Shown piece by piece: positions 1-64,000 of a stretch of 64,000 nt of DNA (positions within the stretch are counted from its first letter, which is position 1; every line of letters starts with the position of its first letter). This stretch comes from a virus. The stretch is from the IMG/VR virus record IMGVR_UViG_3300027743_000001, positions 22,543 through 86,542 of that record; one strand, 5' to 3'. Under the pieces are notes generated by a model that worked only from the letters and a program-made list of their open reading frames with translations, ran no database searches and was not told where the DNA came from. The position numbers and the translations under genes were made by a program.

Positions 1-1468
1 CAGGCCCCTCTCCGCCGAACCCACCAGGCTCCGGACCTTCAGGAGGTGGTGGAGTAGTTCCGCCGCCGCCTTCCGCCGGTGGAGCCCCAGCCGCCGTGAC
101 CGCGTGCGCACCAGGCGCCCACGCCGTGCCGCTCCAGTTGAACGCGAACCCGCCGATGGTGAACTGTTCACCAGTGGACCAAGCAGCTGCGTTAGCCGCC
201 GCATAGCCCAGCGTTGCCAGCTTGTCAGCGTTCGTCTGGTCAGACGCCGTGATCGTCGGCTCAGCGGCGAAGCTGTCCAGCGGGTTGACCGCAGACTTGA
301 TCGGGCCGGCGTAGGGAACCCAAGCCGCCCCGCTCCACGTGACTTCCTCTGACCCCAGCTGTGCATACTGATCTGCCGCCCACGCCGTGGTGGGGTTGGC
401 CGTCACAGCCGGAACCATAGCGAGCAACTCCGCCAGCGTGTCCGGGATAGCGGAGTTCGTCGGTACCGGCGTAGCCGGCCGACCTGCCGTGAATGAGGTG
501 AGCACTGCCGGAGCCCGGCCCTGCACCCACGAATCCCCATCCCAGTACGCTTCCGAACCGTCTCCCAGGATCACGAACTGCCCAGGAGTCCACGCCGTGG
601 TATTGCCAAGAGCGCCGAGCCCCTGCAAGGCTGCCAGGTCTTCCGGCCGCGTCGCGTTCGAAGGCGACAACGTAGCCGGAGAGCCGGCAACGATGGTCAC
701 GAGCGGGATACCCAGGTTGGCAAAGCAACCCTTCAGCCCGACTGGAGCAGTAGTGGCCCGCGCGTACGCATACACGCGGTCCGCGTACTGCGGAAACTTC
801 CAGTCGAATGAGCCGGGAGGCGGAGGTGGAGCACCGCCGCCGGAGGTAACCCCGGCCAGGTCCAGGTTCGGGCCAGAGCCGTAGTTCAGGTTCCCCGTGC
901 CCAGGCCGGCGAAGACAGTAGCCAGGTTCCCATTCTCGACTACCCGGTCCCCGTCAAGCCGGAACTTGACCGAAGGGAACAAGTAATCCCAATAGGGACA
1001 CTGGTTGGCTGACTTGCCGTTGACGACAGCCGTAGCCCAGACCCGAATAGCCACCCCGTTGGGGTTGGCTTCCACGCCCGTCTTCTCGGCTGCGTAGCCG
1101 ACTGCATGGATGTCATCTGGGAGAGCACCGGGGAGCGGACAAAGCGCCCCCGTACTGTCCACAATGACCTCGCCACCAACCAGCAGCTGAGTGAGCACCG
1201 GGTCCGGGTCACACAGCTCAAGGCCGATGGTCGTGTTCTTCAGCGTGTCAGGAAGCTTGTACGTGACGCAGATTTCACCAGCAGCATTGATGATCTCGAT
1301 CTCTTCACCCTCAACGTAAACGGGGGTGAACGTGAAGGAGATATAGCCGCCGGTCAAGTAGTTGTCACACGGGCTTCCCGCAAGGGGTGCACCGTCCGGC
1401 CCGAGCCGAGTCGCCATAAGCGCCACGCCACGGACTGAAGCGGCATTGTCCTGTGTGTACTTAGCCAC
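1..1468 (-). CDS. Major tail protein (3' end runs off the window), with C-terminal Trp-containing repeats
   Basis: Not in the ORF track. GTG at 1468 follows RBS AGGAGAGG and reads MAKYTQDNAASVRGVALMATRLGPDGAP...YVEGEEIEIINAAGEICV...LELCDPDP, open to base 1. Resembles cluster-B-type tail tube proteins and lies directly after the capsid gene. Confidence 0.75.
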   Translation of the reverse strand, partial: MAKYTQDNAASVRGVALMATRLGPDGAPLAGSPCDNYLTGGYISFTFTPVYVEGEEIEIINAAGEICVTYKLPDTLKNTTIGLELCDPDPVLTQLLVGGEVIVDSTGALCPLPGALPDDIHAVGYAAEKTGVEANPNGVAIRVWATAVVNGKSANQCPYWDYLFPSVKFRLDGDRVVENGNLATVFAGLGTGNLNYGSGPNLDLAGVTSGGGAPPPPPGSFDWKFPQYADRVYAYARATTAPVGLKGCFANLGIPLVTIVAGSPATLSPSNATRPEDLAALQGLGALGNTTAWTPGQFVILGDGSEAYWDGDSWVQGRAPAVLTSFTAGRPATPVPTNSAIPDTLAELLAMVPAVTANPTTAWAADQYAQLGSEEVTWSGAAWVPYAGPIKSAVNPLDSFAAEPTITASDQTNADKLATLGYAAANAAAWSTGEQFTIGGFAFNWSGTAWAPGAHAVTAAGAPPAEGGGGTTPPPPEGPEPGGFGGEGP

Positions 1469-1510
1469 TTCACCTCTCCTTGTCTCGTTACCGTCTCTGA
1501 CTGCCGGCCG

Positions 1511-3163
1511 TTACGGTGTAGCCGCACCGGCGCAGCAGTAGCCCGTGTCGTCGAGCGGAGAAGTGATCCACAGCGGCAGTCCGCCGACGTTGGCCACGCT
1601 CTCGAAGATCTCGGAGAACTGCATATAGTCGTTCGTCCGGACCAACGTGGAGTCCCGGATGAGACCGAGGTCCAGCGTGCCGCCGTCGAGCAGGAGCAGG
1701 GAGCCCTCAGGGTAGAGCGCCCACTGAACCTGGCTCGGGAAGTCCGGCAGAGGCACCGGAGTCGCCAGCGCGGCCTCATCGAAGGGCAGGTAGAACCCGC
1801 CCGGAGGAGCCGTAGTGGCGCCGCCGCCCGCGTCTGCCGCCGGCAGGGATGTGGTCGGCTGCCACGTGTCCAGGGACCACGTCACCGTGATGCCAAGATC
1901 GTTGAGGATACTGTTCAGCTCAGCCTCGGACATCGAGTAGTTGTCGGAGAGCCGGGCCGTCGAGTTCTCAGCCGTGACACTGTCGGAGACCATCAGGTCG
2001 CGGAACCACGACGGGATGATCGCGTGCAGCCGCTCGTTGTCAACCAGCCGGTTGACATCCCTCAGGTAGGCCGCCGCCCGGTGGACCGTGCGGATGAAGT
2101 CCCGGATCGCGCCGTACGCGACGGCCGGGCCGGTCACCAGCTTGGAGAGCGACTTGATCTGCGCCAGGAGCACCGACTCGGCGAACCGTGCCTGCTGAAC
2201 CCGGAGCATCTGGGTATTGGCCGTGACCATCTCCGGGAAGATCCGGGACTGGAGCACGCCGAACTTGATACACATCGTGATGGCCTGAACCTCGGCTGTC
2301 TGCTCCGGCGGGCAGTCCGCGCGGATACAAACCTTCCAGGTCAACTCGTCGGCCGGGTCAACGGCTTCGTCGTCATCACAGGTCCAGACAGCGACGCCGC
2401 CGGTCACGTCCGAGAGCTTAGGCCCTTGGAAGTACCGGATGCCGCCACGGTCTGCCTGAAAACCGGGGAGCGCGCCGCGCACCGGCCGGTCCGTGTCGCC
2501 GATCGTGTAGAGGTCGTAGCGGGTCTCCAGCGGAGCGCAGCAGCCGCCGGCCGCCACGATCGCCTTGGTGCTGGTCACTGCCTCGATCTTGGCCTTGTTG
2601 CCTTCCAGGTCACCGTTGTAGAGAATGCGGTCTTCCGGCGCCTTCGTTTTGATGGACGCCACGACCACCTTCTCGCCAGTGCCACCGCTCAGGCCGTGGA
2701 GGGTCCGAATGCGCTTGGTGAAAGCGTCAGCGAAGTCCTTCAGGGTCGGAATTACGGTTCCTGCCGAGTAGCCCGGGATGTCAGCACCAGCGACCACCGT
2801 ACTGGTGGGCGCCACGGTAACCGGCTCGCGGTCACGCGGAACGGTCAGAGCGCCGCCTGTCTGCTGCTCCACCGGGTCACCTTCCTTTACGTCGTTGTTC
2901 TCCTCCACAGCTGCCACCAGCTGCGGTTCCACTACTGCCGCCGGCATAGCCTCGGCCGGAGCTTCTTCCTCGCCGCCACCCTCAGCACGCTTAGCCAGCT
3001 CAGCCGCCACCTGGTCCAGCGCCTCAGCGAGGCTGGCCATGAGCGCGTCGTCGGCTGCCTGGTCGGCCGCGTCAAACGCGGCTGTGATCTCGGACTGAAG
3101 ATTGGTCAAGTCTTCGTCAGTGAGCGTGGCAAGAGCTGCGAGCTTCTCCGCGAACTCGTCCAT
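1511..3163 (-). CDS. Major capsid protein with N-terminal scaffold-like region
   Basis: Acidic helical N-terminus, IVAAGGCCAP motif, LDLGLIRDSTLVRTNDY near the C-terminus as in cluster-B-like capsids; RBS AAGGAGG; follows the protease gene. Confidence 0.85.
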   Translation of the reverse strand: MDEFAEKLAALATLTDEDLTNLQSEITAAFDAADQAADDALMASLAEALDQVAAELAKRAEGGGEEEAPAEAMPAAVVEPQLVAAVEENNDVKEGDPVEQQTGGALTVPRDREPVTVAPTSTVVAGADIPGYSAGTVIPTLKDFADAFTKRIRTLHGLSGGTGEKVVVASIKTKAPEDRILYNGDLEGNKAKIEAVTSTKAIVAAGGCCAPLETRYDLYTIGDTDRPVRGALPGFQADRGGIRYFQGPKLSDVTGGVAVWTCDDDEAVDPADELTWKVCIRADCPPEQTAEVQAITMCIKFGVLQSRIFPEMVTANTQMLRVQQARFAESVLLAQIKSLSKLVTGPAVAYGAIRDFIRTVHRAAAYLRDVNRLVDNERLHAIIPSWFRDLMVSDSVTAENSTARLSDNYSMSEAELNSILNDLGITVTWSLDTWQPTTSLPAADAGGGATTAPPGGFYLPFDEAALATPVPLPDFPSQVQWALYPEGSLLLLDGGTLDLGLIRDSTLVRTNDYMQFSEIFESVANVGGLPLWITSPLDDTGYCCAGAATP

Positions 3164-3312
3164 GAGTCTGTTCCCTCCTTATTCGGGCACACCTCAGTTG
3201 TTAGCTGAAGAGTTACGCCCGGTTGGGTAGGAGTTGTCACTACCCGGATGGAGGGTCACTCGGTTCCCACAGAGTATGACACAGCGATCTGGGTCACAAG
3301 CCGGGCTGACAG

Positions 3313-3341
3313 TTGACAGGGGTTGACCAGCTGTGTATAGT
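3313..3341 (+). promoter_or_regulatory. SigA-type promoter with nested GTTGAC repeat
   Basis: TTGACA-ggggttgaccagctgtg(17)-TATAGT upstream of the gene at 3383. Confidence 0.75.
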
Positions 3342-3382
3342 TGCCCTTGTACCGCCCACCACCACCACCCAAAGGAGTCCCC

Positions 3383-3691
3383 ATGAGTGAGAACAAGATC
3401 AACCTTGAGCCCATCCCAACCCAGCTTGACACCAAGCCCCGTCACCGGATCTATTTCCGCCTCTTCTCGGCGGCCCAGCGTCTCGTCGGAGTGCCCGGCA
3501 TGTCCCCGGCCCAGCGGGTAGAGAACCTTGAGGTCATCCGTGAGAGCCTGCTGGATGCTCTCGCGATGCTGGAGATCGACATCTCCACTCGTAAGGCTCT
3601 GGTTGACATTGAGGCGAACTTCCACCAGACGGCCGAGGAGCCCGAGCCGGCCCAGCCCGCCGAGGAGGCGGAGACCGAGCCAGACTTCTGA
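3383..3691 (+). CDS. Hypothetical protein inserted antisense in the head module
   Basis: RBS AAGGAG before ATG (MSENKINL); own promoter and downstream hairpin. Confidence 0.7.
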   Translation: MSENKINLEPIPTQLDTKPRHRIYFRLFSAAQRLVGVPGMSPAQRVENLEVIRESLLDALAMLEIDISTRKALVDIEANFHQTAEEPEPAQPAEEAETEPDF

Positions 3692-3700
3692 TCCACACGC

Positions 3701-3742
3701 AGGAGCGCCCACCGACTTAGGTCTGGTGGGCGCTTCGCTTAT
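3701..3742 (+). terminator. Intrinsic terminator-like hairpin
   Basis: GGAGCGCCCACC...GGTGGGCGCTTC followed by GCTTATT. Confidence 0.55.
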
Positions 3743-3758
3743 TGCCTAATGTACCCCC

Positions 3759-4073
3759 ATGAGGCTGAAGTTGCTCCTTGTAGCGCTGCCGCTCTTGTTG
3801 CTGGCCAACTGCGCACTGGCTACCCCCCTATCTTCGTGGGGATTCAGGATGCCGAACTTGGTTGGCACGAACCTGTCAAGTGCTAAGGGTCGGTTGACAG
3901 CCCTCGGATTTCCCGCCGAGAACATCGTGGTGTTTGCCGGGGACTCAGCCCCCGACCCCGTCATGGAATCCCGGTGGGTTGTGGAATCACAAGAACCATC
4001 GCCGGGGACGATGGTTCCTGTGTGTGAGGACTGCTATGTGAGCTTGGTGGTCATCCCTTTGCTGCCCGAATAG
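3759..4073 (+). CDS. Exported PASTA-domain protein
   Basis: Signal peptide, then MPNLVGTNLSSAKGRLTALGF...WVVESQEPSPGT, the PASTA pattern. Confidence 0.7.
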   Translation: MRLKLLLVALPLLLLANCALATPLSSWGFRMPNLVGTNLSSAKGRLTALGFPAENIVVFAGDSAPDPVMESRWVVESQEPSPGTMVPVCEDCYVSLVVIPLLPE

Positions 4074-6465
4074 CGTTCACCCGCTCGCGGATCTGCTTCA
4101 TCCGCTGCTGCCGGGCCGCCTCGCGTGCCCGGGTGACTGCCTCTGACGCCGGCTGCTCCACGGGTGCCGCCGGCTCCGGCGTGGCTTCCTCCTGCTCGGC
4201 CTCCGGCTCCGGGACTGCCTCCACCTCAACCTCATCCGTCTCCGGGAGGGGCTCCGGCTCCGGGTCGGTCACCACGATCTCCTCAACCGCGTCTTCCTCC
4301 GGGGTGAAGAGTGCCGTCTCCACCGCGTTCAGCCTCTCCAGCACAGCTGCGTCGGCTGTCATGCTCGCCTTGAGCACAGCGAGGGACCGCGCGCCGGCCG
4401 CCACCAGTGCAGTTACCGCGCCACTAGCGACCCTGGCCCGAGCGATCGGGAAGCCCGGCACGTTGACCTGGCAAACCGCGACCAGCTCCAGCGCGCCGTT
4501 GATCGGCCGCCAGTCCCCCGATGGAGCCGACGCGCGGAGCGTGCGTACCTGCTCAGGCTTGATGTCCGGCCGGAGCGCGCCGGCCACCCAGATTCCGAAC
4601 TTGTCCTCGCCCACGACCACGTCAGCCACTGCACTGGCCGTGTTGTCGTAGTGCGCCACCGCGTGCCCAGCGTCCGCGTTCAGCGGTGCGTGGCCGCCGG
4701 CCAGTGTCAACTGGCCCACGTTCACGTCCTTGCCGCTGGCCGTGCGCAGGGTGCCAGTCATGAAGTAGCTGTAGTTCGAGCGGGAGCGCGGCGGTTTGAC
4801 GCTGCCGGGGAGCCCGATGTGCTGCTGGTGCCAGTCCGCGATGTGGCCGAACACCTGCCCGTCATCCGTGTGAGTGAGCGGTGTCAACCGGTCCAGCTTC
4901 TGATCCTGAAGCCACTCGTCGGGCGGAGCCACGGGGAAGCCGCCGGCCAGGACGGCGCGCACCAGGCCCACGTCGTCCAGTGCTTCTGTGTAAATGCCGT
5001 CCTTCAGCATGTTGACGTTCCTTCCTTGAGTGTCCATCCACGCTCCGGCCACCAGAGCCGCGAGCACAGCCTGCTCGGTTGACATGGCCGCTGAGGCGTG
5101 CACATGCCCACGTCCCCGGCCCCGGCCAGGCCACTTCCCTAGAACCCTCTTGTGGAGGTTCGCGCAGTAGCCCTCAGCCCGGCCAGGCATGTATTTGTTG
5201 AGCTGACGCACGCAGCGCTTGAAGTCCCCCTTGACGCCCCACTTGATCTTGGCAGCGCCCTTCCCGGATGCCCAGTAGCGCCGGAGCTTCTCGGCCCGTG
5301 GGTCCGGGGATACAGCAGCCGTGACTCCGTCGATCTGCGTGATCACGTCAGCCAGCGACGGATCATCCAGCTCCACGAGCGGGGGAGGGTTGACGCCGGC
5401 CAGCTCCGCCAGTAGCTCGGGGTCATCCACCCATGCCTTCTGGTCATAACGCTGAACTTTCGGCCCCGGCATGAGCCGGACCAGCGCGATCACAGCGCCG
5501 GGATCCAGATCATCGACCACTGCGAACGGGGTCCACTCCTCTTCCTCGGCCTCCGTGTCAACCGCTGCCGTGAGGGGGGAAACGATGGTGTCGTCCTTGA
5601 ACGACTTGGCCGCCTTCTTATACAGACCGTTGACCCGAGACTTGATCTTGTTCTGGTCAGCCTGCGGGATCTTGACTCCGCCCCGGGCGCCGGAGAGAGC
5701 ACCGGCCACCGCCGCCAAAGCGGAGTACACGATCTTGAGGTCCCCGTTGATCACGTCTGCGAACGGGAGTTTCCAGGCCGCCTGCGTCTGTGGGTCCGCG
5801 TCAGGGTCTCGGTAGAGGAATCCCTGCCCGAGCTTGCTCGTGTCGTAGGTGCCGTCCGCCTTGCGAGCCCGGGAGAACAGCCGGTTGGTGGCCGCGTCTC
5901 CGTCCCACTTCCGGCTGCGGTCCGCAAACGGCAGATCCGTGGAGCCGCTCACCGAGGACAGGAGAGCTAGGTCCGGGTGCCCTGAGTGCAGAAATGCCGA
6001 GGGAGCCAGCCATGCTTGCGGGGTGTAGCACCTCAGAGCCAGGCCCTCCGCCCCCGCCAGGAGAGCATCAGCCAGGTCCACAGCGTCTGGCATGGTGAGC
6101 AGGATCAGGGGGTCAGAGCCCTCCCAGGGATCCCAGGCGCCGGCCGCCGTCAGCACTTCGTAGGAAGCTTCCCCCACTCGCCGGACCAGCTGCCGATAGA
6201 GCATGTCGTCGGCCGGGTCCGCCGTGGCGTAGAACCCGACGTCCTCACAGTCCGAGTCGGGGCAGGAGAGTGTGTCCCGCGCCGGCCGGCTCAATGCCGA
6301 AAGGGCGGACTCCAGAGTGTCGTCCGCCCACTTGCCACTTTCACCGCCAGACGCAGAGAGCGCCAGCAGCTGCCAGGCTCCCACTTCGTGCTGGCTAACT
6401 TCCTCACGTAGGCGCCGAGGAACCGGGTAAGCCTTGTTATATCCACACATGACTAGTGATGTCAT
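4051..6465 (-). CDS. Multidomain capsid maturation protease
   Basis: GQVFGHIADW...HIG, GGHA, GEDKFGIWVAG and SGDWR motifs of cluster-B-like proteases; lies upstream of the capsid gene; extra N-terminal domains. Confidence 0.75.
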   Translation of the reverse strand: MTSLVMCGYNKAYPVPRRLREEVSQHEVGAWQLLALSASGGESGKWADDTLESALSALSRPARDTLSCPDSDCEDVGFYATADPADDMLYRQLVRRVGEASYEVLTAAGAWDPWEGSDPLILLTMPDAVDLADALLAGAEGLALRCYTPQAWLAPSAFLHSGHPDLALLSSVSGSTDLPFADRSRKWDGDAATNRLFSRARKADGTYDTSKLGQGFLYRDPDADPQTQAAWKLPFADVINGDLKIVYSALAAVAGALSGARGGVKIPQADQNKIKSRVNGLYKKAAKSFKDDTIVSPLTAAVDTEAEEEEWTPFAVVDDLDPGAVIALVRLMPGPKVQRYDQKAWVDDPELLAELAGVNPPPLVELDDPSLADVITQIDGVTAAVSPDPRAEKLRRYWASGKGAAKIKWGVKGDFKRCVRQLNKYMPGRAEGYCANLHKRVLGKWPGRGRGRGHVHASAAMSTEQAVLAALVAGAWMDTQGRNVNMLKDGIYTEALDDVGLVRAVLAGGFPVAPPDEWLQDQKLDRLTPLTHTDDGQVFGHIADWHQQHIGLPGSVKPPRSRSNYSYFMTGTLRTASGKDVNVGQLTLAGGHAPLNADAGHAVAHYDNTASAVADVVVGEDKFGIWVAGALRPDIKPEQVRTLRASAPSGDWRPINGALELVAVCQVNVPGFPIARARVASGAVTALVAAGARSLAVLKASMTADAAVLERLNAVETALFTPEEDAVEEIVVTDPEPEPLPETDEVEVEAVPEPEAEQEEATPEPAAPVEQPASEAVTRAREAARQQRMKQIRERVNAIRAAKG

Positions 6466-6493
6466 GATGTTGCCTCCCAGTGCCTCTCTGGCC

Positions 6494-6727
6494 CTAGACT
6501 TTCGTGTTGTCCTTGATCCACTCGTTCACGGTAGCTTCGTCGGTCTCTTTCCATCCTGGCTCATCGTGGATCTCCAGGAACAGCCGATCTTGATCTTCCT
6601 GCCACTTCCCATCTTTCCAGAACTCGGTCTCCGTGGTTTTCGGCCAGCCCCAGCGAGCCACTAACAGCGGCTCTCCGGTCTGTTTGCTCTTGTACATGAA
6701 CCATGCTGTCGGTTCCATCACCATCAT
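6494..6727 (-). CDS. Small acidic Trp-rich protein, candidate immunity protein
   Basis: ATGA-coupled to the stop of the RelA/SpoT-domain gene; 77 aa. Confidence 0.5.
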   Translation of the reverse strand: MMVMEPTAWFMYKSKQTGEPLLVARWGWPKTTETEFWKDGKWQEDQDRLFLEIHDEPGWKETDEATVNEWIKDNTKV

Positions 6728-8748
6728 CCTCTCATCACTGCTGCTACATTTCCTACATCGGCAGGACGCTCCAAGGGTTTAGAGATTTCGAACATCTGCC
6801 GCTCCAGCTCCTCCCAGGGTGGGCTGTGCTTTACCAGCTTCCGCTGCCGCTCGTAGAGCAAATGCTGCCTGTCCTTGGCCCGTTGGGACTCAGGGGTGTG
6901 GAACTGGAGTTCAAACCGATGTCCATCGGGACCGGTGATGTCGGCGTTAATGCCCTTGTAAGCGCGTCCCTCGTTATTCCAGGAGTTGCTGACATCTACG
7001 TCATAGCCCTTGGCTCTCAGCTCGTTGATCACCCGCTGAGCGTTGGCCCCGAAGTTCTCCGGGTCATAATGCAGAGTATACCGCAAGGCATCACCGATCT
7101 CACCAGCGGCCTGCTCAGGCCCGCCGGGCAGCTTGGCCCCCTTGCTTGCGATCTTCCGGACTAGGCTGCCCTCAGTCTTCAGCCTGAACTCGCCGCCGTA
7201 GAACTGTCCATTGTCTCCGATGATCTTGCTCGGGTCATAGTCGAGACCATCAACACCGCTGATCTCACTAAGCAGGCGACTAACTACCGGTTCATCGGCC
7301 TCTACGCCAGCCAGGATCTTCCTAGCCTCGTCTTGACTCTCTGCTCCTCTTGTCACAAGCGAACGACCTGTTTCCTGCGCCCCAGTGTTCACGGGTTTTT
7401 TGTTCCTCAAGATCGCAATAGCTCGTGGAGCGTCTGAAAGTTTGTCTACGATCTGCTGTGTAGGGATTATCTCGGGGAACCCGGCTGCCGGGTCGGCTGC
7501 TTTGGGATTGCCTAGGGCATCCACGTATTCGAGCTTGGCCCCGTTCGGGGTTAGGTCAACCACCTGTGCCCGACGCCGGGCGGCGCTGCGATCACCAGGG
7601 AGTGAGTCCGGATCGGAGAACACGTTCACCATGCCGAACTTCTCGATGAACTTCCCATCCTTGCCACGGGGGTGCAGCCAATCTCTCCAGTCGATGGCCG
7701 CGATGATGGCCGGGTGATCCAGCAGCCTGTGCTCCCGCGCCCGCATGATGAAGGATCCGAAGAACCCCAGCGGCTCCGTGCCGTTGACGCACAGCTGCAC
7801 GTATTGCTTGGCAGCAGCCACGACAGCTGACGCTGCCGTGGCTTCCTCAAAAGGGAGGATGACCCCGTCATCAGCAGTAGGGAACTCCGGGAGCACCTCC
7901 GGGGCCACCTTACCCAGCTGCCACTCCTGCGGGATCTTGTCTAGCGCGCCGAGAGCATGAGCCCGTTTGACCACGTACCACCGGCTATCAGGGTGCATGA
8001 TGGCGTAGCGCACGGCTATCGGGAGATCTTCCGCCCGGTTGACAGAAGGGATGCTGTTACCTGCTGCCACGACTGCGGTCTCCTGTTCAAGCGGTGCCGG
8101 AACCTCTCCCGGCATCTCGATGGTCTCTACCTCGCCCTGCGTCTTGGTGGGCAGGTCTGCCACGCTGACCGTTGTGCCGCTGGCATCGCCCGCGTCCCAC
8201 ACCGCCAGGGCGGACGGGGCAACCTGCACCAGTGACATGTCATCCAGAGCCGTGTTGCCCTCAGGGAGCAGGATCCACTCCCCGTCATACCGCACGTAGG
8301 CTCCCATGCCCGTCTCGATAATCAGTGTGACTACTGTGTTGTCGGGTGCGACCACAGCGTCCAGTTGGAGTGCCAACATTCCTCCCCTCATTATGTGAGC
8401 CTCAACCACTGCGAGCGGCTGCGGTACACCGGCGTCTGGTGCCATGGTCACTGCGTCATATGGATCCAGCGGTCGGATCCGTAGTGTCTCATCCGCTGCC
8501 TCAGGGTTTGAGAAGATGGCCGTCGCCGTCAGGACACCGCCGCCCATGTCAACCGGCTCGGAGATAAAGGTGCCCCGGGTGTTGTCCTCATCTTCATCCC
8601 ACACCAGCATGAGACCGTTGTCGCCGGTCTGAATCTCGACGTTGGCCCCGTAGCGGATCGAGGTCGTGTCGTACCGCGCCGAGGTGACCGGATCAGTCCT
8701 GTGGATGGTCACCTCGATGATGGCCGGATTAGGGACTCTCATGATCAC
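6724..8748 (-). CDS. Head-region protein with C-terminal RelA/SpoT-type alarmone synthetase domain
   Basis: EFRLKTEGSLVRKI, DALRYT, YKGIN, FELQFHTPES and HLLYE motifs in the last ~150 aa. Confidence 0.75.
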   Translation of the reverse strand: MIMRVPNPAIIEVTIHRTDPVTSARYDTTSIRYGANVEIQTGDNGLMLVWDEDEDNTRGTFISEPVDMGGGVLTATAIFSNPEAADETLRIRPLDPYDAVTMAPDAGVPQPLAVVEAHIMRGGMLALQLDAVVAPDNTVVTLIIETGMGAYVRYDGEWILLPEGNTALDDMSLVQVAPSALAVWDAGDASGTTVSVADLPTKTQGEVETIEMPGEVPAPLEQETAVVAAGNSIPSVNRAEDLPIAVRYAIMHPDSRWYVVKRAHALGALDKIPQEWQLGKVAPEVLPEFPTADDGVILPFEEATAASAVVAAAKQYVQLCVNGTEPLGFFGSFIMRAREHRLLDHPAIIAAIDWRDWLHPRGKDGKFIEKFGMVNVFSDPDSLPGDRSAARRRAQVVDLTPNGAKLEYVDALGNPKAADPAAGFPEIIPTQQIVDKLSDAPRAIAILRNKKPVNTGAQETGRSLVTRGAESQDEARKILAGVEADEPVVSRLLSEISGVDGLDYDPSKIIGDNGQFYGGEFRLKTEGSLVRKIASKGAKLPGGPEQAAGEIGDALRYTLHYDPENFGANAQRVINELRAKGYDVDVSNSWNNEGRAYKGINADITGPDGHRFELQFHTPESQRAKDRQHLLYERQRKLVKHSPPWEELERQMFEISKPLERPADVGNVAAVMRG

Positions 8749-11700
8749 ACCTCATAGCTTTCCGGCAGATCGAGCAAGTTGCGGAGGTTCGGAGGCATGT
8801 ACACGGGAGGCAGATCGGATGGCCGCATGGTCTTGGCCTTGGCTATGGTGACGATGTACCGCTCTAGCGGAACCCCGTTGATAGAGACAATCCCCTTGGC
8901 CTTCAGCTTCGCGATGGCCGAGTCGACTTCTTTCTGGCTCGGAGCCGCGATCATGCTGGCCTGCTCCGGAGCGATGCCACCGCTAATGTAGTAGTCCTTG
9001 ATGTTCTCCCATACCGTAAGGCTCCGCATGATGTTGCTGCCATTGTCAGGATTCCCGTACACATCCTCCAAGGAACCGCGCATGTCACCGATGCGACCGT
9101 AGAGAGCCTCAGGGTGGTGGTAAATCATGAGTCCACCGGAGATATATACAGCCTGGTCGTTGTGGTCCGGGAGGTAGTTGTACTTCTTGGCTGAGGCATA
9201 GGCGCCATGTCCGGCGTACACGCTGGAATCGTGGACTGCGGACTGCCCGAGTCCCTTACCAGTGGGAGCGTCCACGGCGCCCTGAAGCCGTTTGGTCATG
9301 CTGTTGACGTTGCCATACAGTGCTGTAGACGCAATGACATCCGCGTTGTTGCGCTTCGTGCCTTTGACCACAAGGTTCATCTTGCTCTTAGCCTTCATGG
9401 CAGCGATGGCTCGCTCAGACCAGAAGTAGGAAACCTTACCGATCGACTCATCAACGCCCACTCGAACGTCCTGCCAGCCCAGATCAGTGATACCCATCCA
9501 CTCTCCGGCCTTCTTGAACATCTGCTCATCCGACATGCCCTGTGTGTTGTCAGCGTTGGCCTGGTCGAAGCTGACCATAGTGGACAGGAAGACCCGCGCC
9601 TGCTGCTTGGCCGAAGACTGCGTCATGGGGGAGTAACCACCCAGGCCCAGCTCAGCCATGGCCGCCGAAAGATCCCCATCGGTTGCACCCTCAGGAAGGA
9701 AGATGTTGGTCATTCCAAACCGGGAGTCATTCTTGTACTCGCTGGCCGGGTCGATCACCTCTATGACAACCCCGTTGCTAGCTACCAGCCGCACATTGCG
9801 GGACGTGCCGAAGTCAGGAAATGCACTCTTCGCCAACGGGACACCCTGTCCCGGCTCCACATACAAGGTCCCGTCCGCCTGCATGCCAGACAGGCCGCCG
9901 TCTTGGGCGACGGTCCATCCCCTGGCCTGTGCCGACTGGCTCAATGAGAACTGGCCGGTCTGAAGTACCTTGATCTTGGTGGGGTCCCACGCGGTCACGG
10001 TGTAGGTGTGACCAGCAGACCACGGGGTAGTGACCGTGGACCCATCAGACAGGCTCTTGAAGGTCACTATCTTGCCGCCGGTAGCCGCGTCGTCCTGCAC
10101 GTCCACCACTTCGTAGTTCGGCGGGTTGACGCCAGAGTTGTCCGGCCGCCACTGGCTCTTGAGTTCCGGCTGGCTGCTGCTTGAAGGCCGGATAGATACC
10201 CTCTCGCCTACCGCGATGCTCTCCGTAGGCTTCTTGGTGCGTACCCAGTCGCCCTGCTCCTGTGTGTCACCACTAGCCAGGTTGCTGGCAAAGGTCGCAC
10301 GCTGCTCCTTGGAGAGAGCGAAGATCACCCGGTTGTACTTCTTACCGGACGGCCCGATCGCGCGGGTCGTGAACATCTCCCCACCCCGGATGCCGGTGGA
10401 GTTGGTGACGATCGCCCGCTGCTTGCCGTCCTGCAAGGTCTTGCCCAGCGCCTCGGCCGGCGTGTCAACCGCCAGCGCCATTCCCTTAGGAACCTCCAAC
10501 GGGGCCAGCGGCGCCTGGTAAGGGCCGTACTCTTCCGTGTCGAGCCGGAGCGCCGTGACCAGCCGTGTCGACTTCTCTCCGCTGCTGGTGAGGACCACCG
10601 CGCTCTGCTTGTTCTTGCTGAGGCTGATGATCTTGCCGTGCATCGGACCCTTGCCGGTGACGTGCATGCCCGCCGTAGGGATGTAGCCGTCCTTGGTGAG
10701 CGGGCCGCCCCACGCCAGCACCACGTCCTCACTAGGTGCGCCCGGCAGGCTGGGCTTTGGCTCGGCAACGGGAGGCTTAGCCGCGTAGACGGCATAGTTA
10801 GACGGCATCTTGTTGGTGAGGAACATGGAGTGCTTGCCTTGGTCAACTGCTACGGCGCCAGGCTCATGCCCCACAGAGTAGTGGTGGAAATCTATAAACT
10901 CACCATCTATCTGCACCATCTGCATGTATTCATTGGGCTTGTGGGGGTCCCCATAGGACACATAAATCCAGTCCCCAGGCTTCAGGTCCATACCCTTGAA
11001 GTCGGAGGCTAGGGTGATCTCCATGGTGCTCGGGTGGGGTGCCCCGATCGCGTCGTTGGCACCAGAGGCTGCCGTCTGAGGGAAGGCGCTCGGAGGAGCA
11101 ACTGACAGGTCAACCTTCTGCATGCCGGAGAAGTTGCTGCCATAGACTGCGAACTCAGCTTTCTCTAGCTTCTTGGTTTCGTAGTCCTGGTAGAGCTGGT
11201 ACATGAGCGGGTCGTCGGGGTCCGCGTTCGGGTCCGACACATAGACGTTGTACAGGGTCTTGTAGAGCTGCTCACCCGGCTGAAGCTCATACGTCTTGCC
11301 GTTGAACTCAATCCCAGTGACTGCCTCGACATCAACTATCTGCGGGCTGGCACTGACCGGACCAGGCCCGGAGAGGTCCGGGGGAGTCAGTGCGTCGTAC
11401 TCTCCCAGCGTTCCCTGCGCGACAGACATCTTGGCATCACCGATGCCGCCCTGCGCGAGGAAAGCCAGCACAGTGGACTCGTCATGGCCAACAGTGGTGT
11501 TGATAGTTCCGTCAGCGGAAATCGCGTTGTACTTGCCATCGGGCTGCTTGACCAGGTACTGATCCGGGATCGTCGGAGTCTGGATCTTGATGACGATGTC
11601 ATCCGGCTGAGTCGTCAAGCCGTTGAACGTGCCGCCCGTAGGTCCGACATTCGGGTCGGGGTTGAACAGCTTGTTGAACATCCCTTGAACGGAGGGGGCT

Positions 11701-14700
11701 TCAGCATCAGAAGCAGCCTGCGTGGGGAAGGGGGGCGGGTCACCCTCCGCCTGGTGGACCAACGTCTTCTTGTCGTTCGGCACCAGCCCCATGACGTGAT
11801 GGGTGATGGAGGCGCCGCCCAGCTGGCCGTCATCCTTGATCGGCCACCAGGATGCACCGGGAGCGGACTGGATGTAGTAGGTGTTTGAGTCAGATATGTA
11901 GACAACAGACTCCCAGCTGCTTACCTCATAGAAGCTGTTGATCTTATCGCCAGTGGCAACCTGATCCGGCACAGCAGGGGCGATGTCAACCACGTCAACC
12001 TGGTTGCTGAACGGGTCATGGTAGAGGTTGACCTGGTAAGGGCTGCCGTCTGAGTTGTACTTGTTGACGGTCGTGCTTACATCAATGGAGTCATCACCGT
12101 CTATGTGGTACCAGTTGGAGCTGGCCGGAGAGGCGATGTAATACTCATTGCCGATCTTGGCAACCTGGTTTCCGGACTGAACGGATACCTTGTACCCGTT
12201 CGGGAGAGTCAACTCCTCAGTGCCGGTCCCCTGGTGGAAGTTCTTCAGGCCCATGGGACCCTCTTGGTCGCCATCACCGACCCACGTGCCGCCCGTTCCG
12301 GCAGCGTTCACTGTCCACATCTGCCAGCCGGAAGTGGTGTGCCGACGCCAGAAGGTGCCCGACCCAGAGACAAAGATCGGATACTTCGCGTCGTCGTACT
12401 TGAGCGCCTGGTTGAGTGCCCAGCCGGCCGCGTCCTGGCCCTGGTTGCCGGTCAGCTTGTGGTCGTTTGTGGTACCCGGCCCGGCCTTCAGCTTCGTGGC
12501 CATATCATTAGCCGCGTCGATCTGGCCCTGCGTCAACTCAGCATCTATGTAGTCGGACCCCTTACGGGTCACCCGGATACTCACGTTCGGGCCGAAGTCC
12601 TGTTTGGACAGGAGCTGAGGTGAAACTGTGCCAGCGTCGACTACTACAGCTACCTTGTCATCTCCCAGAGGCAGGTTGTTCTCCACCACGACGAATAGGT
12701 ACTGGCCAGCTTCAACCTCATCTCCCGGTTCCAGGTGGGGGATGATCTGGTGAGCCGGAAGATAGGCACCGTCCTCATCGAAGATGCTGGTTTCGGTCTT
12801 CTCCACGAGCGGAGCATCTGCGTCGTACGTACCAACGGTGCCATCTGAGAAGGCCAGGTAAACAAGACTAGACCCTTCAGGGGCATCCACAAAGGTGACC
12901 ACTACGACGTCATCGCCGTTGTGCACCGACTCGCCCGGCTTCAGTCCCTGCGCGGGGACCATCGGGCCGCCGTGCGGACCCGTCGCCCCCGCAGACTCCG
13001 GCAAACCAGAAGACTCCGGGATGACCGTGGGGGTCGTGTCAACCGTGAAGTCATTCAGGACAGTTTTCAGTACGGTGAATGGAGTTTCGTTCTTGTCTAT
13101 CATCCGCACCGTCGTGTCGGTGATAGCGATGATCTCGTAGCTGTTGTCGGGGCTACTGATCGGGCTGACCTTGTGGCCGACCTTCAGCACGCCACTGTCG
13201 ATCCAGGCCGCCAGCGTCTTCGCCTCATCCACCTGGCTGACGGCCGTGACCGCCGGAGCCATGGGGGAAGGTGGCTCCGGCACCGATACCGGCTCAGGCT
13301 CAGGCTCCGGAGTCGTGTCAACCGTCGCTCCGGCTTCCTCCGTGATGGTCACCGTGCTGACTGACTTACGCTTGCGGACGCCGGACGTGTTCTCGATGAA
13401 CACGAACTTGCCGTCCGGGGAGATCATCACGATCTTGCCCTGGTGGCCGTCCTTGGCCAACGCCGTCATGCCGAGCTTAGGAACCTTGCCGTCCCCCGTC
13501 ATCGGGGTCTTGGCGCCCACCACGTTGGCCGCCGGGGTCTTGCCAGGCTGCGTCAGGGTTGACGCCGCCTTCATCAGCTCCTTGCCGTCTTCGTCCTTGA
13601 CGACAGCGCTGTAGCCCTTCTTCTTGACGTAGGTGTAGGTCTTCCCGTCCTTCTTGGAGACCACCTTCGCACCGGGTCCGGCCTCGGTACCGTCACCCAG
13701 AAGCATGCCCTTGTCATCGCTAACGACAGACTTAGCCTGCGCCTCGGCCGCCGCCTTGATGTCTTCCTTGACCTGCGTCTCTACGGTGGCAGCCATGCCG
13801 GTCTTCTGCGGCGGTTCCGATATCTCCACCTCAGGCTCCGGGACGGGCACCGGCTCCAGCAGCTGGACGATCTCCTCCACCTCGGCCTCGGCAGCCTCGG
13901 GGAGGTTCGGCTTCTGCGCTTCCGGCGGAGGCGGATCCCAGCGCTCCACGATGTAGGGGCCGGATCCCAGGGCGTAGGTGTCCAGGATTACCGATGTGGT
14001 GTTTCCCTTGTCCCGAAGCATGACCTTCTTTTTGGCGGGGGAAACTCCCATCACCTCATAGGTGTGGCCGTTCGGGTCGGTGATCGTGTCCCCGCGCTCG
14101 AACTTGATGGTGTGAAGATCAGCAGCATCCAGAGCGGCGCCATGGTGTGGCCGTTCCAGGTTGGTCAACGGGCTCTGGTAGTGGACATCCGTCTTAGAGC
14201 CGTACTTGTCCTTCAAGGCCCATCGCTGGTCTTGCAGCTCGTCCGGCTCCATCAGGCTGCCGTCAGTCAGGTCAACGCCGATCCTGATAGTTCCCGATCC
14301 GATCCGGACGTAGTCGCCAGGTGACGCCATATCCAGAGCTTGTCCGAGGTTCATCGGGAACCACTTGCGGGACAGGCCGTTGTTCTCGGCTACGTCCGGG
14401 ACGTTTATCGGCTTGGAGGCTTCCGGAAGCGGGAGTCCATAGTGGTCAGCAATGTACCTACGGCGCGACTTGAGCGTGTCAGCCAGGGACTGAGGTAGTC
14501 CACGCTCAGAAACCAGGTCATCAATTTCTTCCGGAGAGATAGCCAGAACCCGGACGGCGCCATCCAGCTCATCCTCCTTAGGCATCACGTTCTCGCCGAA
14601 GATGGCAGCCTTCTTACCGGACCGCATGGTCTCCAGCTCCATCACCTTGTTACCGAAGGCGCCGCCCTTAGGTTCGCCTTGAGCCCGGTAGGTGAGAGCC

Positions 14701-16937
14701 CCGCCGTTGTCGATCCGCCAGGACGTGCCTTCCTTGTCGACGAACACGTTGTCCCAACCGAGGCCGAAGACATCCCAGTTCGAGAGCCAAGCGTCAACGA
14801 CAAAGTTCTTGCGGATCTGTGTCAACCACTCCTTGTCCTTCAGCTTCTCATTGATCGTCTGGCTGAGTTCCTCGCCCTCCACGATCTCGGAGTAGATGTT
14901 CTTTCCGTCGTAGTCGACGTTCGGCACCGGGACGCCAGCCGCTGAGTACAGATCATTGGCCAGCTCCTCCACCTTGCCGTGATCTTGGCTCTTGGGCTTC
15001 TTGACGTAGAACTTCTTGGCCGGGCCGCCGGCAGGGTCCGGGATGCTGTACATCCCGCCTTCATTGCTGCCGCCCTGCCCGCCGATCTTCGTAGACCCAG
15101 CGTCATCCTTGGTGAGGTGGGCAATCTTCTTTGGCGCGCGGTAGACCTGGTTGGGGCGGAGCGTCAGCTCCTTCTCGCCCGGGGTCGGCGTGCCAGACAG
15201 GTCGGACGGCTGAACCTTCAACTCAGCTTTGTCGTCTGACCCCTTGAGTATGTCCTTGACCTGCCCGTACTTCCACTTGCCATTCTTCAGGAACTTGATG
15301 ATCCCGAACTTGTTAATGAACCGGCCGTCCGCGCCACGCGGGTGTTCCCACGGCTCGAAGGCAGGAGCGGCCACGATCGGTTCCAGGAGGGGTGTCACTT
15401 CGATGCTGTTGAACAGGCCCAGCTTCTCCCAGCCGGTACCGTCGTCAGCCAGGGAGGCGTACATGACGTTGTTGCCGTACTCGTCGTCAACCGTGATATA
15501 GGTCTTCTCGTCTTCCCAGCCGGGGCCATGTGTGACCTTCATGGAGACGGTGTTGGGGTCGTCGTGCGCTCCGGTAAAAGCGAAATCGAACTTGCTCTCC
15601 CCGACCCAGAGAGAGATCGTGTCAAAGGATACTGTGGACGGAAGATGGCTCGGGTCTGTGACCTCGATCAGGAAGTCGTTGCCGTAGCCCAGAGTGATGT
15701 GGGGTATCCACTCCGGGTGCTGCTCAACCGTGCTCATCTGGTAGGCAACAACCGGGTCTGCAACGACAGCATCCCTCACACACGACAGTGCCACGTCCTC
15801 AAGCAGGAGCACCGCCGCGTCGTGGTCCCCCAGCCGGCCCCGCCCGTTCACCTCGGTCTCGATCGGGGTGCACTGCTTGGCCAGGTCGCCGAGACACTTG
15901 AGCACGTGATCCAGTTCGTCGGTTGACATGTCAGCGCTGAGGTAAGCCAGGGTCACGTGCGGGTCGTCGTCCACTACGAGCGCATTGACCGGGTCGTCAG
16001 CTGAGGTACGGCAAACGATCACCGCCGTAGGCAGCTCCTCCACCGGCTCCATCTCGTCCAGGATCAGGTCCGCGAGCAGTGCCTGAGGGAAGTTGTGCCC
16101 GACCGGCGGCCCGTAGTCGTACCCCATCGTGTAGTCAAAGACGAACGGGGAGAGGTCGGCCGATCCGGTGATCGCGTTCAGCTCCTTGGTGCGCCGCTTC
16201 ACCTCATTAGATGCTCTCTTGACACGGGCTTTAGAGATCCTGACTTCTAGTTCCTGCATCTTCCTGCGGGCGCGTAGAGTGCGCAGCTCTTTGACCCCCT
16301 TGGGGGTCAATCCAGGTTGTCCGCTAGCGGTGTCAGACGCCTTCTCAAGCTCCTTGATCCGGGCATCATGTTGTCCAACCTCTGCTTGCTGCTTAACCAG
16401 CGACGCTTTCTGGATCTCCAGTGCGTCTTGCGCCCGTTCAATGCTGAGCTTGGCCTTTGCCTTGGAAGCCTTCAGTCTCTTCGCCTTGTTTGCTGCCGAG
16501 GTTCCGGAACCCTTGGAGGAGCCACCCCCGCCGCCGCCGCCGGACTTCTTCTTGACTCCGCCCTCATCCTTTGCCTTGGAGAGATCTTGGTTGAAGTATT
16601 TGGCCAGCACGTTGAGGGTCTGCACGTTGAGCGTGCCCGTGGGCTTCAGGCCCAGCCCAGTCTGATAGTCCTTGAGCGCCCGTGCGGTCTCCGGGCCGAA
16701 GTAGCCAGTGGCTGGCAGGTTGTAGCCGGCTCGCCGGAGCGCTTCCTGCAGCCGGGTGACGGCCGGCCCTTGTGCTCCGACCCCTAGGCCACCATCTTTT
16801 GTGCTGCCCTGACCGGACGTGCTGAACTTGCCGCCCGTGTCCCGCTTGACCTGTGACTCCTCGAAAGCGCGTAGCCGCTGGTTCGGGTCCTTGGCCCGAC
16901 TCGGCCGCTCCCGCCTCTGTTGGCCTGGTTGCGTCAC
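8745..16937 (-). CDS. Giant 2730-aa multidomain head-region protein (peptidoglycan-binding, 2H phosphoesterase, PI3/4K- or HipA-like kinase, SH3-like repeats)
   Basis: VTRLQEALRRAGY...GYFGPETARALKDYQ; HVTLAY and HITLGY; GSNEGG/FYVKK/DAWLSNWD/RIDNGG; lies directly after the portal gene. Confidence 0.8.
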   Translation of the reverse strand: MTQPGQQRRERPSRAKDPNQRLRAFEESQVKRDTGGKFSTSGQGSTKDGGLGVGAQGPAVTRLQEALRRAGYNLPATGYFGPETARALKDYQTGLGLKPTGTLNVQTLNVLAKYFNQDLSKAKDEGGVKKKSGGGGGGGSSKGSGTSAANKAKRLKASKAKAKLSIERAQDALEIQKASLVKQQAEVGQHDARIKELEKASDTASGQPGLTPKGVKELRTLRARRKMQELEVRISKARVKRASNEVKRRTKELNAITGSADLSPFVFDYTMGYDYGPPVGHNFPQALLADLILDEMEPVEELPTAVIVCRTSADDPVNALVVDDDPHVTLAYLSADMSTDELDHVLKCLGDLAKQCTPIETEVNGRGRLGDHDAAVLLLEDVALSCVRDAVVADPVVAYQMSTVEQHPEWIPHITLGYGNDFLIEVTDPSHLPSTVSFDTISLWVGESKFDFAFTGAHDDPNTVSMKVTHGPGWEDEKTYITVDDEYGNNVMYASLADDGTGWEKLGLFNSIEVTPLLEPIVAAPAFEPWEHPRGADGRFINKFGIIKFLKNGKWKYGQVKDILKGSDDKAELKVQPSDLSGTPTPGEKELTLRPNQVYRAPKKIAHLTKDDAGSTKIGGQGGSNEGGMYSIPDPAGGPAKKFYVKKPKSQDHGKVEELANDLYSAAGVPVPNVDYDGKNIYSEIVEGEELSQTINEKLKDKEWLTQIRKNFVVDAWLSNWDVFGLGWDNVFVDKEGTSWRIDNGGALTYRAQGEPKGGAFGNKVMELETMRSGKKAAIFGENVMPKEDELDGAVRVLAISPEEIDDLVSERGLPQSLADTLKSRRRYIADHYGLPLPEASKPINVPDVAENNGLSRKWFPMNLGQALDMASPGDYVRIGSGTIRIGVDLTDGSLMEPDELQDQRWALKDKYGSKTDVHYQSPLTNLERPHHGAALDAADLHTIKFERGDTITDPNGHTYEVMGVSPAKKKVMLRDKGNTTSVILDTYALGSGPYIVERWDPPPPEAQKPNLPEAAEAEVEEIVQLLEPVPVPEPEVEISEPPQKTGMAATVETQVKEDIKAAAEAQAKSVVSDDKGMLLGDGTEAGPGAKVVSKKDGKTYTYVKKKGYSAVVKDEDGKELMKAASTLTQPGKTPAANVVGAKTPMTGDGKVPKLGMTALAKDGHQGKIVMISPDGKFVFIENTSGVRKRKSVSTVTITEEAGATVDTTPEPEPEPVSVPEPPSPMAPAVTAVSQVDEAKTLAAWIDSGVLKVGHKVSPISSPDNSYEIIAITDTTVRMIDKNETPFTVLKTVLNDFTVDTTPTVIPESSGLPESAGATGPHGGPMVPAQGLKPGESVHNGDDVVVVTFVDAPEGSSLVYLAFSDGTVGTYDADAPLVEKTETSIFDEDGAYLPAHQIIPHLEPGDEVEAGQYLFVVVENNLPLGDDKVAVVVDAGTVSPQLLSKQDFGPNVSIRVTRKGSDYIDAELTQGQIDAANDMATKLKAGPGTTNDHKLTGNQGQDAAGWALNQALKYDDAKYPIFVSGSGTFWRRHTTSGWQMWTVNAAGTGGTWVGDGDQEGPMGLKNFHQGTGTEELTLPNGYKVSVQSGNQVAKIGNEYYIASPASSNWYHIDGDDSIDVSTTVNKYNSDGSPYQVNLYHDPFSNQVDVVDIAPAVPDQVATGDKINSFYEVSSWESVVYISDSNTYYIQSAPGASWWPIKDDGQLGGASITHHVMGLVPNDKKTLVHQAEGDPPPFPTQAASDAEAPSVQGMFNKLFNPDPNVGPTGGTFNGLTTQPDDIVIKIQTPTIPDQYLVKQPDGKYNAISADGTINTTVGHDESTVLAFLAQGGIGDAKMSVAQGTLGEYDALTPPDLSGPGPVSASPQIVDVEAVTGIEFNGKTYELQPGEQLYKTLYNVYVSDPNADPDDPLMYQLYQDYETKKLEKAEFAVYGSNFSGMQKVDLSVAPPSAFPQTAASGANDAIGAPHPSTMEITLASDFKGMDLKPGDWIYVSYGDPHKPNEYMQMVQIDGEFIDFHHYSVGHEPGAVAVDQGKHSMFLTNKMPSNYAVYAAKPPVAEPKPSLPGAPSEDVVLAWGGPLTKDGYIPTAGMHVTGKGPMHGKIISLSKNKQSAVVLTSSGEKSTRLVTALRLDTEEYGPYQAPLAPLEVPKGMALAVDTPAEALGKTLQDGKQRAIVTNSTGIRGGEMFTTRAIGPSGKKYNRVIFALSKEQRATFASNLASGDTQEQGDWVRTKKPTESIAVGERVSIRPSSSSQPELKSQWRPDNSGVNPPNYEVVDVQDDAATGGKIVTFKSLSDGSTVTTPWSAGHTYTVTAWDPTKIKVLQTGQFSLSQSAQARGWTVAQDGGLSGMQADGTLYVEPGQGVPLAKSAFPDFGTSRNVRLVASNGVVIEVIDPASEYKNDSRFGMTNIFLPEGATDGDLSAAMAELGLGGYSPMTQSSAKQQARVFLSTMVSFDQANADNTQGMSDEQMFKKAGEWMGITDLGWQDVRVGVDESIGKVSYFWSERAIAAMKAKSKMNLVVKGTKRNNADVIASTALYGNVNSMTKRLQGAVDAPTGKGLGQSAVHDSSVYAGHGAYASAKKYNYLPDHNDQAVYISGGLMIYHHPEALYGRIGDMRGSLEDVYGNPDNGSNIMRSLTVWENIKDYYISGGIAPEQASMIAAPSQKEVDSAIAKLKAKGIVSINGVPLERYIVTIAKAKTMRPSDLPPVYMPPNLRNLLDLPESYEV

Positions 16938-16939
16938 GG

Positions 16940-18439
16940 TCAGCCTCCAAGAATCTGCTGCGCTGAGTCAGGCATCGGGACTGGAGATTCTGCTACGTTC
17001 TGTTCCCGCTCGGCCTCCAGCACGTTGGGAAGCGCCACGTTCAGCAGGGCTACCGTTACGTCCGGTGGCAACATTCCCTTGGAGGCAACCAGCATGAGCG
17101 CCAGCTCCTGCTCCGTGGGAGCATCCGTCTCGGCCAGCCCGTTCTCCCGGCGCCATGCCTTGGGTCCGACCAGGAAGTGCTCAAACCCGATTGTCACTTC
17201 CTCGGACTGGTTGGGCCGGGTCACGATCTGGGAGGGGTCGTACCAAACCACAACGCGGCCGACAGCTGCCGGCTCGAACCCCTCGGCCAGCAGTCTGGTG
17301 CGGAGGTACATTTCCGTGGTTGCATCCGACAGCGCCAGCGCCAGCGGCTCAATGTTGGCCTTGTACAGGTTGTCATCGATGACCACCGCGTTGCTGTACT
17401 TGACGGCCGCCAGGCCGGCCACCATTTCCTTGGGAACGTCGATGCCCTGAAGGATGCGTTCCAGGGAGCGCTCCGCCCGGTTGACAAGCCACTCATCGCT
17501 GCTGCGCTCGAACGTCAGGTGTCGGATGGAGGAACCCTGATCGCTTGGCCCGGTCACCACCATGGGAACTACGGAGCTAGCACTGCCTTCGTCCGAGACG
17601 GGGGTGACCATAGCGTCCATCAGCTCGGCCACGAAAGCGTTGCCGGGGTCTACTACGGCCTGCTCACCATCTGTCTCGTCTGCGTTTGCCACGGTGGCCG
17701 AGGCGACCGTGATGCCATCCGGAACGAAAAGAAGGCCGGCATTCAGCCGGCTGCGGGTCGCCGAGCGGACCAGCCGCTGGAGCATCAGCAGCTCCTCGAT
17801 GGAGTCCGTGAGCGCCATCAGCGAGGAGTCCGGCTCCTTGGAATACTCCGGGTGCTCACGCCACACCCGAGCTATGTAGGTGCTTGTTGGCAGCGGCTTC
17901 TGTTCTCCACCACGTAGCGGCTGATACAGGACTGAGTTCTGTTCTACCTTGACTTCCTTTGTGGACTTGAACGCCCACTCTCCGCTGCCCGGCATCTGCA
18001 TGAAGTAGACCTCGCCGGCCACGTTCATGTTGAGAGCGAAGGACCGAACCTTAGAGCTGAAGTTGGAGGTCGTGAACTCCAGCATGATCTCCTGAGCGCG
18101 CTTGGCCAGGTCGTCGTCAACCAGGCCCTTCTCCGCTGCCTCCGTGATAGAGGTCGGTGCCTGCTCCGGGTCCAGCACCACGGCCGGGTAGAGTCGGATC
18201 CGGGAGAGGATGCTGCCGACCAGGTTGAACCCGTAGTGGATCTCTCCCACCCGCTCGTACCCGATCCAGGCGTCGGTCTGCCAGACCTCCCAGGGACGCG
18301 AGCCCGGCTGCATCTCTTTGACCTTGATGCGCTCGGTTGAAGCCGTAATAGGGCGTTGCGCGTTGTATGGCGCCGCTTTGGCCGGGCGCGCAGCTGACGG
18401 CTTGTCGGCGCGGGGATTATCGCGTGTGAAGAGGCCCAT
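16940..18439 (-). CDS. Portal protein
   Basis: WQTDAW..YERVGE, VAGEVY, RVWREHP...DS and RSRLNAGLLFVP motifs of actinophage portals; 499 aa; position after terminase. Confidence 0.85.
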   Translation of the reverse strand: MGLFTRDNPRADKPSAARPAKAAPYNAQRPITASTERIKVKEMQPGSRPWEVWQTDAWIGYERVGEIHYGFNLVGSILSRIRLYPAVVLDPEQAPTSITEAAEKGLVDDDLAKRAQEIMLEFTTSNFSSKVRSFALNMNVAGEVYFMQMPGSGEWAFKSTKEVKVEQNSVLYQPLRGGEQKPLPTSTYIARVWREHPEYSKEPDSSLMALTDSIEELLMLQRLVRSATRSRLNAGLLFVPDGITVASATVANADETDGEQAVVDPGNAFVAELMDAMVTPVSDEGSASSVVPMVVTGPSDQGSSIRHLTFERSSDEWLVNRAERSLERILQGIDVPKEMVAGLAAVKYSNAVVIDDNLYKANIEPLALALSDATTEMYLRTRLLAEGFEPAAVGRVVVWYDPSQIVTRPNQSEEVTIGFEHFLVGPKAWRRENGLAETDAPTEQELALMLVASKGMLPPDVTVALLNVALPNVLEAEREQNVAESPVPMPDSAQQILGG

Positions 18440-18456
18440 AAGGGAATACTACGGTG

Positions 18457-18705
18457 TCAACCGGTGGGGGTCACCACGCGCAAGCACGACTCGCAAATTG
18501 GCCCCTCGCCGAAGACAGGCTCCCACCAATCTGCGGCTTTTACCCGATAAGACAGGTCGGCCCCGCACATCACCTCGCCGAGAGGCATGGCCGGCAGGGC
18601 CACGTGGACCACTGGCTCACCGTCCTCACGCTGCCACTCGTCAACCACCCGGTACCAGCGCTCCCGACGATCTTGGAAATCCTGCTCGGTCAGCGGCTCA
18701 GTCAC
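18457..18705 (-). CDS. Hypothetical protein with H/C..CxxC zinc-binding pattern
   Basis: VHV...MCG...CESC; overlaps the upstream stop. Confidence 0.5.
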   Translation of the reverse strand: MTEPLTEQDFQDRRERWYRVVDEWQREDGEPVVHVALPAMPLGEVMCGADLSYRVKAADWWEPVFGEGPICESCLRVVTPTG

Positions 18706-19114
18706 GGTGGTACCGGCCGGTGAACGGCGGCTGCTGCTCACGCAGTGCTGCTGACTTCTGCTGCATCTCGGGGGTGATCGGGGTTGATACGAGCACTGCC
18801 CCCGGGAAGGGATTCCAGCTCCGGATCATGCGCGCCCCGCACGACGGGCACCCGCCACGCTGTTGGACGGAGTAGCCGGAGAACACGCCGCCACGGTAAG
18901 AGGCATAGGGAGCGATCTCGGACGGGTCCAGCTCCATGTCAAACCGCTCGATACCCTGGCTGCCGGCCGCCCACCCGATGGTGATCGCGCGTTCGGTCAC
19001 GATGATCCGGAACTTGTAGCTGCTGTTACTCGGCACGCCCGGAGGAAGCGGACTGATCATCGCGGGGTAGATGTCGGCGTAGACCTTCACCCGCTCGCCC
19101 TGCTGGTAGATCAC
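18698..19114 (-). CDS. Hypothetical protein (CxxC)
   Basis: Coupled ORF in the minus-strand operon; GGCPSCG. Confidence 0.6.
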   Translation of the reverse strand: MIYQQGERVKVYADIYPAMISPLPPGVPSNSSYKFRIIVTERAITIGWAAGSQGIERFDMELDPSEIAPYASYRGGVFSGYSVQQRGGCPSCGARMIRSWNPFPGAVLVSTPITPEMQQKSAALREQQPPFTGRYHRD

Positions 19115-19293
19115 GTCTCCTCCTGAGGTGTTGCCGGTCGGCCGGCTACCGACGTGACTTGGGCCATGACCAGAGCGAAGGCTTGTGACTCGCTGAACCC
19201 TGCCTCTTTGTAGGACAAGTACAGCTCATGCAGAGCCAAGGCCGCCGTCCTCATGGTGGACGCGACGTTGGGGGACTTGTCTTTGGGGTCCAT
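19111..19293 (-). CDS. Small hypothetical protein
   Basis: MDPKDK...LHELYLSYKEAGFSESQAFALV, a common small phage protein pattern; coupled to neighbours. Confidence 0.6.
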   Translation of the reverse strand: MDPKDKSPNVASTMRTAALALHELYLSYKEAGFSESQAFALVMAQVTSVAGRPATPQEET

Positions 19294-19619
19294 CAACTCT
19301 CCGGAATCTCGTCGATCTTGGACTGCACCGTAAGGATCATGGCCGCCGCCATCGAGAGCGCGCCGGCCTTTGTCAACCAGCGTCCCGACTTGAACCGGGA
19401 GGCGAACAGAACCGCCCCGCCGGCCCACATGGAAACGCACCAGGGGCAGTCAACCAGATACCCAGCCCTCTGGCGCAAGCCCCCGGCGCCAGGTTTCTCG
19501 GCCCAGGCCATGACCGCGTCGCGGATCGGGCGCGCGATCTCGTCGTCGGTAACCAGCCGTGTCAACCGGGCTACGGCCGCCGCCATGACGACGGCCGTCC
19601 CCGCGTCTTTGGAGTTCAT
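19293..19619 (-). CDS. DUF1360-like membrane protein
   Basis: ARLTRLVTDDEI...LVDCPWCVSMW; ATG at 19619. Confidence 0.75.
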   Translation of the reverse strand: MNSKDAGTAVVMAAAVARLTRLVTDDEIARPIRDAVMAWAEKPGAGGLRQRAGYLVDCPWCVSMWAGGAVLFASRFKSGRWLTKAGALSMAAAMILTVQSKIDEIPES

Positions 19620-19786
19620 CGGCGCTGAAGGTGAGGAGTGAGCCGGATGCCGCCGGTCTTGGAGCGCTGGTCGACGCACATCTGGCCGGCCCCCGCCTGG
19701 CAGACCGGGCACACAGTGGACAGCCGGAGGTCGAACTTGACAGCCTTGCCACATTCGCAGTCGATATCCAGGAACCGCTTCGCCAT
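19616..19786 (-). CDS. Small zinc-finger protein (56 aa)
   Basis: Not in the track. RBS AGGAGG, then MAKRFLDIDCECG...CPVCQAGAGQMC...H; ATGA overlap with the next gene. Confidence 0.6.
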   Translation of the reverse strand: MAKRFLDIDCECGKAVKFDLRLSTVCPVCQAGAGQMCVDQRSKTGGIRLTPHLQRR

Positions 19787-19857
19787 CTCTTGTTCCTCCT
19801 GAGAAAGAAGTTATCAGAAGGAATCCTAGTAGAGAGAAGTCCGATTTTACAACATAG

Positions 19858-19897
19858 AAAGAGCGGGTGACCTGCCGCGAAACAGGTCACCCGCTCT
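19858..19897 (-). terminator. Intrinsic terminator
   Basis: 14-bp stem GAGCGGGTGACCTG/CAGGTCACCCGCTC with a T-tract on the minus strand. Confidence 0.65.
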
Positions 19898-19997
19898 GTC
19901 TCAGGTCCGCGTCACCACCGTCCACGGAACCTGAAGTTGTGTGGGGAGCTAGCAACTCACGGGGGTCGGCGTAGCTAGCTCCCCGACGCCGGAGACG

Positions 19998-20147
19998 CTA
20001 CCGGTTGAGGTCGCTCCGCGCAAGTAGCGCGAAGGTCACCGCAAGGACAGCGAGACCGAACCCAATGTTGGCCTGATCCCTGATGTAGAAGATGAGAGAC
20101 GCAATAGCGCCTAACACAGCTACCAGGGGAACCCACCTGAGGTACAT
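19998..20147 (-). CDS. Small two-helix membrane protein (49 aa)
   Basis: RBS GGAGGTG, then MYLRWVPLVAVLGAIASLIFYIRDQANIGFGLAVLAVTFALLARSDLNR. Confidence 0.55.
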   Translation of the reverse strand: MYLRWVPLVAVLGAIASLIFYIRDQANIGFGLAVLAVTFALLARSDLNR

Positions 20148-20166
20148 GAAACACCTCCCTCCACCG

Positions 20167-20832
20167 CTAGGGATGGAATGTCAACCAACACCGGCATCCG
20201 ATCACTTCGTCCAGCGGAGCGCTTGGGTCTCCAGGGAACCGAAGTTCGATCCCTTCTGGTGTCACAAAGTTGTCGGAGATCGGTACGGTACTACCGGGGT
20301 AGTTTCGCGATCCAAGTATTGCATGAGAGGTTCGTACCCTGGTATCCCCGACGTTATGCCACCGCTTACGGGTCAGCCCGATCTCGTCGGCCGCCGCCAT
20401 CTGAGCGGAGGAGATCACCGCGTGGGCTACCAGGTTGTGCAGCCGCTCCGGATCCAGGTAGTCGGGGGTCTCGCCCGGGGCCGGGGGGTCATCGTGAACG
20501 CTTCTCACAACTGCCTTGGCCGCCTTGACCAGCGTTTGCATCCCGGCATCATGGCCAGCCTCACGGCCTCGGTCAGAAGCGGCCAGCAGTGCCTCAGCGC
20601 GCCGTGCGGGGGAGGCGTCCCGCTGTCTGGCCAGAGCACGATCGGCCACCCCGTAGAGCGCACCGCCGATCGTCTCCGGGAGCCCGAGCGTGCCAGCGAT
20701 CTTCTGCCAGGATCCTGTCACCGTGCCGCTGGTGGCACCGTAAGCAGCGTAAGCCGCTAGTACCACAGCCAGCGCGGGGAGCAGAGAGTTGGCTTCCTCT
20801 TCCTGCTCCTCCGGTGGGTTTGGCTGTGTCAT
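20167..20832 (-). CDS. MuF-like minor head protein
   Basis: KRWHNVGDTRVRTSH...LRFPGDPSAPLDEVIGCRC signature. Confidence 0.85.
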   Translation of the reverse strand: MTQPNPPEEQEEEANSLLPALAVVLAAYAAYGATSGTVTGSWQKIAGTLGLPETIGGALYGVADRALARQRDASPARRAEALLAASDRGREAGHDAGMQTLVKAAKAVVRSVHDDPPAPGETPDYLDPERLHNLVAHAVISSAQMAAADEIGLTRKRWHNVGDTRVRTSHAILGSRNYPGSTVPISDNFVTPEGIELRFPGDPSAPLDEVIGCRCWLTFHP

Positions 20833-22352
20833 AGCTGTCTCCCGCGCCGCCGGTTCGGGATGCCCCGAGCGATCGTCAGGCTACCCGTGTTGCGCCCCTG
20901 GTGGGTGAACTTGATGAAGCCGGCCGGCCGCTGCGTAACCGTCCGGGTCGTGGCCGAGCCGGGAGCGCCGCCCTTCAGCGCATCGGGGAAGAGAGCCGCC
21001 GCCAGAGCCCAGCCGGCCGCGTCCATCCGGTCGGGGGAGTAGCCGGACTCTCCCGGCACCCAGCTGGTCTCCTGATCTTCCAGGTCCGTGAAGTATCCGA
21101 CGTGGTGAACGCGGCCTTTCTCGTATGCTGCAGCTACCGGGCCGAACCGCACAGCCTTCTGAGCGGTTGCCCATACCTCACGGACCGGCGGAGGAGTGGT
21201 GTTGGCGTGACTGGCAGCCTGACGGATCACCCGCTTGACCAGAGCGCCGCCCTGGTTGGTCTCTACGATCACCGTCGCTTGGTGCTCACGAGCCGCCTTG
21301 ATGACCTCATCACCCCACACCGATGGGGAGGCCCGGAGAGAGTAGTCGGCTATCACGTAAGCGTGCCGCTTGAGGACGGGGTGCGTAAGTGGCACCGCTA
21401 CCACGACGATGCCGCACTCATCGTTGGGCCTCTCGGCAACCGAGGGGTCGACGCCCACGTAGAAGGCCCATCGGACGCCCGGCAGAGTCGGCGTGTTGGT
21501 TACCCGGAACGCTTCTATTGTGGACTCGGATACCTGCGCTCCATCCACCTCATCCAGCATCACACCTTCCAGCTCCTGCTGGCCCAAGGTGGTGCCGTCG
21601 TAGAGGTCCATGAGCACGTCGAGATATACGGCGGACAGGTAAGGGTTGGACTTCGTTGCCATGTTCTTGAGCAGGATTCTCTTGGCTGGGTCCTTCGCGT
21701 CCGCGATCAGTTTGCGCAGCAGAGCCACCCGCTTAGGGGTGGTCGCCGCAAGGATCTGCGGAAGCCTTCCCATACGGGTGCCGATACGCAGGTTGTCCCA
21801 CGCTGTAAGGCCGTCCACGCCAGGCTTCCACTTGTGCGCGGCCAGTTCATCCGCCACGCCGATGTGGAACGCCGGGCCACGTAGCTGGTCAGGTTCCTCA
21901 GCCGAGAATGTCAAGAGGTTGCCACCGTAAGGGAGTTCCACGAGACGCCGGGACGGAATCCAGTTCAGTGCGTCTACTTCAGACGGTGGGTAGATGTTCA
22001 TGAGACCGGACGGACCCTCAAGCAAAATGTCCCGGACGTCGGCTGCAGTACGGCCGAGCAGCGCTCCCTTGAGCGGCCGGCCAGGGTCGCGGCCCAGCTT
22101 GGCCCAGTTCTTGTCCAGGTCCCGGATCCACTCGGTCATGGCCCGTGACTTGCCGGCTCCACGGCCGCCGAGCAGGAGCGCTACAGAGAAATCCTCGCCG
22201 CCGTCTTCCTTGCGGGTCGGCACGATCTGAGACGGCCGGCCCATGAACTCCCAGCTGTAGAGCAGCTCCATCGGATCCAGCCCAGCAAGAGCCTCGGCCT
22301 GCTCCTCCGGAGGAAGGGCCGCCAGCTGCTGCTCCAGCGAGAGATCTAACAT
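20829..22352 (-). CDS. terL: Terminase large subunit
   Basis: Walker A GGRGAGKS, Walker B VADE, ATTP coupling motif, nuclease VGVDP and PDRMDA. Confidence 0.95.
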   Translation of the reverse strand: MLDLSLEQQLAALPPEEQAEALAGLDPMELLYSWEFMGRPSQIVPTRKEDGGEDFSVALLLGGRGAGKSRAMTEWIRDLDKNWAKLGRDPGRPLKGALLGRTAADVRDILLEGPSGLMNIYPPSEVDALNWIPSRRLVELPYGGNLLTFSAEEPDQLRGPAFHIGVADELAAHKWKPGVDGLTAWDNLRIGTRMGRLPQILAATTPKRVALLRKLIADAKDPAKRILLKNMATKSNPYLSAVYLDVLMDLYDGTTLGQQELEGVMLDEVDGAQVSESTIEAFRVTNTPTLPGVRWAFYVGVDPSVAERPNDECGIVVVAVPLTHPVLKRHAYVIADYSLRASPSVWGDEVIKAAREHQATVIVETNQGGALVKRVIRQAASHANTTPPPVREVWATAQKAVRFGPVAAAYEKGRVHHVGYFTDLEDQETSWVPGESGYSPDRMDAAGWALAAALFPDALKGGAPGSATTRTVTQRPAGFIKFTHQGRNTGSLTIARGIPNRRRGRQL

Positions 22353-22364
22353 GTTCCCTGCTCC

Positions 22365-24167
22365 TCACTCAACAGCGAACATAATACGCGGCACGCTTCC
22401 CGAAGGGTTTTTCGTAGGGAACGTGCTAGGGAACACGGGACTAAGGGGCAGGCTATCTACGTATAGACCGCTATAGCCAGCGGCATTGACATCAGATGAG
22501 CCGATAATACCGGGATGCGATGTCGCGCCTGTAGCAATCAAGGTAGACGCTGCGGTGACAGATCTGCCGGCAATCCAGTATCGACCCGGCTGCAAGATTA
22601 CGCCGCCGGCCACGTTCGCTGTCCTAAGTCCGTTAACGGTGGTGTCGATAACACCTAGATCATTTAGCAGTGCATCAGGACCTACCAGCGCCTTATGTGA
22701 GTACACTGCCACGCGATAGCTAGCGCTCGCGACTGCAGCTGTAACGCGCACAGCGATTCTCGTTATCGGAGTGGGGTCATCAAGAGTTAGTGGCCAGGTA
22801 TAGATCGAGTCAGTAGGCGGGGGAAGTGTGGTGCCGCCAGGGTTTCCAACAAAGGGTTGTCCGTACCAAGCAACACCCATGCCGGTCATAGGGCGGATAG
22901 CTCCGCCTGCACTAGCGCCGCCGCCGGCCGCTGCGGGAGCTGAGGCCACCCAAGTACCAGGCGTGCCGGCAACCGTGCACATCCAGAACGCGCCAACGGA
23001 GTCCTGCACCGTCTCGTTGAGCAGCCACGCTCCGGTAGTAGGCGGACCAGGAGTAGTCAGGCGAGCGGCCAGGATTATCGAAGGATTGTTGTTCTTAGTG
23101 CCTATGTGTGCGGAGCCAGGAATTTCTGTCTTGCCAGTGACTTGAGGAGAATCCGTTAGAAACACGTTGAACAGAACCGTACCGTTGTAAGCCTGTAGCT
23201 GGAAGTTCCGGCCGCCGTTGCGAGCCTTAAAGGCAATGCCGTTGTTTGAGGTGTTCTGAACAATGTCAACCGACCCAGCGCTGGTCTGGAACCGCTCGAA
23301 AATCACATCCGGTGCGGGTGCCGTGGGGTTGACGATCACGGCAGGCACCGTGGTTGACGCTGCGGGTGAGAATGACTTCTGGCCGGTGAACGTCTCCGTG
23401 CCGGCCAGGTGTGCCACCCCCGTATCCGTTGGGTTGAACATGGCTACCCACACCCGCTGCGCGGGAACCGGATTACCACCTGCGATCCACGTGACCGGGT
23501 AGGTGAAGTAGCCCGCCCCGAAGTCCCACACAGGTGCACCTGTCACCCGATACTTCTCGTACCGGGTGGAGTCATCCTTGTCCTGCATATCGATCTCAGT
23601 GCCCACCGCGACATGCTCAAGGATTCGGGTCACGTCGTTACCGGGAGCCGTCTTAACATTGATATACATCTCTGTTACAGCCATGGGATCACTAGAGTTG
23701 GTGCGCACTTGGCCAGCTGCCGGAGGTGCCCCGGGGTTGGCATTGTAGGCGTACTCCATGAACGTGCCGTTAGAGCCGGACGGCCCCTGTGGACCCTCCG
23801 GCCCTGTCAACCCGATAGGACCTTGCGGCCCCGGTGCGCCGTCCGCGCCGGCCGGACCAGGAGCCCCGTCTGCGCCGGCCGGGCCTGTTGGACCTGGCAC
23901 TGTCGAGTCCGCGCCCGCCGGACCCTGCGGGCCGGGTGGACCTGTGGGACCAGGCTCACCGACTGCACCCGGTGCCCCGATCACGAACGGGTCGGTTGAC
24001 ACGCCAGTGCCGGTGATCTCGATGTTCTCGCCGGCCACCAGCGTGCACCCGCAAAACTCGGAAGCCTCGCCACACCCGATGCAGCGGGACGTTGGAGACG
24101 TGGGGCTCTCGAACGTGACCGGCGTTCCGGTGCCGTCTTCGTCCTCACACTCAACGCATCGAGACAT
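22365..24167 (-). CDS. Collagen-like tail fibre / minor tail protein
   Basis: Cys-rich N-terminus, Gly-X-Y repeats ([13 protein letters not shown]...), beta-rich C-terminus. Confidence 0.75.
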
Positions 24168-24178
24168 GGCCCCTCCCC

Positions 24179-24754
24179 TCAGATCTTCATGATGTAGGCG
24201 AGAGCGAAGAACAGCGGCCGAGTTGGGACACCCGCTGAGGGAGCAGCAGTGGGGTTGATGACGTGGGTGTGAGATCCCCCGTCATCCGTGCCCACATCAG
24301 AAGTGAAAATCGGCGTTGCGTTTGATGTAGCCAGAGCCAGAGAAGATCCACTAATGGCGTAGATCTGCCGGTACCACGTGCCGTGATGGTGTGTTCCAGC
24401 AGCCTGCATGGTGTGGGTGTGCGCCGGCAGGTGCGAGGTGTTAAGCACCGTGGAGTCGGCTCCGCCCGTAGCGCCCTTGTTGTAGGACGCTCCGGAGTTC
24501 GTACCGCCGGTGTCCGTGGATGCGCCCACTATGAACCGACCGCGTAGGTCCGGAGTTCCGTTGGCGCCGTTGCACAGCGCCCACCCGGCTGGGATGGTGG
24601 CCAGCGTGCCGGACCACATGATGATGCCGCCCACCGGGAACGCCACCCCGAACGCCGCCTCGACAGCTACCGCCAGAGCCTGAATCTGGCTAGGTCCATT
24701 AGGCGGGTCAGTTAGCTCCGGATATGGAAGGTTGTACTTAGGTGTAGCGCCCAT
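24179..24754 (-). CDS. Tail collar-domain fibre protein
   Basis: [35 protein letters not shown] and ALAYIMK. Confidence 0.85.
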
Positions 24755-24773
24755 AGCCCTCTCCCTTTCCAGT

Positions 24774-25493
24774 CTAGGGGTTTCGTGATCCGGTAATTAC
24801 GTTCAGCCAGTTCGAGAAGTTCGGTATCACCCAGGCTCCCCACGTGGCGGGAGAGGGGTCTCCGGGCCTTGCTGGTGTTCCGGCTATCACATCAGACCAG
24901 ACCGGGTTAGCGATAGCGCCGGGTGCTGCTCTGTAGATAAAGAATGTGCTCAGCTTTTGGCCCACAACCCAGGGGTTGCCAGTGCCGCTCGCATCAACCG
25001 GGAAGGTCTGGTAACACGCCGGACTGCCAGCAGCCGACATGCCATTGATGCGTGCGTTCCCCACGGACGGTTCAATCGTCGTGGTGAATACCAGGTTGGC
25101 GGGAGAGAGTTGCGGAGCCGTGTACGCGCACAAGGCAGCCGCTGGGGCAACTGGGAGAGCCGGCAGGCTCAACAGCAGGGGCACCGATCCGGCGAACGCT
25201 GTAGTAGGAGCAGCAGCAGCAGCAGCTAGCTGGTAGCTGCAAAAGATCAAGTCCCCCGTGGTGAATGCGGAGTAGGTCTGCACGCCGTTGCCTAGCGTCA
25301 CCCCCGTGAGGACAGGTGACCAGAGGACAGTTCTCCACGCAGCCTTTCCTCCCAGCCCCTCGATCGTGCCCTGAATCAGGGACAGCACGCTGTCTATCTC
25401 CTGCGCGGTGTCTTGGATGATAGGGAACATGTAGGCCGGGTCCGACGCCACTGGATACGGTATGGCGAACCGCGTAGTTTCATCTGGCATCAT
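24774..25493 (-). CDS. Minor tail protein paralog
   Basis: N-terminal TTRFAIPYPVASDPA shared with neighbours; WSP.LTG.TLGNG. Confidence 0.65.
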   Translation of the reverse strand: MMPDETTRFAIPYPVASDPAYMFPIIQDTAQEIDSVLSLIQGTIEGLGGKAAWRTVLWSPVLTGVTLGNGVQTYSAFTTGDLIFCSYQLAAAAAAPTTAFAGSVPLLLSLPALPVAPAAALCAYTAPQLSPANLVFTTTIEPSVGNARINGMSAAGSPACYQTFPVDASGTGNPWVVGQKLSTFFIYRAAPGAIANPVWSDVIAGTPARPGDPSPATWGAWVIPNFSNWLNVITGSRNP

Positions 25494-26083
25494 GCACCGC
25501 CCGCTGCGCTGGTGATATACAACACGCTTCCCTTTACGTAGCTATCGTTGGCCCAGACCGATGTGCCCCCAAGGCTCACCGAGGGGTGGTTATAAAGCCG
25601 CATGGCACCCTCGATAGCCACGAGAGCTAAGGCATTAGTCGTGGGGGAGATCTCTACTGCCATGTTCACGACATATGGATAGGTGGGAATCTTGGCTGTC
25701 ACCAAGTTGTGTCCGCCGGGATTCACTGTCAATGAGATTGGCAGAGATGGGGGCATGATGATGTTGGGGAACTGGTTGGCGAGCCACGCTGTAGTGGGAG
25801 GATTGGTGGGGTGCGGGAGTATCTCGAAATCTACCCACACCAGCTGCCCGAGACGGAATGCGCTGCCAGTGATAGACCCATTCCCTAGCGCCATGTTGGT
25901 AACGGTCGGAGCCCAGGTTGCTTGAGACCAGGTGATCTTGCCGGCTGAGTCTGCCGCTACCTCATCTAGAAGAATCCCCAGTTCTTCCTCCGAGTCTTCA
26001 GCGATGTGCTGCACAGCAACAATGTCGGCCGGGTCCAGCATTTCCGGATAACGGATGTCGTAGTTAGGCGTTTGCCCAGCCAT
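25490..26083 (-). CDS. Minor tail protein paralog
   Basis: MAGQTPNYDIRYPEMLDPAD; WAPTVTNMALGNG. Confidence 0.65.
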   Translation of the reverse strand: MAGQTPNYDIRYPEMLDPADIVAVQHIAEDSEEELGILLDEVAADSAGKITWSQATWAPTVTNMALGNGSITGSAFRLGQLVWVDFEILPHPTNPPTTAWLANQFPNIIMPPSLPISLTVNPGGHNLVTAKIPTYPYVVNMAVEISPTTNALALVAIEGAMRLYNHPSVSLGGTSVWANDSYVKGSVLYITSAAGGA

Positions 26084-26643
26084 CAGGCTCTCCTGTAATA
26101 AAATTGCCCGTACACGAGATTTCCGGAGGCCCACGCAGGTGTTCCTACGGTCTGATACACGGGTTGCTGGATAACACCTGCGCTGCTGCCTCCGCCCACT
26201 CCGCCGCCATACAAGGTCACCTGGCTAGCACCCGCCGCGAACAGCAGGCCGATCACCCAGCGCTGTCCGCTCGCTGAGAATCTCGCTAGAGAAGAACCTG
26301 CAGACGCGACAGGGAACGGCAAGGTAAAGGACGGAAAGCTGGTCCCCCACGACGTGGTTGGGCTAGCGACTCCAGTAACAGTGAACCGACATACCACTAG
26401 GCTAGAGAAGGTGTTGTACTGCGCCTTCACCGTGGCGTTGCCGATGATCCAACCGCCGCCGAATGTGGGGGTCCAGGTGCCTTCCGTGGGGGTGATCAAC
26501 TGGCCTTGTGTCGCGTCGTTGAGGTCGTGCAACTGGCCCAGCTCACGGTCCACATCCCGGGCCATAGTCTCCAGCACACGGATGTCCGCTCGGTCGGTCC
26601 CGAGAGGATAAGTGATCTGGTGCAGAGGTGTCTGGTCGGGCAT
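26083..26643 (-). CDS. Minor tail protein paralog
   Basis: MPDQTPLHQITYPLGTDRAD; WTPTFGGGWIIGN; start set by homology to neighbours. Confidence 0.65.
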   Translation of the reverse strand: MPDQTPLHQITYPLGTDRADIRVLETMARDVDRELGQLHDLNDATQGQLITPTEGTWTPTFGGGWIIGNATVKAQYNTFSSLVVCRFTVTGVASPTTSWGTSFPSFTLPFPVASAGSSLARFSASGQRWVIGLLFAAGASQVTLYGGGVGGGSSAGVIQQPVYQTVGTPAWASGNLVYGQFYYRRA

Positions 26644-26724
26644 GCTCTGATCGTACCGGTTACGGCCGCTCTGGTCTCCCTCCTCCCGTTGACACACGCG
26701 CGACTTCCCGTTTAGCCTCCCCGT

Positions 26725-27327
26725 GTGTTGGAGATGACCACGAGGCTCGCCTACGCCGTTAGGAGCTGGCTCACCCACCGGACCCGACCGGCCGGGGATT
26801 GCCTGGTCTGGGAAGGCTCGATAGATATCCGGGGGTATGCCCGGATCCACCATGACGGCAAGGGCCACCGCGTGCACCGGCTCATCTACATGTTGATCAA
26901 CAATCTGGAGACGCTGCCGGATGACTTCAAGCTCACCAGGACGTGCGGCCGGTGGGGCTGCGTCAAGGCCCAGCACTTCAAGTTGTTCAACCCCAGCCAG
27001 CCGGCAGACCACTGCGGATACGGCCACCCGTTCACCCCGGCCAACACATACATCTTCTATAAGAGTGGTGGCAGACGTTCCCGGATCTGCCTGGCTTGCA
27101 CCCGAGCCCGGCGGAAGGGCACCGACCGCCGGCTGGAGCCGGTATGGGAGGAGAAGCGTCCGCACGGAACTAAGGGCTACTGCGCGCGGGGACACAACCT
27201 GCAGCTGCCACTTCCCAACGAGAACATCTATGTGCTACCCAACGGTGAGCGGCGCTGCCGGATCTGCCGACGACGTAGAGAGCGTGAGACGTATGGAGCT
27301 GAAGCGGAAACACCAACCGTCCATTGA
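26725..27327 (+). CDS. HNH-like protein with two Cys/His zinc-ribbon repeats
   Basis: DCLVWEG...GYARI...HRVHR...C...C...H, then HCGYGHPFTPANTY..CLAC and YCARGH..NIY..CRIC. Confidence 0.75.
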   Translation: MLEMTTRLAYAVRSWLTHRTRPAGDCLVWEGSIDIRGYARIHHDGKGHRVHRLIYMLINNLETLPDDFKLTRTCGRWGCVKAQHFKLFNPSQPADHCGYGHPFTPANTYIFYKSGGRRSRICLACTRARRKGTDRRLEPVWEEKRPHGTKGYCARGHNLQLPLPNENIYVLPNGERRCRICRRRRERETYGAEAETPTVH

Positions 27328-27598
27328 AGACCGCATCGCTACCTACGTGCTGACGGCCGATAGGTTCGGGGACTGCCTGGTGCACCGGGGGCCACTGATC
27401 ATGTGGGTTGGACCCCGCCGCCGCGAGCGCATCGACCGTCTGGTCTTTGAGATTGTCGGAGGGTACCCCCTTAAATCCTCTGAACAGCTGATCCCCACTT
27501 GCTGCTGCGGCGTGGAAGCTGGTTGCCCCAGCCGGAGCAGCTGCCTGCACGGCAAGCTGATGCACTGCCTCAACATCGAGCACATGAAAGTGTTGTGA
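27293..27598 (+). CDS. Degenerate HNH-like paralog
   Basis: GDCLVHRG...RIDRLVF...C...CLNIEHM parallels the upstream HNH domain. Confidence 0.55.
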   Translation: MELKRKHQPSIEDRIATYVLTADRFGDCLVHRGPLIMWVGPRRRERIDRLVFEIVGGYPLKSSEQLIPTCCCGVEAGCPSRSSCLHGKLMHCLNIEHMKVL

Positions 27599-29756
27599 GT
27601 GGAGACCTACGACATGCACCGGAGGATGACCATCCTGGCCATCCTGTATGGCTGCCCGGACGACGCGATCCAGCGAGTGGTTGACAGGGCTATGTCGCGC
27701 AACAACATCACCCTGGCAACTGCCGGAGACTACATCGCTCAGGCCATGTACGAGTTGAAGATCCGAGACGTCCACCTGACCAAGCACCGTTCCCGCAAGC
27801 GCGGACAGAAGAGGGAGACCAACTCGTATGAGTGACGATGATGACGGAATCCTGTTCCCGGACAACTGGAATCCGGGGACCGGTTGCCTGGTCGCTGGAG
27901 TGATCTTGGCCTTCTGGGGTGTCGTGCTGTGGGCGATTATCTGGTGGCTGAACTCTGTCTAGGCTTACGCTTGAAGCTGTGGGGGACAGCCAGAGCATAG
28001 AGGTCAACTGGTGCCGGCTCGGAGAAGAACCGACCAGTGAACCCTTCGTGTTCTGGCACTACGACGACGCGCTGAAGTTTCTCAAAGAAGAGTTTGAATA
28101 TATGGCCTACGCCAGCACCAAGCCCAGCGTGGCGCCGACACAGAGAAGCAACCTCATGAAGCTCCGCGACGCGATCACCTATATCCAGTTACGTCGGGGG
28201 AAGCAGCCGCTTCCTGAAGTTGAGGACTGTTCATTCACCATTGGAGATATATGCTACTGGCTGAAGGGAGTGTGATGATCATCCTCAATAAGGAAGGCTG
28301 GTATCAGCACTCCTGCGGACACCAGGAGTTCTACTGGCCCGAAGAGTGGTTCCCGAACCGGTGCCGTAGGTGCCACAAGACGAACCTCCGGTGGCAGTGG
28401 GTAGACGGGTACGTCTTCCACCCTGGTGATGTCTACCGCGACGTGATGGTGTGGCTTATCAAGAGGGACAAAGATCTAGCGGCCGAGTTCTATATCTCCC
28501 TGACCGAGGGAAGATTTCTATGAGGGATATGGGGATGATGTCACCCGTGCAGTTCGGAGGAACCGAGCTTGGTTGGTGGAAGCATCTGGAGTGCAACCGC
28601 TCCTTCTTCTTCGCTCCAGCTGAGGGTCTGCTGCTCCACCCGGACGCCGAGGAGGCTGACAAGTGGTGCCACTGGTGCCGCCGGCAGTCCGACGCTTGGG
28701 AGAAGCTCCCAGGCCACCGCGTGCTGGAGCCGCAAGAGCACTGGCGGCTAGCGGTTGACAACGCTGCCAAGGCGCTCTACCAGGCCAGCCCGGTGAGCAT
28801 CCACGCTCCGCTGTGGGAGACGCTCAGCCCGAGCCGGAAGCAGGGCTACCGCTCCGTCGCCGAGCAGGTGCTGAAGGGGTGCTCCAACGACATCCGGGCC
28901 GCTGCGATATCCGAGGTGCTCCGGCTGCTGCACGGCCATCAGAAGGACGCCCTGCGGTACGTCTACGACAACATCCCGTTGTCTGCCGAGTAGTTGACAC
29001 AGGTTGAGTGGGGTCGTACACTTCCCCCGTGATGACGAAAACCGCGAGTGCGTGGTGGTATGAGACCAGCCACGATGGGATCTTCTGGCGCCGGCTGGCC
29101 CAGGTCGATCAGCATGAGGCAGTGAGCATCCACCAGCAAGCGTCGCTGGCCACGCAGGCACGTCTGGTCAGCTGCGATGACGGGACTAAGATCCCCTTGT
29201 GGAAGGATGACCGCCCGGCGGACCTGGCCATCTTGATGATGAACCTGGCTTCTCTGGGTAAGGGCTACGGCAACAGCCGAGCACGCATCCCGCATGAGGC
29301 CAAGCAGCTGCTGCTGGAGTTGAGCTACCGGGTGGCCGGCAAGGAATGGGACCAGGCCAGGGAGGTCGGTCTTGCAGCGATGAAGTTGATGAAGGGCGAT
29401 AAGTGATCGAGTACAAAGAGATCCACTTGCTCCCCGGCCAGGGAGCCTCGGAACAGTTCAGCGTCATGATGCTCACGGTGAACATGCTGTGGAACCGGGT
29501 AGCGCGCAGCTCACAGCGTGCCAAGGACTCCATCCCTCCGGACGTTGCCGAGGCTCTCCACGGATGGATGAGTGAGCTTGTTTGTTACCTCGATCGAGCC
29601 GACTGGCAGACAGCCCAAGCAGCAGCAGGTGGCCTGCTCCACCAGCTAGAGCACGCGATCTACTTCGTTGACAAGATTGATAGCGGCGGGCCTCGCGGTA
29701 ACAGTGGTACCGGTGAGAGAATCTCTCCATGGAAACACCCCCGCCGGACCTCCTGA
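27599..29756 (+). other. Run of small coupled hypothetical genes (27599-27835, 27979-28275, 28275-28523, 28520-28993, ~29029-29406, 29403-29756)
   Basis: Overlapping start/stop codons and consistent strand; several CxxC patterns. Confidence 0.6.
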
Positions 29757-30006
29757 AGTGGGCCGCCATCACGCTCGGCGCCTGCGCGGGGATCTGGCTG
29801 GCGGTATGGATCATGGAAGGCTGGCACAGACAAAAGTGGCACTTGATGAGGACACTCTCGAACTCCCCGTTGTCTCCTCCTACTACTCTAACTACCCGGC
29901 TCGGCGTGCGCCGTCGAGCGGCCAAGCAGTGGCTACGGTGTCGGTCGCTCTGACCATCGTGCTGGCTCTCCTGGCACTCCTCTGGGCTCTCATGTGAGGA
30001 TCTGAC

Positions 30007-30384
30007 GTGGCTAGACATTCTCTGTCAACCAGGCACCGTCCCGTGCCCCGGTGGGCTGCCGCGATGCTCGGCGGGCTGGTCGGATTCCTCGCCGCCATGC
30101 TCATCCTGAGTGTGCCCATGACTGTCAACCAGTCCGCGAACCCGACCGCCGGGGATGTGGAGTGGGAGTGCACCCTGTCAACCGGTACCTTCCGGATGGT
30201 CTTGGAGAACGCGGGAGATGCCCCGCGCAGCTACGCGATCCTGTTGGAGATCTCCTCCGCGCGGAAGGAAGTGCTCAGCTCCCGTGCCGTGCACGTCGTA
30301 GACGTAGCAGCTGGAGAGCGTCGCATCGTCACCGAGACCTTGCCGGTCACGACCGGAAACGACTGTGACCTGTGGGTCTGGTAG
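30007..30384 (+). CDS. Membrane-anchored beta-rich protein
   Basis: N-terminal transmembrane helix, then an Ig-like segment with two Cys. Confidence 0.55.
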   Translation: MARHSLSTRHRPVPRWAAAMLGGLVGFLAAMLILSVPMTVNQSANPTAGDVEWECTLSTGTFRMVLENAGDAPRSYAILLEISSARKEVLSSRAVHVVDVAAGERRIVTETLPVTTGNDCDLWVW

Positions 30385-30424
30385 TAAGATAGAGACATCC
30401 TCATACGGAGGGAGGGGAAAAGAG

Positions 30425-30547
30425 ATGCCGAAGTACGACGGTCCTGAAGTTGATGTTGACGTGAGTGGTGTCAACTGGGGCAACCTGCTGATCGGCGCCA
30501 TCCTCGGTCTGATTGCCGGGGTGCTCCTCGGGGTATTTGTGTTCTAA
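30425..30547 (+). CDS. 40-aa single-helix hydrophobic peptide
   Basis: RBS GGAGG, then MPKYDG...WGNLLIGAILGLIAGVLLGVFVF; terminator downstream. Confidence 0.65.
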   Translation: MPKYDGPEVDVDVSGVNWGNLLIGAILGLIAGVLLGVFVF

Positions 30548-30661
30548 GTCCCGATAGCGCGCGCTGTGGATCGTGGAGCCGGGCATGAGCCCGGCTCTTT
30601 TGCGTGCCCAGAGCGGCTACACTTGAGGGTGCTCCTACGCTGTGGGAGGGAGGGAAACATC

Positions 30662-30745
30662 ATGAGTTACGACTGGGGCGGCGTCTTCATCGGGCTGGTC
30701 ATTGGCCTTGTCGCTGGCATCCTTCTGGGTGTCTTCGTCTTCTAG
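30662..30745 (+). CDS. 27-aa hydrophobic peptide, paralog of 30425
   Basis: RBS GGAGG, then MSYDWGGVFIGLVIGLVAGILLGVFVF; same terminator stem GAGCCGGGC. Confidence 0.65.
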   Translation: MSYDWGGVFIGLVIGLVAGILLGVFVF

Positions 30746-31836
30746 TGGATCCTGTGCGCACGGGAGCCGGGCTTAGGCCCGGCTCTTTTTGTGGAGTTCT
30801 GGTTGACAGACCCTTATACTCCTCAGATGGTCATACTCCACACCAACATCCGCGTGGGTGACAGGATCCAGGTGCGCGGCCCGAGAGACTGGGAAATCGT
30901 CAAGGTCGCTTGGATCTCAGACAACGGGCTGACGTTGTGTGACAACCAGGGGAGATACCACAACACCCTTCAGGTCGCCCTGGTGACCACCGGATTCACT
31001 CGCCAGTTGGCCATGATGCACTTCATCGACGGCTCGAAGCTGGCCATCCTGATCCACTCGCTCGGAGTCCAGGAAACCCCTGCCGGCGGCTATGAGCTGG
31101 TCTACTGGACCCCGGACGGGCATGAGGAGCAGCGCGTGCCGCGCGACGTCGTACGCTCGATCACATTCGGGGACACACCATGATCTCTGATCCTTTTCAG
31201 CAGGGCTACAAAGATGCGATCTACGCGGACCAGGATTGCCTGCAGCACGGATGCGACCCGGACGTGATGATCTATCTTCCGGTGGACCCCGACATGTCAA
31301 CCACGGACTTCGCTGACTACTCGCAGGGAGCTTACGCCGCGATCGGCTGGGAGCGCGTCGTGGTGATGGACAGGGACCTGGTATGAGTGAGGACACCCCG
31401 ACCGCCGTTGGTGGCTACTGGGAAGACTGGAGTTCCCCCACCGAAGGGAAGTGGGTCTACACCACGGAGCCGTTCGAAGAGATCGCTGTGATCGAGCTTG
31501 GCGGTCCCGGTGGGCGTTGGCGGATCATCATGGAGGACTACAACGATGCTCTCCCCGATGCCATCCCTCCCATGTCAACCGCTGACCTGAAGCGCTTCGC
31601 CGAGGGTCTCCACTCGCTGGGGTACTACGGCAACATCCAGTGGTCGCGCGACCAGCGCGAGTCCGGCGCCGGCTACATCTGATGCGCTCCCCCTGGCTCT
31701 GGCTGTGGGTTTACCTGATCTTCGTGCTCGTGGTTGTGATCTCCTCTGCTCTTGAGCGCCTGCCGTTCCAGTTGTTCCGGTGACCAAATACACAAACCGT
31801 TGCCACTCGTTGACATAGGTTGCTAGTGTTCTACCT

Positions 31837-32367
31837 ATGAAACTACGAAACCTTCTCATGACCCTGCCCCTGATCGTCGGCGCCGGACTGGTGGTTGACA
31901 GCGCGCCAGCGGCGGCAGCTGCCAAGCCCCGTGTCGTCTGGGTGTACGTGCAAAACAAGAACACGGTCACCAAATACTGGCCGATCCACCGCGCTCTCAA
32001 GTTCGTGGACCAGTACACAGGAACTCAGTTCAAGTACGGGAAGTGCCCGGCCAGCGGCAAGTACAAGTGCATCACGATCAAGGAAGACTGGAAGCTGCCC
32101 CCGCTCTATGCCGGCATGGCCAACTTCATAGGACCCTACGTCCAGCTCCCCAACGGAGAAACCGACTGGAGCACCGTCATCCAGCTCCAGCCTCGCGAGC
32201 GTGGCCGCTCCTGGTGGATACGTTACGACACCGTGATCCACGAGCTGGGGCACGCGATGGGGATCTACACCCACAACGCAGACTCCTCCCGGACCATGTA
32301 CTGGATGGTCCGAGACAACAAACCGTCGTTCAGCCCGTCCGAAAAGAGAATCCTGCGCAGGCACTGA
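31837..32367 (+). CDS. Secreted metzincin-like zinc metallopeptidase
   Basis: Signal peptide, HELGHAMGIYTH, Met-turn TMY; leaderless after TAGTGT; terminator at ~32381-32411. Confidence 0.8.
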   Translation: MKLRNLLMTLPLIVGAGLVVDSAPAAAAAKPRVVWVYVQNKNTVTKYWPIHRALKFVDQYTGTQFKYGKCPASGKYKCITIKEDWKLPPLYAGMANFIGPYVQLPNGETDWSTVIQLQPRERGRSWWIRYDTVIHELGHAMGIYTHNADSSRTMYWMVRDNKPSFSPSEKRILRRH

Positions 32368-32418
32368 GCGGTTGACACAGGAAACCCCCCGGCACACCCG
32401 GGGGGTTTCTTCGTGCAC

Positions 32419-32751
32419 TTACGGGTAGGTCGGCTCAGTCGGCTGAACCGGCATCGGCTCGGTCGGCTGCGGCTGCTCCGGCTGCTGCGGCTGAGGAATC
32501 TCTTCCTTAACCTCCGTCACGAAAAGCTCGTACGCCTCTTTCAGCGCGTCGAACCTCGCTTTGGCAACCTTCTTGGCCGTGTTCTTGGCGTCGGTCTTGT
32601 CCTCGGCATACGCCTCCTTGGCAGCCTCGAACTTAGCCTCCGCCGCTTTCTTCAGCTCCATGAGCTGAGCGATGGCACCCGCCGTGGGCGCCGGCTCCGG
32701 GGTGTCCCCGTTCTCATAGTCGCTGTGTGCATGCGTAGCGTCGTTACACAT
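32419..32751 (-). CDS. Hypothetical helical protein with Pro/Gln tail
   Basis: Lys/Ala/Glu-rich ORF with RBS GGGGGTG. Confidence 0.55.
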   Translation of the reverse strand: MCNDATHAHSDYENGDTPEPAPTAGAIAQLMELKKAAEAKFEAAKEAYAEDKTDAKNTAKKVAKARFDALKEAYELFVTEVKEEIPQPQQPEQPQPTEPMPVQPTEPTYP

Positions 32752-33752
32752 TGATCTTCACCCCCTCTCAGATCACCCCTATAGTGTACGTCACACCCCC
32801 TGTGTTGACAGGCGTTGACCCACGAGCTACAGTAGGGATGTACCCACTACTGAGGAGCCGAAAATGATCCGCTGCGCACACTGCAAGGGCCGTCACCAGT
32901 ACGTTGCCGACGTCCGCTACTGCGCTGACATGGCCGCCCACTGGGCCGAGGTTCAGGCGCAGGAAGAGGCCGACGCCGAGGCTCGGCAGGAGCGCTGGAT
33001 CGAAGAGGCGGAGTACCGGCTGGCCTACGCCGAGAATGACCGTGAGGTCTGGTAGCCCCCCGTTGACATCCGAGATATAGTCTAGCTATCACCACCACAA
33101 GGAGTCGATCATGCAGAACCTCGCTCACGTTTTCATCGAGAAGCCCCAGTCCGAGATCGTGTCAACCATGGTCGCGCTGGCCAACCAGGCCCACGAGACA
33201 TGGCACCGGGCCAGCCAGGAGGGCGCGGCGCCGTCCTACATCATCGCGCTGCACGCGCGCTATCAGGCATTTCAGATAGCAGCTGAGGTCGCTCAGGGGC
33301 TGGAGTCCCGCGCATGAAGAACGACTGCAAGTCCGAACTACCTGCGCCGTTCTACGGGGTCCAGATCCATCACCAGTGCTCGGCCGGAGCAACCGGCCAC
33401 ACGGGCAATCACTACTGCGGGTGCTCGTACGAGTGGAACACCGAACTGATCATCTTGCACGCGCCCGACCAGGCGACTGCCAAACCGAGGACATCGATAT
33501 GATGCAAGACCCCGTCCACCTGTGGAATCGCCTCTCGCAGGAAGACATCGCGTGTCAACTGGAGCACCTCGCCCGGCAGGCTGAGGCTGTCTGGGAGGAG
33601 GCTGTCAACCAGGAAGGCATGGCTCCCACCATCCTCGCTGCAATGCGGGTACGTGCGCACGAGACCAGGCAGGCTGCGCTGATCGCTGCCGGCCGGAACA
33701 ACATCATGTTGGACGTGATCCAGAGGACGGTGACCCGGGAGTGGGAAAAGGC

Positions 33753-35201
33753 ATGAGGCGCCGGCTGGCTGACGATAGTGGCGCTTCTCTCATTATGGCG
33801 CTGATCTTCATCGTGGTCGTGGCCGTGGTGATGGGCGCTGTGCTTACCCTCACAGACGCGAACCTGCGCAACACCACAGCTCTGAGGGACCGAGCCGGCA
33901 AGGACTACGGCGCTGATGGCGCTGCCAAGATCGCGATCAAGCAGCTGGAGAATGACCACTACCTTGGAGGCGACTGCCCCGCGCTGAACGTCCAGGCTGG
34001 CTACGCGGTCCAGTGTGTGGCCGATGAGGGCAACTCCACCGTGGGGGACATCAACTCTGTCAACCGGCAGGCAACCGCGCTGCTCGCAATGGCTCCGGCC
34101 GGACAGGGCCTCTACTTCAACATTCAGGGCAACCCAGCTACACAGTCGATCAAGGTCAAGGGTGGGCTGTTCTCGCACTCTGACTTCGTGGTTGATCACG
34201 GCTGGCTGGATTCTCTCGGCCCGGTGACCGCGCGGGGTGACTGCCTGCTGCTGAACGACACGGCCAGGCTCACGTCTTCTAAGCAGGACTGCAAGATCAT
34301 GACGGCTGTCAACCGGCTGGGCAAGGATCCGAACTATTCCGTTCCGGCCGTGACCGGGGATGCCACTGTGCAGCCATGCACCAAGACCAAGAAGACCCCC
34401 TACGTGGTGACGCCCGGCATTCTCGACGCTGCCGACATGATCGTGCTGAACAAGCTGACCTCAAACCACGACGACTGCAAGGATGTGGTGATCTGGCTCA
34501 AACCAGGTGATTACCAGTTCAACGCGGTGTGGGAGATCAAGTCTGGCAAGGTGATTGGTGGAGGCAGCGGCGCGCCGCCGGACACTGTGGACCCCGAGAA
34601 GCAGGGATACTGCCCCGCTCCCATCCCGCTGGAGGGCCAGGAAGATACGTGGACCCCGCCGGCTGCCGACCTCGGAGTGACGATCACGTTCGGCCCATCC
34701 GCGCAGCTGTCAATGGTGCCTACGCCGACCAAGGTCACTCCCTCCATGGAGCTGTGCGGCGACTACGAGAAGAACAAGCCGCCGATCGTGTTCTATGGCA
34801 GGGCCGCTGCGCCAGATACTCTGGCCATCAAGACAGACGCTAACGCCGACTTCCGGCTGTACGTCCAGGGAACCACGTACCTGCCAACATCTGTGATTGA
34901 CCTTCACCTTAAGAAGGACGTGCTTCCGTTCTTCCGCTCTGGCATCACGTCCTACCGGTTCCGTGTAGACGGGGTTGGCAACGCCAGCTCGGTCACGCCG
35001 CTGGTGGAGACTCCGGACGCTGAGGGCACCAGCAACTCCGGCATGGTGTGGCTGGAGGTCCGTAGCACGGATGACAACACCGTTCGGCTGCGGGCCAAGG
35101 TGTACTTCTACATGGCCAAGCAGACCGAGGATGAGCCGCCGGTTCCGATTGACCCGCCCCAGTACGCCAGCAAGGTTGTCAGCTGGGCCACGCAACGATA
35201 G
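33753..35201 (+). CDS. PilX-like / minor pilin with large C-terminal domain
   Basis: Class-III-like signal RRRLADDSG-ASLIMALIFIVVVAVV and YGADGAA..AI; Cys-containing beta-rich body. Confidence 0.7.
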   Translation: MRRRLADDSGASLIMALIFIVVVAVVMGAVLTLTDANLRNTTALRDRAGKDYGADGAAKIAIKQLENDHYLGGDCPALNVQAGYAVQCVADEGNSTVGDINSVNRQATALLAMAPAGQGLYFNIQGNPATQSIKVKGGLFSHSDFVVDHGWLDSLGPVTARGDCLLLNDTARLTSSKQDCKIMTAVNRLGKDPNYSVPAVTGDATVQPCTKTKKTPYVVTPGILDAADMIVLNKLTSNHDDCKDVVIWLKPGDYQFNAVWEIKSGKVIGGGSGAPPDTVDPEKQGYCPAPIPLEGQEDTWTPPAADLGVTITFGPSAQLSMVPTPTKVTPSMELCGDYEKNKPPIVFYGRAAAPDTLAIKTDANADFRLYVQGTTYLPTSVIDLHLKKDVLPFFRSGITSYRFRVDGVGNASSVTPLVETPDAEGTSNSGMVWLEVRSTDDNTVRLRAKVYFYMAKQTEDEPPVPIDPPQYASKVVSWATQR

Positions 35202-35337
35202 GCACACAGCAAGAAGCCCCCGGGTATTACTTCCCCGGGGGCTTCTTTGGTGTTTGCTCAACTTCACCACGCTGGGAGGATCCATGCCACCTCCTGCTCC
35301 CATCACTGTAGCTTGCCAGGTATCTAGTTTGCAAGTG

Positions 35338-35366
35338 TTGACATCCTGCGTACTACCGGCTAGGTT
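35338..35366 (+). promoter_or_regulatory. SigA-type promoter of the pilin gene
   Basis: TTGACA-17-TAGGTT. Confidence 0.6.
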
Positions 35367-35411
35367 GGTCCTACACGCGGTGCTTGACCGCCTCACACCA
35401 CTGGAGTATTC

Positions 35412-35759
35412 ATGCGTACCCGTCTCATGAAGCGCTACGCCGACCTTCGCAAGAAGGAAGACGGCTTCACCCTGATCGAGCTGCTGATCGTGATCGTCAT
35501 CCTCGGCGTGCTGGCCGGCGTCGTCGTCTTCGCCGTCTCCGGCATCAACAACAAGGGCGAGGTCGCAGCCTGCAAGGCCGAGGCTAAGACCATTGAGGTT
35601 GCCTCCGAGGCTTACTATGCGCAGAAGGGCACCTACGCCGCTGCCGTCTTTGGCGCTGCCCCCATCAACAGCCTTGAGGCTGCCGGCCTGCTTCACGCCG
35701 ACACGCTAGACCCCAAGATCACGTACACCGCTGGAGTCGTGACCAACACCTGCGGATAA
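35412..35759 (+). CDS. Type IV major pilin-like protein
   Basis: Canonical prepilin site KKEDG/FTLIELLIVIVILGVLAGVVVFAV, ASEAYYAQ and a Cys pair; own terminator at ~35768-35806. Confidence 0.9.
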   Translation: MRTRLMKRYADLRKKEDGFTLIELLIVIVILGVLAGVVVFAVSGINNKGEVAACKAEAKTIEVASEAYYAQKGTYAAAVFGAAPINSLEAAGLLHADTLDPKITYTAGVVTNTCG

Positions 35760-35813
35760 GCAACAAGCAAAGGGCCGGACACCCGGGTGGGGTGTCCGGC
35801 CCTTCTGTGTTGC

Positions 35814-36488
35814 CTAGAACTTGTCCCGGAACTTCAGGATGATGCCATTGCTCAGGGTGTCTGCCAGGTGAGCGATGTGATTCTGCGAAGCGTCGTAAGC
35901 CGTGAGGCTGTCCCCGAACCGCTTCTGCAGCTCGAACGTGATCTCAGAAATCAGCTGGCTGAGGTGGATCTGCATCGCGTCCCGCATGGCCTGTTGTGGC
36001 CAGTGCACCGGGTCCGCGTTGCTCAGGAAGTCCGCGATCTGGTTTCCGTTGATCCGCCACGCGGTAACGGCTGCCGAGAGCGCTCCCTGGTTGTTGGCCT
36101 TGGCTGCTGTCAGCACAGCTACCGCTCCCGCGATGTGCGCCTTCAGGAGCCCTGTCAACCGGGCTCCGTTCGTCTCCCCGTAGTAGGGGTTGATCGAACC
36201 GCCGATGTCCTCCTGGTTGCGCAGGAGCCGAGACGCCGTAGCGTTGAACCGCTCGTTCGGCTGAGGCTCAGCGATGAACTCCACAATGGCCAGTCGCGTG
36301 TACGCGACGTGCTCGAACCACAGCTGCCGCATCTTGTCGTGGAACACTCCCTCGGCCAGCGTCGCTGGAGGAGCCACTCGTGTGGGGGTTACAGCAACGG
36401 TGGGGGTCGGAGTCGGATTCGCTTTCGTGCAAGCGGCCATGGTCAGCGCGAGGCTAGCCACCACGAAAAGCGAGAGAATTTTTCTCAT
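35814..36488 (-). CDS. Lipoprotein with His-containing helical bundle
   Basis: Lipobox MAAC, Pro/Thr linker, LWFEHVAYTR, LKAHI, MQIHL and HIAHLAD. Confidence 0.7.
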   Translation of the reverse strand: MRKILSLFVVASLALTMAACTKANPTPTPTVAVTPTRVAPPATLAEGVFHDKMRQLWFEHVAYTRLAIVEFIAEPQPNERFNATASRLLRNQEDIGGSINPYYGETNGARLTGLLKAHIAGAVAVLTAAKANNQGALSAAVTAWRINGNQIADFLSNADPVHWPQQAMRDAMQIHLSQLISEITFELQKRFGDSLTAYDASQNHIAHLADTLSNGIILKFRDKF

Positions 36489-36929
36489 TGTCTGCCCTTT
36501 CGTCCGGGTTGCTGGAGCGTAACACGTGGTCTGGGTCACAAAGAAGGCCCGTTTGTTGACACCCGTTGACAGACGAGCTAGTGTTTGTCATGTGAGCGGG
36601 AAACACCGCTCCTCCCCTTCTCCCTTAAGGAGGTGGTCATCATGACCGCCATCAACACCCTCCCCACCACCAACCTCCACTACACCTACAAGACCGTGGG
36701 CCAGCTCATCCTGGTCAACGTCGGAGACCTCAACGTGGGGCACATCGCGTGCTACCCAGAGGGCTTCAAGCTCTACTTCGCCGGGCAGGACGAGCCGGCC
36801 GGTGGCGGCGAGCTGCTGCCGACCCTGGCGGCGTGCGAGCACGTGCTCGGCCAGGCTGCGCTGCTGGCTCTGAAGGCCAAGCTGGGGGCGTGACCCCCAC
36901 GGGGGCGGCGAAAGCCGCCCCAAGAATTC

Positions 36930-36955
36930 CTCAGACGCTCCGCTGCGGAGCCGAT
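36930..36955 (+). promoter_or_regulatory. Sigma28/FliA/WhiG-like promoter
   Basis: CTCA-N16-GCCGAT. Confidence 0.65.
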
Positions 36956-38469
36956 AGGTCAGTTGTGAGCGAGGGAAAAGCCCCGCTCCCCCAAACAAAG
37001 GAGGCCCATCATGGCCAGCAAGACCATCATCTCCAGCAAGGCCAACTACGCGGCGCAGGACGCGGCTGCAGCTGCGGTTCCGGCCGGCTCGCTGGTCAAG
37101 TACAGCTACCCATTCGGCGGCAAGATCTTCTTCGCCACCGGCAAGGTGGTCAAGGCTGAGGGCAGCCAGCTGCACGTCGAGATCCTGTCTCACGATGAGT
37201 TCCCGGAGTACGTAGGGAAGACCATGTCCTGGTCCGTCTGCTGGTGCTCCAAGGTCTGAGCCCCCACGGGGGAGCCGCCAGGCTCCCCCTCCACCCCTCC
37301 CGAGAGGAACCGCTATGCAGATCCAGGTCACCGCCTACCCGAGCGTCAAGGTCCAGCTGGAGGGCAAGGAATGCACCGTCCCCGCGTGGATCGCCAACTA
37401 CGCCAGTGGCAACCCCAACGCTCGGGAGACCCTGGTCAAGAACACCCCGGAAGGCCCGATGATCGTGGACGTTCGGGTAATTTCCACCCTGGCCGACTAC
37501 AAGGAGCACACCACCTTGACCAGCAAGGACATCCTGGCCGCGATAGAGATCACTTACGGCAAGCAGCCCACCAAGGCTCGGCGCGCGGAGCTGGCCAAGT
37601 TGGGTGAGCTGCTCCGGGATGCTCTCAACGCCGAGGAAGAGGGCCAGTGACCTGCCGCCACTGTGGGGCCGCGCTCACGTACGAGCGCGGCCGGGAGGTC
37701 TACCTGGCCGCCGGGTCGATGCTGTGCACCCCGGCCGCTCGTGGAGCCCGCTGTGCTTTCGAGTCCTACCGAGCGGTTGACATCAACCCGCTGGAGCTGA
37801 AGTTCCACGATGGCTCGTGCAACTGCCAGGCCAGCATCCTGCACGTCCCGACCTTCTGAGGAGCCCCCCAGATGACCGCCCCTACGCCCACCCTGCCGTA
37901 CCTCCGGCCACGTTCGAACGGCCACATCCTCCACATCCCGGTTGACATGGAAGCTTCCGGCTGGCAGCCAGCCCTGTGCGGCACGCTCGGCCGGGAGCCG
38001 GACGTCTACCGCCGCGTCGACAAGATCTGCCGGATCTGCACTAGTCGCCTGGTCAACGGCAATGTGAGCCACGCCACTGTCTAGTGGTTGGCATCCGTTG
38101 ACACGGGCTGCTACAGTTCAGAGGTAAGCGAGAGTCACCACCAAGAGGAGCCATCATGACCACCACCGCCGCGATCATCCGGGAGTTCGCCACCGTCAAG
38201 GCCAACCGGGCGGAAGCCTTCTCCCAGACCGACTTCGTGACCGAGGGTCTTCAGGAGCGGCTGGTCAACTTCGTGAACAGTGCAGCGATCTGGGCCAGCA
38301 GCCCGCGCTCCGTGCACGTCCGGGGCAACGTCGGCCCAGACACCTACATCCTGGCCGAGCTGCTCGATCACGCCGCTGGCAACGCGGGCATGGTCTCCGG
38401 TCTGATCACCACCGATGACGCCGCCGGGCTGGTCACTCTGAGCTGGTGACGCAGGCCACACGGGAAGGG

Positions 38470-38495
38470 CTAAGGCCCTTCCCGGACCGGACGAT
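38470..38495 (+). promoter_or_regulatory. Sigma28/FliA/WhiG-like promoter
   Basis: CTAA-N16-GACGAT. Confidence 0.6.
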
Positions 38496-38819
38496 AGGAA
38501 TCATGTGAGCGGGGGAAAAGCCCCCGCCCCCGAGGCCCCAGGAGGCCGCCATGAACACCACTGCCGCGCTTGAGGCCGAGGCCGCGAAGTACAAGAGCGA
38601 GATCGCCAAGATCTTCGAGGTTCAGCGGTTCGTGGCTGCCAAGCAGCCGATCCCAATGCAGCTGGCAGCTGCCGCGCGGGTGTTGGCCAACAGGGGCCAC
38701 CTGCGCTGGTCGGACCGGGCCGGCCGGTGGATGTTCACCCCGGAGGGCCAGAAGTTCGCGGCGCAGAGTCGGAAGTACGGCCGGCGGCTCGGCCACTAGA
38801 AAAACTTTCCGGGGGAATC

Positions 38820-38845
38820 CTCAGGTGGTTCCCCCGGGTACCGAT
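38820..38845 (+). promoter_or_regulatory. Sigma28/FliA/WhiG-like promoter
   Basis: CTCA-N16-ACCGAT. Confidence 0.6.
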
Positions 38846-39251
38846 AGGAATCATGTAGCGCGGGGAATGGCCCCGCCACCGAGGCCCCTTGGAGGAGCCA
38901 TGAACGTCAAGCCCATCAGCGCCAACAACGTCGCTTTCTACAAGTACGGCAAGGTCATCGCCGTTGCCAGCCCAGAGCGGGGCGGCTGGAAGCTGGTTGA
39001 CATGTACGGCGAGGCCGTGGGTGGTGGCGAGCCGCTGCCGAGCCTGGGGGCGGCCGAGGCCGTCGTCCTCTCGAAGACCTATCAGGAGTACGTAGACAAG
39101 GCCCACGCCATGGCCGGCTGAGCAGACAAACTGGCGGCGCCGTCCCGGGAGGGGCGGCGCGGCCTTTTTGCATTTACAGAACCCCGATGAGCAGAAGAAC
39201 TACCAGGACGACCAAGATCACGCCGAGGATCCACATGTAAATCACCCCCTC

Positions 39252-39641
39252 CTAATCAGGGACGATCTCCCCATCCACAATATCGGTATCCGCCGGCTGC
39301 GGCGCCGCCGGCTCGTGCGGCCGAGCTGCGATCTGTGTCAACCGGTCCCGCAGGGCCGCGATAGCTCCGTCGTTCTGTGGGCCGCTGTCGTCGGCGTTGT
39401 CAACCGGTGCCGCTAGGCGAACCGCCACGTCCACCCGCGCGGGCAGGCCCACGCGGTCCAGGACGGCCGTAGCGGCATTCACCCGGGCCAGGTCATTGCG
39501 GCCGTTCTGCATCACGTCTGTGAGCGTGTCAACCGACAGGCTCGCGGCGCTGGCCAGGCCGAGCCAGGTTTCGCGCACGAGCGCGACCGCCTCGGAGAAG
39601 TTCGTCGGGCGGTCTGGCAGATTGGCGCTGGTCTCCATCAC
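39252..39641 (-). CDS. Possible terminase small subunit-like protein
   Basis: LTDVM...ARVNAATAVLDRVG and C-terminal IVDGEIV resemble actinophage TerS-like proteins. Confidence 0.4.
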   Translation of the reverse strand: MMETSANLPDRPTNFSEAVALVRETWLGLASAASLSVDTLTDVMQNGRNDLARVNAATAVLDRVGLPARVDVAVRLAAPVDNADDSGPQNDGAIAALRDRLTQIAARPHEPAAPQPADTDIVDGEIVPD

Positions 39642-39670
39642 TCCAGCATATCGCCTGTACGCTGTGGGCC

Positions 39671-40240
39671 ATGAATAGACGTTCTGTACTTCGTGCCGGA
39701 ATCCTGCTCCCCGTCGCCTCAGCTCTCGGCTCCGGCATGGCGGCTACGTCGTGCTCGCCGGTCGGGGGCAAGGTCACTGTCAACTGGCACCTGCCAAACT
39801 CAATCGTCGAGGTCCGCCACCCCGCGCAGGAGGTGTTCCCCCGGCTCCGGGAGATCTCCGCAGAGAACAAACGCGGGTTTGAGCGGGTGCGCTTCTGGTT
39901 TGACACGCGCATCCCGACCTACAACTGGGAGTACGTGCCGGCCAACGGCATCGTCGGGCCGGGCACGGGCGAGCCGGTCCCGATCGAGGGCCAGCAGTTC
40001 CTCCGCGTGCAGTTCGTGGAGTCCCTGGCCCACACGGATGAGGGAGCGCCTTCCATCACCAGCGCTCCCGGCCGGCCGCTGTTCGGGTTTGATCTTCTTC
40101 AGGACTGGGTGCTCGCCGGGGACTTCGAAGCTCAGGTAGATCTTGGCATCGGGCTCCGCTCGGCTGCCCCGCTGGAGGTCCGAACCGTGGAGGGCGAAGA
40201 TCGCGGCCTGAAGTGGGTGGCTTTCGACTTCCGCGCCTAG
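39671..40240 (+). CDS. Tat-exported AMIN-like domain (lipo)protein
   Basis: MNRRSVL twin-arginine signal; ERVRFWF...GDFEAQVDLGIG. Confidence 0.65.
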   Translation: MNRRSVLRAGILLPVASALGSGMAATSCSPVGGKVTVNWHLPNSIVEVRHPAQEVFPRLREISAENKRGFERVRFWFDTRIPTYNWEYVPANGIVGPGTGEPVPIEGQQFLRVQFVESLAHTDEGAPSITSAPGRPLFGFDLLQDWVLAGDFEAQVDLGIGLRSAAPLEVRTVEGEDRGLKWVAFDFRA

Positions 40241-40468
40241 TCCCGCCAGTGCGTGTCAACCGCGTCTGTGATCTCCTGCCAGCACCTGATCAACTCGTCG
40301 TTCGTGATCACTGTCTTGTGGCCAGCCGACACGATGACAGCCGCGCTTGCCGCCTTCACGCTGAACTCGTTGAGTAGCGCGATGAACTCCGTCTTGGTCA
40401 TTCCGCGAGACTAGCACGCGCTCGGCTGTGTGGTTGACACGTGTTGGCAAGACTGCTACTATAGGTTT

Positions 40469-41994
40469 ATGACCAAGACAGAGATCGACGAGCAGCGGGA
40501 CGAGATCCTCCGGGACGCGCTGGATCAGTACGTGACCAACATCGACCTAGAAGATGAAGAGACTTCGCTGGCCGACCGCGTGAGGTACAACGTCGCCTCC
40601 GCCATGCTGGACGAGCTGAACAACGCTTTCGTGGTCAGGATGGGCGCGCTGTGAACGAGCTACTTCTCCGGTCCGTGAGCGGCAACCGGACCCACATCTA
40701 CTCCCGCGAGACGGGCACGCGGTTCGGCCGCCGCTACATCGCGGTGTGCGGCGCCGCGATGTTCTCGTTGGCGGCAACCGGCCCGGTGGCAGACTGCCCC
40801 CGGTGCCTGGCAAAGAAGGGCGCAGCATGAACTACGCGATGTCGTCGACCGGGCTTTTCCACCTGGTTGACAAGGGAGCAGCGGCAACCCTGTGCGGCTC
40901 GGCCGTGGTGTGGGAGGTCTCGCAGATCAAGCACGAGACGGACGCCGTCGTGTCGGAGCGCCACCCGATCCAGGATGAACAGGCGCTGGACTGGCTGGCC
41001 GAGCACCCCTGGGATCTGTGCCGCACCTGCAAGGCGGCGGCGCCGTGAGCGGGCTGGTGCACGTCGACTACCCGCACGAGCCGGGATATCTCTACGACTG
41101 TCCCGCGTGCGAGCGGGAGTGCAACTGTCCGGTGATGCAAGACGACATGATCTGTCTACACTGCTCTATCATCGTTATCCGCGAGATGGGGATGGCCAGC
41201 AATGACTAACGGCTACAGCTACGCGATGTCCGGCACCGGGCTGTTCCACCACCTGGTGTTCCCGGACCGAACCCGTTGCGGCATCCGCCGGGTGGGGGAC
41301 GTTCCTCAGCAGACCTCAGACGAGCAGGCCAACAGTTGGCTTGCGCGCTACCCGCACGATCTGTGTCTGGCGTGCAAGAGGCTGGCCCGGGAACAGGGTG
41401 TGGCATGACCAACCTCTACGAAACCCTGCACCTGCGCTACGAACGCGGGTCATTCGTGGCAACCGTGCACAGGAAGATGACCGGCCGCCGGCCGTACTTT
41501 ATCGAGGTGGTTGACACGGGCACGGGAGACAAGAGCGTGTACGCGACAGACCTCAGTCGGGACGGCATGCGTATGGCCGTGGCCCGGATGCGGGCCGCCG
41601 GCTGGCGTTGGGCGCCGTCCGTTGGGCCGTGGTCGGGATGACACACGTGCCGCCGGCCGCTGAGCTGCTGGCCGAGAACGTCAAGCTCCAGCAGGAGTTG
41701 CTCCGGGCACAGCAGGAGCTGCTCCGGGCACACGGGCTGCTCCGGCGGTTCGCCTCGGGGAACTACAACTTCCGCGCGTTGCGTCAGCTGTGCGAGGAAG
41801 CAGAATCGCTGGTGTCCGGGGCCGGGGCTTGGGTCTACGGCGCCGGCAACTCGTACGCCGATCTCGATGAACGGGTGGGTGTCAACCGGCAGGTCGTTGT
41901 CAACCAGGACGGGAAACCGAGCGTGTTGCATACGCCCAAGAATCCTGTCGAGGGCTGTCGGGGTTGCCGGGAGAACGGGTGGGCGGGGGCTTAG
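40469..41994 (+). other. Coupled small genes, several Cys/His-rich (incl. paralogs 40828-41048 and 41202-41408)
   Basis: Leaderless start after TTGACA-17-TACTAT; GTGA/ATGA overlaps. Confidence 0.6.
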
Positions 41995-42003
41995 AATGCC
42001 GGC

Positions 42004-42549
42004 ATGAAACGCTCACTTGCGGTTATCGCGTCCGTAATCCTCCTACTTCTTGCTTTCGCTGTGCCGGCCGCTGGGGGCGGGCGCGTCGTCTGCCCTGGTG
42101 CCGCCGGCTTCCCGTCGTCCTCGCTCGCTAAGACGGGGGTGGGGGAGTCGTCGGCCCAGCTCGTGTCCGTGGTCGCTTCTCACGGGACGTGTTGGGACAG
42201 GATCACCTTCACATTTTCGGGTCCTGTGGTTCGCGGCTACCGCGTCGCCTACGAGACCGCCTTCACTCAGGGCCGTGGACTGCCGATGAACGGGTTTGTC
42301 GGGGGCGGGGAGCGGCTCAACGTCGTCCTGAACGGCCATGCCACGACCAACTACGCGATTCCGGTTGGTTCGCACGCCGCGTTCGGGCCGTCCTTGACCT
42401 TCCGCACGTTCCGGGACGGCATGTACGGCGGGACGTTCGAGGGCCGCACCACGTTCTGCGTCGGGGTACGCGCGCGACTGCCCATGCGGGTGATCGTGGC
42501 CACCTCGCCGCCCCGGATCATCGTGGATGTGCTGCACCTCTGGCCGTAG
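42004..42549 (+). CDS. Secreted AMIN-like domain protein
   Basis: Signal peptide; CWDRITFTF...YRVAY...TFEGRTTFCVGV...RIIVDV. Confidence 0.7.
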   Translation: MKRSLAVIASVILLLLAFAVPAAGGGRVVCPGAAGFPSSSLAKTGVGESSAQLVSVVASHGTCWDRITFTFSGPVVRGYRVAYETAFTQGRGLPMNGFVGGGERLNVVLNGHATTNYAIPVGSHAAFGPSLTFRTFRDGMYGGTFEGRTTFCVGVRARLPMRVIVATSPPRIIVDVLHLWP

Positions 42550-42641
42550 GTGTGGGTTGCGGGTTGTTGACACCCTGTGTATACTTCAACATGTGCCGGC
42601 AAGTAGCTGGACAAATTTCCTGACTAGACGGGAAGCAGTAA

Positions 42642-44723
42642 ATGGAATTCTCATACGACATGTGTAAGCCCATGGGTGTCAGCAACCACTACATGGACGT
42701 TCAGCTCCGGTACCTCACGGTGGCCCCCTTGCAGTGGGCACGTGAGTTGATGGTCAACTCCCACCAGGCCGGCGCCAAGGAGATCAAGTTCACCACGGAG
42801 TGGGTCGGCGCCAAGGAGCAGGGTATCCACCGCCGCGTTGTGGTCGATGACGGCCGTGGCATGACCGGCGAGGAGCTGGTGAACTTCTTCAACTCCTGGG
42901 GCAACAGCGGCCAGCAGATCGGCGGCACCTTCGGCAACTTCGGTATCGGCGCTAAGCTCTCGCTGCTGCCGTGGAACAAGTACGGCCTGATCGTGATCTC
43001 CCGGTCCGAGTTGACTCCGGATGAGACCAACATGATCTGGTTGTTCTTCCAGGAGGGCACTGACAAGCACGAACCTCGGTTCGGCGTCCGTCTCTTGAAC
43101 CAGAGCGTCACTGAGGCTCCCGACATGGTTGACACCATCAACTTGGATGAGTGGGAGGACTACCCTGCTACTCCTCTCAACGGCCTTGACATGGTGTCGG
43201 TGGCCAAGTCCGCTCTAGGTACCCGTCCGCACGGGACCGCCGTTCTGATGCTCGGAGGTTCGCCTGATGAGCACACCATCAAGGGCGACCCGACGCGCGA
43301 CGCGGAGAGCAGCAAGTATGCCATCGAGCAGTATTTCTCGAACCGCTTCATGAACCAGTTCCCGAACCTGAAAGTCTCGGTCGGAACGTACGCTGCCTAC
43401 ACCATCGGGACGGGCGACAACAAGCGGTACAACGTAGCTGGCTGGCCTACGTCTCCGTCCTCTGATCTCTACAACGAGCGGTACAACCTGGCTTCCCTGG
43501 CTGAGGCCATCGAGAAGTCCGGCGGGAAATCCAGCAAGAATCCAGACCGGGAGATCGTGTCCGGCGAGATGATCATCCCGCGCGGCGGGAACATCCGGTT
43601 GGGAGCCAAGATCCGTTGGTACATGTCAACCGGCTCTGAGGTCGGCAGTGCCTCTGGCCAGCACGACTCCGGCCAGCGCGGCGACATGGTCGGTCTCCCG
43701 ATCACGGCCACGATCTTTGAGGACAAGCAGGGTCTGCCCGGAGTCGTTGAGGTGTTCAACCTTGAGGCTCGCGGCGCGGTCGGGTCCGGCAACACTGCCA
43801 AGTCCGTGGCGGAGAAAGCGATGACCCGCTGGATCCCGCTGAAGGATGTGGGCAAGCGGTGCGCCATCATCGTGGAGCCGCTTCAGGATGAGGACGCGAC
43901 GGTTTTCGTGGAGCACACGCGCCGTTACCTCAACTACTCCGTTGGTGGATCCTCCGAGCACATGCCGATGACTGACTGGATCAGCTACTGGCGTGAGAAC
44001 ATGCCTGAGCCGATCCGCCAGGCCATCAAGGAGTTCTACAGCAAGGCGGCCGGGGAGTCTTCCCCCGAGATCGATCACGTCGCGCTGAGTCTGGATTACC
44101 TGCCGTACCTCAAGGCGGAGGGCTTCCGCTGGAAGCCGACCAGCAGCAGCACCGCTGTGTCGATGACGGCCGACGTCATCCCCCATGGCAAGCGCAAGGC
44201 CCCGGCGGCTGAGCCTAAGTCCGTTGTGGACCCTGAGCGCATCCTCCGGACCCGCAAGGACAACGAGAGCCAGGGCGACAACAAGGCTGAGCTGAAGCGC
44301 GCAACCGGTGGCCTGGTTCAGGTGGATATCCTCCCGCGTGGTGTCGGAGAATGGGCAGTCACCTACGATGATGTCAACGGTGTAGCTCTGGTCAACTCCG
44401 ACTCCCGGTCCTACCAGCGGCTGTGGAATCGGATGGTCAACAAGCTGGAAGCGCAGGGCAAGATCTGCGGGGACGACGACGACAAGCTGCCCCTTGTCCG
44501 GATGGGCATGAATCAGGCTGTCATGACCCACATCACCCTGGCCGTGACCGAGATCCTGATGTCGGCTAAGGAACGCCCGGAGGACAAAGACGATATTCTT
44601 TCGTCCGCCGCCCTCTCCAACTGCTTCAAGGGGATCCGTGCAATAGAGGAGCTGGCCTCCGGCTACGTCGGGCACCGCCTGGCGGGTCGCGGGCTCAAGG
44701 CTAAGGCGGGTGGCAAGTCATGA
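42642..44723 (+). CDS. GHKL (MORC/HSP90-like) ATPase
   Basis: RELMVNS, VVDDGRGM, GNFGIGAK and HGT motifs. Confidence 0.8.
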   Translation: MEFSYDMCKPMGVSNHYMDVQLRYLTVAPLQWARELMVNSHQAGAKEIKFTTEWVGAKEQGIHRRVVVDDGRGMTGEELVNFFNSWGNSGQQIGGTFGNFGIGAKLSLLPWNKYGLIVISRSELTPDETNMIWLFFQEGTDKHEPRFGVRLLNQSVTEAPDMVDTINLDEWEDYPATPLNGLDMVSVAKSALGTRPHGTAVLMLGGSPDEHTIKGDPTRDAESSKYAIEQYFSNRFMNQFPNLKVSVGTYAAYTIGTGDNKRYNVAGWPTSPSSDLYNERYNLASLAEAIEKSGGKSSKNPDREIVSGEMIIPRGGNIRLGAKIRWYMSTGSEVGSASGQHDSGQRGDMVGLPITATIFEDKQGLPGVVEVFNLEARGAVGSGNTAKSVAEKAMTRWIPLKDVGKRCAIIVEPLQDEDATVFVEHTRRYLNYSVGGSSEHMPMTDWISYWRENMPEPIRQAIKEFYSKAAGESSPEIDHVALSLDYLPYLKAEGFRWKPTSSSTAVSMTADVIPHGKRKAPAAEPKSVVDPERILRTRKDNESQGDNKAELKRATGGLVQVDILPRGVGEWAVTYDDVNGVALVNSDSRSYQRLWNRMVNKLEAQGKICGDDDDKLPLVRMGMNQAVMTHITLAVTEILMSAKERPEDKDDILSSAALSNCFKGIRAIEELASGYVGHRLAGRGLKAKAGGKS

Positions 44724-44932
44724 CCACAGAAAAGAGCCGCGAGGTTCGCATACGCAGGCAGCTGGCCAAGCAGGGCGAGGCGATACTGAGGAAGATCCGC
44801 ACCGACAGCCGTTGGTACCACCAGTACGGCCCGTACATGATCGTGGACGACAGCAACTTTGTCATCCACAAAGGTCTTGACCTTGATCAGGCTGAAGCTA
44901 TAGCTGCTGCTGCCAAGGCCGACCGCTCCTGA
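44720..44932 (+). CDS. Small hypothetical protein
   Basis: Coupled between the ATPase and the methyltransferase. Confidence 0.6.
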   Translation: MTTEKSREVRIRRQLAKQGEAILRKIRTDSRWYHQYGPYMIVDDSNFVIHKGLDLDQAEAIAAAAKADRS

Positions 44933-45738
44933 TGAGTAGCGGCAAGTACGACCCCGTCAACCCTGTAGCGTTCGGCGCCCCTGTGCGGGCGCCGAACGCC
45001 GGGGTTGGTGGCGCAGATGGAGATCCGCTGGTGCTGTCCGCCGTGGTCGGCGCTAATCATGACCTGGTCTCCGAGGTGATGCGCCTGTGGGTGCGCCCGG
45101 GGGACTTCGTGGTTGACATGACCTGGGGGCAGGGCGCGTTCTGGTCGGGTAACCCCAAACAGCCCGACATCCGAATGGACATCGCTCCTACGGCCGCGCA
45201 GCTCGCAGACGGCGTGCTCGCCCGGGACTGTCGTGCTACCGGGTTGGCTTCCCGCTCAGCAGACGTCGTGGCGTTCGATCCGCCCTACCGTGCCTCGCAT
45301 GGCGGGTCGCTCGGTCAGGGCGCCTACTCCGGCTACCGGCTCGGCGGCTCTCTGGACTCAATCAACGACGTGCTGGACCTCTACCGCCTTGGAATCAAGG
45401 AAGGCGCCCGCCTGCTGCGCCCGGGGGGCCGGCTGTTGGTCAAGTGCCAGGACCTCACCTACTCCAGCTCGCTGCACCTGGTGCACCTCGACATCCTGCG
45501 CTACATGGTTGACGCCGGTCTGGAGCTGGCCGACATGTTCGTGCTGGTGAACCTGTCCCGCCTCGGCCACAACACGCGGGCTGTCAACCAGGGGCACGCG
45601 CGACGTAACCACTCCTACATGCTGGTGGGGGCCAAGCTCTCGGGTCGGGGGTCGGATGAGGCCCAGCTGCTGAAGCTGGTCCGCAAGGTCGGGCTCAGTA
45701 CGCTGCTGGAGATGCTGGACGCGGACGCGGCCCTATAG
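44932..45738 (+). CDS. DNA amino-methyltransferase (N6A/N4C)
   Basis: SAM-binding VVDMTWGQG, catalytic FDPPY and RLLRPGG. Confidence 0.85.
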   Translation: MSSGKYDPVNPVAFGAPVRAPNAGVGGADGDPLVLSAVVGANHDLVSEVMRLWVRPGDFVVDMTWGQGAFWSGNPKQPDIRMDIAPTAAQLADGVLARDCRATGLASRSADVVAFDPPYRASHGGSLGQGAYSGYRLGGSLDSINDVLDLYRLGIKEGARLLRPGGRLLVKCQDLTYSSSLHLVHLDILRYMVDAGLELADMFVLVNLSRLGHNTRAVNQGHARRNHSYMLVGAKLSGRGSDEAQLLKLVRKVGLSTLLEMLDADAAL

Positions 45739-45847
45739 GGGGGTATCGAGAGCGGCGCTTAGGCATTTGCGGGGGTCGATGGGCACGGGAATGTCGTGAG
45801 ACGGGAATGGTGGCCCGGCGACCTGGGGGGTAGGCCGCCTTCCATTC

Positions 45848-45880
45848 CAAAACGAGAGCGCCTCCGGCGCTCTCGTTTTG
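45848..45880. terminator. Bidirectional terminator
   Basis: AAAACGAGAGCGCC-TCC-GGCGCTCTCGTTTT. Confidence 0.7.
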
Positions 45881-46002
45881 GTTGTGGCCCAGCTCACAAA
45901 AATCAGGGCCAAGGCGAGGCCCTTTTCGTTGACATGTGTTGAGATTGCAGCTAGGCTAGGGACATCAGGCAGGACAAGCACTCAAGAGAAAGAGGCTCAG
46001 AG

Positions 46003-46755
46003 ATGCAAGAGCACAAGCAACTAGACGAGATGACAGAGAAGCAGGAAGCTTATCTCAATGCCCTGCTTGCATCTCGCGTCTGCCCCTCGCAGGTTCAGGG
46101 AGAGCACGACTTCCTCAAGGCCCTGTCTGTCAAGCCTGACAAGCAGACTGCCACGCGCTGGATCAGTGCCCTTGCCTCTGCTCCCTACGTGCCCAAGGCT
46201 TACGGTGCACAGGCTGCAGCTCCTGCCCCTGCTCCTGCCCCTGCTCCTGTGTCAACCTACGTCCCGGCCAGTGTGTCCGGCGGCGCGCACGTCACCGTAA
46301 AGCCTTACGGTGCAGACCTCCCCGCCGTTACGGTGCAGCCCGCTGCCCCCGTTAGCAAGTGGGCGCAGTTCGAGGCCCTGCCGCTGGGGTACTACACCGT
46401 AAGCGGTTCGTACTACAGCTACGGTGACACAGGCGTTGCGGTGTACCTGGTCAGCATGCAGAAGAAAAAATACGGTGCACCCCGCAAGATCGTGCGGCGG
46501 TTGTGGCGCTCGTACGAAGGCAAGCCCAAGTGGCAGACCCTGAGCTACGTGAGCGGCCTTCAGGCTATCGGTGCACAGTCGCCGGTTGACATCGCCACCG
46601 TAGCCAAGCTGGGGCTGAACTTTGGCTTCTGCTGCTGCTGCCTCCGGACCCTGACCGACCCGTTCTCGGTTGCCAACGGTATCGGCCCGGTGTGCGCCAA
46701 GACCTGGGGTTACACCCCGGCCACGGCGCTTACGACCCCCGAGTGGACTATCTAG
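46003..46755 (+). CDS. DUF6011-like zinc-finger protein
   Basis: CCCCLRTLTDPFSVANGIGPVCA; N-terminal TEKQEAYL..L motif. Confidence 0.75.
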   Translation: MQEHKQLDEMTEKQEAYLNALLASRVCPSQVQGEHDFLKALSVKPDKQTATRWISALASAPYVPKAYGAQAAAPAPAPAPAPVSTYVPASVSGGAHVTVKPYGADLPAVTVQPAAPVSKWAQFEALPLGYYTVSGSYYSYGDTGVAVYLVSMQKKKYGAPRKIVRRLWRSYEGKPKWQTLSYVSGLQAIGAQSPVDIATVAKLGLNFGFCCCCLRTLTDPFSVANGIGPVCAKTWGYTPATALTTPEWTI

Positions 46756-46858
46756 CAGGTACGGGGTGTGGCCCACGCCACACCCCTGCCGTTGGCACTC
46801 GTTGACATACGGTGCTATGGTTACAGAGTAAGAGCGGCCACCACAACGGGGAGTCATC

Positions 46859-47047
46859 ATGAGCTACGCAGTCGGGGACATCATCAAGTACAAGACCTTC
46901 GGCGGGTACGAGACCCGGACCGTGCGGGTCACCGCCAAGTACGACGACGTGAAGAACGGCCGGCCGGGATTCGACGGCATGGCCGGGGAGCAGCCCGTGT
47001 GGGGTTACGACGACCAGATCGTAATGCCTGAGCGGTACCGCTTCTAA
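46859..47047 (+). CDS. Small SH3-fold-like hypothetical protein
   Basis: Own promoter, RBS and terminator; YAVGDII. Confidence 0.6.
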   Translation: MSYAVGDIIKYKTFGGYETRTVRVTAKYDDVKNGRPGFDGMAGEQPVWGYDDQIVMPERYRF

Positions 47048-47186
47048 GTCCCGGTTGACAGGCCGCCCCACGGGGGCGGCCTTTTTTGTGGCCCACGCCA
47101 CACTCCCCGTGTTGGCATCCGTTGACAAGAGCAGCTAGACTAGAGATGCGCGGCCGGCCGGTCGCCCCTCCCGGAAGGAGCCCGTC

Positions 47187-47369
47187 ATGAAGAACCACCT
47201 CGCAGAGACCACCGCCGCCACCGTGTGGCGCAACGGGGACCGTGCCGAGGCCCTGGCCACCCTCCGCCGGTGCGGCTACCACGAAGGCGCCGTGTGGCAG
47301 TGGCTCACCGGCCGGATGGGGTTCGGCTCGGCCATGGCAGTCACTCTGGCCGCCCGGTACGGCGCGTGA
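47187..47369 (+). CDS. Small hypothetical protein
   Basis: Own promoter and RBS AAGGAG. Confidence 0.55.
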   Translation: MKNHLAETTAATVWRNGDRAEALATLRRCGYHEGAVWQWLTGRMGFGSAMAVTLAARYGA

Positions 47370-47624
47370 GCGGCCCGCTCCCGGCCCCACCGGCTGCCGC
47401 CCGCCCGCCACACGCAGGAAGGTTCGCCCCAAACGTGAACAACGCGGCAATAGAGGCCCTTTTCCGACGCTCGCCCGTCCCGCTGGAGGAGCCCGCCCGC
47501 CGCGCAGCTCGTACGGCCGCCCGCAGTGGCGTTGAAATAGCGCCGCTAGTGGCACTCAGCGCCACGCTGGCGCTCTCACGCGGCTCGCGGGTAGTCCAGC
47601 TGGGGGATTGGGACCACGCTGTGG

Positions 47625-48041
47625 TCACGAGCCTTCTCCGCCGCCTCGATTGGGGCACTGGCAACCCTCGCAGTGGACCTGAGCGGCAGGATCCAGCGGC
47701 GCGATGAGCGCCTGAATCAGCCGCAACGCACCCGGACCCGTCCGAACCCCCTTGATCAGCGTGTCCGCCGCGTCCGAGAGGCCGCGAGCGAGCTTGTCAA
47801 CCGCCTGTTGCCCGATTGGGGACGCGATCGCCTCGGTAACCAGGTCCTTCGCCGGCATGATCGGCGGTTTCTCCAGCTGGAGTGGCTCGGTTCGGATGAT
47901 CTTGCGGCGATTTGGGCTGTGAGCGGCGCAAAGTCCCGTCTGTCCTATTGCTATACCGGCGCACTCAGCCCGACCACCACGTTGCCCCGTGCACCCGTTC
48001 GGTCCCACGACCCACGCACCAATGCCCGACAGTGACGCCAA
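47625..48041 (-). CDS. CCCH zinc-finger hypothetical protein
   Basis: CTG...C...LCAAH plus HCEGCQC. Confidence 0.5.
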   Translation of the reverse strand: MASLSGIGAWVVGPNGCTGQRGGRAECAGIAIGQTGLCAAHSPNRRKIIRTEPLQLEKPPIMPAKDLVTEAIASPIGQQAVDKLARGLSDAADTLIKGVRTGPGALRLIQALIAPLDPAAQVHCEGCQCPNRGGGEGS

Positions 48042-48293
48042 TGTACGATATTACCGAATCCTACCCACATGCTCCCAGACCCAGACCCCCATCCTACCAA
48101 GATCACTCCCAGTGCTCCCGATACCTGGCCCGTCCTGCCACCGGCTCCACGGTCTCCACGAGATCCCACGCCCCGTTGGCCCGGTCCCACCGAACCCGGT
48201 ACCGACGCCCGGTCACCCAGGCCCGCCGCGAAGCCTCCGCGACCGCATCCTCGAACGTCATGAACCAAGCCATGATCCACTCCCAAATCACGT

Positions 48294-48488
48294 GTCTAAC
48301 GTCTAACACTGTCTAACAGTAGCGGCTCCCCCCGTCTACATCCCTATATACGGAAGGGTCAAATAACATTTATTAAGATTAATATACGCTGGTCACCCCC
48401 CTTTATTGATGATCAAGGATTAATCACCGGTTCATTTTGATCTTGCCATTTTGACAGGCCCCCGACGTTAGACGGTTAGACGTTAGAC
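48294..48488. repeat. Candidate replication origin: AT-rich core flanked by 3x GTCTAAC and 3x GTTAGAC
   Basis: Repeats at 48294, 48301, 48311 and inverted copies at 48467, 48475, 48482; adjacent to the primase gene. Confidence 0.65.
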
Positions 48489-48498
48489 GCAACACCCA

Positions 48499-51042
48499 TC
48501 AATGTCCCGTGCCCTCCGGCAGGCCATACCGGACCGCGCCGCCGTCTTCTTGGATCTTGACAAGCCACTTCTCCCGCAGCGCATGCAACAGCGCCGGCTC
48601 CACGAACGTCGACCCGTCCCGGCCCAGGCCCTTCTGTAGGTCGCGCCGCGTGCACGGCCCTTTCCGGCCGACCAGAGCCACCAGACGCTGCGCGCAGCTG
48701 GTTACCTTGTTCGGAGCCTGCTTGACCGCCACGTGTGCCGCCACGGCCCTGTCTGCGAACTCCTGTTTCTTCTCGTCAGACTCTTGGATCTTGTACTGAC
48801 TGGCCAGGTGGAGCAGATCGTCGCGATCCTGACACGAGACCGACCACACCAGCTTGGCCAGCTCCCAGTCTTCAGCTCCCACATGCTCCCGGCCGACCGC
48901 GAGCACCATGACCACCGCGATCTTGCAGAGCGTGACCATCTTGTGCGAGTCGAAGTCGGAGACCGAGCCCGAGCCCATGTCAACCGCCCGGCCGCGCTCT
49001 GCCCGCAGCTTCTCCTGCCGCCACTCACGCAGCTCCCGCGTGATCTCCTCCGCGAACGTGACTATCCCCGGACAGTTGGCCGGGCCGCCCTCCAGATCTA
49101 TGAACCCCTCGCCCGGCCAGTTCGGCAGGTCCCCAAGCGCAGGGGCGAACGGGTTGTTGACCCACCCGTACAGGAAGCGCTGAGGCGTACCCAGCCCCAC
49201 CTCAGCCGCTAGATGCCGGGCCACGTGGGGTTGGAGGTAGAGCACCAGGCCGGTATGCAGCATGCCGGCCGGCACCAGCCGCGTTGTGTCCTGACTAGCG
49301 TTGGCCTGACCTATCGTCGACCCCGACCAGGCCGCCCGGAGGTAGGCCATAGTCGTGGACGCTTTGCGCTCTTGTGCCTTGAAGATCGCTTCTGCCTCAT
49401 CTGAGTTGAAAAAGACGTTATAGCGAACCTGCTCACGCACCACCTTCGCCGGAGCCCCCGCGCCGGCCGCGATCTCCCGCTTGCCCATGACTGACTCGGC
49501 CACGCCTTCCCCGGAACCCAGGCCGATGCCGTCGTAGAAAGCGCCCTCCGCACGCAGCCGAGCAGGGGTCTTGATCAACCCACGGGCCACGTTGTAGAGG
49601 ATCGACTTGCCGTCTGCCGAGTCCCCCGCCAGCACCACGAACAGGTTAGGCGTACCAATGCCACCGAACCCCGAGCGGAACTTACGTTCGTGATGGATCA
49701 TGCTGGAGAGCCGAGCCAGCTGGAACAGGAAGGTTGCCTTAGGCCCAGCCATCTCAGCCTCAGCTGCCTGTTTGACCTTGGCCCAGATCTCATGCGAGCG
49801 CCACACCGGCTCCAGTGGATCTTGTGACACCCAGCTAGGCGGAGATTCTCCCGGAGGACCCACGGGAGGACCGGTTGACACGGCCACCTGCTGCCCGGCC
49901 GGCTCCACGACCACGGCCGTGACCACCTGAGCCGCGAGCTTCTTCTGCTCCAGCTGCTCCAGCTTCTCCCGGACCTTGGCCACGGCCGGCACAGCTGGAG
50001 ACAGTTCGTCATCCTCCAGCAGCACATCCTCGCCCAGAGACTCGTACAGCGCCTCCGGCACATCACAAGGATCCGACTCCTCACCGGCCGCCTCCAGTGC
50101 CTCATGCAGCGGCCTCCCGAGAGACCGGCCGAACTCCGCCACGACCCCGCGACTCTCGCCGGCCATGACCAGCTGCCACTCCGCGTACAGCGTCGAGAGC
50201 GCCTCGTGCAGACCGGGATGCCCTTCCTTCCTGAGCCTGCAGAGGTTGAGCTGCGCAGCGATCATGGTGTCGTGCCGCGTGCCGCCGTGTGCGGCGCCGA
50301 GCTTGTCCAGCCACACCCCGAGCGCGGTTGACATGCGATGGCAGGGACCCTCACCGTCCCCGCCACCAGCGAGCCACGCGAGCCCGTCCTCTGCGCCGGC
50401 CCAGTCCTGAGCGTCCGAGGCTGTCTGGCCATGCAGTGCCATGTAAGTCAACAGCTTGACCCGGACGGCCGCCGGCAGCACGGGTATGTCAACCACGCGC
50501 GGGATGCCCACGACCGAGTTGCCCTGCAGCCACTGGTAAGGATTGCCTAACCCCGGGTGAACCGAAGGCCCTACCATCGCGTACCTGTGATGCCGCTGAA
50601 TGACCTCCACGCCCGAGCCAGGCCCGAAGTTGGTAGGCCACCGCGCCGGCTCGGCCAGCCGGTAGAGGTAGATCCCAGAGAGCGAGTCCCACCCACGGGC
50701 GGAAGTCCGGAACGTCTCCGGCAGCCACGCGCCGTCTAACGCTTCCTCTATCGTCTCGGCCCCACGCTTCGCGTCGTAGGCGTCCACGTCTATGCCGATC
50801 ACGTCCGGACCCAGCCGAACGGCCACGTTGTAGGGAGCGCCCCAGTATTCCTCTCGCAGGACCTTGGCCACGTACTTGTCTACGTAGGAGCCATCGTTGC
50901 CGGTCAGATCAGCAGGTACGCCCGTCTTGCCGTCCAGCACAGGGATAGGTGACCACCCGCGCGCAGCATAGGTAAGAGCGACATCAGAGTAAAAACGGGG
51001 TGTTGCGCCTGAGGCGCCACCAGCTACACTACTATCTGTCAC
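48499..51042 (-). CDS. Bifunctional primase-polymerase with C-terminal helicase-like domain
   Basis: YAARGWSPIP, IGIDVD, GPSVHP; Walker-A-like GDSADGKS and DE. Confidence 0.85.
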   Translation of the reverse strand: MTDSSVAGGASGATPRFYSDVALTYAARGWSPIPVLDGKTGVPADLTGNDGSYVDKYVAKVLREEYWGAPYNVAVRLGPDVIGIDVDAYDAKRGAETIEEALDGAWLPETFRTSARGWDSLSGIYLYRLAEPARWPTNFGPGSGVEVIQRHHRYAMVGPSVHPGLGNPYQWLQGNSVVGIPRVVDIPVLPAAVRVKLLTYMALHGQTASDAQDWAGAEDGLAWLAGGGDGEGPCHRMSTALGVWLDKLGAAHGGTRHDTMIAAQLNLCRLRKEGHPGLHEALSTLYAEWQLVMAGESRGVVAEFGRSLGRPLHEALEAAGEESDPCDVPEALYESLGEDVLLEDDELSPAVPAVAKVREKLEQLEQKKLAAQVVTAVVVEPAGQQVAVSTGPPVGPPGESPPSWVSQDPLEPVWRSHEIWAKVKQAAEAEMAGPKATFLFQLARLSSMIHHERKFRSGFGGIGTPNLFVVLAGDSADGKSILYNVARGLIKTPARLRAEGAFYDGIGLGSGEGVAESVMGKREIAAGAGAPAKVVREQVRYNVFFNSDEAEAIFKAQERKASTTMAYLRAAWSGSTIGQANASQDTTRLVPAGMLHTGLVLYLQPHVARHLAAEVGLGTPQRFLYGWVNNPFAPALGDLPNWPGEGFIDLEGGPANCPGIVTFAEEITRELREWRQEKLRAERGRAVDMGSGSVSDFDSHKMVTLCKIAVVMVLAVGREHVGAEDWELAKLVWSVSCQDRDDLLHLASQYKIQESDEKKQEFADRAVAAHVAVKQAPNKVTSCAQRLVALVGRKGPCTRRDLQKGLGRDGSTFVEPALLHALREKWLVKIQEDGGAVRYGLPEGTGH

Positions 51043-51208
51043 GTCAGCTCCGCATAAGCTGTAGTGGACCAGTCAACCAAGCGACTGATTACCGGCCGGG
51101 CCGCTCCCCCAGAGCGCCCGGCCAAATCATTTGCGAGGTTGTCAACCGGATGTGAGGTTCGCCCCACAGGATTGACAGCCTACTCCCCACCAACACCGCG
51201 CGGAACCC

Positions 51209-51234
51209 CTAAGGTCCCGACCCGCCGAGCCGAT
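51209..51234 (+). promoter_or_regulatory. Sigma28/FliA/WhiG-like promoter
   Basis: CTAA-N16-GCCGAT, 9 nt before ATG at 51244. Confidence 0.6.
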
Positions 51235-51243
51235 TTGAGGGGC

Positions 51244-51453
51244 ATGAGCACAACACATAACCCCAACGCCAGCAGCATGTTTCAGCAGCTGATCGCCAGC
51301 CGTCCAGTCACCCAGGCCACCAAGCTTGAGCGCCTCCTAGACCTGATCGACACCGCGCACAACCGTTGCCGGAACACAGTGCAGCACCTGCCGCACGAGC
51401 ACTACCGCCTCGACACCACCGGAGTTGAATACCTATACTGTGACGGTCGCTAG
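51244..51453 (+). CDS. Small hypothetical protein (C..H..H..C)
   Basis: Probably leaderless from the sigma28-like promoter. Confidence 0.55.
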   Translation: MSTTHNPNASSMFQQLIASRPVTQATKLERLLDLIDTAHNRCRNTVQHLPHEHYRLDTTGVEYLYCDGR

Positions 51454-51662
51454 CCGGTCGCTCCGGAACGATCCGATCACCTGCACCGCGAGAGAGGTCC
51501 CCAGCCGAAAGGGTGGGGACCTCTTGCTATGCTGGCCAGACGACAGGCCGAGTCGGAAGCACCCCAGCCCGGTTCACGTGCACACGTAGGATCATGGACG
51601 AGCTGGGTTGCCCAGCAAAACGGCCGGCCCCGAAAGGGACCGGCCGTTTTCGCTTGTGTCAA

Positions 51663-52004
51663 CTACGGGGCAAGCCGCCGAGCCACATACCCGAGGCCCA
51701 TCATGAGCACCGCGAGGATGAGCAGCAGCGCCGTGTAGAGCGTGCCGACCATCAGCCCCAGGCCCGAGCCGATCTCCTCCAACTCAGAGCTAGGGTTGGA
51801 CATCGCGACGACGTTGATGACGTAGTTCATCAGCGCGTAGACGAACAGCGCCGCGCCGATCCCGACCCCGGCCGAGCCGACCCACTTCCCGACCCGCAGC
51901 CGAGCGGCAGGCGCAGCCGGAGCCAACCGCGCGGGGGACACGTACTGCTCCTGAGCTGCCATCTGTTCCTGACTCATACCCTGACCTACGTAGTTCGGAC
52001 CCAT
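51663..52004 (-). CDS. Two-helix membrane protein
   Basis: Two hydrophobic segments; RBS AAGGAG. Confidence 0.6.
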   Translation of the reverse strand: MGPNYVGQGMSQEQMAAQEQYVSPARLAPAAPAARLRVGKWVGSAGVGIGAALFVYALMNYVINVVAMSNPSSELEEIGSGLGLMVGTLYTALLLILAVLMMGLGYVARRLAP

Positions 52005-52071
52005 GTGATTACTCCTTTAGTGTTCGAGGATAGGCCGGCCGGCCCCAGGCAGGAGCCGGCCGGTACTACTG

Positions 52072-52593
52072 CTAGCGACCCGCGTTCGCCGCGTCGCCGG
52101 AAGCCGTTGCCGCGTCCGAGCCCCAGTTCTTGAGGGTCCCCGTGTGCGACTCGCACAGCCGGACAGTGTCGCCCTTGGACAGGGCAGGGATCAACGGGAA
52201 CACCGAGTCGATGAACTCGCAGCTAGCCTCATTGACCCGGGCAGCCTTGTCGAACCCCGTGCTGGCAGCCGAGAGCGCGTTGCTGGCATCCATCAGATCC
52301 AGCTTGAGCCCGTCAACCGTTGCCGCGTTCGCGGACAGGCGACGCTGCGCGTCGGACAGGTCAGTGCGCGACTTGGCCAGGTCTGCCGTAGCCGTAGTTG
52401 CCTTCTCCTGCGCCGCGTTACCAGCGATGGCCGAACCCATCCAGCCGAAGGAAGACACGGCCAGGCCCACGCCGAGGACCGTGGGAAGGATCCAGCCACG
52501 CTTGCGCGGAGCCGCCGCCGGGGGAGCCCCGTTGATGATGACGGCGGGCTCTGGCGTAGTTGGGTCGAACTCAGTAAGGAAGGGCTGTGTCAC
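52072..52593 (-). CDS. Membrane-anchored coiled-coil protein
   Basis: Transmembrane segment after RKRGW, then heptad-like region; promoter at ~52636-52664 on the minus strand. Confidence 0.6.
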   Translation of the reverse strand: MTQPFLTEFDPTTPEPAVIINGAPPAAAPRKRGWILPTVLGVGLAVSSFGWMGSAIAGNAAQEKATTATADLAKSRTDLSDAQRRLSANAATVDGLKLDLMDASNALSAASTGFDKAARVNEASCEFIDSVFPLIPALSKGDTVRLCESHTGTLKNWGSDAATASGDAANAGR

Positions 52594-52955
52594 GGTGGCT
52601 CCAGTGTTTGACGGGTGACTTGCTTACATGGGCAACTATACACAGCCTCCCAACCACTGTCAACAGATCCCACCAACCAATCTCCCGGTTGTGCCTGTGA
52701 CTGGAGAGCTGTAAGTTGCCTGTGTAAATCCCCCCTACGAGAAGGGCAACACCCATGTCAGGAAACAAAGTGGTTGGCTCCGCTGGAGCTGCCACTGCCA
52801 CACTGCCCATCACCGGCAGTCCCACCATCACGCTGGTCATCGGATCCATCGCGATGCTGGCAACCGGACTGCTCCTGTTCAGGGCTGGCCGAATCCGTAA
52901 GAGCGACATGGCCTAGTTGGTTGACAGGCCCGAGATACCGAGCTAGTCTGAACGA

Positions 52956-53070
52956 GTCCTTTTCGAGGGGACAACGGTTATAAGAGGGATGGCAGCCCCC
53001 GATCGTGGCGAGAGGTGGCTGCAAGGAGAGGGACGTACCCGCGCGACACGGGGGTACGTCCCTTTCTTAT
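52956..53070 (+). ncRNA. Candidate small RNA
   Basis: TTGACA-17-TAGTCT promoter (52921-52949), three hairpins and a terminal T-tract. Confidence 0.45.
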
Positions 53071-53220
53071 TTCTTGTTGAGCACGACGTAGGCCCACAGG
53101 GAGCCCACCGCTATGAGTAGCAGTACGCCAGACGTTGCACTCATCGCTTACCTCCCGCCGAGCTGAGTACGTACAACCAGAAGGCTATGGCCGCGATTGC
53201 CATCCACTGGAGCAGCTCCA

Positions 53221-54801
53221 CTAGGGAACCCGCTTCAGCGCAGCCGCGAGGTCCACTCGATCATTCCCGCCGGGAGACCGGTGCCACACCTTGCCGCTGT
53301 CAACCGCGATGACAGTGCTAGGCGTAGCCCCCATCACCCCGTGCAGATGCACCTGATCCCCCGGCTTGAGCTGCGCTTCCTCCAGCGACCTGGCACTGAG
53401 GGTGTATGGAGTGTGGTAGTCGGTACCCATCGGGTAGTCGTTGTGTGTCTCCACCACCCAGCAGAAGGTCCCGTGACACGCGACCACCTCCACCTCCACG
53501 CCACGGTGTATGTAGATCTTCCCCGGCTGAGGTCTGTCAACCACGTCTCTACTCCTAAGGATCTCTTCCATCCGGACCACGGCTTCCGTGTAGCTCTCGG
53601 TCAGCTGCTGCACAAACTCGCTAATCACTGCCACCATCCCACATCAGGCCAGAGATCCAGCCCGAACGCGCGGCCCAGCATCAGGACCACGACCAGCACG
53701 ATCACGGCAACCAACAGCCCGAGCCCGAACCCTAACCGCCTCATCTCGTCCACACCCAGACCAGCGCGGCGCCGATCATGCAACCCCAGAGCAGGCATAT
53801 GGCCACGGTCCACCACAGCAACCGCATCAGATCCCGGCCGAAGTTGTCCACTACTTCTTACTCCCCGCCACGAGGATGACCACCCACGCCAGCGCTGCCA
53901 GCATCCCGATCAGGAGAACGTCCTCGCCGCTCAGGTTCATTAGAATAGATCCAGTTCAAGAGACGTCAGTTTGTCGGCCGGCACCCACTCGCCGTCCTTC
54001 TTGGCAAAGCAGTCCGGCGCCATCACGCCCACGACCTTAGTCTCCAGAGACATCACCTCATGGATACGTAGGCAGGTTACGTGTGTCGAGTGGTTCAACC
54101 AGACGAAGAACAGCAGGACCAGAGGCCCGATGAACGCGACCCGAACCAGCGTCTTCTTAGCGAACGACCCTGTGTAGTAGCTGTCGGCCCAGTCGCCGAG
54201 GTCCTCGATCAGGTGCACGTGCTCTCATCCAGTGATCTTGTAGTTGGTGTGGTCACCCCGTGGTCGCGGCGGAAGCACGCTGCCAAGGAGTAGAGACGCC
54301 ATGACGGACACCCCCACCCACCCGAGCACCCACCAGAGTTTGTGGTCATGCACAGCGAACGCGATAACGAGCGCTCCAGCTATCTGGAGCAGCCACACTG
54401 CCACACGTCCCCGCCAGTTAGCACGCCAGGCTGTGACCACCGCGTCTAGGTACTCCCGGTTATAGTCCATCCCCGGATCTTACGCTCGCCGGAGCCCATT
54501 CCTCCCGCCACCCGAGAGCCCAGCGGTAGCCATAGGCCACCACCCGGAGCGTCTCGCAGGGCCACGTGACCGGGTACGTGTACGGCTCCCCGCTCCCACA
54601 GGCTCCGCAGTAGTGGCCCGCGTCGTAAGTGCCGTTACCGTCGCTGTAGCTGCCCCCCGGCATGTGCAGCTGGAGCAGCTCGTAAGCCATGCGCAGCTGC
54701 GCAGCAGCGCGTAAGTACGTAGGCATGTCGTGTTGGGCAGCCATTGCCTTCTGAGTTTCCTTCTCCAGCACGCCGGCCAGCCACTCGTCGATCCGCCTCA
54801 C
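53221..54801 (-). other. Coupled small genes, mostly membrane or hypothetical (53221-53637, 53625-~53743, 53940-54218, 54225-54470, 54460-54801)
   Basis: Consistent minus-strand operon with overlaps. Confidence 0.55.
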
Positions 54802-55388
54802 CGGGGGATCACCCCGTCACACTCGGTTGACAGGACCGCCAGCGTTTCGACCGGCACGGTCAGCCCGTACTTCTGCGCGACCTCCACGAAGCGTTGCGTG
54901 TACGCGCACGTGTCCACGTCTGGCAGCCACTCTTCAGGCCCGCGCCCGTCCTTGACCACCTGGACCCCGGCCTCTACGACCAGGAGGTTGTCAAGATCAT
55001 TGTAGAACGATTGCCGAGCTGAGCGCTCCCACTTCCAAGCGCCATGCTCCCAGGCCCAACGCTCGGAGACCACGTGGTTGACAACCACAGGTATGTCGTG
55101 ACCAGGCTCCAGCAGGATGCCTGTGTATGGCGAGACCAGCCACCCACCGGCCAGCTTGCACCCATCCTGCTTCTCATTGTGAATATCCCTCACGAGCGCG
55201 TCGATCATCTGGTCACAGCCATCGTCGCCATCAGTCTCGGCCCAGTCCCCGAAGGCTCCCTCTTGGTAGGGGGGAGCGGCTGAGATGTCTCGCGACGTGT
55301 TCGACAGGAAGGCCGACCAGATCCCCGCCGTCATCACCATCAACAGGCCCACGACCAACACCGCGCGCCACCACCACTTGCCTGCCAA
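54798..55388 (-). CDS. Exported DUF1524/HNH-like nuclease, degenerate active site
   Basis: FGDWA..DGD.GC, W.SPY, HVV...AW..GA..W, F.ND..NL and K...P..WLP. Confidence 0.75.
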   Translation of the reverse strand: MAGKWWWRAVLVVGLLMVMTAGIWSAFLSNTSRDISAAPPYQEGAFGDWAETDGDDGCDQMIDALVRDIHNEKQDGCKLAGGWLVSPYTGILLEPGHDIPVVVNHVVSERWAWEHGAWKWERSARQSFYNDLDNLLVVEAGVQVVKDGRGPEEWLPDVDTCAYTQRFVEVAQKYGLTVPVETLAVLSTECDGVIPR

Positions 55389-55528
55389 CTCTCAGCCCTC
55401 CAGAAACTTGATGAACCACCAGTTCCGAGCCATAAACATCATGTCGTGTACGACCAGGAGAATCGCAGCCGCGAACGCAAGCAGGGTGATTGCGAGCATC
55501 GTGAACCGGAGCCACCAAGGCCAGTGCC

Positions 55529-57533
55529 TCATGCCGCCGGCTTGCGCTTCCGAAGGCGCAGCTTCCCGTCGTTGTAGCGCGCCCGATACCGCGCCTCCCA
55601 GACGATGTCAACCGCCTCGGCCAGCGTCGGAACCTCGGCCAGCAGGACCGGGCTGTCGACGCCGTACAGATAGGCCCGCCAGCCACCAGTGTCTAGGTTG
55701 ACCAGCGCCGAGCCGATCCCCACGACCTTGCCCGGCGCCTGCGAGACATAGATCGTGTTGTAGTTCTTGGAGACCTGGCACACGAACCGCTGATCTTCAT
55801 TCACCAGCCGGCTCCACGGTCACGCGCCATACCCAGCCGCCGCCCTCGCCGATTTCCTCGCGCCGCTCCACAGTGACCTTCTCGTCCGGACTGTAGGCGT
55901 TGAAGATCCGCCGCATCACCACAGCCTTGTGTGGATCTTCCACGTTGGGAACCGGGACGGTTGTCTGCCGGATGCCGTAGGGAGGTGTGACCCGGATCCG
56001 GTCACCCAGTTGCTGTGTCACCCACACATGGATCACGGCTAGACCTCGCTCTGTTTGTTGATGTGGACCGCGTTAGGTATAGCGCCAGTCTGGCCCAGAG
56101 ACACCAGCCCGACCCCGAAAGCAATCATGTCGAGACGTGACAACAGCGGGCAGGTACTGACAGTGAACGTGCCCACCGCGAACGTGCCACCAGGCGTGTC
56201 AACCACGATCTCATCCACGTACTGGTCATCCTGCTCGATCACGTAGACGTGGTAGAACGTCATGCCGTACCGCCAGCGGCGCCGCTCCCAGTGACTAGCC
56301 ACTTTCCCCAGCCCGCTTAAGCTCCCGCTGCCCGTCCTTGCTGGGAGCGCACTTCCGGCAGACGCCGGCCGCATTGTCACCCAGCCAGGTTGTGGCCACC
56401 ACGCCGCGTCGCTTGTAGCAGACAACGCAGATCCCCAGGACCAGACTCACTCCGGCTCCTCCACCTTCTCAGGGTTGTGTGGGCAATGATCCAGCGTCAG
56501 ACCGCGATCCTTGGGATCCCAGCTAGGGATCAGGACGCCGCACCCACACACCACCGGCCACGGAGGTCCGAGCGGTGTGTAAGGAATCAGGCCGCCGCAC
56601 CCGCAACTACATGTCTCTGGACTCGATGGCAGTTTCATGGAGCCAGCGTAATCCTGCCGACGAACATCAGATCCCCGTGCACGTGCACCCGCTTGCGCAG
56701 CTCCTCCTGTACGGCCGCTTCAGGCAGTGCCTTGTACGCCATCCAGACGCCTTCATTCTCGTCCGCCGCCTCAACGAACACCTCGGGCAGTCGGTCGAAT
56801 TTCACCCTGTAGCGCGCCATCAGTCCTCCACCAGCTCCACGGCCTTGATGCCGTACTCCGGGTTGTCGTCGATCATCTCCCACTCGCCGATGTCCCGGCT
56901 CCAGCCCTTGGAACCCCAGCCCGTGCACTGCGCGCAGATCTGGTGTGGCATCACGTTGTAAGCCTCCTGCTCGGCCGCCTCTTCGTCCTCCGCCTCCACG
57001 GTCACGTACATGTCCAGTTGGGTCCGGTAGTTCACCCGGTACTTAGGCATCACTTACCATCCCAGTTCAAGAAGTTGGTCAGGAAGCGGATGATGTCTTT
57101 CGCTTCCTCATGGTTGACACGGAGCCGAATGCTCCGGTCCGGCTCCCGCTCCAGGTTCACGTGCAGCCGAGCGTCCTGCGAGTTATACCAGGCACCGCCC
57201 CCGTACGAGACTTCCCACGACCTCTTAGACATCCTCTTCCTCTTCCTCTTCCTCTTCCTCGGGTAGGTCGGCGTACTCACCCAGTCCCATGAGCGCGTCG
57301 AAATACTCCGCGTCGTCGAGACTCTCAGCCCAGCGGATCACAGTGCGAACACCGAGACATCCAGCCCGGCCGCCTGTGCCAGAGCGATGATCAGCTTCTC
57401 TGTTTCGGCAGGAGTCAGCTTGACCGCCGCCGAGTTGCCCCGCGCGTTCTCCAGTGTTAGGTGAGTGCCCGGCTCCATAGCCAGAGCATCCACGTAGATG
57501 TAACCGCTGCTGTCGAGTGCGATGATGTTTTCC
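55529..57533 (-). other. Run of small hypothetical genes from a minus-strand promoter at ~57542-57571
   Basis: TTGACA-17-TACTGT and coupled ORFs (55529, 55797, 56039, 56447, 56820, 57050, 57225, 57338). Confidence 0.55.
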
Positions 57534-57620
57534 ATACCCCGTACAGTACACCCCTGGTCAACGACTGTCAACTACCAGTTTCTCGTTGCTACTCGTTGAC
57601 CGTGCTGCTATAGTAGGGGC

Positions 57621-57974
57621 ATGACCACCACACAGATCACCCAGTCTCAGATCCAGCTGACCCCCGCCGACACGGTTGTGGCCGGCTCTACCATCATCCG
57701 CAACCGGTACGACAACGGCGTGATGATCGAGCCGTCCTCTCACCTGGTTGAGCGCGCAGGGTTTGACGCCAAGGAAGGCCGCGTTGTTTTGAAGTGCGGT
57801 TACCGAGTCTTCACCCTGCGCCCGAACGACCTGGTGATGGTCGTAGCTGGTGCCACCGCCCCGGACCCCCAGTTGGAAGATCTGGTTGACATGACCCTAC
57901 GCGGCGCCGGGATCACCGAGGAGACTCTGACCAAGGCCGACGAAAACCTTGACGACGTCTGGCACGTCGGCTAG
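57621..57974 (+). CDS. Hypothetical protein
   Basis: Leaderless after TTGCTA-17-TATAGT. Confidence 0.65.
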   Translation: MTTTQITQSQIQLTPADTVVAGSTIIRNRYDNGVMIEPSSHLVERAGFDAKEGRVVLKCGYRVFTLRPNDLVMVVAGATAPDPQLEDLVDMTLRGAGITEETLTKADENLDDVWHVG

Positions 57975-59698
57975 TTTTCATCTCGCCGGTCACCGCGAAC
58001 CCCACAGGAACAGACCGCCTGTGGTCCACGCGGAACGCACTCACAACGCGGTGACCGGCACCTAAGTCCTTACTCCCGGGGGAGAGAGGCGGAGGACTAC
58101 GGACGGGTGATCCTCCGCCTCTCGCCCCCACAGAAGAAAGCCCCCGGTTACCCGGGGGCTTCTCCACATGTAGTAGCCGCGCCAGGACATCCACGACTGG
58201 CCTCTGCTACTGATATGACTATGTAGTTGTGAAGGGAGCTTACCATCCTGGACCCTACAGACAAGATGGCTGTGCACCCCGTACGCTCCTGGTTGCCTCA
58301 GCACCTCAAGCCTGTCACGACCAGCCTTTGCAGTGATTGCTACCGGCTGTGCCACCACGACCCGCCGACCGAGCAGGGCTGCTTTGTGCTACCGGGCCGG
58401 TACGGAGAGAACCTCTACGTTGTAGTTGAGATGGGAAGATTGACGTGAGCGAATCAGCCGTGATCACCTTTACGGACGGCAAGACTGCTGAGGCTATGCC
58501 TACCAGCATCACGGTAGCCGGCATCCCAGGTGACCGACCGGGGGATGTCAACTACCAGTTCGTCTACCGGACCCCCGGCTCCAGCCTCTGGTACGTGCCT
58601 CTGTCCTCTGTGCTCTCGATCGTGTTCCACATGGAACGGCCCAAGCGTTCCCGCCGGCTCCGCCGGAAGCACTCCCAGGTTAGCCCGACCCAGGTAAAGC
58701 TGGCAGTTGACAAGGATCCAGCCTGAACCCTAGTGTGTTGCCATGAGGCTGAGCGCCGACCTCGGAGGGGTTGCGCTCAGCCTTTTCCTTGTGCGGCGAA
58801 AGGGACGACGATGACCATCCTGGACCAGTCCGACGTTGTGCACACGCTGCTCCAGCAGCGGGACAAGCTAACCAAGTCGGTTGCCGCCATGGACTCCATA
58901 GCCCGAGCCGAGCAGGCTCGCTACGCGCGTCTCCTGGTGCTGGCCCGTGACCTGGTTGGCTCGTGGGGGGTAGGGCCGCTATCCGCAGTGGAGCAGCGGT
59001 TTGCCACTGCGCTGGAGGAACTTGACACTCCAGTCAGCTTGGCCGAGCTGGCTCAGATCTCCAGTGTCAACCGGGGACGGTAGTTGCGCCGAGCCATGTA
59101 GATCCTGACCTGCCGGCGGGTGTCCTCGTCTACGCAGCCCACGAACACGACCTCATCATCCGGCTGGTACTTAGTCCGGGGGTGGTGCTCCTGCCCGTTG
59201 ACGTGCAGCCAGAATTGATCGTGTGTGAGCTTGCGCCGTTGGATGTACTGGTGCCCGCGCTTCAGGGTGTCCGCGTAGATGTAGACCACTGCTGCCCTCT
59301 CCCGCTGCTCCAGATGCTTCCACCGCGTGCCTATCCGGTGGCCCTCAAACTCAAGTTCTTCCACAGCTAAACATCCTCGCGTAAAACAGAAGGCTAGATA
59401 GGAGCCACTTCAACAGTCCGCTCATCATCATCATCTTCTTCAATGTGATCGAAGGAATTGTTGATCTCTTCTACAGCTGCCTTGGTCCGCTCCACCCAAG
59501 GCCCCAGGTGGTTGACACCCAGCGAGCCCAGTTTACCCAGCGTGCCGGCCGCTATCTTCACACTGCTCTCCAGCACATGCGCAGTCAGTCCGACCAGCGC
59601 GCCTATGGAAGAGACAGCCACCTCCAGCCGGGTGACACGGACGGACAGGTTGAGCAGCGCCTCATCCACGGGATCCATGGGAGCCTCGGGATCCGCCA

Positions 59699-60007
59699 TC
59701 ACTCGGCCGCCAGGTACCGCAGGAACAGCTCCACACGCTCGCTGGCACCCTCACGCTCATCCGAGCTGGCCACGTACGCCTCCCAGCTGCCCGAGTCGAC
59801 TACGAACGCCGCCAGCTGGCCGCGCCGGATACGCCAGGCAGTTTGAGAGATCACGCGCAGCCGCTCCTTAGGGCCGGCCCCCACCAGATACCACTTGCCA
59901 GGCGTGGCCTTGCACTTGGTTGCGACAGCTACATACGGCTCGAAGAGGATAGTGGCGCGCTGCGATGCTCGCGCCGGAGGGTTGGCTACCTTGGTGATTT
60001 TGTCCAT
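59699..60007 (-). CDS. Basic hypothetical protein, possibly DNA-binding
   Basis: Leaderless after TTGACA-17-TACGCT; PGKW...AWRIRRG; heads an operon with 59394-59702 and 59053-59364. Confidence 0.55.
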   Translation of the reverse strand: MDKITKVANPPARASQRATILFEPYVAVATKCKATPGKWYLVGAGPKERLRVISQTAWRIRRGQLAAFVVDSGSWEAYVASSDEREGASERVELFLRYLAAE

Positions 60008-60367
60008 GCCAGCTAGCGTACGTCTCTTGCCAACGTTTGTCAACCGGGGTAGTGTACGACACATGCCTGAGCGACGCTTGGTCCGGATCTGGTGGGGGAG
60101 CTACGTCGCCTTCCGGGAGGTTGAAGACGTCCGCATACCGATCCTGGAAGGCAAGCCTGTGATCACGACCCACCTGTACTACCCAGAGGACGGCAAGGCA
60201 CTGTGCGGAGTAACGCTCGCCGGCCGGCAACAGGCATCTTTCACTACCTGTGAGTGCCAGCTGTGTTGGTTGACAGCCCAGCGGATACAGGAAGGACCCC
60301 GCAAGCCGTTGCTGGCTCCGCGCTGGAAGCCATACGCCTACGGGGACCACTGGTCATACCGGTTCGT

Positions 60368-61042
60368 TCAGTAAGCTGCGTCGTTCGCCCGCGCCTGCAT
60401 GACAATCCCGTGCACCCAGGTAGCCGGGATGCCCTTGTCCATATGCGCCGTGGTTCGGATATCCAGCCAGGTGGTACCTCGGTTCAGAACCGACACCAGG
60501 CAGTCCACGTTCCACGGTGTGATGACAACAATGGGAGGCTGCGTAAACCTGCCCCCCGGGAAGTTGACTCGGGTGGTAGCTGTCCTGCCCGCGCCGGCCG
60601 TGATCGCTGGAGTCTGCACCGTGAACGTGAAGACAGCGAACGGGAAGTATTTGTACTGAGTCCCGTTGGCCACGACTCTGGCCACGTCTCCGTCTGCTAT
60701 GAGATGAAGCTGGTTGGCGAGTGTGGTGCCCCGGATCTGCTGCATGACAGCTGTGCCGGAACTGTCCACGTACTGGCGGTAGGTTGTCGCTACGCCGCCC
60801 GCGTTCCTCTTGATATCGAATAACGTATCTTTGTTGACGGCCGTGCTGCCCAGTGAGATCCAGTCAGAGACCGTTAGCGTCTTGGTGGCAGCAGCAGTGT
60901 TCAGCGCGGTGAGCTGATTCTGCAGCCCCTTGAGAGCCGCGTCGGTAGCCTGCGCGAGATTCTTGAAGGCATTAGGCCCGTCCGCGTCGTCCGTATAGTC
61001 CGGCCATGGGAGGTTATTCGGTGCGCCGGTAGTCTGTGCCAT
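60368..61042 (-). CDS. Tail fibre-like protein with C-terminal lectin-like domain
   Basis: N-terminal NNLPWPDYTDDADGP like the 24-26 kb paralogs; VNFPGGRFTQPPIVV. Confidence 0.65.
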   Translation of the reverse strand: MAQTTGAPNNLPWPDYTDDADGPNAFKNLAQATDAALKGLQNQLTALNTAAATKTLTVSDWISLGSTAVNKDTLFDIKRNAGGVATTYRQYVDSSGTAVMQQIRGTTLANQLHLIADGDVARVVANGTQYKYFPFAVFTFTVQTPAITAGAGRTATTRVNFPGGRFTQPPIVVITPWNVDCLVSVLNRGTTWLDIRTTAHMDKGIPATWVHGIVMQARANDAAY

Positions 61043-61046
61043 CTCG

Positions 61047-62933
61047 TCACCTCTCTTTGCCTAGGATCAAGTCTATAAGGCCCTGCCGATCCTTGTCCCG
61101 GATCACCTGCTCGATGGCCGTTTCGTTCTGATCGAGCCGCTCCAGCTGCGAGAACTCCACGGTCCCCTCCGTGAAGTAGTCGACCACGCTGAGGGAGCTG
61201 TGCTTCTCCGCCCCCGGCCGGTGGAACCTGGCCATGGCCTGCGTCATGGTGGGGGACGACCAGGAGCGCTGAACCATCAGGATAGTGTCGGCCGCCGTCA
61301 GCGTGATCCCCTCGGCCGCCGCCCCGAACGTGCAGAAGATGTACTGCCGCTTCCCAGACTGGAACATCTCCATTGCCCGTTTGATCTCGTGGTCCGGGAG
61401 CCCGCCCGCGATCACCGCGATCTCATTCCAGTTGGTCCCCATACGGGTGCGCAACACGTCCTCTGTCAACCGCAGGAGCTTCTTGCTCTCGAAGAACACG
61501 ATGCACTGCGAGTCGCCGAAGTCGCCCGAGGCGATATCGTCCACTACCGCGTCGACCTTGCACGACGGCATAGCCAGGTTGATGGTCACGCGGGGTGTCT
61601 CCTGGCCCGGGACGACCGAGGTGATCACCGAGCCGTGCGCCTGAGCCAGCATCATCAGCCGGCCGGTCTTGATCATGATGTTCTGCGCTGTCAACCGGTC
61701 TACCGAGCCGTCCGGCTGCCGGAGCCACGCGACCATCTGGTCCCGCATCTCGACGTAAGCCTTCTCCTGCGCCTTGCCCATGGCCACCGTCCGGACCAAC
61801 GAGCCGCCGCGTTGGATCTCTGGCAGGTTGAGAACGTCCGCCTTCAGAACCCGGCGGGTGATCGCCTGGAACGTCGCCTGGAACTCCTGCTCCCGCTCCT
61901 GCTTCAGACCCAGGACCCGCTCGAACCCCGCGTTGTCGAATCCCTTCCGGCAATACCAGTCCACCCAGCTGCTCTTGACCGGCCACGCAACCGGGTCCAG
62001 CCAGTGCAGCGGGGACCAGCAATCGTCGGGGGTACGAGATACCAGGGTGCCCGAGAGCCCCCACCTACGGGCTTCTGGACGGGCTGCGGAAAGACCCCAT
62101 AACGCCTGAGCGTTCACAGTCTTCGCATTCCGGATTCGGTGGATCTCGTCCGCGACGATCACCGACCAGGGAATCGCGTTGAGTTCCTTCTCGTGTGCCT
62201 GGCACTGCGCCGGCTTGACCGAGCCCTCTTCAGAGAGCTTTGGCCCGCCGCACTTCTCGCACTTCTTCAGCGCGTGGCCCGGGAACGCACGTAGCCGGGT
62301 GTGCGTGCGCATGGCCTCCCAGCCGATGATCACGATGTCGCCCGGCCCCACCTCGGCCAGCTGCTTGCGCCGCTGCATCAGAGTCCCACCGACCACTACC
62401 GCCCGAGCCCCCGGCCCCAGGTACTCCGCGATCTCAGACTGCCACCCCCAGCGGACCTTGTTCGGGCAGACGACCAGGACCGGCCCCGCCTCCAGCAGAT
62501 CGTCAGCTGCCAGAGCCGCCAGGACCGCCCGGGTCTTGCCGACCCCGACCTCACTCAGCAGCAGCCGGCCCGGGATCTGAGCCTGCTCTGTCAACCACAG
62601 CGCGTCCTGCACCTGGTGCGAGTAGAGGCGACCCCCCACATGGACAGCCTCCCGCTGCGCGGACTGCTCCAGCAACTCAGACCAGCGCGCCTTGTCCTCG
62701 GCCACCCACATCCCCACGGCAACGTCCGGCTGCAGCGGGATCCGGAGGTAGCGCGCGATGTCACCCAGCGCCAGGACCGCCGGCCGCTTGGCCGGGATAG
62801 TCCAGCACGCCCCGTCCTTCCAGTAGAGCGCGCCAGGGATCTCCTTGATCCTGCCCAGCGTGGCCGGGGGAGACTTCACCGCCAGCCGGCCGGAGTAGCG
62901 GTTGCCATCAGGGACGAACGAAACGTTGATCAC
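61047..62933 (-). CDS. SNF2-family helicase
   Basis: EVGVGKT, VADEIH, LSGT, EGITLT and QAMARFHR motifs. Confidence 0.9.
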   Translation of the reverse strand: MINVSFVPDGNRYSGRLAVKSPPATLGRIKEIPGALYWKDGACWTIPAKRPAVLALGDIARYLRIPLQPDVAVGMWVAEDKARWSELLEQSAQREAVHVGGRLYSHQVQDALWLTEQAQIPGRLLLSEVGVGKTRAVLAALAADDLLEAGPVLVVCPNKVRWGWQSEIAEYLGPGARAVVVGGTLMQRRKQLAEVGPGDIVIIGWEAMRTHTRLRAFPGHALKKCEKCGGPKLSEEGSVKPAQCQAHEKELNAIPWSVIVADEIHRIRNAKTVNAQALWGLSAARPEARRWGLSGTLVSRTPDDCWSPLHWLDPVAWPVKSSWVDWYCRKGFDNAGFERVLGLKQEREQEFQATFQAITRRVLKADVLNLPEIQRGGSLVRTVAMGKAQEKAYVEMRDQMVAWLRQPDGSVDRLTAQNIMIKTGRLMMLAQAHGSVITSVVPGQETPRVTINLAMPSCKVDAVVDDIASGDFGDSQCIVFFESKKLLRLTEDVLRTRMGTNWNEIAVIAGGLPDHEIKRAMEMFQSGKRQYIFCTFGAAAEGITLTAADTILMVQRSWSSPTMTQAMARFHRPGAEKHSSLSVVDYFTEGTVEFSQLERLDQNETAIEQVIRDKDRQGLIDLILGKER

Positions 62934-63223
62934 TAGTCTCCCCGGAACTCTTCATCAAGGTCTTCATCAGACTTGGCCTTGGCCGGAGGCAGCGGCAGGA
63001 ACCGTTCTTCGATCTCTCGCTCCTCCCGAAGCTTGGCCTTGATCCGGATGTGCGCAGTCGAGTCCGTGAACGTGAGCCCCTGTAGCCGGCCCCGCCACGT
63101 GATCTCCGCCTTCTTGATGTACCTGGCCCCGTAGAGATCCGCCATGTCCAGCGCAGCCTTCAGCTCATCGACTGTCATACCCACGTCGCGGTTACTGGCC
63201 GACGCTGTGAACTCAACTCCCAC
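62933..63223 (-). CDS. Hypothetical protein
   Basis: Coupled between the resolvase and the helicase. Confidence 0.55.
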   Translation of the reverse strand: MGVEFTASASNRDVGMTVDELKAALDMADLYGARYIKKAEITWRGRLQGLTFTDSTAHIRIKAKLREEREIEERFLPLPPAKAKSDEDLDEEFRGD

Positions 63224-63653
63224 GGCTGAACTCCCCTACATGATTGCTTGCCCACAATAGACAGTGACGTAGCGCGTCCCGCGCGTGGCCCCGCCCCTTA
63301 GGGACAGGATAGTGTTTCATGCGCTCCTCAGTCGCGAACGCCTTCGCATCTCCCGGATCCTGTAGCCAAATCTTGTTCCCATTCAGGTGGCACTCGCCCT
63401 TCATCCAGCCGATCATCTCAAGGCTGGCCGGTTGCCAGGTCTTGTACCCGGGTCGCGGCTTGAAGGACTCAGTGACCACGCACAGACTCGCGAGGGATGT
63501 GCTGAGCACCTTGTGAAAGTAGTCGATGAACTGAGTCTGCGTGTGCTCGTGCCACTCCAGCACGCTGATCTCTTCAGGGCCATAGGCCACTGCCCGGATG
63601 ACCCCCGTCATGACCCCCGGATCAACAGCCACGATCGTGACCATCCTGACCAC
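63213..63653 (-). CDS. RuvC-like Holliday junction resolvase
   Basis: IVAVDPGVMTG, VVTESF and HARDALRH. Confidence 0.75.
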   Translation of the reverse strand: MVRMVTIVAVDPGVMTGVIRAVAYGPEEISVLEWHEHTQTQFIDYFHKVLSTSLASLCVVTESFKPRPGYKTWQPASLEMIGWMKGECHLNGNKIWLQDPGDAKAFATEERMKHYPVPKGRGHARDALRHCLLWASNHVGEFSRGS

Positions 63654-63661
63654 CTGCCTTC

Positions 63662-64000
63662 TTACTTGCAGTCTGCCCATGTTCGGCCGATCACTGGAGT
63701 TGCCGTGATGGAGACCCCGTACTCCTGCTTGTCAACAACAGCGTTCATCACCTCGCGGATCGTGTCAACCGCCTCGATGACTGCCCACGCCGGCATCTCG
63801 AACAGGACCTCATCGTGCACCGGCAAGATCATGTACTCCTCCAGCCCGGCCTGCTGGAGCCCGATCAGCGCCTTCTTCAGGATCTCAGCCGCGTGGCCCT
63901 GCGTGGCCCAGTTGGGGAGCTTCCGGATCTCCTGCCGACGCTTGAGCTTGAACCGCCGGCCGGTCGGGGTGGTCACGTAGAAGCCTTCAGGGTTGAGCTT
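63662..64000 (-). CDS. polA: DNA polymerase I (family A), C-terminal part
   Basis: T.TGRR, N..TQG.AAEILK and PVHDEV motif C; runs off the window end. Confidence 0.85.
   Translation of the reverse strand, partial: KLNPEGFYVTTPTGRRFKLKRRQEIRKLPNWATQGHAAEILKKALIGLQQAGLEEYMILPVHDEVLFEMPAWAVIEAVDTIREVMNAVVDKQEYGVSITATPVIGRTWADCK

Follow-up and report, generated by a model that had tools for sequence, protein, structure and literature searches.

Why would a phage write one short word into its genes, on either strand, about once per kilobase? The question is raised by a window of 64,000 nucleotides (the whole stretch of DNA analysed here), which belongs to a phage genome of 86.5 kb (G000) and in which an earlier note, made by eye from the sequence, had reported about 80 copies of the octamer GGTTGACA/TGTCAACC and about 100 of the heptamer GTTGACA/TGTCAAC, and had proposed that they form a selected, dispersed mark.

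Abundance and form of the word

The window contains exactly 80 matches to GGTTGACA/TGTCAACC with both strands counted (32 plus, 48 minus). A set of 100 dinucleotide-preserving shuffles averaged 1.84 (sd 1.15, largest 5) and never reached 80, and all 15 example coordinates of the earlier note recur among these sites (Table 1). The heptamer GTTGACA has 106 matches where 6.67 are expected, and the window-wide saturation by GGTTGACA is confirmed. GC content is 0.60–0.65 along the window and 62.3% over the whole genome, slightly below the figure of about 65% assumed in the earlier note. Across the phage genome there are 102 copies of GGTTGACA/TGTCAACC, and a sequence logo gives the full word as YGGTTGACA in 99 of them, with no further conservation in the flank beyond; within the window, C or T precedes 78 of the 80. 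The letters of GGTTGACA contain TTGACA and GTTGAC, the latter of which we take to be a GTYRAC (HincII-type) site. Of the genomic copies, 87 lie inside called genes, in four combinations of reading frame and orientation, and 15 lie outside; gene calls and site coordinates agree with the earlier report of copies in capsid, portal, helicase and primase genes, in both orientations and several frames.

Table 1. Copies of the word and associated features, by window and genome coordinate
Feature	Window position	Strand	Genome position	Details
GGTTGACA lattice	2038..63770	both		80 copies, 78 YGGTTGACA
GGTTGACA starts, first half	2050, 3601, 3892, 5077, 8037, 15921, 17479, 23994, 27679, 28753, 30801, 31893, 32370, 37775, 37940, 38995	+		
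GGTTGACA starts, second half	40432, 40865, 41509, 43127, 45111, 46584, 47053, 49873, 50326, 52919, 54825, 55076, 57112, 57884, 59510, 60268	+		
GGTTGACA starts, first half	2038, 4882, 5556, 8547, 10463, 11984, 13037, 13316, 14820, 18455, 19371, 19560, 20179, 23264, 23805, 30023, 30123, 30176, 31295, 31573, 33160, 33603, 34058, 34307	-		
GGTTGACA starts, second half	36153, 39336, 39398, 39527, 40254, 41880, 41898, 43624, 45582, 46250, 47795, 48978, 50487, 51140, 53298, 53535, 55606, 56197, 59065, 60038, 61464, 61689, 62589, 63763	-		
Promoter-like copy	40432..40470	+	62974	TTGACA, 17 bp, TACTAT, ATG nearby; spacer with GTTGGCAAGA
Promoter-like copy	60006..60045	-	82580	TTGACA, 17 bp, TACGCT; spacer with GTTGGCAAGA as at 40432
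Possible promoter, outside called genes	52919..52955	+	75461	TAGTCT 17 bp downstream
Terminator-like copy	32370..32412	+	54912	G+C-rich hairpin, then T run directly 3' (by eye)
Terminator-like copy	47053..47090	+	69595	G+C-rich hairpin, then T run directly 3' (by eye)
Major head protein gene	1511-3163			Sites 2038, 2050
Portal gene	16940-18439			Site 17479
Prim-Pol and DUF3987 helicase gene, 847 aa	48499..51042	-		PF09250, PF13148, PHROG primase families; sites 48978, 49873, 50326, 50487
SNF2 helicase gene	61047-62933			Sites 61464, 61689, 62589
P0001, uncharacterised protein			5793-6395	16.1 kb upstream of window start; conserved N-terminal domain of ~115 aa, then basic tail

Selection on the word at the DNA level

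The enrichment survives the codon- and protein-preserving shuffle that the earlier note had named as a check. The called coding sequences of G000 hold 88 copies, versus 7.04 ± 2.33 (largest 14) when synonymous codons are shuffled within genes with the protein kept and 2.28 ± 1.49 (largest 7) when codons are permuted, with 200 shuffles each and none near the observed count. Among the coding positions of G000 at which the word is synonymously possible, 87 of 139 (63%) carry it where codon usage predicts 4.3; the corresponding figures are 82/127 in the related phage G001 and 26/61 in G002 (26% complete), versus 2/48, 3/89 and 0/30 in three relatives that lack the word. Peptide contexts compatible with the word occur at ~2.0 per kb in bearers versus ~1.0 in word-less relatives, and protein sequences are thus bent toward the word too. 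Between G000 and G001 (79.5% nucleotide identity), 53 of 75 aligned sites are identical, compared with 25.6% of all aligned octamers, and in distant bearers few homologous positions are kept (1/17, 2/28, 4/32, 0/20, and 1/30). The word is under purifying selection with turnover of sites, acting at the DNA level, and the proposal of a selected, dispersed mark is borne out by the shuffles, the occupancy of possible positions, the conservation of sites, and the retention of the word where capsid proteins are only 41–47% identical.

Orientation and spacing

Copies show no bias by genome strand or by transcription, a second check that had been suggested. In G000, 54 of 81 possible sense positions and 33 of 58 antisense positions are filled (Fisher P = 0.29), four GC-rich relatives are saturated to 31–50% in both orientations, and runs tests show the copies to follow one another in random strand order (z from -0.99 to 1.28).

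This freedom of orientation disfavours the stoperator-type roadblock raised in the earlier note, in which the copies would be repressor sites blocking transcription genome-wide, as in Cluster A mycobacteriophages. The sequence TGTCAA is presumably common to the word and to the L5 stoperator consensus, and an asymmetric word repeated many times in a phage of Actinobacteria-like type would suit such a system. Cluster A stoperators, described in the source excerpts as asymmetric, numerous, and read by a monomeric phage protein (the L5 gp71-type repressor), also make a monomeric reader plausible here, but the same excerpts place them in promoters and short intergenic spaces with an orientation that follows transcription (PMC9283540). 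They are 13-mers numbering little over twenty, whereas the phage word is a 9-mer in 102 copies, 87 of them in genes, at about four times the density. The immunity repressor that reads stoperators has two helix-turn-helix-type domains, and no HTH family was found in Pfam scans of ~70 G000 proteins. No integrase turned up in either of two bearers, G001 and G414, so that a temperate lifestyle is not evident; a stoperator function is most improbable.

Spacing, the third suggested check, gave a divided result, with strong evenness in four complete relatives (G414–G417) and a borderline value in G000 itself. With strands pooled, the coefficient of variation (CV) of gaps between neighbouring sites is 0.49–0.58 in G414–G417, which was matched by none of 5000 random placements and by none of 5000 random subsets of coding-compatible positions. 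The gap CV of 0.85 in G000 gives P = 0.058 against random placement and 0.059 against coding-compatible subsets, and in G001 the values are P = 0.12 and 0.10, respectively; G002, L169, L182, L184, and a lineage using the variant word GAATGACA are also evenly spaced (P = 0.0008–0.024). Per-strand gap CVs range from 0.67 to 1.17 and average 0.81, where 0.79 would be expected if a series regular across both strands were thinned at random. Evenness is therefore a property of the pooled strands, at the level of the duplex, and the per-strand values fit random thinning.

Three further explanations bear on this pattern. The first is that the word has no function and has been spread by biased repair or gene conversion and tolerated, which would fit the fast turnover of individual positions between distant bearers; a drive model of this kind is argued for uptake sequences in the available part of PMC1939737. 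Drive alone, however, gives neither even spacing among permitted positions (0/5000) nor site conservation above background, and it would still need a sequence-specific agent in a genome whose proteins are bent too, so we regard it as extremely unlikely.

The second is that copies are start sites for the phage's own primase-polymerase on a single-stranded template, like the 8-nt template word of phage NrS-1, which would space them at Okazaki scale. The window encodes a Prim-Pol with a helicase (Table 1), and one site per 0.8–1.5 kb is the scale of lagging-strand fragments. The NrS-1 prim-pol recognises 5'-TTTGGTTA-3', a word that is likewise ~8 nt long, tied to a phage enzyme, and has GGTT in common with the phage word, although no genome-wide lattice is described in the portion of that source used here (PMC8718748). 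Against this, the enzyme is not conserved among bearers: the G001 counterpart of the G000 Prim-Pol shows only 22% identity across the primase half and 31% across the helicase, G002 has a different Prim-Pol of 353 aa with no BLAST similarity to the G000 type, and an orthologue of the G002 enzyme (31% identical) occurs in word-less G004. Nothing in the PDB matches the G000 prim-pol in sequence, so that any kinship with the NrS-1 enzyme is conjectural, and no primase appears among the scanned subset of ORFs of a 7.5-kb bacterial island that carries seven copies (see below). A signal read on one strand should also be even per strand, whereas the evenness here is pooled, and a primase-site role is decidedly unlikely.

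The third makes the word a place where bases are modified or a strand is nicked, with copies retained to provide each stretch of the genome with a modified or nicked site. Even coverage suits a mark needed near every point, and several modification enzymes typically recognise asymmetric words of 6–9 bp. The common methyltransferase families PF01555, PF00145, and PF02086 are nevertheless absent from 5/5 complete bearers, and no such domain was found among the ~70 G000 proteins scanned against Pfam. For these three families, the methylation target suggested in the earlier note thus gains no support as a phage function, although a host or novel enzyme may act on the word. Known nick motifs sit on one strand, whereas the phage sites occur on both in random order, and a modification or nicking target is very unlikely.

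Distribution and evolution among phages

The enrichment that the earlier note had proposed to look for in related phages extends across a deep clade. Bearers include G000, G001, G002, and G414–G417, and the word is identical in genomes from 61% to 71% GC. On the capsid tree it is ancestral to a deep clade of ~85-kb phages and was lost in one clade, and GC-rich lineages extend it to GGTTGACAC(G). One lineage (L176/L177), nested among relatives with GGTTGACA, has switched to GAATGACA, of which it carries 14 copies over 21.9 kb where 0.76 would be expected, the same density as the word has elsewhere, with 12 of 16 possible coding positions filled. Constancy across this range of GC, an ancestral origin, a single switch, and a single loss suggest that the word is read by something the element encodes and not by a host factor.

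Bacterial chromosomes and integrative islands

The earlier note had proposed a 'self' mark, with host genomes as a comparison. No enrichment was found in a sample of 401 genomes from a single phylum, Actinomycetota, in which CGGTTGACA reaches at most 50 copies per 2.7 Mb, or 0.018 per kb, versus 0.72 per kb in the phage. The word is likewise not enriched in the four MAGs holding related contigs, nor in the whole genomes of two Propionibacteriaceae (G708 and G586; 3.3–3.6 Mb), which have 24 and 40 copies versus 19 and 22 for a reversed control word. In these two genomes, though, copies cluster locally: 13 of the 24 in G708 lie within 18 kb (Poisson P = 3e-15), and 7 of the 40 in G586 lie within 6.6 kb (Poisson P = 1e-9), in an island of 7.5 kb. 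Both clusters are small integrase-bearing islands and are each genome's only cluster of the word. With copies in phages and their relatives and background levels in the checked bacterial genomes, the word looks like a tag that separates mobile-element from host DNA.

These results bear on a host-specified word of the Chi or DNA-uptake type, copied by the phage or acquired by the same molecular drive. The resemblance to the uptake sequences of Pasteurellaceae (USS) and Neisseriaceae (DUS) is close, as these have an asymmetric core of ~9 bp with weak flanks, occur ~1 per kb, lie mostly in ORFs in several frames without regard to orientation, and are spaced more evenly than chance in the extracts of PMC1939737 used here, which also quote Smith and Karlin on the significantly even spacing of Haemophilus uptake sequences. 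The core, density, use of both orientations, and location in ORFs are all found in the phages, with evenness borderline in G000 and G001, and in both systems many interchangeable copies mark DNA as 'own'. USS and DUS, however, are spread throughout the chromosome of a competent bacterium, whose uptake machinery reads them, whereas the phage word fills phages and small islands, is at background in every searched chromosome, and implies no uptake system. Chi, too, is short and asymmetric and lets a processive enzyme recognise DNA as 'own', but it is enriched in the host chromosome and has one active orientation, neither of which holds for the phage word; a word working in a single orientation also predicts per-strand rather than pooled evenness. 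Given the lack of enrichment in all the bacterial genomes above, a host-specified word is highly unlikely.

P0001 as a candidate reader

The best candidate for a reader of the word, judged from sequence comparisons, is the putative binding protein P0001. By tblastn it occurs in 7/7 bearers (G000, G001, the 26%-complete G002, and G414–G417) and in 0/3 word-less relatives, a pattern that could be phylogenetic coincidence because the three word-less relatives form one clade. A profile search of 301 Propionibacteriaceae genomes returned four matches, of which the two strong ones adjoin tyrosine integrases and sit exactly in the word clusters of G708 and G586; apart from the P0001 homologue, these islands have only one weak 60-aa match in common with G000. 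P0001 belongs to no Pfam, PHROG, NCBIfam, or PADLOC family, and its structural model (pLDDT 74) gave no significant fold match (Foldseek best E = 0.047, VIA best Z = 4.4). Four viral contigs with P0001 homologues contain 0 copies and show no other word in a comparable lattice, and 6/6 inspected actinobacterial genomes with weaker homologues show no local word cluster. The tie to the word thus holds for one subfamily at best, the subfamily split being drawn from a few alignment columns judged by eye and not from a tree. The adjoining zinc-finger gene, P0002, was rejected as a consistent partner, since its fingers are absent in G416, G002 does not have the gene at this position, and the helix residues are variable.

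A competing account places the reader in the host, as a conserved protein whose own sites would be rare in the chromosome, such as the housekeeping sigma region 4 or a WhiA-type regulator (whose motif we take to be GACAC), with the word serving as a sink or recruiter. The word contains a perfect -35 TTGACA, a TANNNT lies 16–19 bp downstream in 4 of 102 copies versus 1.2 expected, and three of these look like real promoters; a word unchanged from 61% to 71% GC is what a very conserved reader would produce, and its extension in GC-rich lineages also favours this account. No sigma region 4 is encoded in 5/5 bearers, so that transcription presumably depends on the host enzyme. On the other side, 98 of the 102 copies have no -10 and orientation has no link to transcription, the L176/L177 lineage exchanged the word at equal density for GAATGACA, a poor -35, a whole sister clade has no word, and island clusters adjoining P0001 homologues are not predicted. 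The lattice as a whole does not have the form of sigma-70-type promoters (a -35 plus a -10 at 16–19 bp, facing a gene). A few copies are probably promoters and the bulk are not, which leaves the RNA polymerase decoy of the earlier note without backing, and a host-encoded reader is unlikely.

A proposed tag on duplex DNA

Interpretation as a promoter, primase site, Chi, uptake sequence, stoperator, or ParB site falls short in each case on at least one feature examined here, and the methylation reading finds no support in the three enzyme families sought. For ParB/parS or KorB/OB, even sites along a whole element are a point of likeness and would suit a protein that loads and then spreads or slides, but those sites are palindromic and read by dimers, whereas the phage word is asymmetric and no palindrome, and ParB_N (PF02195) is absent from 6/6 complete bearers. 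The explanation preferred here, at somewhat under an even chance, is that YGGTTGACA is a selected word by which the duplex DNA of this phage, the ~85-kb clade, and two or more small integrative islands is tagged for an element-encoded reader. The unit under selection would be some site, in either orientation, within roughly every 1–3 kb (a 'lattice'), with no single site mattering. We infer that the element encodes its own sequence-specific protein for reading the double-stranded word, which probably binds as a monomer given the asymmetry of the word, and such binding would mark the DNA as 'own' for a process acting on any stretch. Candidate processes are the selection of DNA to be packaged, shielding against a nuclease, and the spreading of a coat or silencer from each site.

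A broader form of this explanation, possible but held with distinctly less confidence, is a portable self-marking system of actinobacterial mobile elements, in which a small P0001-family protein would read, on duplex DNA, YGGTTGACA or lineage spellings such as GAATGACA, evenly written by lytic phages and small islands. The islands may then be satellites of word-bearing phages, and some step, such as the choice of DNA for packaging or sparing by a nuclease, would tell element from host DNA anywhere along the molecule. If true, the word would do by sequence what base modification does as a 'self' label in phages.

Selection of a dispersed word

The saturation of the window with a dispersed octamer, which the earlier note had described, is borne out by counting: the window contains 80 copies of GGTTGACA or its complement, compared with 1.84 in shuffles, and the whole 86,542-bp phage genome (G000) contains 102, which makes this its commonest octamer. 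The preceding base is C or T at 99 of the 102 copies (hence the word YGGTTGACA), with no other conservation within 30 bp. Genes hold 87-88 copies, which use four of the five frame-orientation combinations that are free of a stop codon, and the enrichment survives control at the codon level, since shuffling synonymous codons within each gene leaves 7.0 ± 2.3 copies and permuting codons leaves 2.3. Where the encoded protein permits the word by codon choice alone, it is present at 87 of 139 positions (63%), compared with 4.3 predicted from codon usage, and in three word-less relatives (G003, G004, and G005) the permitted positions are used in 2 of 48, 3 of 89, and 0 of 30 cases. Permitted positions are also half as frequent per kb in these relatives as in the word-dense phages, which indicates that the amino-acid sequence has been bent as well. 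Of the 75 copies that align between G000 and the word-dense relative G001 (79.5% nucleotide identity), 53 are unchanged, compared with 25.6% of ordinary octamers. The word is thus under selection on several counts, and the shuffles, the use of permitted positions, and the conservation in G001 together support the core proposal of the earlier note, a selected and dispersed self-mark. It is a DNA-level signal that strongly bends codon choice and even protein sequence. No description of it was found in the open-access literature searched by the octamer and by dispersed or evenly spaced phage words. Two copies are promoter-like and have the spacer GTTGGCAAGA in common, perhaps a second and longer operator-like element that a few early promoters use.

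The phage genome

The window covers bases 22,543-86,542 of the viral record of G000, for which a freshwater sediment of 2017 is the likely source sample. The record is classed in IMG/VR as complete with terminal repeats, and the gene for the family A polymerase, which runs off the contig end, fits the reported terminal-repeat or circular assembly. Matches to Pfam and PHROG identify a tailed phage with a major head protein, portal, large terminase, Prim-Pol/helicase, SNF2 helicase, and family A polymerase, together with a 2730-aa virion protein and a recombination set of Sak4, exonuclease, and SSB. The gene calls, which are crude and GC3-based, number 116 and cover 81% of the genome; as they are incomplete, a position outside them need not be intergenic. 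Among isolated phages, blastn with the terminase region returned just four short matches of 73-74%, to terminases of Streptomyces and Arthrobacter phages; tblastn with a 600-aa fibre-like ORF gave no match, and the prim-pol as query found no relative among viral contigs and none among PDB sequences. The 2730-aa protein retains 28-45% identity across both word-dense and word-less phages, and a 115-aa protein with a pilin-like motif has 70% identity in G001 and was not found in the remaining relatives. A block of three genes without a G001 counterpart may be an accessory cassette.

Location of features in the phage genome, its relatives, and bacterial genomes
Feature	Location	Strand	Description
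P0001, candidate reader	genome 5793-6395, outside window		200 aa
Zinc-finger gene (P0002)	L045:4946-5782, genome coordinates, outside window	+	two tandem C2H2-type fingers, PF00096, E = 2.2e-6
2730-aa protein	window 8745-16937	-	among head genes; peptidoglycan-binding and 2'-5' RNA ligase-like domains near N-terminus
115-aa protein	window 35412-35759	+	type IV pilin-like N-terminal methylation motif, PF07963, E = 1.4e-9
AMIN-like domain paralogue	window 39671-40240	+	PF24837
AMIN-like domain paralogue	window 42004-42549	+	PF24837
Promoter-like copy	window 40432-40470	+	TAC... -10 at 17 bp
Promoter-like copy	window 60006-60045	-	TAC... -10 at 17 bp
Three-gene block	window 42642-45738	+	693-aa HATPase_c_3 protein, 70-aa ORF, 268-aa ORF
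Family A DNA polymerase	window 63662-64000	-	C-terminal end
Leader-type repeats in G004 (examples)	97883, 99915, 102718 (within L037-L042)	-	few bases 5' of start codons
Island defence genes	G708:C10:33139-40920 (L243)		complete-looking type I restriction system (HsdM, 389-aa ORF, HsdR) and GmrSD-type nuclease
P0001 homologue in G297	C21:55-381		

Strand and spacing of the copies

Strand bias and spacing, which the earlier note had proposed as a check, gave a divided outcome. Copies lie on both strands in random order and without preference relative to transcription, so a bias of strand or transcription is absent. Evenness, measured by the variation (CV) of the gaps between neighbouring copies, is strong in four further word-dense genomes, G414-G417 (CV 0.49-0.58; none of 5000 random sets was as low), where it also holds against random subsets of the coding-permitted positions, whereas spacing is near random in the whole of G000 (CV 0.85) and G001 (CV 0.89), with the gene-dense half of each clearly even (P about 0.003). 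On each strand taken alone, spacing is no more even than expected if the pooled series were thinned at random, and what is selected is therefore the presence, within every 1-3 kb of duplex, of a site in one orientation or the other. This evenness of the pooled strands counts against single-strand readers (a primase or a Chi-type nuclease, for example), and a duplex-binding reader with an effect of limited range is favoured.

History of the word among relatives

Phages related by capsid were taken from viral, metagenome, and genome collections, and the enrichment recurs among them, in line with what the earlier note had suggested looking for. G001 has 109 copies in 86 kb and G002 has 28 in 39 kb, four more complete genomes of 83-90 kb and ~70% GC have 66 (G414), 70 (G415), 79 (G416), and 59 (G417), and several fragments are also word-dense. 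The consensus is longer in GC-rich lineages, where it reads S-Y-GGTTGACA-C-G. On a capsid tree (FastTree, midpoint-rooted on a distant group), the word is present in all basal lineages. The derived group contains, in one set, L012, L023/L024, and L203 with the word and also L176/L177, which have GAATGACA in its place (14 copies in 21.9 kb vs. 0.76 expected), and in the other branch G003, G004, G005, and others, a clade without any such word. The contig behind L176, Ga0070682_100000085, is 84 kb long. An IQ-TREE analysis of 24 rows is compatible with a single origin and carries a long-branch warning. We read this as an old feature whose spelling changed once and which was lost once.

Only 8 of 127 positions mapped in all are kept between distant word-dense phages, and what persists is therefore the lattice of copies and not any one site; the word itself was retained while capsid proteins drifted to 41-47% identity. 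Compensation for lost sites was not seen: of the 24 G000 sites that are not conserved, 7 lie no more than 150 nt from a different G001 site, close to the ~32% expected by chance.

The possibility that every relative has its own word was rejected for the word-less clade, in which G003, G004, and G005 have no octamer of comparable score. In G004, CCGAGCAAAGGA occurs in about 15 copies on a single strand, and these look like start-associated leader or RBS-type repeats. In G412, CCTGGGCG was ruled out as a lattice word, with 34 of 40 copies on one strand and random spacing. Lytic versus temperate lifestyle as the cause of the loss offered no contrast, since integrase or resolvase was found in neither group. 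Among viral contigs, at least 118 loci have two copies no more than 30 bp apart, and those listed proved to be pairs formed by chance or local tandem arrays.

A candidate reader and its integrative islands

The uncharacterised family P0001 is encoded by all seven word-dense phages compared (six complete genomes and G002) and by none of the three word-less relatives, and it is the one such gene found. One search returned 46 homologues of it. It belongs to no known family and had no match by PDB profile search or in a protein atlas. A first fold from 3 sequences reached a pLDDT of 37 and a second from 29 sequences reached 74; with this model, Foldseek returned weak rows only (LAGLIDADG nucleases and the T4 MotA C-terminal domain, E = 0.05-0.6), a wide VIA-align search gave Z ≤4.4, and no fold was assigned. 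The adjoining gene P0002, with two C2H2 fingers, was rejected as the reader: G416 lacks the fingers, P0002 is not the neighbour of P0001 in G002, and helix residues are unconserved. C2H2-type zinc fingers are uncommon in phages. P0002 adjoins P0001 in five word-dense phages, and by eye its N-terminal domain looks HicA-like.

Of 301 Propionibacteriaceae genomes searched with a P0001 profile, 4 contain a homologue. Both strong matches are on small islands, where they immediately precede a tyrosine integrase gene. Type I restriction genes and GmrSD on the G708 island are defence cargo of a kind seen on phage satellites, and an AAA_25 protein and a resolvase are encoded there too; the G586 island, of about 7.5 kb, is flanked by a TetR gene and by glmU, prs, and L25. 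The islands hold 13 of the 24 YGGTTGACA copies of the whole G708 genome and 7 of the 40 of G586, with Y present in all but one of the island copies. Elsewhere, the host chromosomes are at background level for the word. The islands are independent support for a link between this P0001 subfamily and the word. P0001 homologues in four viral contigs are accompanied by 0 copies of the word and by no other lattice, and six further genomes with weaker homologues, from a survey of actinobacterial genomes that was probably the same 401-genome sample as below, have no word cluster. In an alignment read by eye, the word-associated proteins have [QHW][VL]RAR..[EDQ]D and three word-less ones LVRAR..GD.

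Host or element

Frequency in the host, another check raised in the earlier note, yielded no enrichment in the bacterial chromosomes sampled: four MAGs containing related contigs have background counts, and in an even sample of 401 Actinomycetota genomes none exceeds 50 CGGTTGACA, a tally that includes 15 flagged as unpublished (G129, G010, G183, G400, G235, G057, G248, G027, G345, G157, G091, G277, G327, G352, and G097). These 15 bear solely on the lack of enrichment across the sample, and the genomes discussed individually are all others. The top word count of the sample belongs to G297, an actinomycetote in many contigs with 83 YGGTTGACA over 2.7 Mb vs. 18 of the reversed control word, a mild and chromosome-wide excess, and this genome also has a P0001 homologue. 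Two observations fit a reader carried along by the element: one lineage changed the spelling, and the word stays constant at 61-71% GC. Three methyltransferase families, sigma region 4, and a ParB domain are all absent from the complete word-dense phages. A duplex reader encoded by the element, with a range-limited effect and with P0001 as the leading candidate, is put forward tentatively, at a little under an even chance.

Biological meaning

Phages that degrade or ignore host DNA, as well as their satellites, need to tell their own DNA from that of the host, and the textbook self-label is either base modification or a single pac or cos site. About 100 copies spread through genes, long kept and with one change of spelling, would differ from these. 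The same word on integrative islands suggests a step that every element exploiting the same machinery must pass, which might, for instance, be the choice of DNA for packaging or sparing from a nuclease. The word is also a simple signature by which this phage family, and possibly its satellites, can be spotted in metagenomes and genomes, and with the word and one candidate reader both in hand, the idea of a self-mark is directly testable.

Follow-up and report, generated by a model that had tools for sequence, protein, structure and literature searches.

A 2730-residue phage protein encoded beside the portal gene joins a 2H phosphoesterase, a CtkA/HipA-like kinase and a family-specific C-terminal module, and is probably delivered by the virion

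The window analysed here is a stretch of 64,000 nucleotides (positions 22,543 to 86,542 of IMG/VR record IMGVR_UViG_3300027743_000001) from a phage genome of 86.5 kb that is complete, carries terminal repeats and is no evident prophage. On its minus strand, an open reading frame of 2730 aa (P0001) begins with a GTG start, preceded by GGAGG at a distance of 6 nt, and translates without internal stops; the mass of the product, very roughly estimated, is 290 kDa, which makes it a large cargo. The frame begins 2 nt past the end of the portal gene, and its stop codon overlaps the GTG of the next gene. TerL, portal, protease, major head and major tail genes surround it, all on the same strand. In all six related IMG/VR contigs, the giant gene follows immediately on a portal homologue, and gene 78 of Gordonia phage Forza, next after the portal gene, begins with the homologous module. 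A preliminary description had placed the gene between portal and protease; the portal is indeed the adjacent upstream gene, but the protease lies two genes on, with a 674-aa gene intervening. A tape measure protein, considered for its size, was rejected, as the gene sits between portal and head protease; outside the window, past the major tail gene, there is a separate tape-measure-like frame of 980 aa. P0001 contains four Cys in 2730 residues, all within the 2H domain, and nine of 11 giant relatives have none at all, a scarcity that is not peculiar to P0001 in this genome (portal 0/502, tape-measure-like frame 0/980, both counted in stop-to-stop frames). The features are, from the portal downstream:

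16940..18439 (-), portal gene, directly upstream of the giant gene (phrog_776, E 8.7e-88)
8745..16937 (-), whole giant gene P0001, 2730 codons plus stop (ORF list and translation)
16605..16772 (-), PG_binding_1 domain, residues 56-111 (Pfam, E 2e-14)
15528..16052 (-), 2H phosphoesterase domain, residues 296-470, with HxT at 326-328 and 413-415 (PF13563)
15126..15380 (-), tag module, residues 520-604: IVAA, HPRGADGRFINKFG (from residue 532) and a small beta-barrel (motif and model)
14430..15125 (-), protein-kinase-like domain of CtkA/HipA type, residues ~605-836 (fold match and invariant residues)
13287..14417 (-), family-conserved region, residues 841-1217, with a barrel copy at 1145-1198 (BLAST and barrel HMM)
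10752..13286 (-), variable beta-rich middle, residues 1218-2062, with a short repeat of varying copy number (poor alignment between relatives)
8748..10751 (-), family-specific C-terminal module, residues 2063-2730 (homologue search, AF2 and fold matches)
8820..9416 (-), possible ADP-ribosyltransferase fold, residues 2508-2706 (fold match)
8748..8819 (-), conserved C-terminal peptide DLPPVxxPxNxRxxLDLPxSYE (alignment of 22 sequences)
6724..8748 (-), next gene, 674 aa, with HPRGxDGKFIEKFG at residue 359 and a RelA/SpoT-like C-terminus (similarity and profiles)

The PG_binding_1 match reaches 53.9 bits (cut-off 23). This stretch is also hit by PHROG endolysin families, and NCBIfam returns on P0001 only partial matches of peptidoglycan-binding type. 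The domain sits in an N-terminal extension of 295 residues that also holds a Gly run and a Lys/Arg-rich stretch, and this extension is restricted to the phage studied here and a close relative (L041), whose N-terminal 300 aa are 69% identical to those of P0001. In the more distant full-length relatives, the alignment begins only at P0001 residue 296-304. Since all seven lack the extension, peptidoglycan binding is not a core function of the family.

The next domain belongs, by its sequence, to the 2H superfamily. It carries two HxT motifs, H326-V-T (nt 15962-15954) and H413-I-T (nt 15701-15693), which are invariant in all six aligned family sequences and lie where they had been noted before, and the Pfam profile 2_5_RNA_ligase2 (PF13563) matches residues 323-445 above its cut-off (E 7.4e-7, 29.8 bits versus 27). 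When the family profile was searched against the PDB, the LigT-like archaeal protein PH0099 came first (E 5e-5), followed by weak matches that include Acb1, rotavirus VP3 and a poxvirus cGAMP phosphodiesterase. Acb1 (7t26_A) came up at E 0.093, with an alignment of 31 residues about the second HxT, and the domain searched against the PDB as a single sequence gave nothing useful and no Acb1 at E<=10. For such 2H domains, either an RNase role or the degradation of signal nucleotides has been proposed (Iyer et al., 2017; PMC5512222). The second of these options would suit an anti-CBASS nuclease that cleaves cyclic oligonucleotide signals on entry, the analogy drawn in the preliminary description, and the domain shares its fold class and the HxT/HxT tetrad with Acb1 (Hobbs et al., 2022; PMC9117128), which is among the weak matches together with VP3 and the poxvirus enzyme. 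However, the closest structure is LigT-like, the match to Acb1 is short, and the HxT motifs are spaced by 87 residues in P0001 but by 69 in Acb1 (H44/H113; PMC9117128). The analogy did not hold up at this level, and an Acb1-type activity appears unlikely; neither search shows a significant sequence relation to the Acb1 family.

The kinase-like domain has, in the predicted structure, a bilobal protein-kinase fold that is closest to the Ser/Thr kinases CtkA of Helicobacter pylori (3akk) and HipA of E. coli (2wiu), with which it shares 11-15% identity; its catalytic loop has a longer insert, from D722 to N730, than those of CtkA and HipA. Six residues (K646, E657, N720, D722, N730 and D743) do not vary across 28 members and, judged from the secondary structure of the model, are the ATP-binding Lys/Glu, the catalytic-loop Asp/Asn and the metal-binding Asp. 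The alignment used (A2) comprises 26 of 35 loci, omitting L016 (a stop inside the match), L040 and, as apparent duplicates with identical match statistics, L017, L023, L027, L030, L031, L033 and L036. Sequence searches reach this relationship less well: against the PDB, the family profile gave designed 'Cake' proteins at E 0.018 and CtkA at a non-significant E of 3.9, and the region as a single sequence gave 0 matches. Neither HipA_C nor HipA_2 of Pfam matches P0001 above cut-off, with weak matches to HipA_C in 4 (best E 0.0029) and to HipA_2 in 3 of the 28 members. A homologue search restricted to near-length matches found only four proteins with this region, and a single-sequence locus scan found three.

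The same kinase also occurs in 39 longer proteins (423-2000 aa). Of these, 20 join it to a MuF, portal or minor-capsid domain (17 with Phage_Mu_F, 2 with Phage_portal_3 and 1 with PF06152), although Phage_Mu_F (PF04233) belongs to what we take to be the same Pfam clan as the ADP-ribosyltransferases, so that kinase carriers matching both PF04233 and PF03496 may contain a single ART-like stretch instead of a structural MuF domain. Within the same set, 15 carry ADPrib_exo_Tox and 10 NUDIX; one protein (P0012) unites portal, NUDIX, this kinase and a weak ART match in a single chain. In five Arthrobacter phage records, the sequence that the 2H domain matches is annotated as portal or as capsid maturation protease.

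Between the 2H and kinase domains lies a short module that P0001 shares with its neighbour. Only two real ORFs of the genome, P0001 and the adjacent gene of 674 aa, contain the motif HPRGxDG[KR]FIxKFG, and the tag module is locally similar to this neighbour at E 4e-9; its beta strands are found at model residues 27-81. The neighbour carries a RelA/SpoT-like toxin domain and matches the XopAD C-terminal region of NCBIfam (E 3.6e-25) and phrog_7625, 'head morphogenesis' (E 7e-14). An h-h-A-A motif stands 10-14 residues upstream of the tag in 11 of 14 tags examined. Global enrichment of h-h-A-A in P0001 was rejected, with 4 sites versus 2.0 +/- 1.3 in shuffles, so that proteolytic processing is a guess. 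A complex prediction of portal (7-row alignment) and tag plus barrel (6-row alignment) gave no answer in either direction, at a score of 0.02 against a mark of 0.32.

A BLAST block from residue 300 to 1217, which reaches past the kinase, is common to the relatives P0002, P0003, P0005, P0007 and P0008 (in one piece) and to P0004 and P0006 (in two pieces). A barrel HMM matches residues 1145-1198 (iE 7e-7). A repeat HMM finds three copies in P0001, one of them (1087-1114) just outside the variable middle, and 51 copies in eight family proteins. The four domain calls of the preliminary description, among them the peptidoglycan-binding domain, the 2H phosphoesterase and the kinase-like domain, were all correct.

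The C-terminal module runs through a Tudor/KOW-like barrel (2071-2137), an alpha+beta part, an EF-P-like barrel (2230-2318), an alpha/beta part, an ART-like part and the terminal peptide, and its AF2 model has a pLDDT of 83.8. Among 1.84e9 representatives it has 34 matches, nearly all of them C-terminal in proteins of 1700-3400 aa or in fragments. No Pfam family is found in any of 22 members at E<=1. The C-terminal domain of about 550 aa, suggested earlier as perhaps undescribed, is a family-restricted module that is 668 aa long and consists of several domains rather than one. The alignment (A4) includes 21 relatives, selected by length and by spread (4 loci, 7 typed parts and 10 short proteins in full), and omits P0024, P0028 and P0036. 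In an unbiased scan of 48,161 chains, the last ~200 residues had DarT1 as top match (166 of 208 DarT1 residues covered), and the DarT ssDNA ADP-ribosyltransferases (8baq, 7omv, 7omu and 7yk3) are the known enzymes closest to this part. Conserved features in the alignment of 22 sequences are an Arg in strand 1, a G-S-[YF]-x-S strand and acidic residues. An ADP-ribosyltransferase fold for residues 2508-2706 is possible on this model. Family profiles do not show one, with no ART family in the 22 members at E<=1 and no match to DarT (PF14487) in the genome at E<=10. Other searches gave little: the C-terminal profile found in the PDB only antibody light chains at E 0.05 and above (chance), Foldseek of the model against BFVD gave no clear match, with uniformly low TM-scores, and the only hints for residues 2330-2730 from the protein Atlas were weak ones with scores of 0.83-0.88, among them clusters with DUF3841, DUF3626 and Shigella_OspC. 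The motif of the terminal peptide is found nowhere else in the genome.

What is established here (the gene with its domains and folds, its catalytic residues and their conservation, and its contexts in genomes and fusions) is probably best explained by a virion-delivered toolkit, a reading based on the gene position, the kinase fusions to portal and MuF and the tag shared with the neighbour. P0001 is probably a late-expressed polyvalent protein of the head module that brings several host-directed enzymes, is packaged and is injected; its packaging, processing, ejection and every substrate are what we infer. It would be built into the procapsid beside the portal, although P0001 contains no MuF, portal or other known head-anchoring domain of Pfam. 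The head protease may cut it at junctions, for instance at the IVAA that precedes the HPRG motif, and P0001 would then be ejected with the DNA, the lineage-specific peptidoglycan-binding domain engaging the cell wall during exit. In the cell, three activities would act ahead of all phage gene expression: the 2H phosphoesterase may cleave RNA or a 2',3'-cyclic, 2'-5' or cyclic-oligonucleotide substrate, the kinase may phosphorylate host proteins, and the C-terminal module may hit a further target, possibly as an ADP-ribosyltransferase. A phage kinase that broadly disarms defences is on record for T7 (PMC13645617).

A bolder, joint reading takes the ~85-residue combination of h-h-A-A, HPRGxDG(K/R)FIxKFG and barrel as a portable tag for capsid loading and processing of any enzyme, serving both the giant and the RelA/SpoT-like toxin. 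Cargo would be kept almost free of Cys to allow its threading, unfolded, through the tail, and the C-terminal module would be a new injected DarT-related ADP-ribosyltransferase with its own docking peptide. This combination is offered tentatively, and it is clearly less probable than packaging and injection as such. Among the literature matches listed, subscription journals aside, no paper describes the HPRG tag or a CtkA/HipA-like kinase as phage head cargo.

Alternatively, P0001 could be made late and remain unpackaged, its enzymes acting in the producing cell or, released by lysis, on neighbouring bacteria. A position in the late operon is no proof of incorporation by itself, the neighbour gene bears a RelA/SpoT-like toxin domain, and MuF polymorphic toxins have been discussed as weapons of competition (Jamet et al., 2017; PMC5576092). 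However, the kinase-portal fusions put the same kinase physically into the capsid of those phages, the genome is that of a complete phage rather than an evident prophage, and the gene is tightly coupled in translation to that of the portal. We give this explanation little weight.

It is similarly improbable that P0001 is in essence a structural ejection protein, in which a beta-rich chain anchors to peptidoglycan and helps to build a DNA conduit, with the enzymes as add-ons. The internal core proteins of T7 provide a parallel for such a conduit across the envelope. The N-terminal peptidoglycan-binding domain, ~1200 barrel- or repeat-rich residues whose length differs between relatives, and the very low Cys content would fit. 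However, the conserved parts of P0001 are the enzymes and the C-terminal module, and Pfam finds neither a transmembrane nor a lytic domain in it. An RNA-repair unit, with the 2H domain as cyclic phosphodiesterase and the kinase healing tRNA ends cut by host anticodon nucleases, is very improbable: LigT-type 2H enzymes do act on 2',3'-cyclic ends, and the closest relative with a solved structure is LigT-like, but the kinase has a protein-kinase fold rather than that of a P-loop polynucleotide kinase, Pfam finds no RNA ligase domain in P0001, and the polyvalent type of 2H domain is never associated with RNA ligases according to Iyer et al. (PMC5512222).

If packaged and injected as proposed, the enzymes would act before phage genes are read and would be the first answer of the phage to host defences. 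P0001 joins a CtkA/HipA-like kinase, a 2H phosphoesterase and a module known from 34 representative proteins, and it is a source of concrete, separable domains in which new counter-defence activities can be assayed. Together with its tagged neighbour, it forms a compact system for testing how foreign enzymes are loaded into capsids, and it points to a clade of CtkA/HipA-like kinases as a common head-associated cargo (fused in this way in 20 of 39 longer relatives).

Several known systems resemble P0001 in part. Acb1 is a stand-alone protein of ~150 aa (Hobbs et al., 2022; PMC9117128), whereas the 2H domain of P0001, alike by sequence in fold class and HxT/HxT tetrad, is part of a giant. The main text of that paper never uses the word 'virion'. 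The MuF/SPP1 gp7 toxins share with P0001 the place after the portal and a variable enzymatic cargo, and often have a RelA/SpoT-type toxin domain such as that in the neighbour of P0001 (Jamet et al., 2017; PMC5576092). However, they are far smaller, and the phage of P0001 has a complete genome bounded by terminal repeats and is no evident temperate prophage; Phage_Mu_F (PF04233) matches neither P0001 at E<=1 nor the 674-aa neighbour at E<=0.01.

The closest comparison is with the polyvalent proteins of phages, which carry 2H, kinase, ART and cell-wall domains and for which packaging and injection were predicted, with T4 Alt and the N4 vRNAP cited as packaged precedents (Iyer et al., 2017; PMC5512222). 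T4 Alt is at the same time a packaged ART precedent for the possible ART of P0001. Like these proteins, P0001 has many effector domains in one chain: at least two unrelated ones are present (PG_binding_1, 2H and the kinase fold, with a possible ART), in a portal-terminase phage and among the virion genes. There are also differences. The kinase clade of Iyer et al. has lost the C-terminal subdomain and comes mainly from (pro)phages of Verrucomicrobia-Chlamydia and Bacteroidetes, whereas the kinase of P0001 retains helices of the C-lobe and has CtkA/HipA as its closest relatives in fold. The cell-wall part of P0001 is a binding domain, and that of the polyvalent proteins a lysozyme or peptidase (PMC5512222). 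Neither the 668-aa C-terminal module nor the HPRG-plus-barrel tag was found mentioned in Iyer et al. (2017), supplements aside. As the polyvalent principle was already described there, the value of P0001 lies in its particular parts.

Gene order, kinase fusions, a shared tag and low cysteine content all point, indirectly, to the giant protein P0001 as head cargo. Its gene is stop-free over 2730 codons (ORF listing and translation) and starts at a GTG two bases past the stop of the upstream gene, with GGAGG six bases 5' of the GTG; the GTG that starts the following gene (674 aa) overlaps the stop of the giant gene. The window is part of one contig of 86,542 bp, catalogued as a viral genome that has direct terminal repeats and is an estimated 100% complete, and G+C is ~0.60-0.67 across the sequence. 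The preliminary description was accurate in what it observed of P0001, while its interpretation, a virion-delivered toolkit acting on cyclic nucleotides and host targets, is supported in part only. It placed the gene between the portal and the protease, which is almost correct: the portal adjoins, but the 674-aa gene intervenes before the protease. The features are, in gene order:

20829-22352 (-), large terminase, first in order (Pfam Terminase_6N and 6C)
16940-18439 (-), portal, directly upstream of P0001 (phrog_776, E 8.7e-88)
8745..16937 (-), giant gene of P0001, between the portal and the 674-aa gene
15365-15376 (-), IVAA (h-h-A-A) at P0001 residues 521-524, upstream of the HPRG motif
6724-8748 (-), 674-aa gene, directly after P0001
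4051-6465 (-), 804-aa protein whose residues 517-692 are a head maturation protease domain, after the 674-aa gene
1511-3163 (-), major head protein, after the 804-aa protein
(-), major tail protein, last in the listed order

In the 804-aa protein, ~500 residues at the N-terminus are unassigned, and a stretch at the C-terminus is acidic and rich in Pro and Glu. At 22365-24167 (-), just upstream of the terminase gene and apart from the tail genes, lies the gene of a collagen-repeat protein of 600 aa, which matches Pfam Collagen at E 5e-10 and tail-fibre PHROGs. A role for P0001 as tape measure was rejected, because that role probably falls to a separate 980-aa frame, past the tail gene and outside the window.

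The association with the portal recurs elsewhere. In all six related contigs the gene immediately upstream of the giant one is a portal homologue, and gene 78 of Gordonia phage Forza, directly after the portal gene, opens with a homologous tag-plus-kinase module. Longer proteins carrying the P0001-type kinase (n=39) contain Phage_Mu_F in 17 cases, a portal domain in 2 and PF06152 in 1; an ADP-ribosyltransferase (ART) exotoxin domain is found in 15 of the same proteins, NUDIX in 10 and 2H in 3. The giant relative P0012 unites portal, NUDIX, kinase and a weak ART match in a single chain. The Phage_Mu_F and ART families belong to one Pfam clan, so in entries listing both, the two matches may be to a single stretch, a caveat that does not touch the portal fusions. 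The kinase also occurs outside MuF and portal contexts: P0074 and P0080 (1642 and 1712 aa) combine it with SNF2-type helicase domains (PF00176, PF00270, PF04851) and PF18823.

Two real ORFs of the genome, and no others, contain the tag HPRGxDG[KR]FIxKFG: P0001 at residue 532 and the 674-aa neighbour at residue 359, where it reads HPRGxDGKFIEKFG; the two proteins also resemble each other over ~30 residues around it (pairwise E 4e-9). At its C-terminal end the neighbour has a RelA/SpoT-like domain matching the C-terminus of the XopAD/skwp type III effectors (NF041399, E 3.6e-25), also matches phrog_7625 'head morphogenesis', and appears to be another tagged cargo gene. In 11 of the 14 tags examined, h-h-A-A precedes HPRG by 10-14 residues, and the ending is AA or AAA in 6 of 7 family proteins; together, placement and endings hint at a candidate processing site, which may serve the head protease. 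Across P0001 as a whole h-h-A-A is not enriched (4 sites vs 2.0 +/- 1.3 in shuffled sequences). Cysteine scarcity is a suggestive signal of cargo. P0001 has four cysteines in 2730 residues, all within the 2H domain, and 9 of its 11 giant relatives have none; among 35 kinase loci, the frame is open over the whole fetched stretch (1639-2250 aa) in 20, of which 19 lack cysteine. The signal is not specific, since cysteine is likewise absent from the portal (0 of 502) and from the tape-measure-like frame (0 of 980) of this phage.

The kinase-like part of P0001 received no name from any annotation library searched. The 35 related IMG/VR loci were gathered with a small alignment, and the kinase alignment of 28 sequences comprises 26 of them, one protein and the window sequence. 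The predicted model of residues 520-860 (pLDDT 83.5, pTM 0.78) gives at least 500 Foldseek matches, and among the 50 listed all are protein-kinase-like enzymes, including PI4KB, VPS34, PI3K, CtkA, macrolide/aminoglycoside phosphotransferases and ERK2. K646, E657, N720/D722/N730 and D743, invariant in 28/28 sequences, are placed in the model like the ATP lysine, helix-C glutamate, catalytic loop and metal-binding aspartate. Weak HipA_C matches in 4/28 members and HipA_2 matches in 3/28 agree with the fold result. It is concluded that the domain is a predicted active phosphotransferase of the HipA/CtkA branch.

Both N-terminal domains named in the preliminary description were recovered: PG_binding_1 (Pfam, residues 56-111, E 2e-14) and a 2'-5' RNA ligase/2H domain (Pfam, residues 323-445, 29.8 bits vs a cut-off of 27), whose two HxT motifs (residues 326-328 and 413-415) are invariant among six aligned family sequences and fall at the positions given in the preliminary description. 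Residues 1-295 comprise the PG-binding domain, a glycine run and a Lys/Arg-rich stretch. They are common only to the closest relative, L041 (69% identity), which marks the extension as real coding sequence and a recent addition; all seven full-length relatives start at the 2H domain. By eye, residues 24-40 (16818-16868 (-)) hold a degenerate tag copy, FEESQVKRDTGGKFS, which is conserved in L041, resembles the HPRDxxGKF copies in P0012 and is not detected by the tag HMM.

The seven full-length relatives (2308-3163 aa, 38-47% identity, word-indexed search), several of them on contigs of ~52-86 kb where size is listed, share residues 300-1217 and 2063-2730 with P0001. The latter, C-terminal module matches 34 proteins at E<=0.001 in an exhaustive HMMER search of 1.84 billion representative proteins, nearly all at the C-terminus of 1700-3400-aa proteins or in fragments. 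Pfam gives no family match among 22 members, and a PDB profile search no real match. The model from the 22-row alignment is confident (pLDDT 83.8, pTM 0.74) and predicts, in order, barrel, alpha+beta, barrel, alpha/beta and a last domain. In the alignment, the last domain conserves a strand with an Arg-Gly/Ala end (Arg in 18 of the 21 rows covering the position; Lys in the window sequence, L041 and P0017), a G-S-[YF]-x-S strand and a set of acidic residues, which would be compatible with an ART site and are not diagnostic of one. The Pfam DarT model has no match in the genome. The final 24 residues form a strongly conserved peptide, DLPPVxxPxNxRxxLDLPxSYE, with no second occurrence in the genome.

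Acb1 shares with the P0001 domain the 2H fold class and HxT tetrad (PMC9117128), but matches its profile at only E 0.093, behind a LigT-like protein (E 5e-5). For 2H domains, RNase action or degradation of defence-signal nucleotides has been proposed in the work that defined polyvalent proteins, which includes 2H, kinase, ART and cell-wall-directed domains in their repertoire, notes 2H fused to MuF and portal, and predicts packaging and injection on the models of T4 Alt and N4 vRNAP (Iyer et al., 2017; PMC5512222). The kinase clade described there is without the C-terminal subdomain and mainly from other bacterial lineages; the P0001 kinase is of a different branch. Functional precedent for a phage kinase comes from T7, whose kinase is described as broadly disarming defences via phosphorylation (2026; PMC13645617). 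Particular to P0001 are the CtkA/HipA-like kinase as widespread, putative head cargo, the lineage-specific PG-binding extension, and a rare C-terminal module that, as modelled, possibly has a DarT-like fold and carries the terminal peptide.

What the first reader, a model, noticed from the sequence alone, without database searches (positions are those of the whole stretch)
33753..35806. Phage-encoded type IV pilin plus PilX-like protein without assembly machinery
Seen: a textbook prepilin (G/FTLIELLIV) with its own promoter and terminator, next to a 482-aa protein with a class-III-like signal. No PilB, PilC or PilD is present in the window. Known: type IV pili are common phage receptors, and actinomycete zoospores use them for adhesion. 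Inference: the phage feeds its own subunits into the host pilus to change receptor identity (superinfection exclusion), poison assembly, or alter adhesion of infected cells.
Basis: partly seen in the sequence, partly recalled or inferred. Interest (0 to 1): 0.8.

Follow-up and report, generated by a model that had tools for sequence, protein, structure and literature searches.

The report
Phage carries pilus shaft and tip genes
A large phage of actinomycete bacteria carries its own copies of two building blocks of the host's type IV pilus, the shaft subunit and a big tip protein, but none of the machinery to assemble them, so it probably re-dresses the host's pilus, a trick recently shown in other phages.

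Summary
The pilin ORF 35412-35759 (+) is a prepilin with G|FTLIELL (PF07963, E 1.4e-9). The 482-aa ORF starts at ATG 33753. No PilB, PilC or PilD signature was found in the whole 86.5-kb virus record, which has terminal repeats.

New here: both genes are homologues of the first and last structural genes of one conserved actinobacterial operon, pilin-pilT-pilB-pilC-minor pilin-minor pilin-big protein-pilD, seen in 34 bacterial loci. The big protein belongs to no Pfam family. Its model (pLDDT 86.9) shows a long pilin-like N-terminal helix and an ice-binding-protein-like beta-solenoid. That architecture matches the Thermus tip pilin ComZ (PMC6561018).

A related 86-kb phage carries the same pair in swapped order. 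Both orders coexist in one sediment metagenome. The big gene is under purifying selection (dN/dS 0.16). The pilin head domain is hypervariable.

The pair is not a chimeric insert. The most likely function is host-assembled pilus subunits that change the receptor surface. Prophage FimU (PMC12952977) and archaeal virus SNJ2 (PMC12426801) are published precedents, so this is a new variant of a known kind. Function is untested. The scan's index lists this same stretch from another window (e1-6112174).

The parts
33753..35201 (+). Gene for a 482-aa tip-pilin-like protein. It has a basic leader, DDSG, a long hydrophobic alpha-1 helix without Glu5, then a beta-solenoid domain. It is translationally coupled (ATGA) to the upstream 84-aa ORF.
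   Evidence: ORF. Start inferred. It belongs to a family of 566 representative proteins at E<=0.001. AF2 model has pLDDT 86.9 with a helix at 13-71 in 486-aa numbering. Fold matches: ice-binding proteins Z 11.1-12.2, ComZ Z 11.1, GspK Z 7.8. dN/dS against L002 is 0.16.
35206..35253 (+). Terminator-like hairpin followed by a T-rich run. It closes the operon that ends with the 482-aa gene and forms the 5' edge of the pilin cassette.
   Evidence: Fold of -32.7 kcal/mol, z -6.0, with 0 of 200 shuffles as good. A hairpin stands at the same place before the pilin cassette in L002.
35338..35366 (+). Promoter-like site TTGACA-17 nt-TAGGTT, 45 nt upstream of the pilin ATG.
   Evidence: Read and identical in L002. 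There are 2 matches in the window at up to 1 mismatch against 0.08 expected. The consensus scan did not list it. Function is inferred.
35412..35759 (+). Major prepilin gene, 115 aa. An 18-aa leader ends in Gly, then FTLIE (Glu5). It has a roughly 52-residue alpha-1 helix, a small head, and Cys54 and Cys114.
   Evidence: PF07963 at E 1.4e-9. There are 2463 relatives at E<=0.001 among 2640 candidates. G18, F19, E23, C54 and C114 are invariant in 40 sequences. Model has pLDDT 83.7 with a helix at 21-72. The profile hits 19 solved pilins or pseudopilins.
35764..35812 (.). Bidirectional terminator-like hairpin with a 16-bp stem. It lies between the pilin gene and the convergent lipoprotein gene.
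   Evidence: -36.8 kcal/mol, z -5.3.

Best explanation
The phage appears lytic, since no integrase was found. It carries two structural genes captured from a Micromonosporaceae-type type IV pilus operon.

Gene (i) is a major prepilin. Its N-terminal assembly helix is almost host-identical and its exposed head is hypervariable. Gene (ii) is a 482-aa protein built like a tip pilin: a GspK/ComZ-type N-terminal helix without Glu5, plus a beta-solenoid.

Proposed mechanism. After infection both proteins enter the membrane. The host prepilin peptidase PilD cleaves them. The host PilB/PilC motor builds them into the host's pili together with the host's two small minor pilins. Pili on infected cells then carry a phage-specified shaft surface and tip.

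The most likely benefit is receptor masking. [quoted passage not shown] This is superinfection exclusion or protection of progeny.

What is shown: gene identity, origin, completeness, selection, absence of machinery, and authenticity of the locus. What is inferred: processing, incorporation into pili, and the exclusion phenotype.
For: 1. Phage context. Terminase, portal/protease, tail fibre, primase and helicase are present. The record is 86.5 kb with direct terminal repeats and CheckV completeness of 100%. PF00589 and PF00239 are absent.

2. Origin. In 34 bacterial loci that hold a homologue of the big protein, the order is pilin-pilT-pilB-pilC-minor1-minor2-big-pilD. Counts are PilT-like 30, PilB 30, PilC 33, minor1 33, minor2 34 and PilD 32 of 34. 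A relative of the phage pilin lies about 5.3-6.6 kb upstream in 29 of 34. The other 5 loci hold under 5 kb of upstream DNA.

3. No machinery in the phage. Only one N_methyl match occurs in the whole record.

4. Competence for assembly. G-1, F1, E5, C54 and C114 are invariant. G-1 of the big protein is at least 90% conserved and 7 of its Cys are invariant or nearly so.

5. Tip architecture. The model has a helix at 13-71. The solenoid matches ice-binding proteins (Z 11.1-12.2) and ComZ (Z 11.1, 227 residues aligned). GspK, EpsI, PilE and PilX-type pilin domains match at Z 6.5-8.1, spanning model residues about 50 to 486. The ComZ authors made the same two comparisons and argued that such a protein fits only at the tip (PMC6561018, section 7 read).

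6. Selection. dN/dS is 0.16 for the big gene. The pilin N-half is 88% identical between the two phages, with dN/dS 0.24. The pilin head is only 35% identical. Five phage-lineage pilins share 82-85% identity in the N-half, yet each head is nearest to a different bacterial pilin.

7. Not an artefact. A second phage, L002 (86,173 bp), has both genes between the same flanking genes. The genes' GC is 61.8% against 62.5% for the phage and 64-72% for host loci. Logan contigs identical to the window bridge orf84 to the big gene and the pilin to the lipoprotein gene.

8. Precedent. Prophage FimU is built into Pseudomonas pili and blocks tip-binding phages, and PilA-like genes occur in virulent phages (PMC12952977, sections 17-18 read). 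Pilins of the SNJ2 provirus hijack the host machinery (PMC12426801, abstract read).
Against: No experiment or expression data exist. No RNA run holds the stretch, which is not evidence either way.

The host is unknown. The nearest bacterial big-protein homologues are only 33-42% identical. The phage clade sits on a long stem of 1.12 changes per site, so compatibility with any host's minor pilins is unproven.

The phage version lacks two Cys-bearing loops present in most bacterial homologues (alignment).

Nothing shows that this phage or its competitors use pili as a receptor.

The pilin-domain fold matches (Z 6.5-8.1) lie in the range the tool calls possibly only a common arrangement. Foldseek found nothing at E<=0.001 for either model.

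Lifestyle was judged from only two recombinase families.
Confidence: 0.5

Rival explanations
1. Gain of function. The phage subunits build or boost pili on infected cells to change host behaviour, such as adhesion, aggregation, biofilm formation or DNA uptake through a ComZ-like tip. Alternatively they provide a receptor for a partner virus, as in SNJ2. Exclusion would not be the purpose.
For: SNJ2-encoded pili dominate the host surface, promote biofilm and motility, and serve as the receptor for another virus (PMC12426801, abstract). ComZ, the closest architecture, is a DNA-binding tip receptor (PMC6561018, abstract). NCBI labels several bacterial relatives of the pilin as competence pilin ComGC. 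The pilin has its own strong promoter-like site.
Against: No integrase was found. A short lytic cycle gives little time for behavioural benefits. Hypervariable heads on a conserved stem fit an arms race over recognition better than a fixed adhesive function. Machinery and the small minor pilins must still come from the host.
Confidence: 0.25
2. Poisoning. The phage proteins jam the host pilus machine as dominant-negative subunits or a blocking cap. Pili disappear and the receptor is removed.
For: Overexpressing a single minor pilin can disrupt assembly, and truncated phage PilA-like proteins have been proposed to inhibit assembly (PMC12952977, sections 17-18). The phage supplies only 1 of the 3 minor-pilin-type genes of the operon. 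This could upset stoichiometry. The phage big protein has lost two Cys-bearing loops.
Against: The pilin is full length, with Glu5 and both Cys. A poison would not need a diversifying head. The whole 482-aa protein, solenoid included, is under purifying selection, with dN/dS 0.11-0.26 in four segments.
Confidence: 0.15
3. Virion or entry role. The pilin-like proteins are parts of the phage particle or of its DNA-delivery device and do not modify the host pilus.
For: None is direct. Beta-solenoids are common in tail spikes, and several spikes appear at Z 6-7.
Against: The genes lie outside the structural block, among small plus-strand genes with their own promoter-like and terminator-like sites. 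Both carry class III signal-type N-termini, and their homologues sit in pil operons. No PHROG structural family matches the big protein.
Confidence: 0.05
4. Assembly artefact. A piece of host DNA was joined into a phage contig.
For: The source metagenome holds two strains about 87% alike with different gene orders. That situation can confuse assemblers. No window-identical contig was listed across 35057-35105 (table 3).
Against: A separately assembled related phage contig has both genes between the same phage genes. A third relative exists: P0271 and P0002 each have a longest contig of 4309 bases. Window-identical Logan contigs bridge two of the three junctions with 0 differences. The genes' GC equals the phage's. 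The proteins are only 33-58% identical to any bacterial homologue found.
Confidence: 0.02

Closest known systems
Prophage-encoded FimU (P-FimU) of F10-like Pseudomonas aeruginosa phages (Sztanko et al., Cell Rep 2026, PMC12952977; abstract and sections 17-18 read)
   Same: A phage carries a homologue of a host type IV pilus structural component without any assembly genes. The phage copies are highly diverse. The paper also reports PilA-like genes in Xylella prophages and in four groups of non-temperate phages, and predicts that the strategy is widespread.
   Different: Here the host is an actinomycete (monoderm), not Pseudomonas. Two components are carried together, the shaft pilin and a large tip-type protein. 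The tip protein belongs to an unannotated family, not to FimU. No integrase was found, so expression from a lysogen is unlikely. Nothing is tested experimentally. The paper's Table S3 could not be opened because supplements are closed, so I cannot exclude that related phages are listed there.
Pilins PilA1 and PilA2 of the haloarchaeal provirus SNJ2 (Xiang et al., Cell Rep 2025, PMC12426801; abstract and outline read)
   Same: Two adjacent virus-encoded type IV pilins use the host's secretion and assembly machinery.
   Different: That system is archaeal and temperate. Both genes are major pilins that form their own filaments. Their effect is to provide a receptor for another virus and to promote biofilm formation, not to exclude.
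ComZ, competence-pilus tip pilin of Thermus thermophilus (Salleh et al., mBio 2019, PMC6561018; abstract and section 7 read; PDB 6qvi)
   Same: The architecture is a GspK-like pilin domain plus a large ice-binding-protein-like beta-solenoid. My model matches 6qvi_A at Z 11.1 (227 residues, rmsd 4.8) and ice-binding proteins at Z 11.1-12.2.
   Different: There is no detectable sequence relationship: the A2 profile found no pilin in the PDB at E<=1. In the model the solenoid appears to be inserted after the first beta-strand, with three strands following. In ComZ it lies between the last two strands. ComZ is a cellular DNA receptor, not a phage protein.
GspK / PilX-class large minor (pseudo)pilins (NF037980, PF14341)
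   Same: They share a basic leader, Gly at -1, a hydrophobic helix lacking Glu5, a position as the last pilin-type gene of the operon, and a domain inserted into the pilin fold. That GspK lacks Glu5 is recalled, not tested here.
   Different: Scores are far below the family cut-offs. GspK reached 19.6 bits against 130. PilX_N reached at best E 0.18 in 7 of 19 relatives and gave none for the window protein.
Type IV pilus operon of actinomycetes (for example the zoospore pili of Actinoplanes missouriensis; Kimura et al., J Bacteriol 2019; title seen only in the reference list of PMC11522434, paper not held)
   Same: The bacterial homologues of both phage genes lie in a compact operon, pilin-pilT-pilB-pilC-minor pilins-big protein-pilD, in Micromonosporaceae, Nocardioidaceae, Pseudonocardiaceae and others.
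   Different: I could not read that paper, so I cannot say whether its cluster is the same one. The phage carries only the first and last structural genes.

Membership tests
Type IV (pre)pilin (PF07963 / TIGR02532) | Class III signal: a short basic leader ending in Gly, then Phe or Met, a hydrophobic stretch, and Glu at +5 | tested here: met
   EDG|FTLIE is present. PF07963 scores 37.5 bits against 21.2, and TIGR02532 scores 32 against 16.3. G18, F19 and E23 are invariant in 40 sequences.
Type IV (pre)pilin (PF07963 / TIGR02532) | An N-terminal alpha-helix of about 50 residues followed by a small beta-sheet head | tested here: met
   The AF2 model has pLDDT 83.7, a helix at 21-72 and a beta-hairpin at 103-112. 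The profile matches 19 solved pilins or pseudopilins, best E 6.5e-14. Foldseek found nothing at E<=0.001, and 15 of its 16 weak rows are pilins.
Type IV (pre)pilin (PF07963 / TIGR02532) | Cleavage and N-methylation by a prepilin peptidase, and polymerisation by a PilB/PilC machine | not testable with these tools
   This needs biochemistry. The phage encodes none of these enzymes.
Large tip minor pilin (GspK / PilX_N / ComZ-like) | Membership by sequence profile (NF037980 GspK, PF14341 PilX_N) | tested here: not met
   GspK scored 19.6 bits against a cut-off of 130. The window protein has no Pfam hit at E<=1. PilX_N matched 7 of 19 relatives at best E 0.18.
Large tip minor pilin (GspK / PilX_N / ComZ-like) | Pilin-type N-terminus with Gly at -1 and no Glu5 | tested here: met
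   The sequence reads DDSG|ASLIM. The Gly is conserved in at least 90% of 51 sequences, and +5 is never conserved as Glu.
Large tip minor pilin (GspK / PilX_N / ComZ-like) | Pilin fold with a large inserted domain | tested here: inconclusive
   The solenoid match is clear: ice-binding proteins Z 11.1-12.2 and ComZ Z 11.1. The pilin-domain matches (EpsI 8.1, GspK 7.8, PilE 6.7, PilX 6.5) lie in the tool's grey zone.
Large tip minor pilin (GspK / PilX_N / ComZ-like) | Gene lies in a pilus operon directly after the small minor pilins | tested here: met
   This holds for the bacterial homologues. A minor-pilin gene ends just upstream in 34 of 34 loci, and PilC was found in 33 of 34.
Phage-encoded pilus-component mimicry (P-FimU type anti-phage defence) | A phage-borne homologue of a host pilus structural protein, with no assembly genes in the phage | tested here: met
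Phage-encoded pilus-component mimicry (P-FimU type anti-phage defence) | High diversity of the exposed part among phage copies | tested here: met
   The pilin head is 35% identical between two phages whose neighbouring genes are 80-88% identical. Five phage-lineage pilins carry five different heads. The big protein is not diverse, at 88-95% identity.
Phage-encoded pilus-component mimicry (P-FimU type anti-phage defence) | Incorporation into the pilus and a block of phage adsorption | not testable with these tools
   This needs expression, labelling and adsorption assays.
Phage-encoded pilus-component mimicry (P-FimU type anti-phage defence) | Expressed from a prophage | tested here: not met
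   No tyrosine or serine recombinase was found in the complete record. This resembles the non-temperate phages with PilA-like genes noted in PMC12952977, section 17.

The most novel reading that the evidence does not exclude
The two genes form a portable pilus re-skinning kit, shaft plus tip. A lineage of actinophages shuffles it (cassette order is polymorphic within one sample) and re-heads it by recombination with bacterial pilin genes. This would reveal a phage-versus-phage arms race fought on the type IV pili of sporulating actinomycetes. It would also give the first functional handle on an unannotated, widespread family of ComZ-like tip pilins of Actinomycetota. A bolder reading is that the phage tip protein retargets what the pilus binds, whether DNA, surfaces or other cells, and does not merely hide it.
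Probability: 0.3. Interest if true: 0.7.

Novelty: new variant of a known kind. Interest (0 to 1): 0.52.

Why it matters
Viruses that supply their own pilus subunits to a host machine were demonstrated only recently: archaeal SNJ2 in 2025 and Pseudomonas prophage FimU in 2026. The FimU authors predicted that the strategy is widespread.

This locus would extend it in three ways:
- to Actinomycetota;
- to a phage that appears lytic;
- to a two-component form covering both the shaft and the tip.

It also points to a conserved but unannotated actinobacterial tip-pilin family with a ComZ-like beta-solenoid. Natural head-swapped pilin variants are available for testing which surfaces pilus phages recognise.

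Tried and rejected
- Complex prediction. Two mature pilins plus the mature big protein gave 'no answer', with scores 0.00 and 0.00. This is neither for nor against binding.
- Expression. No RNA holder was listed among 3 runs, so nothing can be said about expression.
- Foldseek against the PDB. Neither model had a match at E<=0.001. The VIA-align wide search was needed for the big protein.
- Profile of the big-protein family against PDB sequences. The only hit was an antibody chain at E 0.11.
- Cultured phages, INPHARED, 50,697 records. Megablast of 30000-40000, tblastn of the pilin and tblastn of the big protein all found nothing.
- IMG/VR. Only one other contig holds the big protein. The pilin scan found that contig plus one unrelated 90.7-kb contig whose 385-aa prepilin-like gene shares only the N-terminus.
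- Genomic context of P0122, P0002-P0004 and P0271. Whether P0122, the sister of the phage clade, is phage or bacterial is therefore unknown.
- Host assignment. No tRNA lies in the window.
- Literature. 'actinobacteriophage' with 'pilin' returned 11 papers, 10 listed, none by title or abstract about phage-encoded type IV pilins. A five-term search listed 12 of 476 papers, none mentioning actinophages. These two searches do not prove that nothing is in print.
- Kimura et al. 2019 is not held.
- Sigma-70 consensus scan. It found no promoter directly upstream of the pilin. The site I cite has only 3 of 6 matches to TATAAT in its -10 box.

Rows dropped or selected:
- The tree used 41 rows. I removed 5 bacterial rows beforehand (L031, L032, L034, L035, L037) because my ORF extraction gave fragments of 110-450 aa.
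- Alignment A2 used 51 sequences: the window and L002 proteins, 46 of the 150 listed chosen by hand for similar length, and 3.
- Alignment A3 used 35 of the 120 listed plus 5 translated from loci and the window.
Full report
**What is there.** The window is bases 22543-86542 of an 86,542-bp IMG/VR virus record. The record has direct terminal repeats and a CheckV completeness of 100%. PHROG matches identify a large terminase, a portal/protease, a tail fibre, a primase-polymerase and a helicase. No tyrosine or serine recombinase was found in the whole record. It therefore looks like a complete and probably lytic phage genome, although only those two recombinase families were tested.

The flagged stretch lies among many small plus-strand genes. 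ORF 35412-35759 encodes a 115-aa prepilin. It has an 18-residue basic leader ending in Gly, then FTLIELLIVIV. It matches PF07963 at E 1.4e-9, above the gathering score, and also TIGR02532 and several pilin or pseudopilin NCBIfam models through the N-terminus. Its PHROG matches include 3433, 'pilin'.

The large ORF is open from 33741. The start is almost certainly ATG 33753. That ATG overlaps the stop of the upstream 84-aa ORF (ATGA) and corresponds to the start in a related phage.

**Cassette structure.** A strong hairpin followed by a T-rich run closes the operon after the 482-aa gene (35206-35253; -32.7 kcal/mol, z -6.0). TTGACA-17-TAGGTT lies at 35338-35366, and a GGAG lies 9 nt before the ATG. 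A 16-bp bidirectional hairpin follows the pilin stop. The hairpin, the promoter-like site and the pilin recur as one block in the related phage, and the promoter-like stretch is identical there. The consensus promoter scan did not list the site, so its function is inferred.

**No machinery.** T2SSE, T2SSF and Peptidase_A24 each gave no match at E<=1 in the whole record, while the controls responded. Only one N_methyl match exists in the record. PilT, PilB, PilC and PilD of Luedemannella found nothing in the window or the related phage by tblastn.

**Where the genes come from.** The pilin has 2463 relatives at E<=0.001 among 2640 candidates. Named relatives are from Pseudonocardiales, such as Actinokineospora, Kutzneria and Actinophytocola, at 53-62% identity. 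Some are labelled ComGC.

The 482-aa protein has no Pfam or PHROG family. An exhaustive HMMER search nevertheless found 566 representative proteins at E<=0.001, of which 165 were at E<=1e-10. The named ones are 'hypothetical' proteins of Dactylosporangium, Micromonosporaceae, Jatrophihabitans and Marmoricola, and one JGI entry is labelled PilX.

A scan of species-representative genomes returned 34 bacterial loci. In Luedemannella helvata the neighbourhood reads as follows:
- VWA protein
- major pilin
- PilT-like ATPase
- PilB (MshEN + T2SSE)
- PilC (T2SSF)
- minor pilin
- minor pilin
- the 503-aa homologue
- PilD, convergent

Across the 34 loci the same order holds. Counts are PilT-like 30, PilB 30, PilC 33, first minor pilin 33, second minor pilin 34 and PilD 32. 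The gaps fall on truncated contigs. A relative of the phage pilin lies about 5.3-6.6 kb upstream of the homologue in 29 of 34 loci, and the other five hold under 5 kb of upstream DNA. In five host genomes the pilin relative is essentially single copy. The big-protein homologue is patchy, occurring in 19 of 121 sampled genomes of the Luedemannella family. The phage therefore carries the first and the last structural gene of one conserved actinobacterial pilus operon.

**What the big protein is.** Aligned relatives share a basic leader, DD(S/T)G, a hydrophobic helix without Glu at +5, and a set of invariant or nearly invariant cysteines. This fits an exported, disulfide-bonded protein.

The AlphaFold model, built on 51 sequences, has mean pLDDT 86.9 and pTM 0.75. 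It shows a 59-residue N-terminal helix (13-71 in 486-aa numbering) followed by a beta-rich body. Foldseek found nothing at E<=0.001, although ice-binding proteins and Thermus ComZ topped the weak list.

The exhaustive VIA-align search gave two groups of matches. For residues about 105-428 it found ice-binding-protein beta-helices at Z 11.1-12.2 and ComZ (6qvi_A) at Z 11.1, with 227 residues aligned. It also found a series of pilin-fold matches whose aligned ranges span about 50 to 486: EpsI 8.1, GspK 7.8, a Shewanella pilin 7.1, PilE 6.7, ComP 6.7 and PilX 6.5. The latter Z values are in the tool's grey zone.

The ComZ authors describe exactly this pair of similarities, a GspK-like pilin domain plus an FfIBP-like solenoid. 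They argue that such a protein fits only at the pilus tip (PMC6561018, section 7). There is no detectable sequence relationship to ComZ. The insertion point seems to differ, with one strand before and three after the solenoid in my model. I therefore call it ComZ-like in architecture, not a ComZ homologue.

The ESM Atlas places it next to unannotated Actinomycetota clusters. Further out are DUF7305 clusters in which 12-31% of members carry PilX_N. That is a lead, not a test.

**Is it real, and is it used?** A second phage contig of 86,173 bp (L002) has both genes between the same neighbours, the 84-aa ORF upstream and a convergent lipoprotein gene downstream. The order is swapped: pilin cassette first, then the 482-aa gene behind its own hairpin and RBS. 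Database proteins P0271 (90% identical to the big protein) and P0002 (a pilin with the phage-type leader) each have a longest contig of 4309 bases, suggesting a third relative.

In Logan contigs of the run that holds 93% of the stretch's words, both arrangements are present:
- Window-identical contigs (0 differences, depth 12-17) bridge the 84-aa ORF into the big gene and the pilin into the lipoprotein gene.
- A variant about 87% alike (depth 21-25) shows joints 33716>35246, 35546>33752 and 35188>36200, which is the swapped order.
- No window-identical contig was listed over 35057-35105, so the third junction is inferred from the other two.

GC of both genes is 61.8%, like the phage at 62.5% and below the bacterial loci at 64-72%. 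Between the two phages the big gene has dN/dS 0.16 at 88% amino-acid identity, with all four segments between 0.11 and 0.26. The pilin N-half has dN/dS 0.24 at 88% identity. The pilin head (residues 61-115) is only 35% identical.

Five pilins carry the phage-type leader: the window's, L002's, P0002, P0003 and P0004. They are 82-85% identical in the first 62 residues. Each head is closest (51-59%) to a different bacterial pilin, except that P0003 and P0004 resemble each other. G-1, F1, E5, C54 and C114 are invariant.

In a maximum-likelihood tree of 41 big-protein sequences, the three phage sequences form a clade on a long stem (1.12). Their sister is the metagenomic protein P0122 (support 96). 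They sit inside a clade (support 98) with Luedemannella helvata and a Micromonosporaceae MAG. The bacterial sequences otherwise group by family (quick search with SH-aLRT only; five fragmentary rows left out).

**How it most likely works.** Both proteins have what a pilus subunit needs and nothing more. They must therefore be processed by the host's PilD and polymerised by the host's PilB/PilC, with the host's two small minor pilins. The near-host-identical assembly helix would let the phage pilin co-polymerise with or replace the host pilin. The Glu5-less, solenoid-bearing protein would sit at the tip.

A conserved stem with rapidly changing exposed heads is the pattern expected if recognition of the pilus surface is being contested. 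This matches what was found for prophage FimU, which is built into Pseudomonas pili and blocks tip-binding phages. Those authors also noted PilA-like genes in non-temperate phages and suggested exclusion of superinfecting siblings (PMC12952977, sections 17-18).

I put this receptor-masking reading at about 0.5. The narrower claim, that these are functional, host-machinery-dependent pilus subunits, I would put near 0.85.

The alternatives are:
- gain of function, such as more or different pili, adhesion, DNA uptake or a receptor for a partner virus as in SNJ2 (PMC12426801, abstract): 0.25;
- poisoning of the machine: 0.15;
- a virion role: 0.05;
- an assembly artefact: 0.02.

**Comparison and novelty.** The pilin is a member of the type IV pilin class. 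The big protein fails profile membership of PilX_N and GspK. It works like, and is placed like, a GspK/PilX/ComZ-type tip pilin.

The concept of a virus supplying pilus subunits to a host machine is in print. Several things are new here:
- the host phylum;
- the probably lytic lifestyle;
- the shaft and tip carried together;
- the unannotated ComZ-like family;
- the cassette-order polymorphism and head swapping.

I searched cultured phage genomes and IMG/VR, and found the pair only in this small lineage. Two literature searches found no actinophage example.

**Earlier notes of this scan.** The same stretch was noted from another window. Other notes on this genome point to sigma-28-like promoter motifs and to many exported host-like proteins. 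I checked the motif count: 5 matches against 0.68 expected. The pattern was derived from those same sites. I treat these notes as leads that the host may be a motile-spore actinomycete.

Noticed in passing
window 33543-36600; L002 2561-5641: The pilin cassette (hairpin, promoter-like site, pilin) sits after the 482-aa gene in the window and before it in the related phage. Contigs of one sediment metagenome run show both orders at similar depth (12-17 against 21-25).
   Followed up: partly
window 35814-36539 (-): A convergent 241-aa lipoprotein gene with a lipobox-like N-terminus. It has no Pfam, PHROG or NCBIfam family and is only 60% identical between the two phages (dN/dS 0.35). ESM Atlas neighbours are unannotated Actinomycetota proteins. 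It may be another surface-modifying or exclusion gene.
   Followed up: partly
window 31837-32367 (+): A 176-aa protein with a signal peptide and an HELGH motif. It has weak sub-threshold hits to metallopeptidase families M10 and M12A (E 0.006-0.012) and is conserved at 80% in the related phage.
   Followed up: partly
L002 497-1132 (+): The related phage has an extra 211-aa secreted Pro/Thr-rich protein gene between the 99-aa ORF and the metallopeptidase-like gene. The window has only about 155 bp at that position.
   Followed up: no
The pattern was derived from four of these sites, so the excess is partly circular.
   Followed up: partly
window 8745-16937 (-): A 2730-aa ORF with endolysin-like matches near the N-terminus (residues about 47-163) and weak matches to an RNA ligase PHROG (phrog_2659) and to phrog_24711, a family of unknown function, at 306-452. 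It may be a giant tape-measure or virion-associated lysin protein.
   Followed up: no
L003 9938-11095 (+): An unrelated 90.7-kb viral contig encodes a 385-aa protein with a prepilin-type N-terminus. It is 45% identical to the window pilin over residues 19-78 only. This is another virus carrying a pilin-like gene.
   Followed up: no
window 35462-35546: Many short contigs in all three metagenome runs match only this segment, which encodes the conserved pilin N-terminal helix, and then run on into unlike sequence. They are probably bacterial pilin genes of the communities. The shared segment could serve as a recombination site for head swapping (table 7).
   Followed up: no
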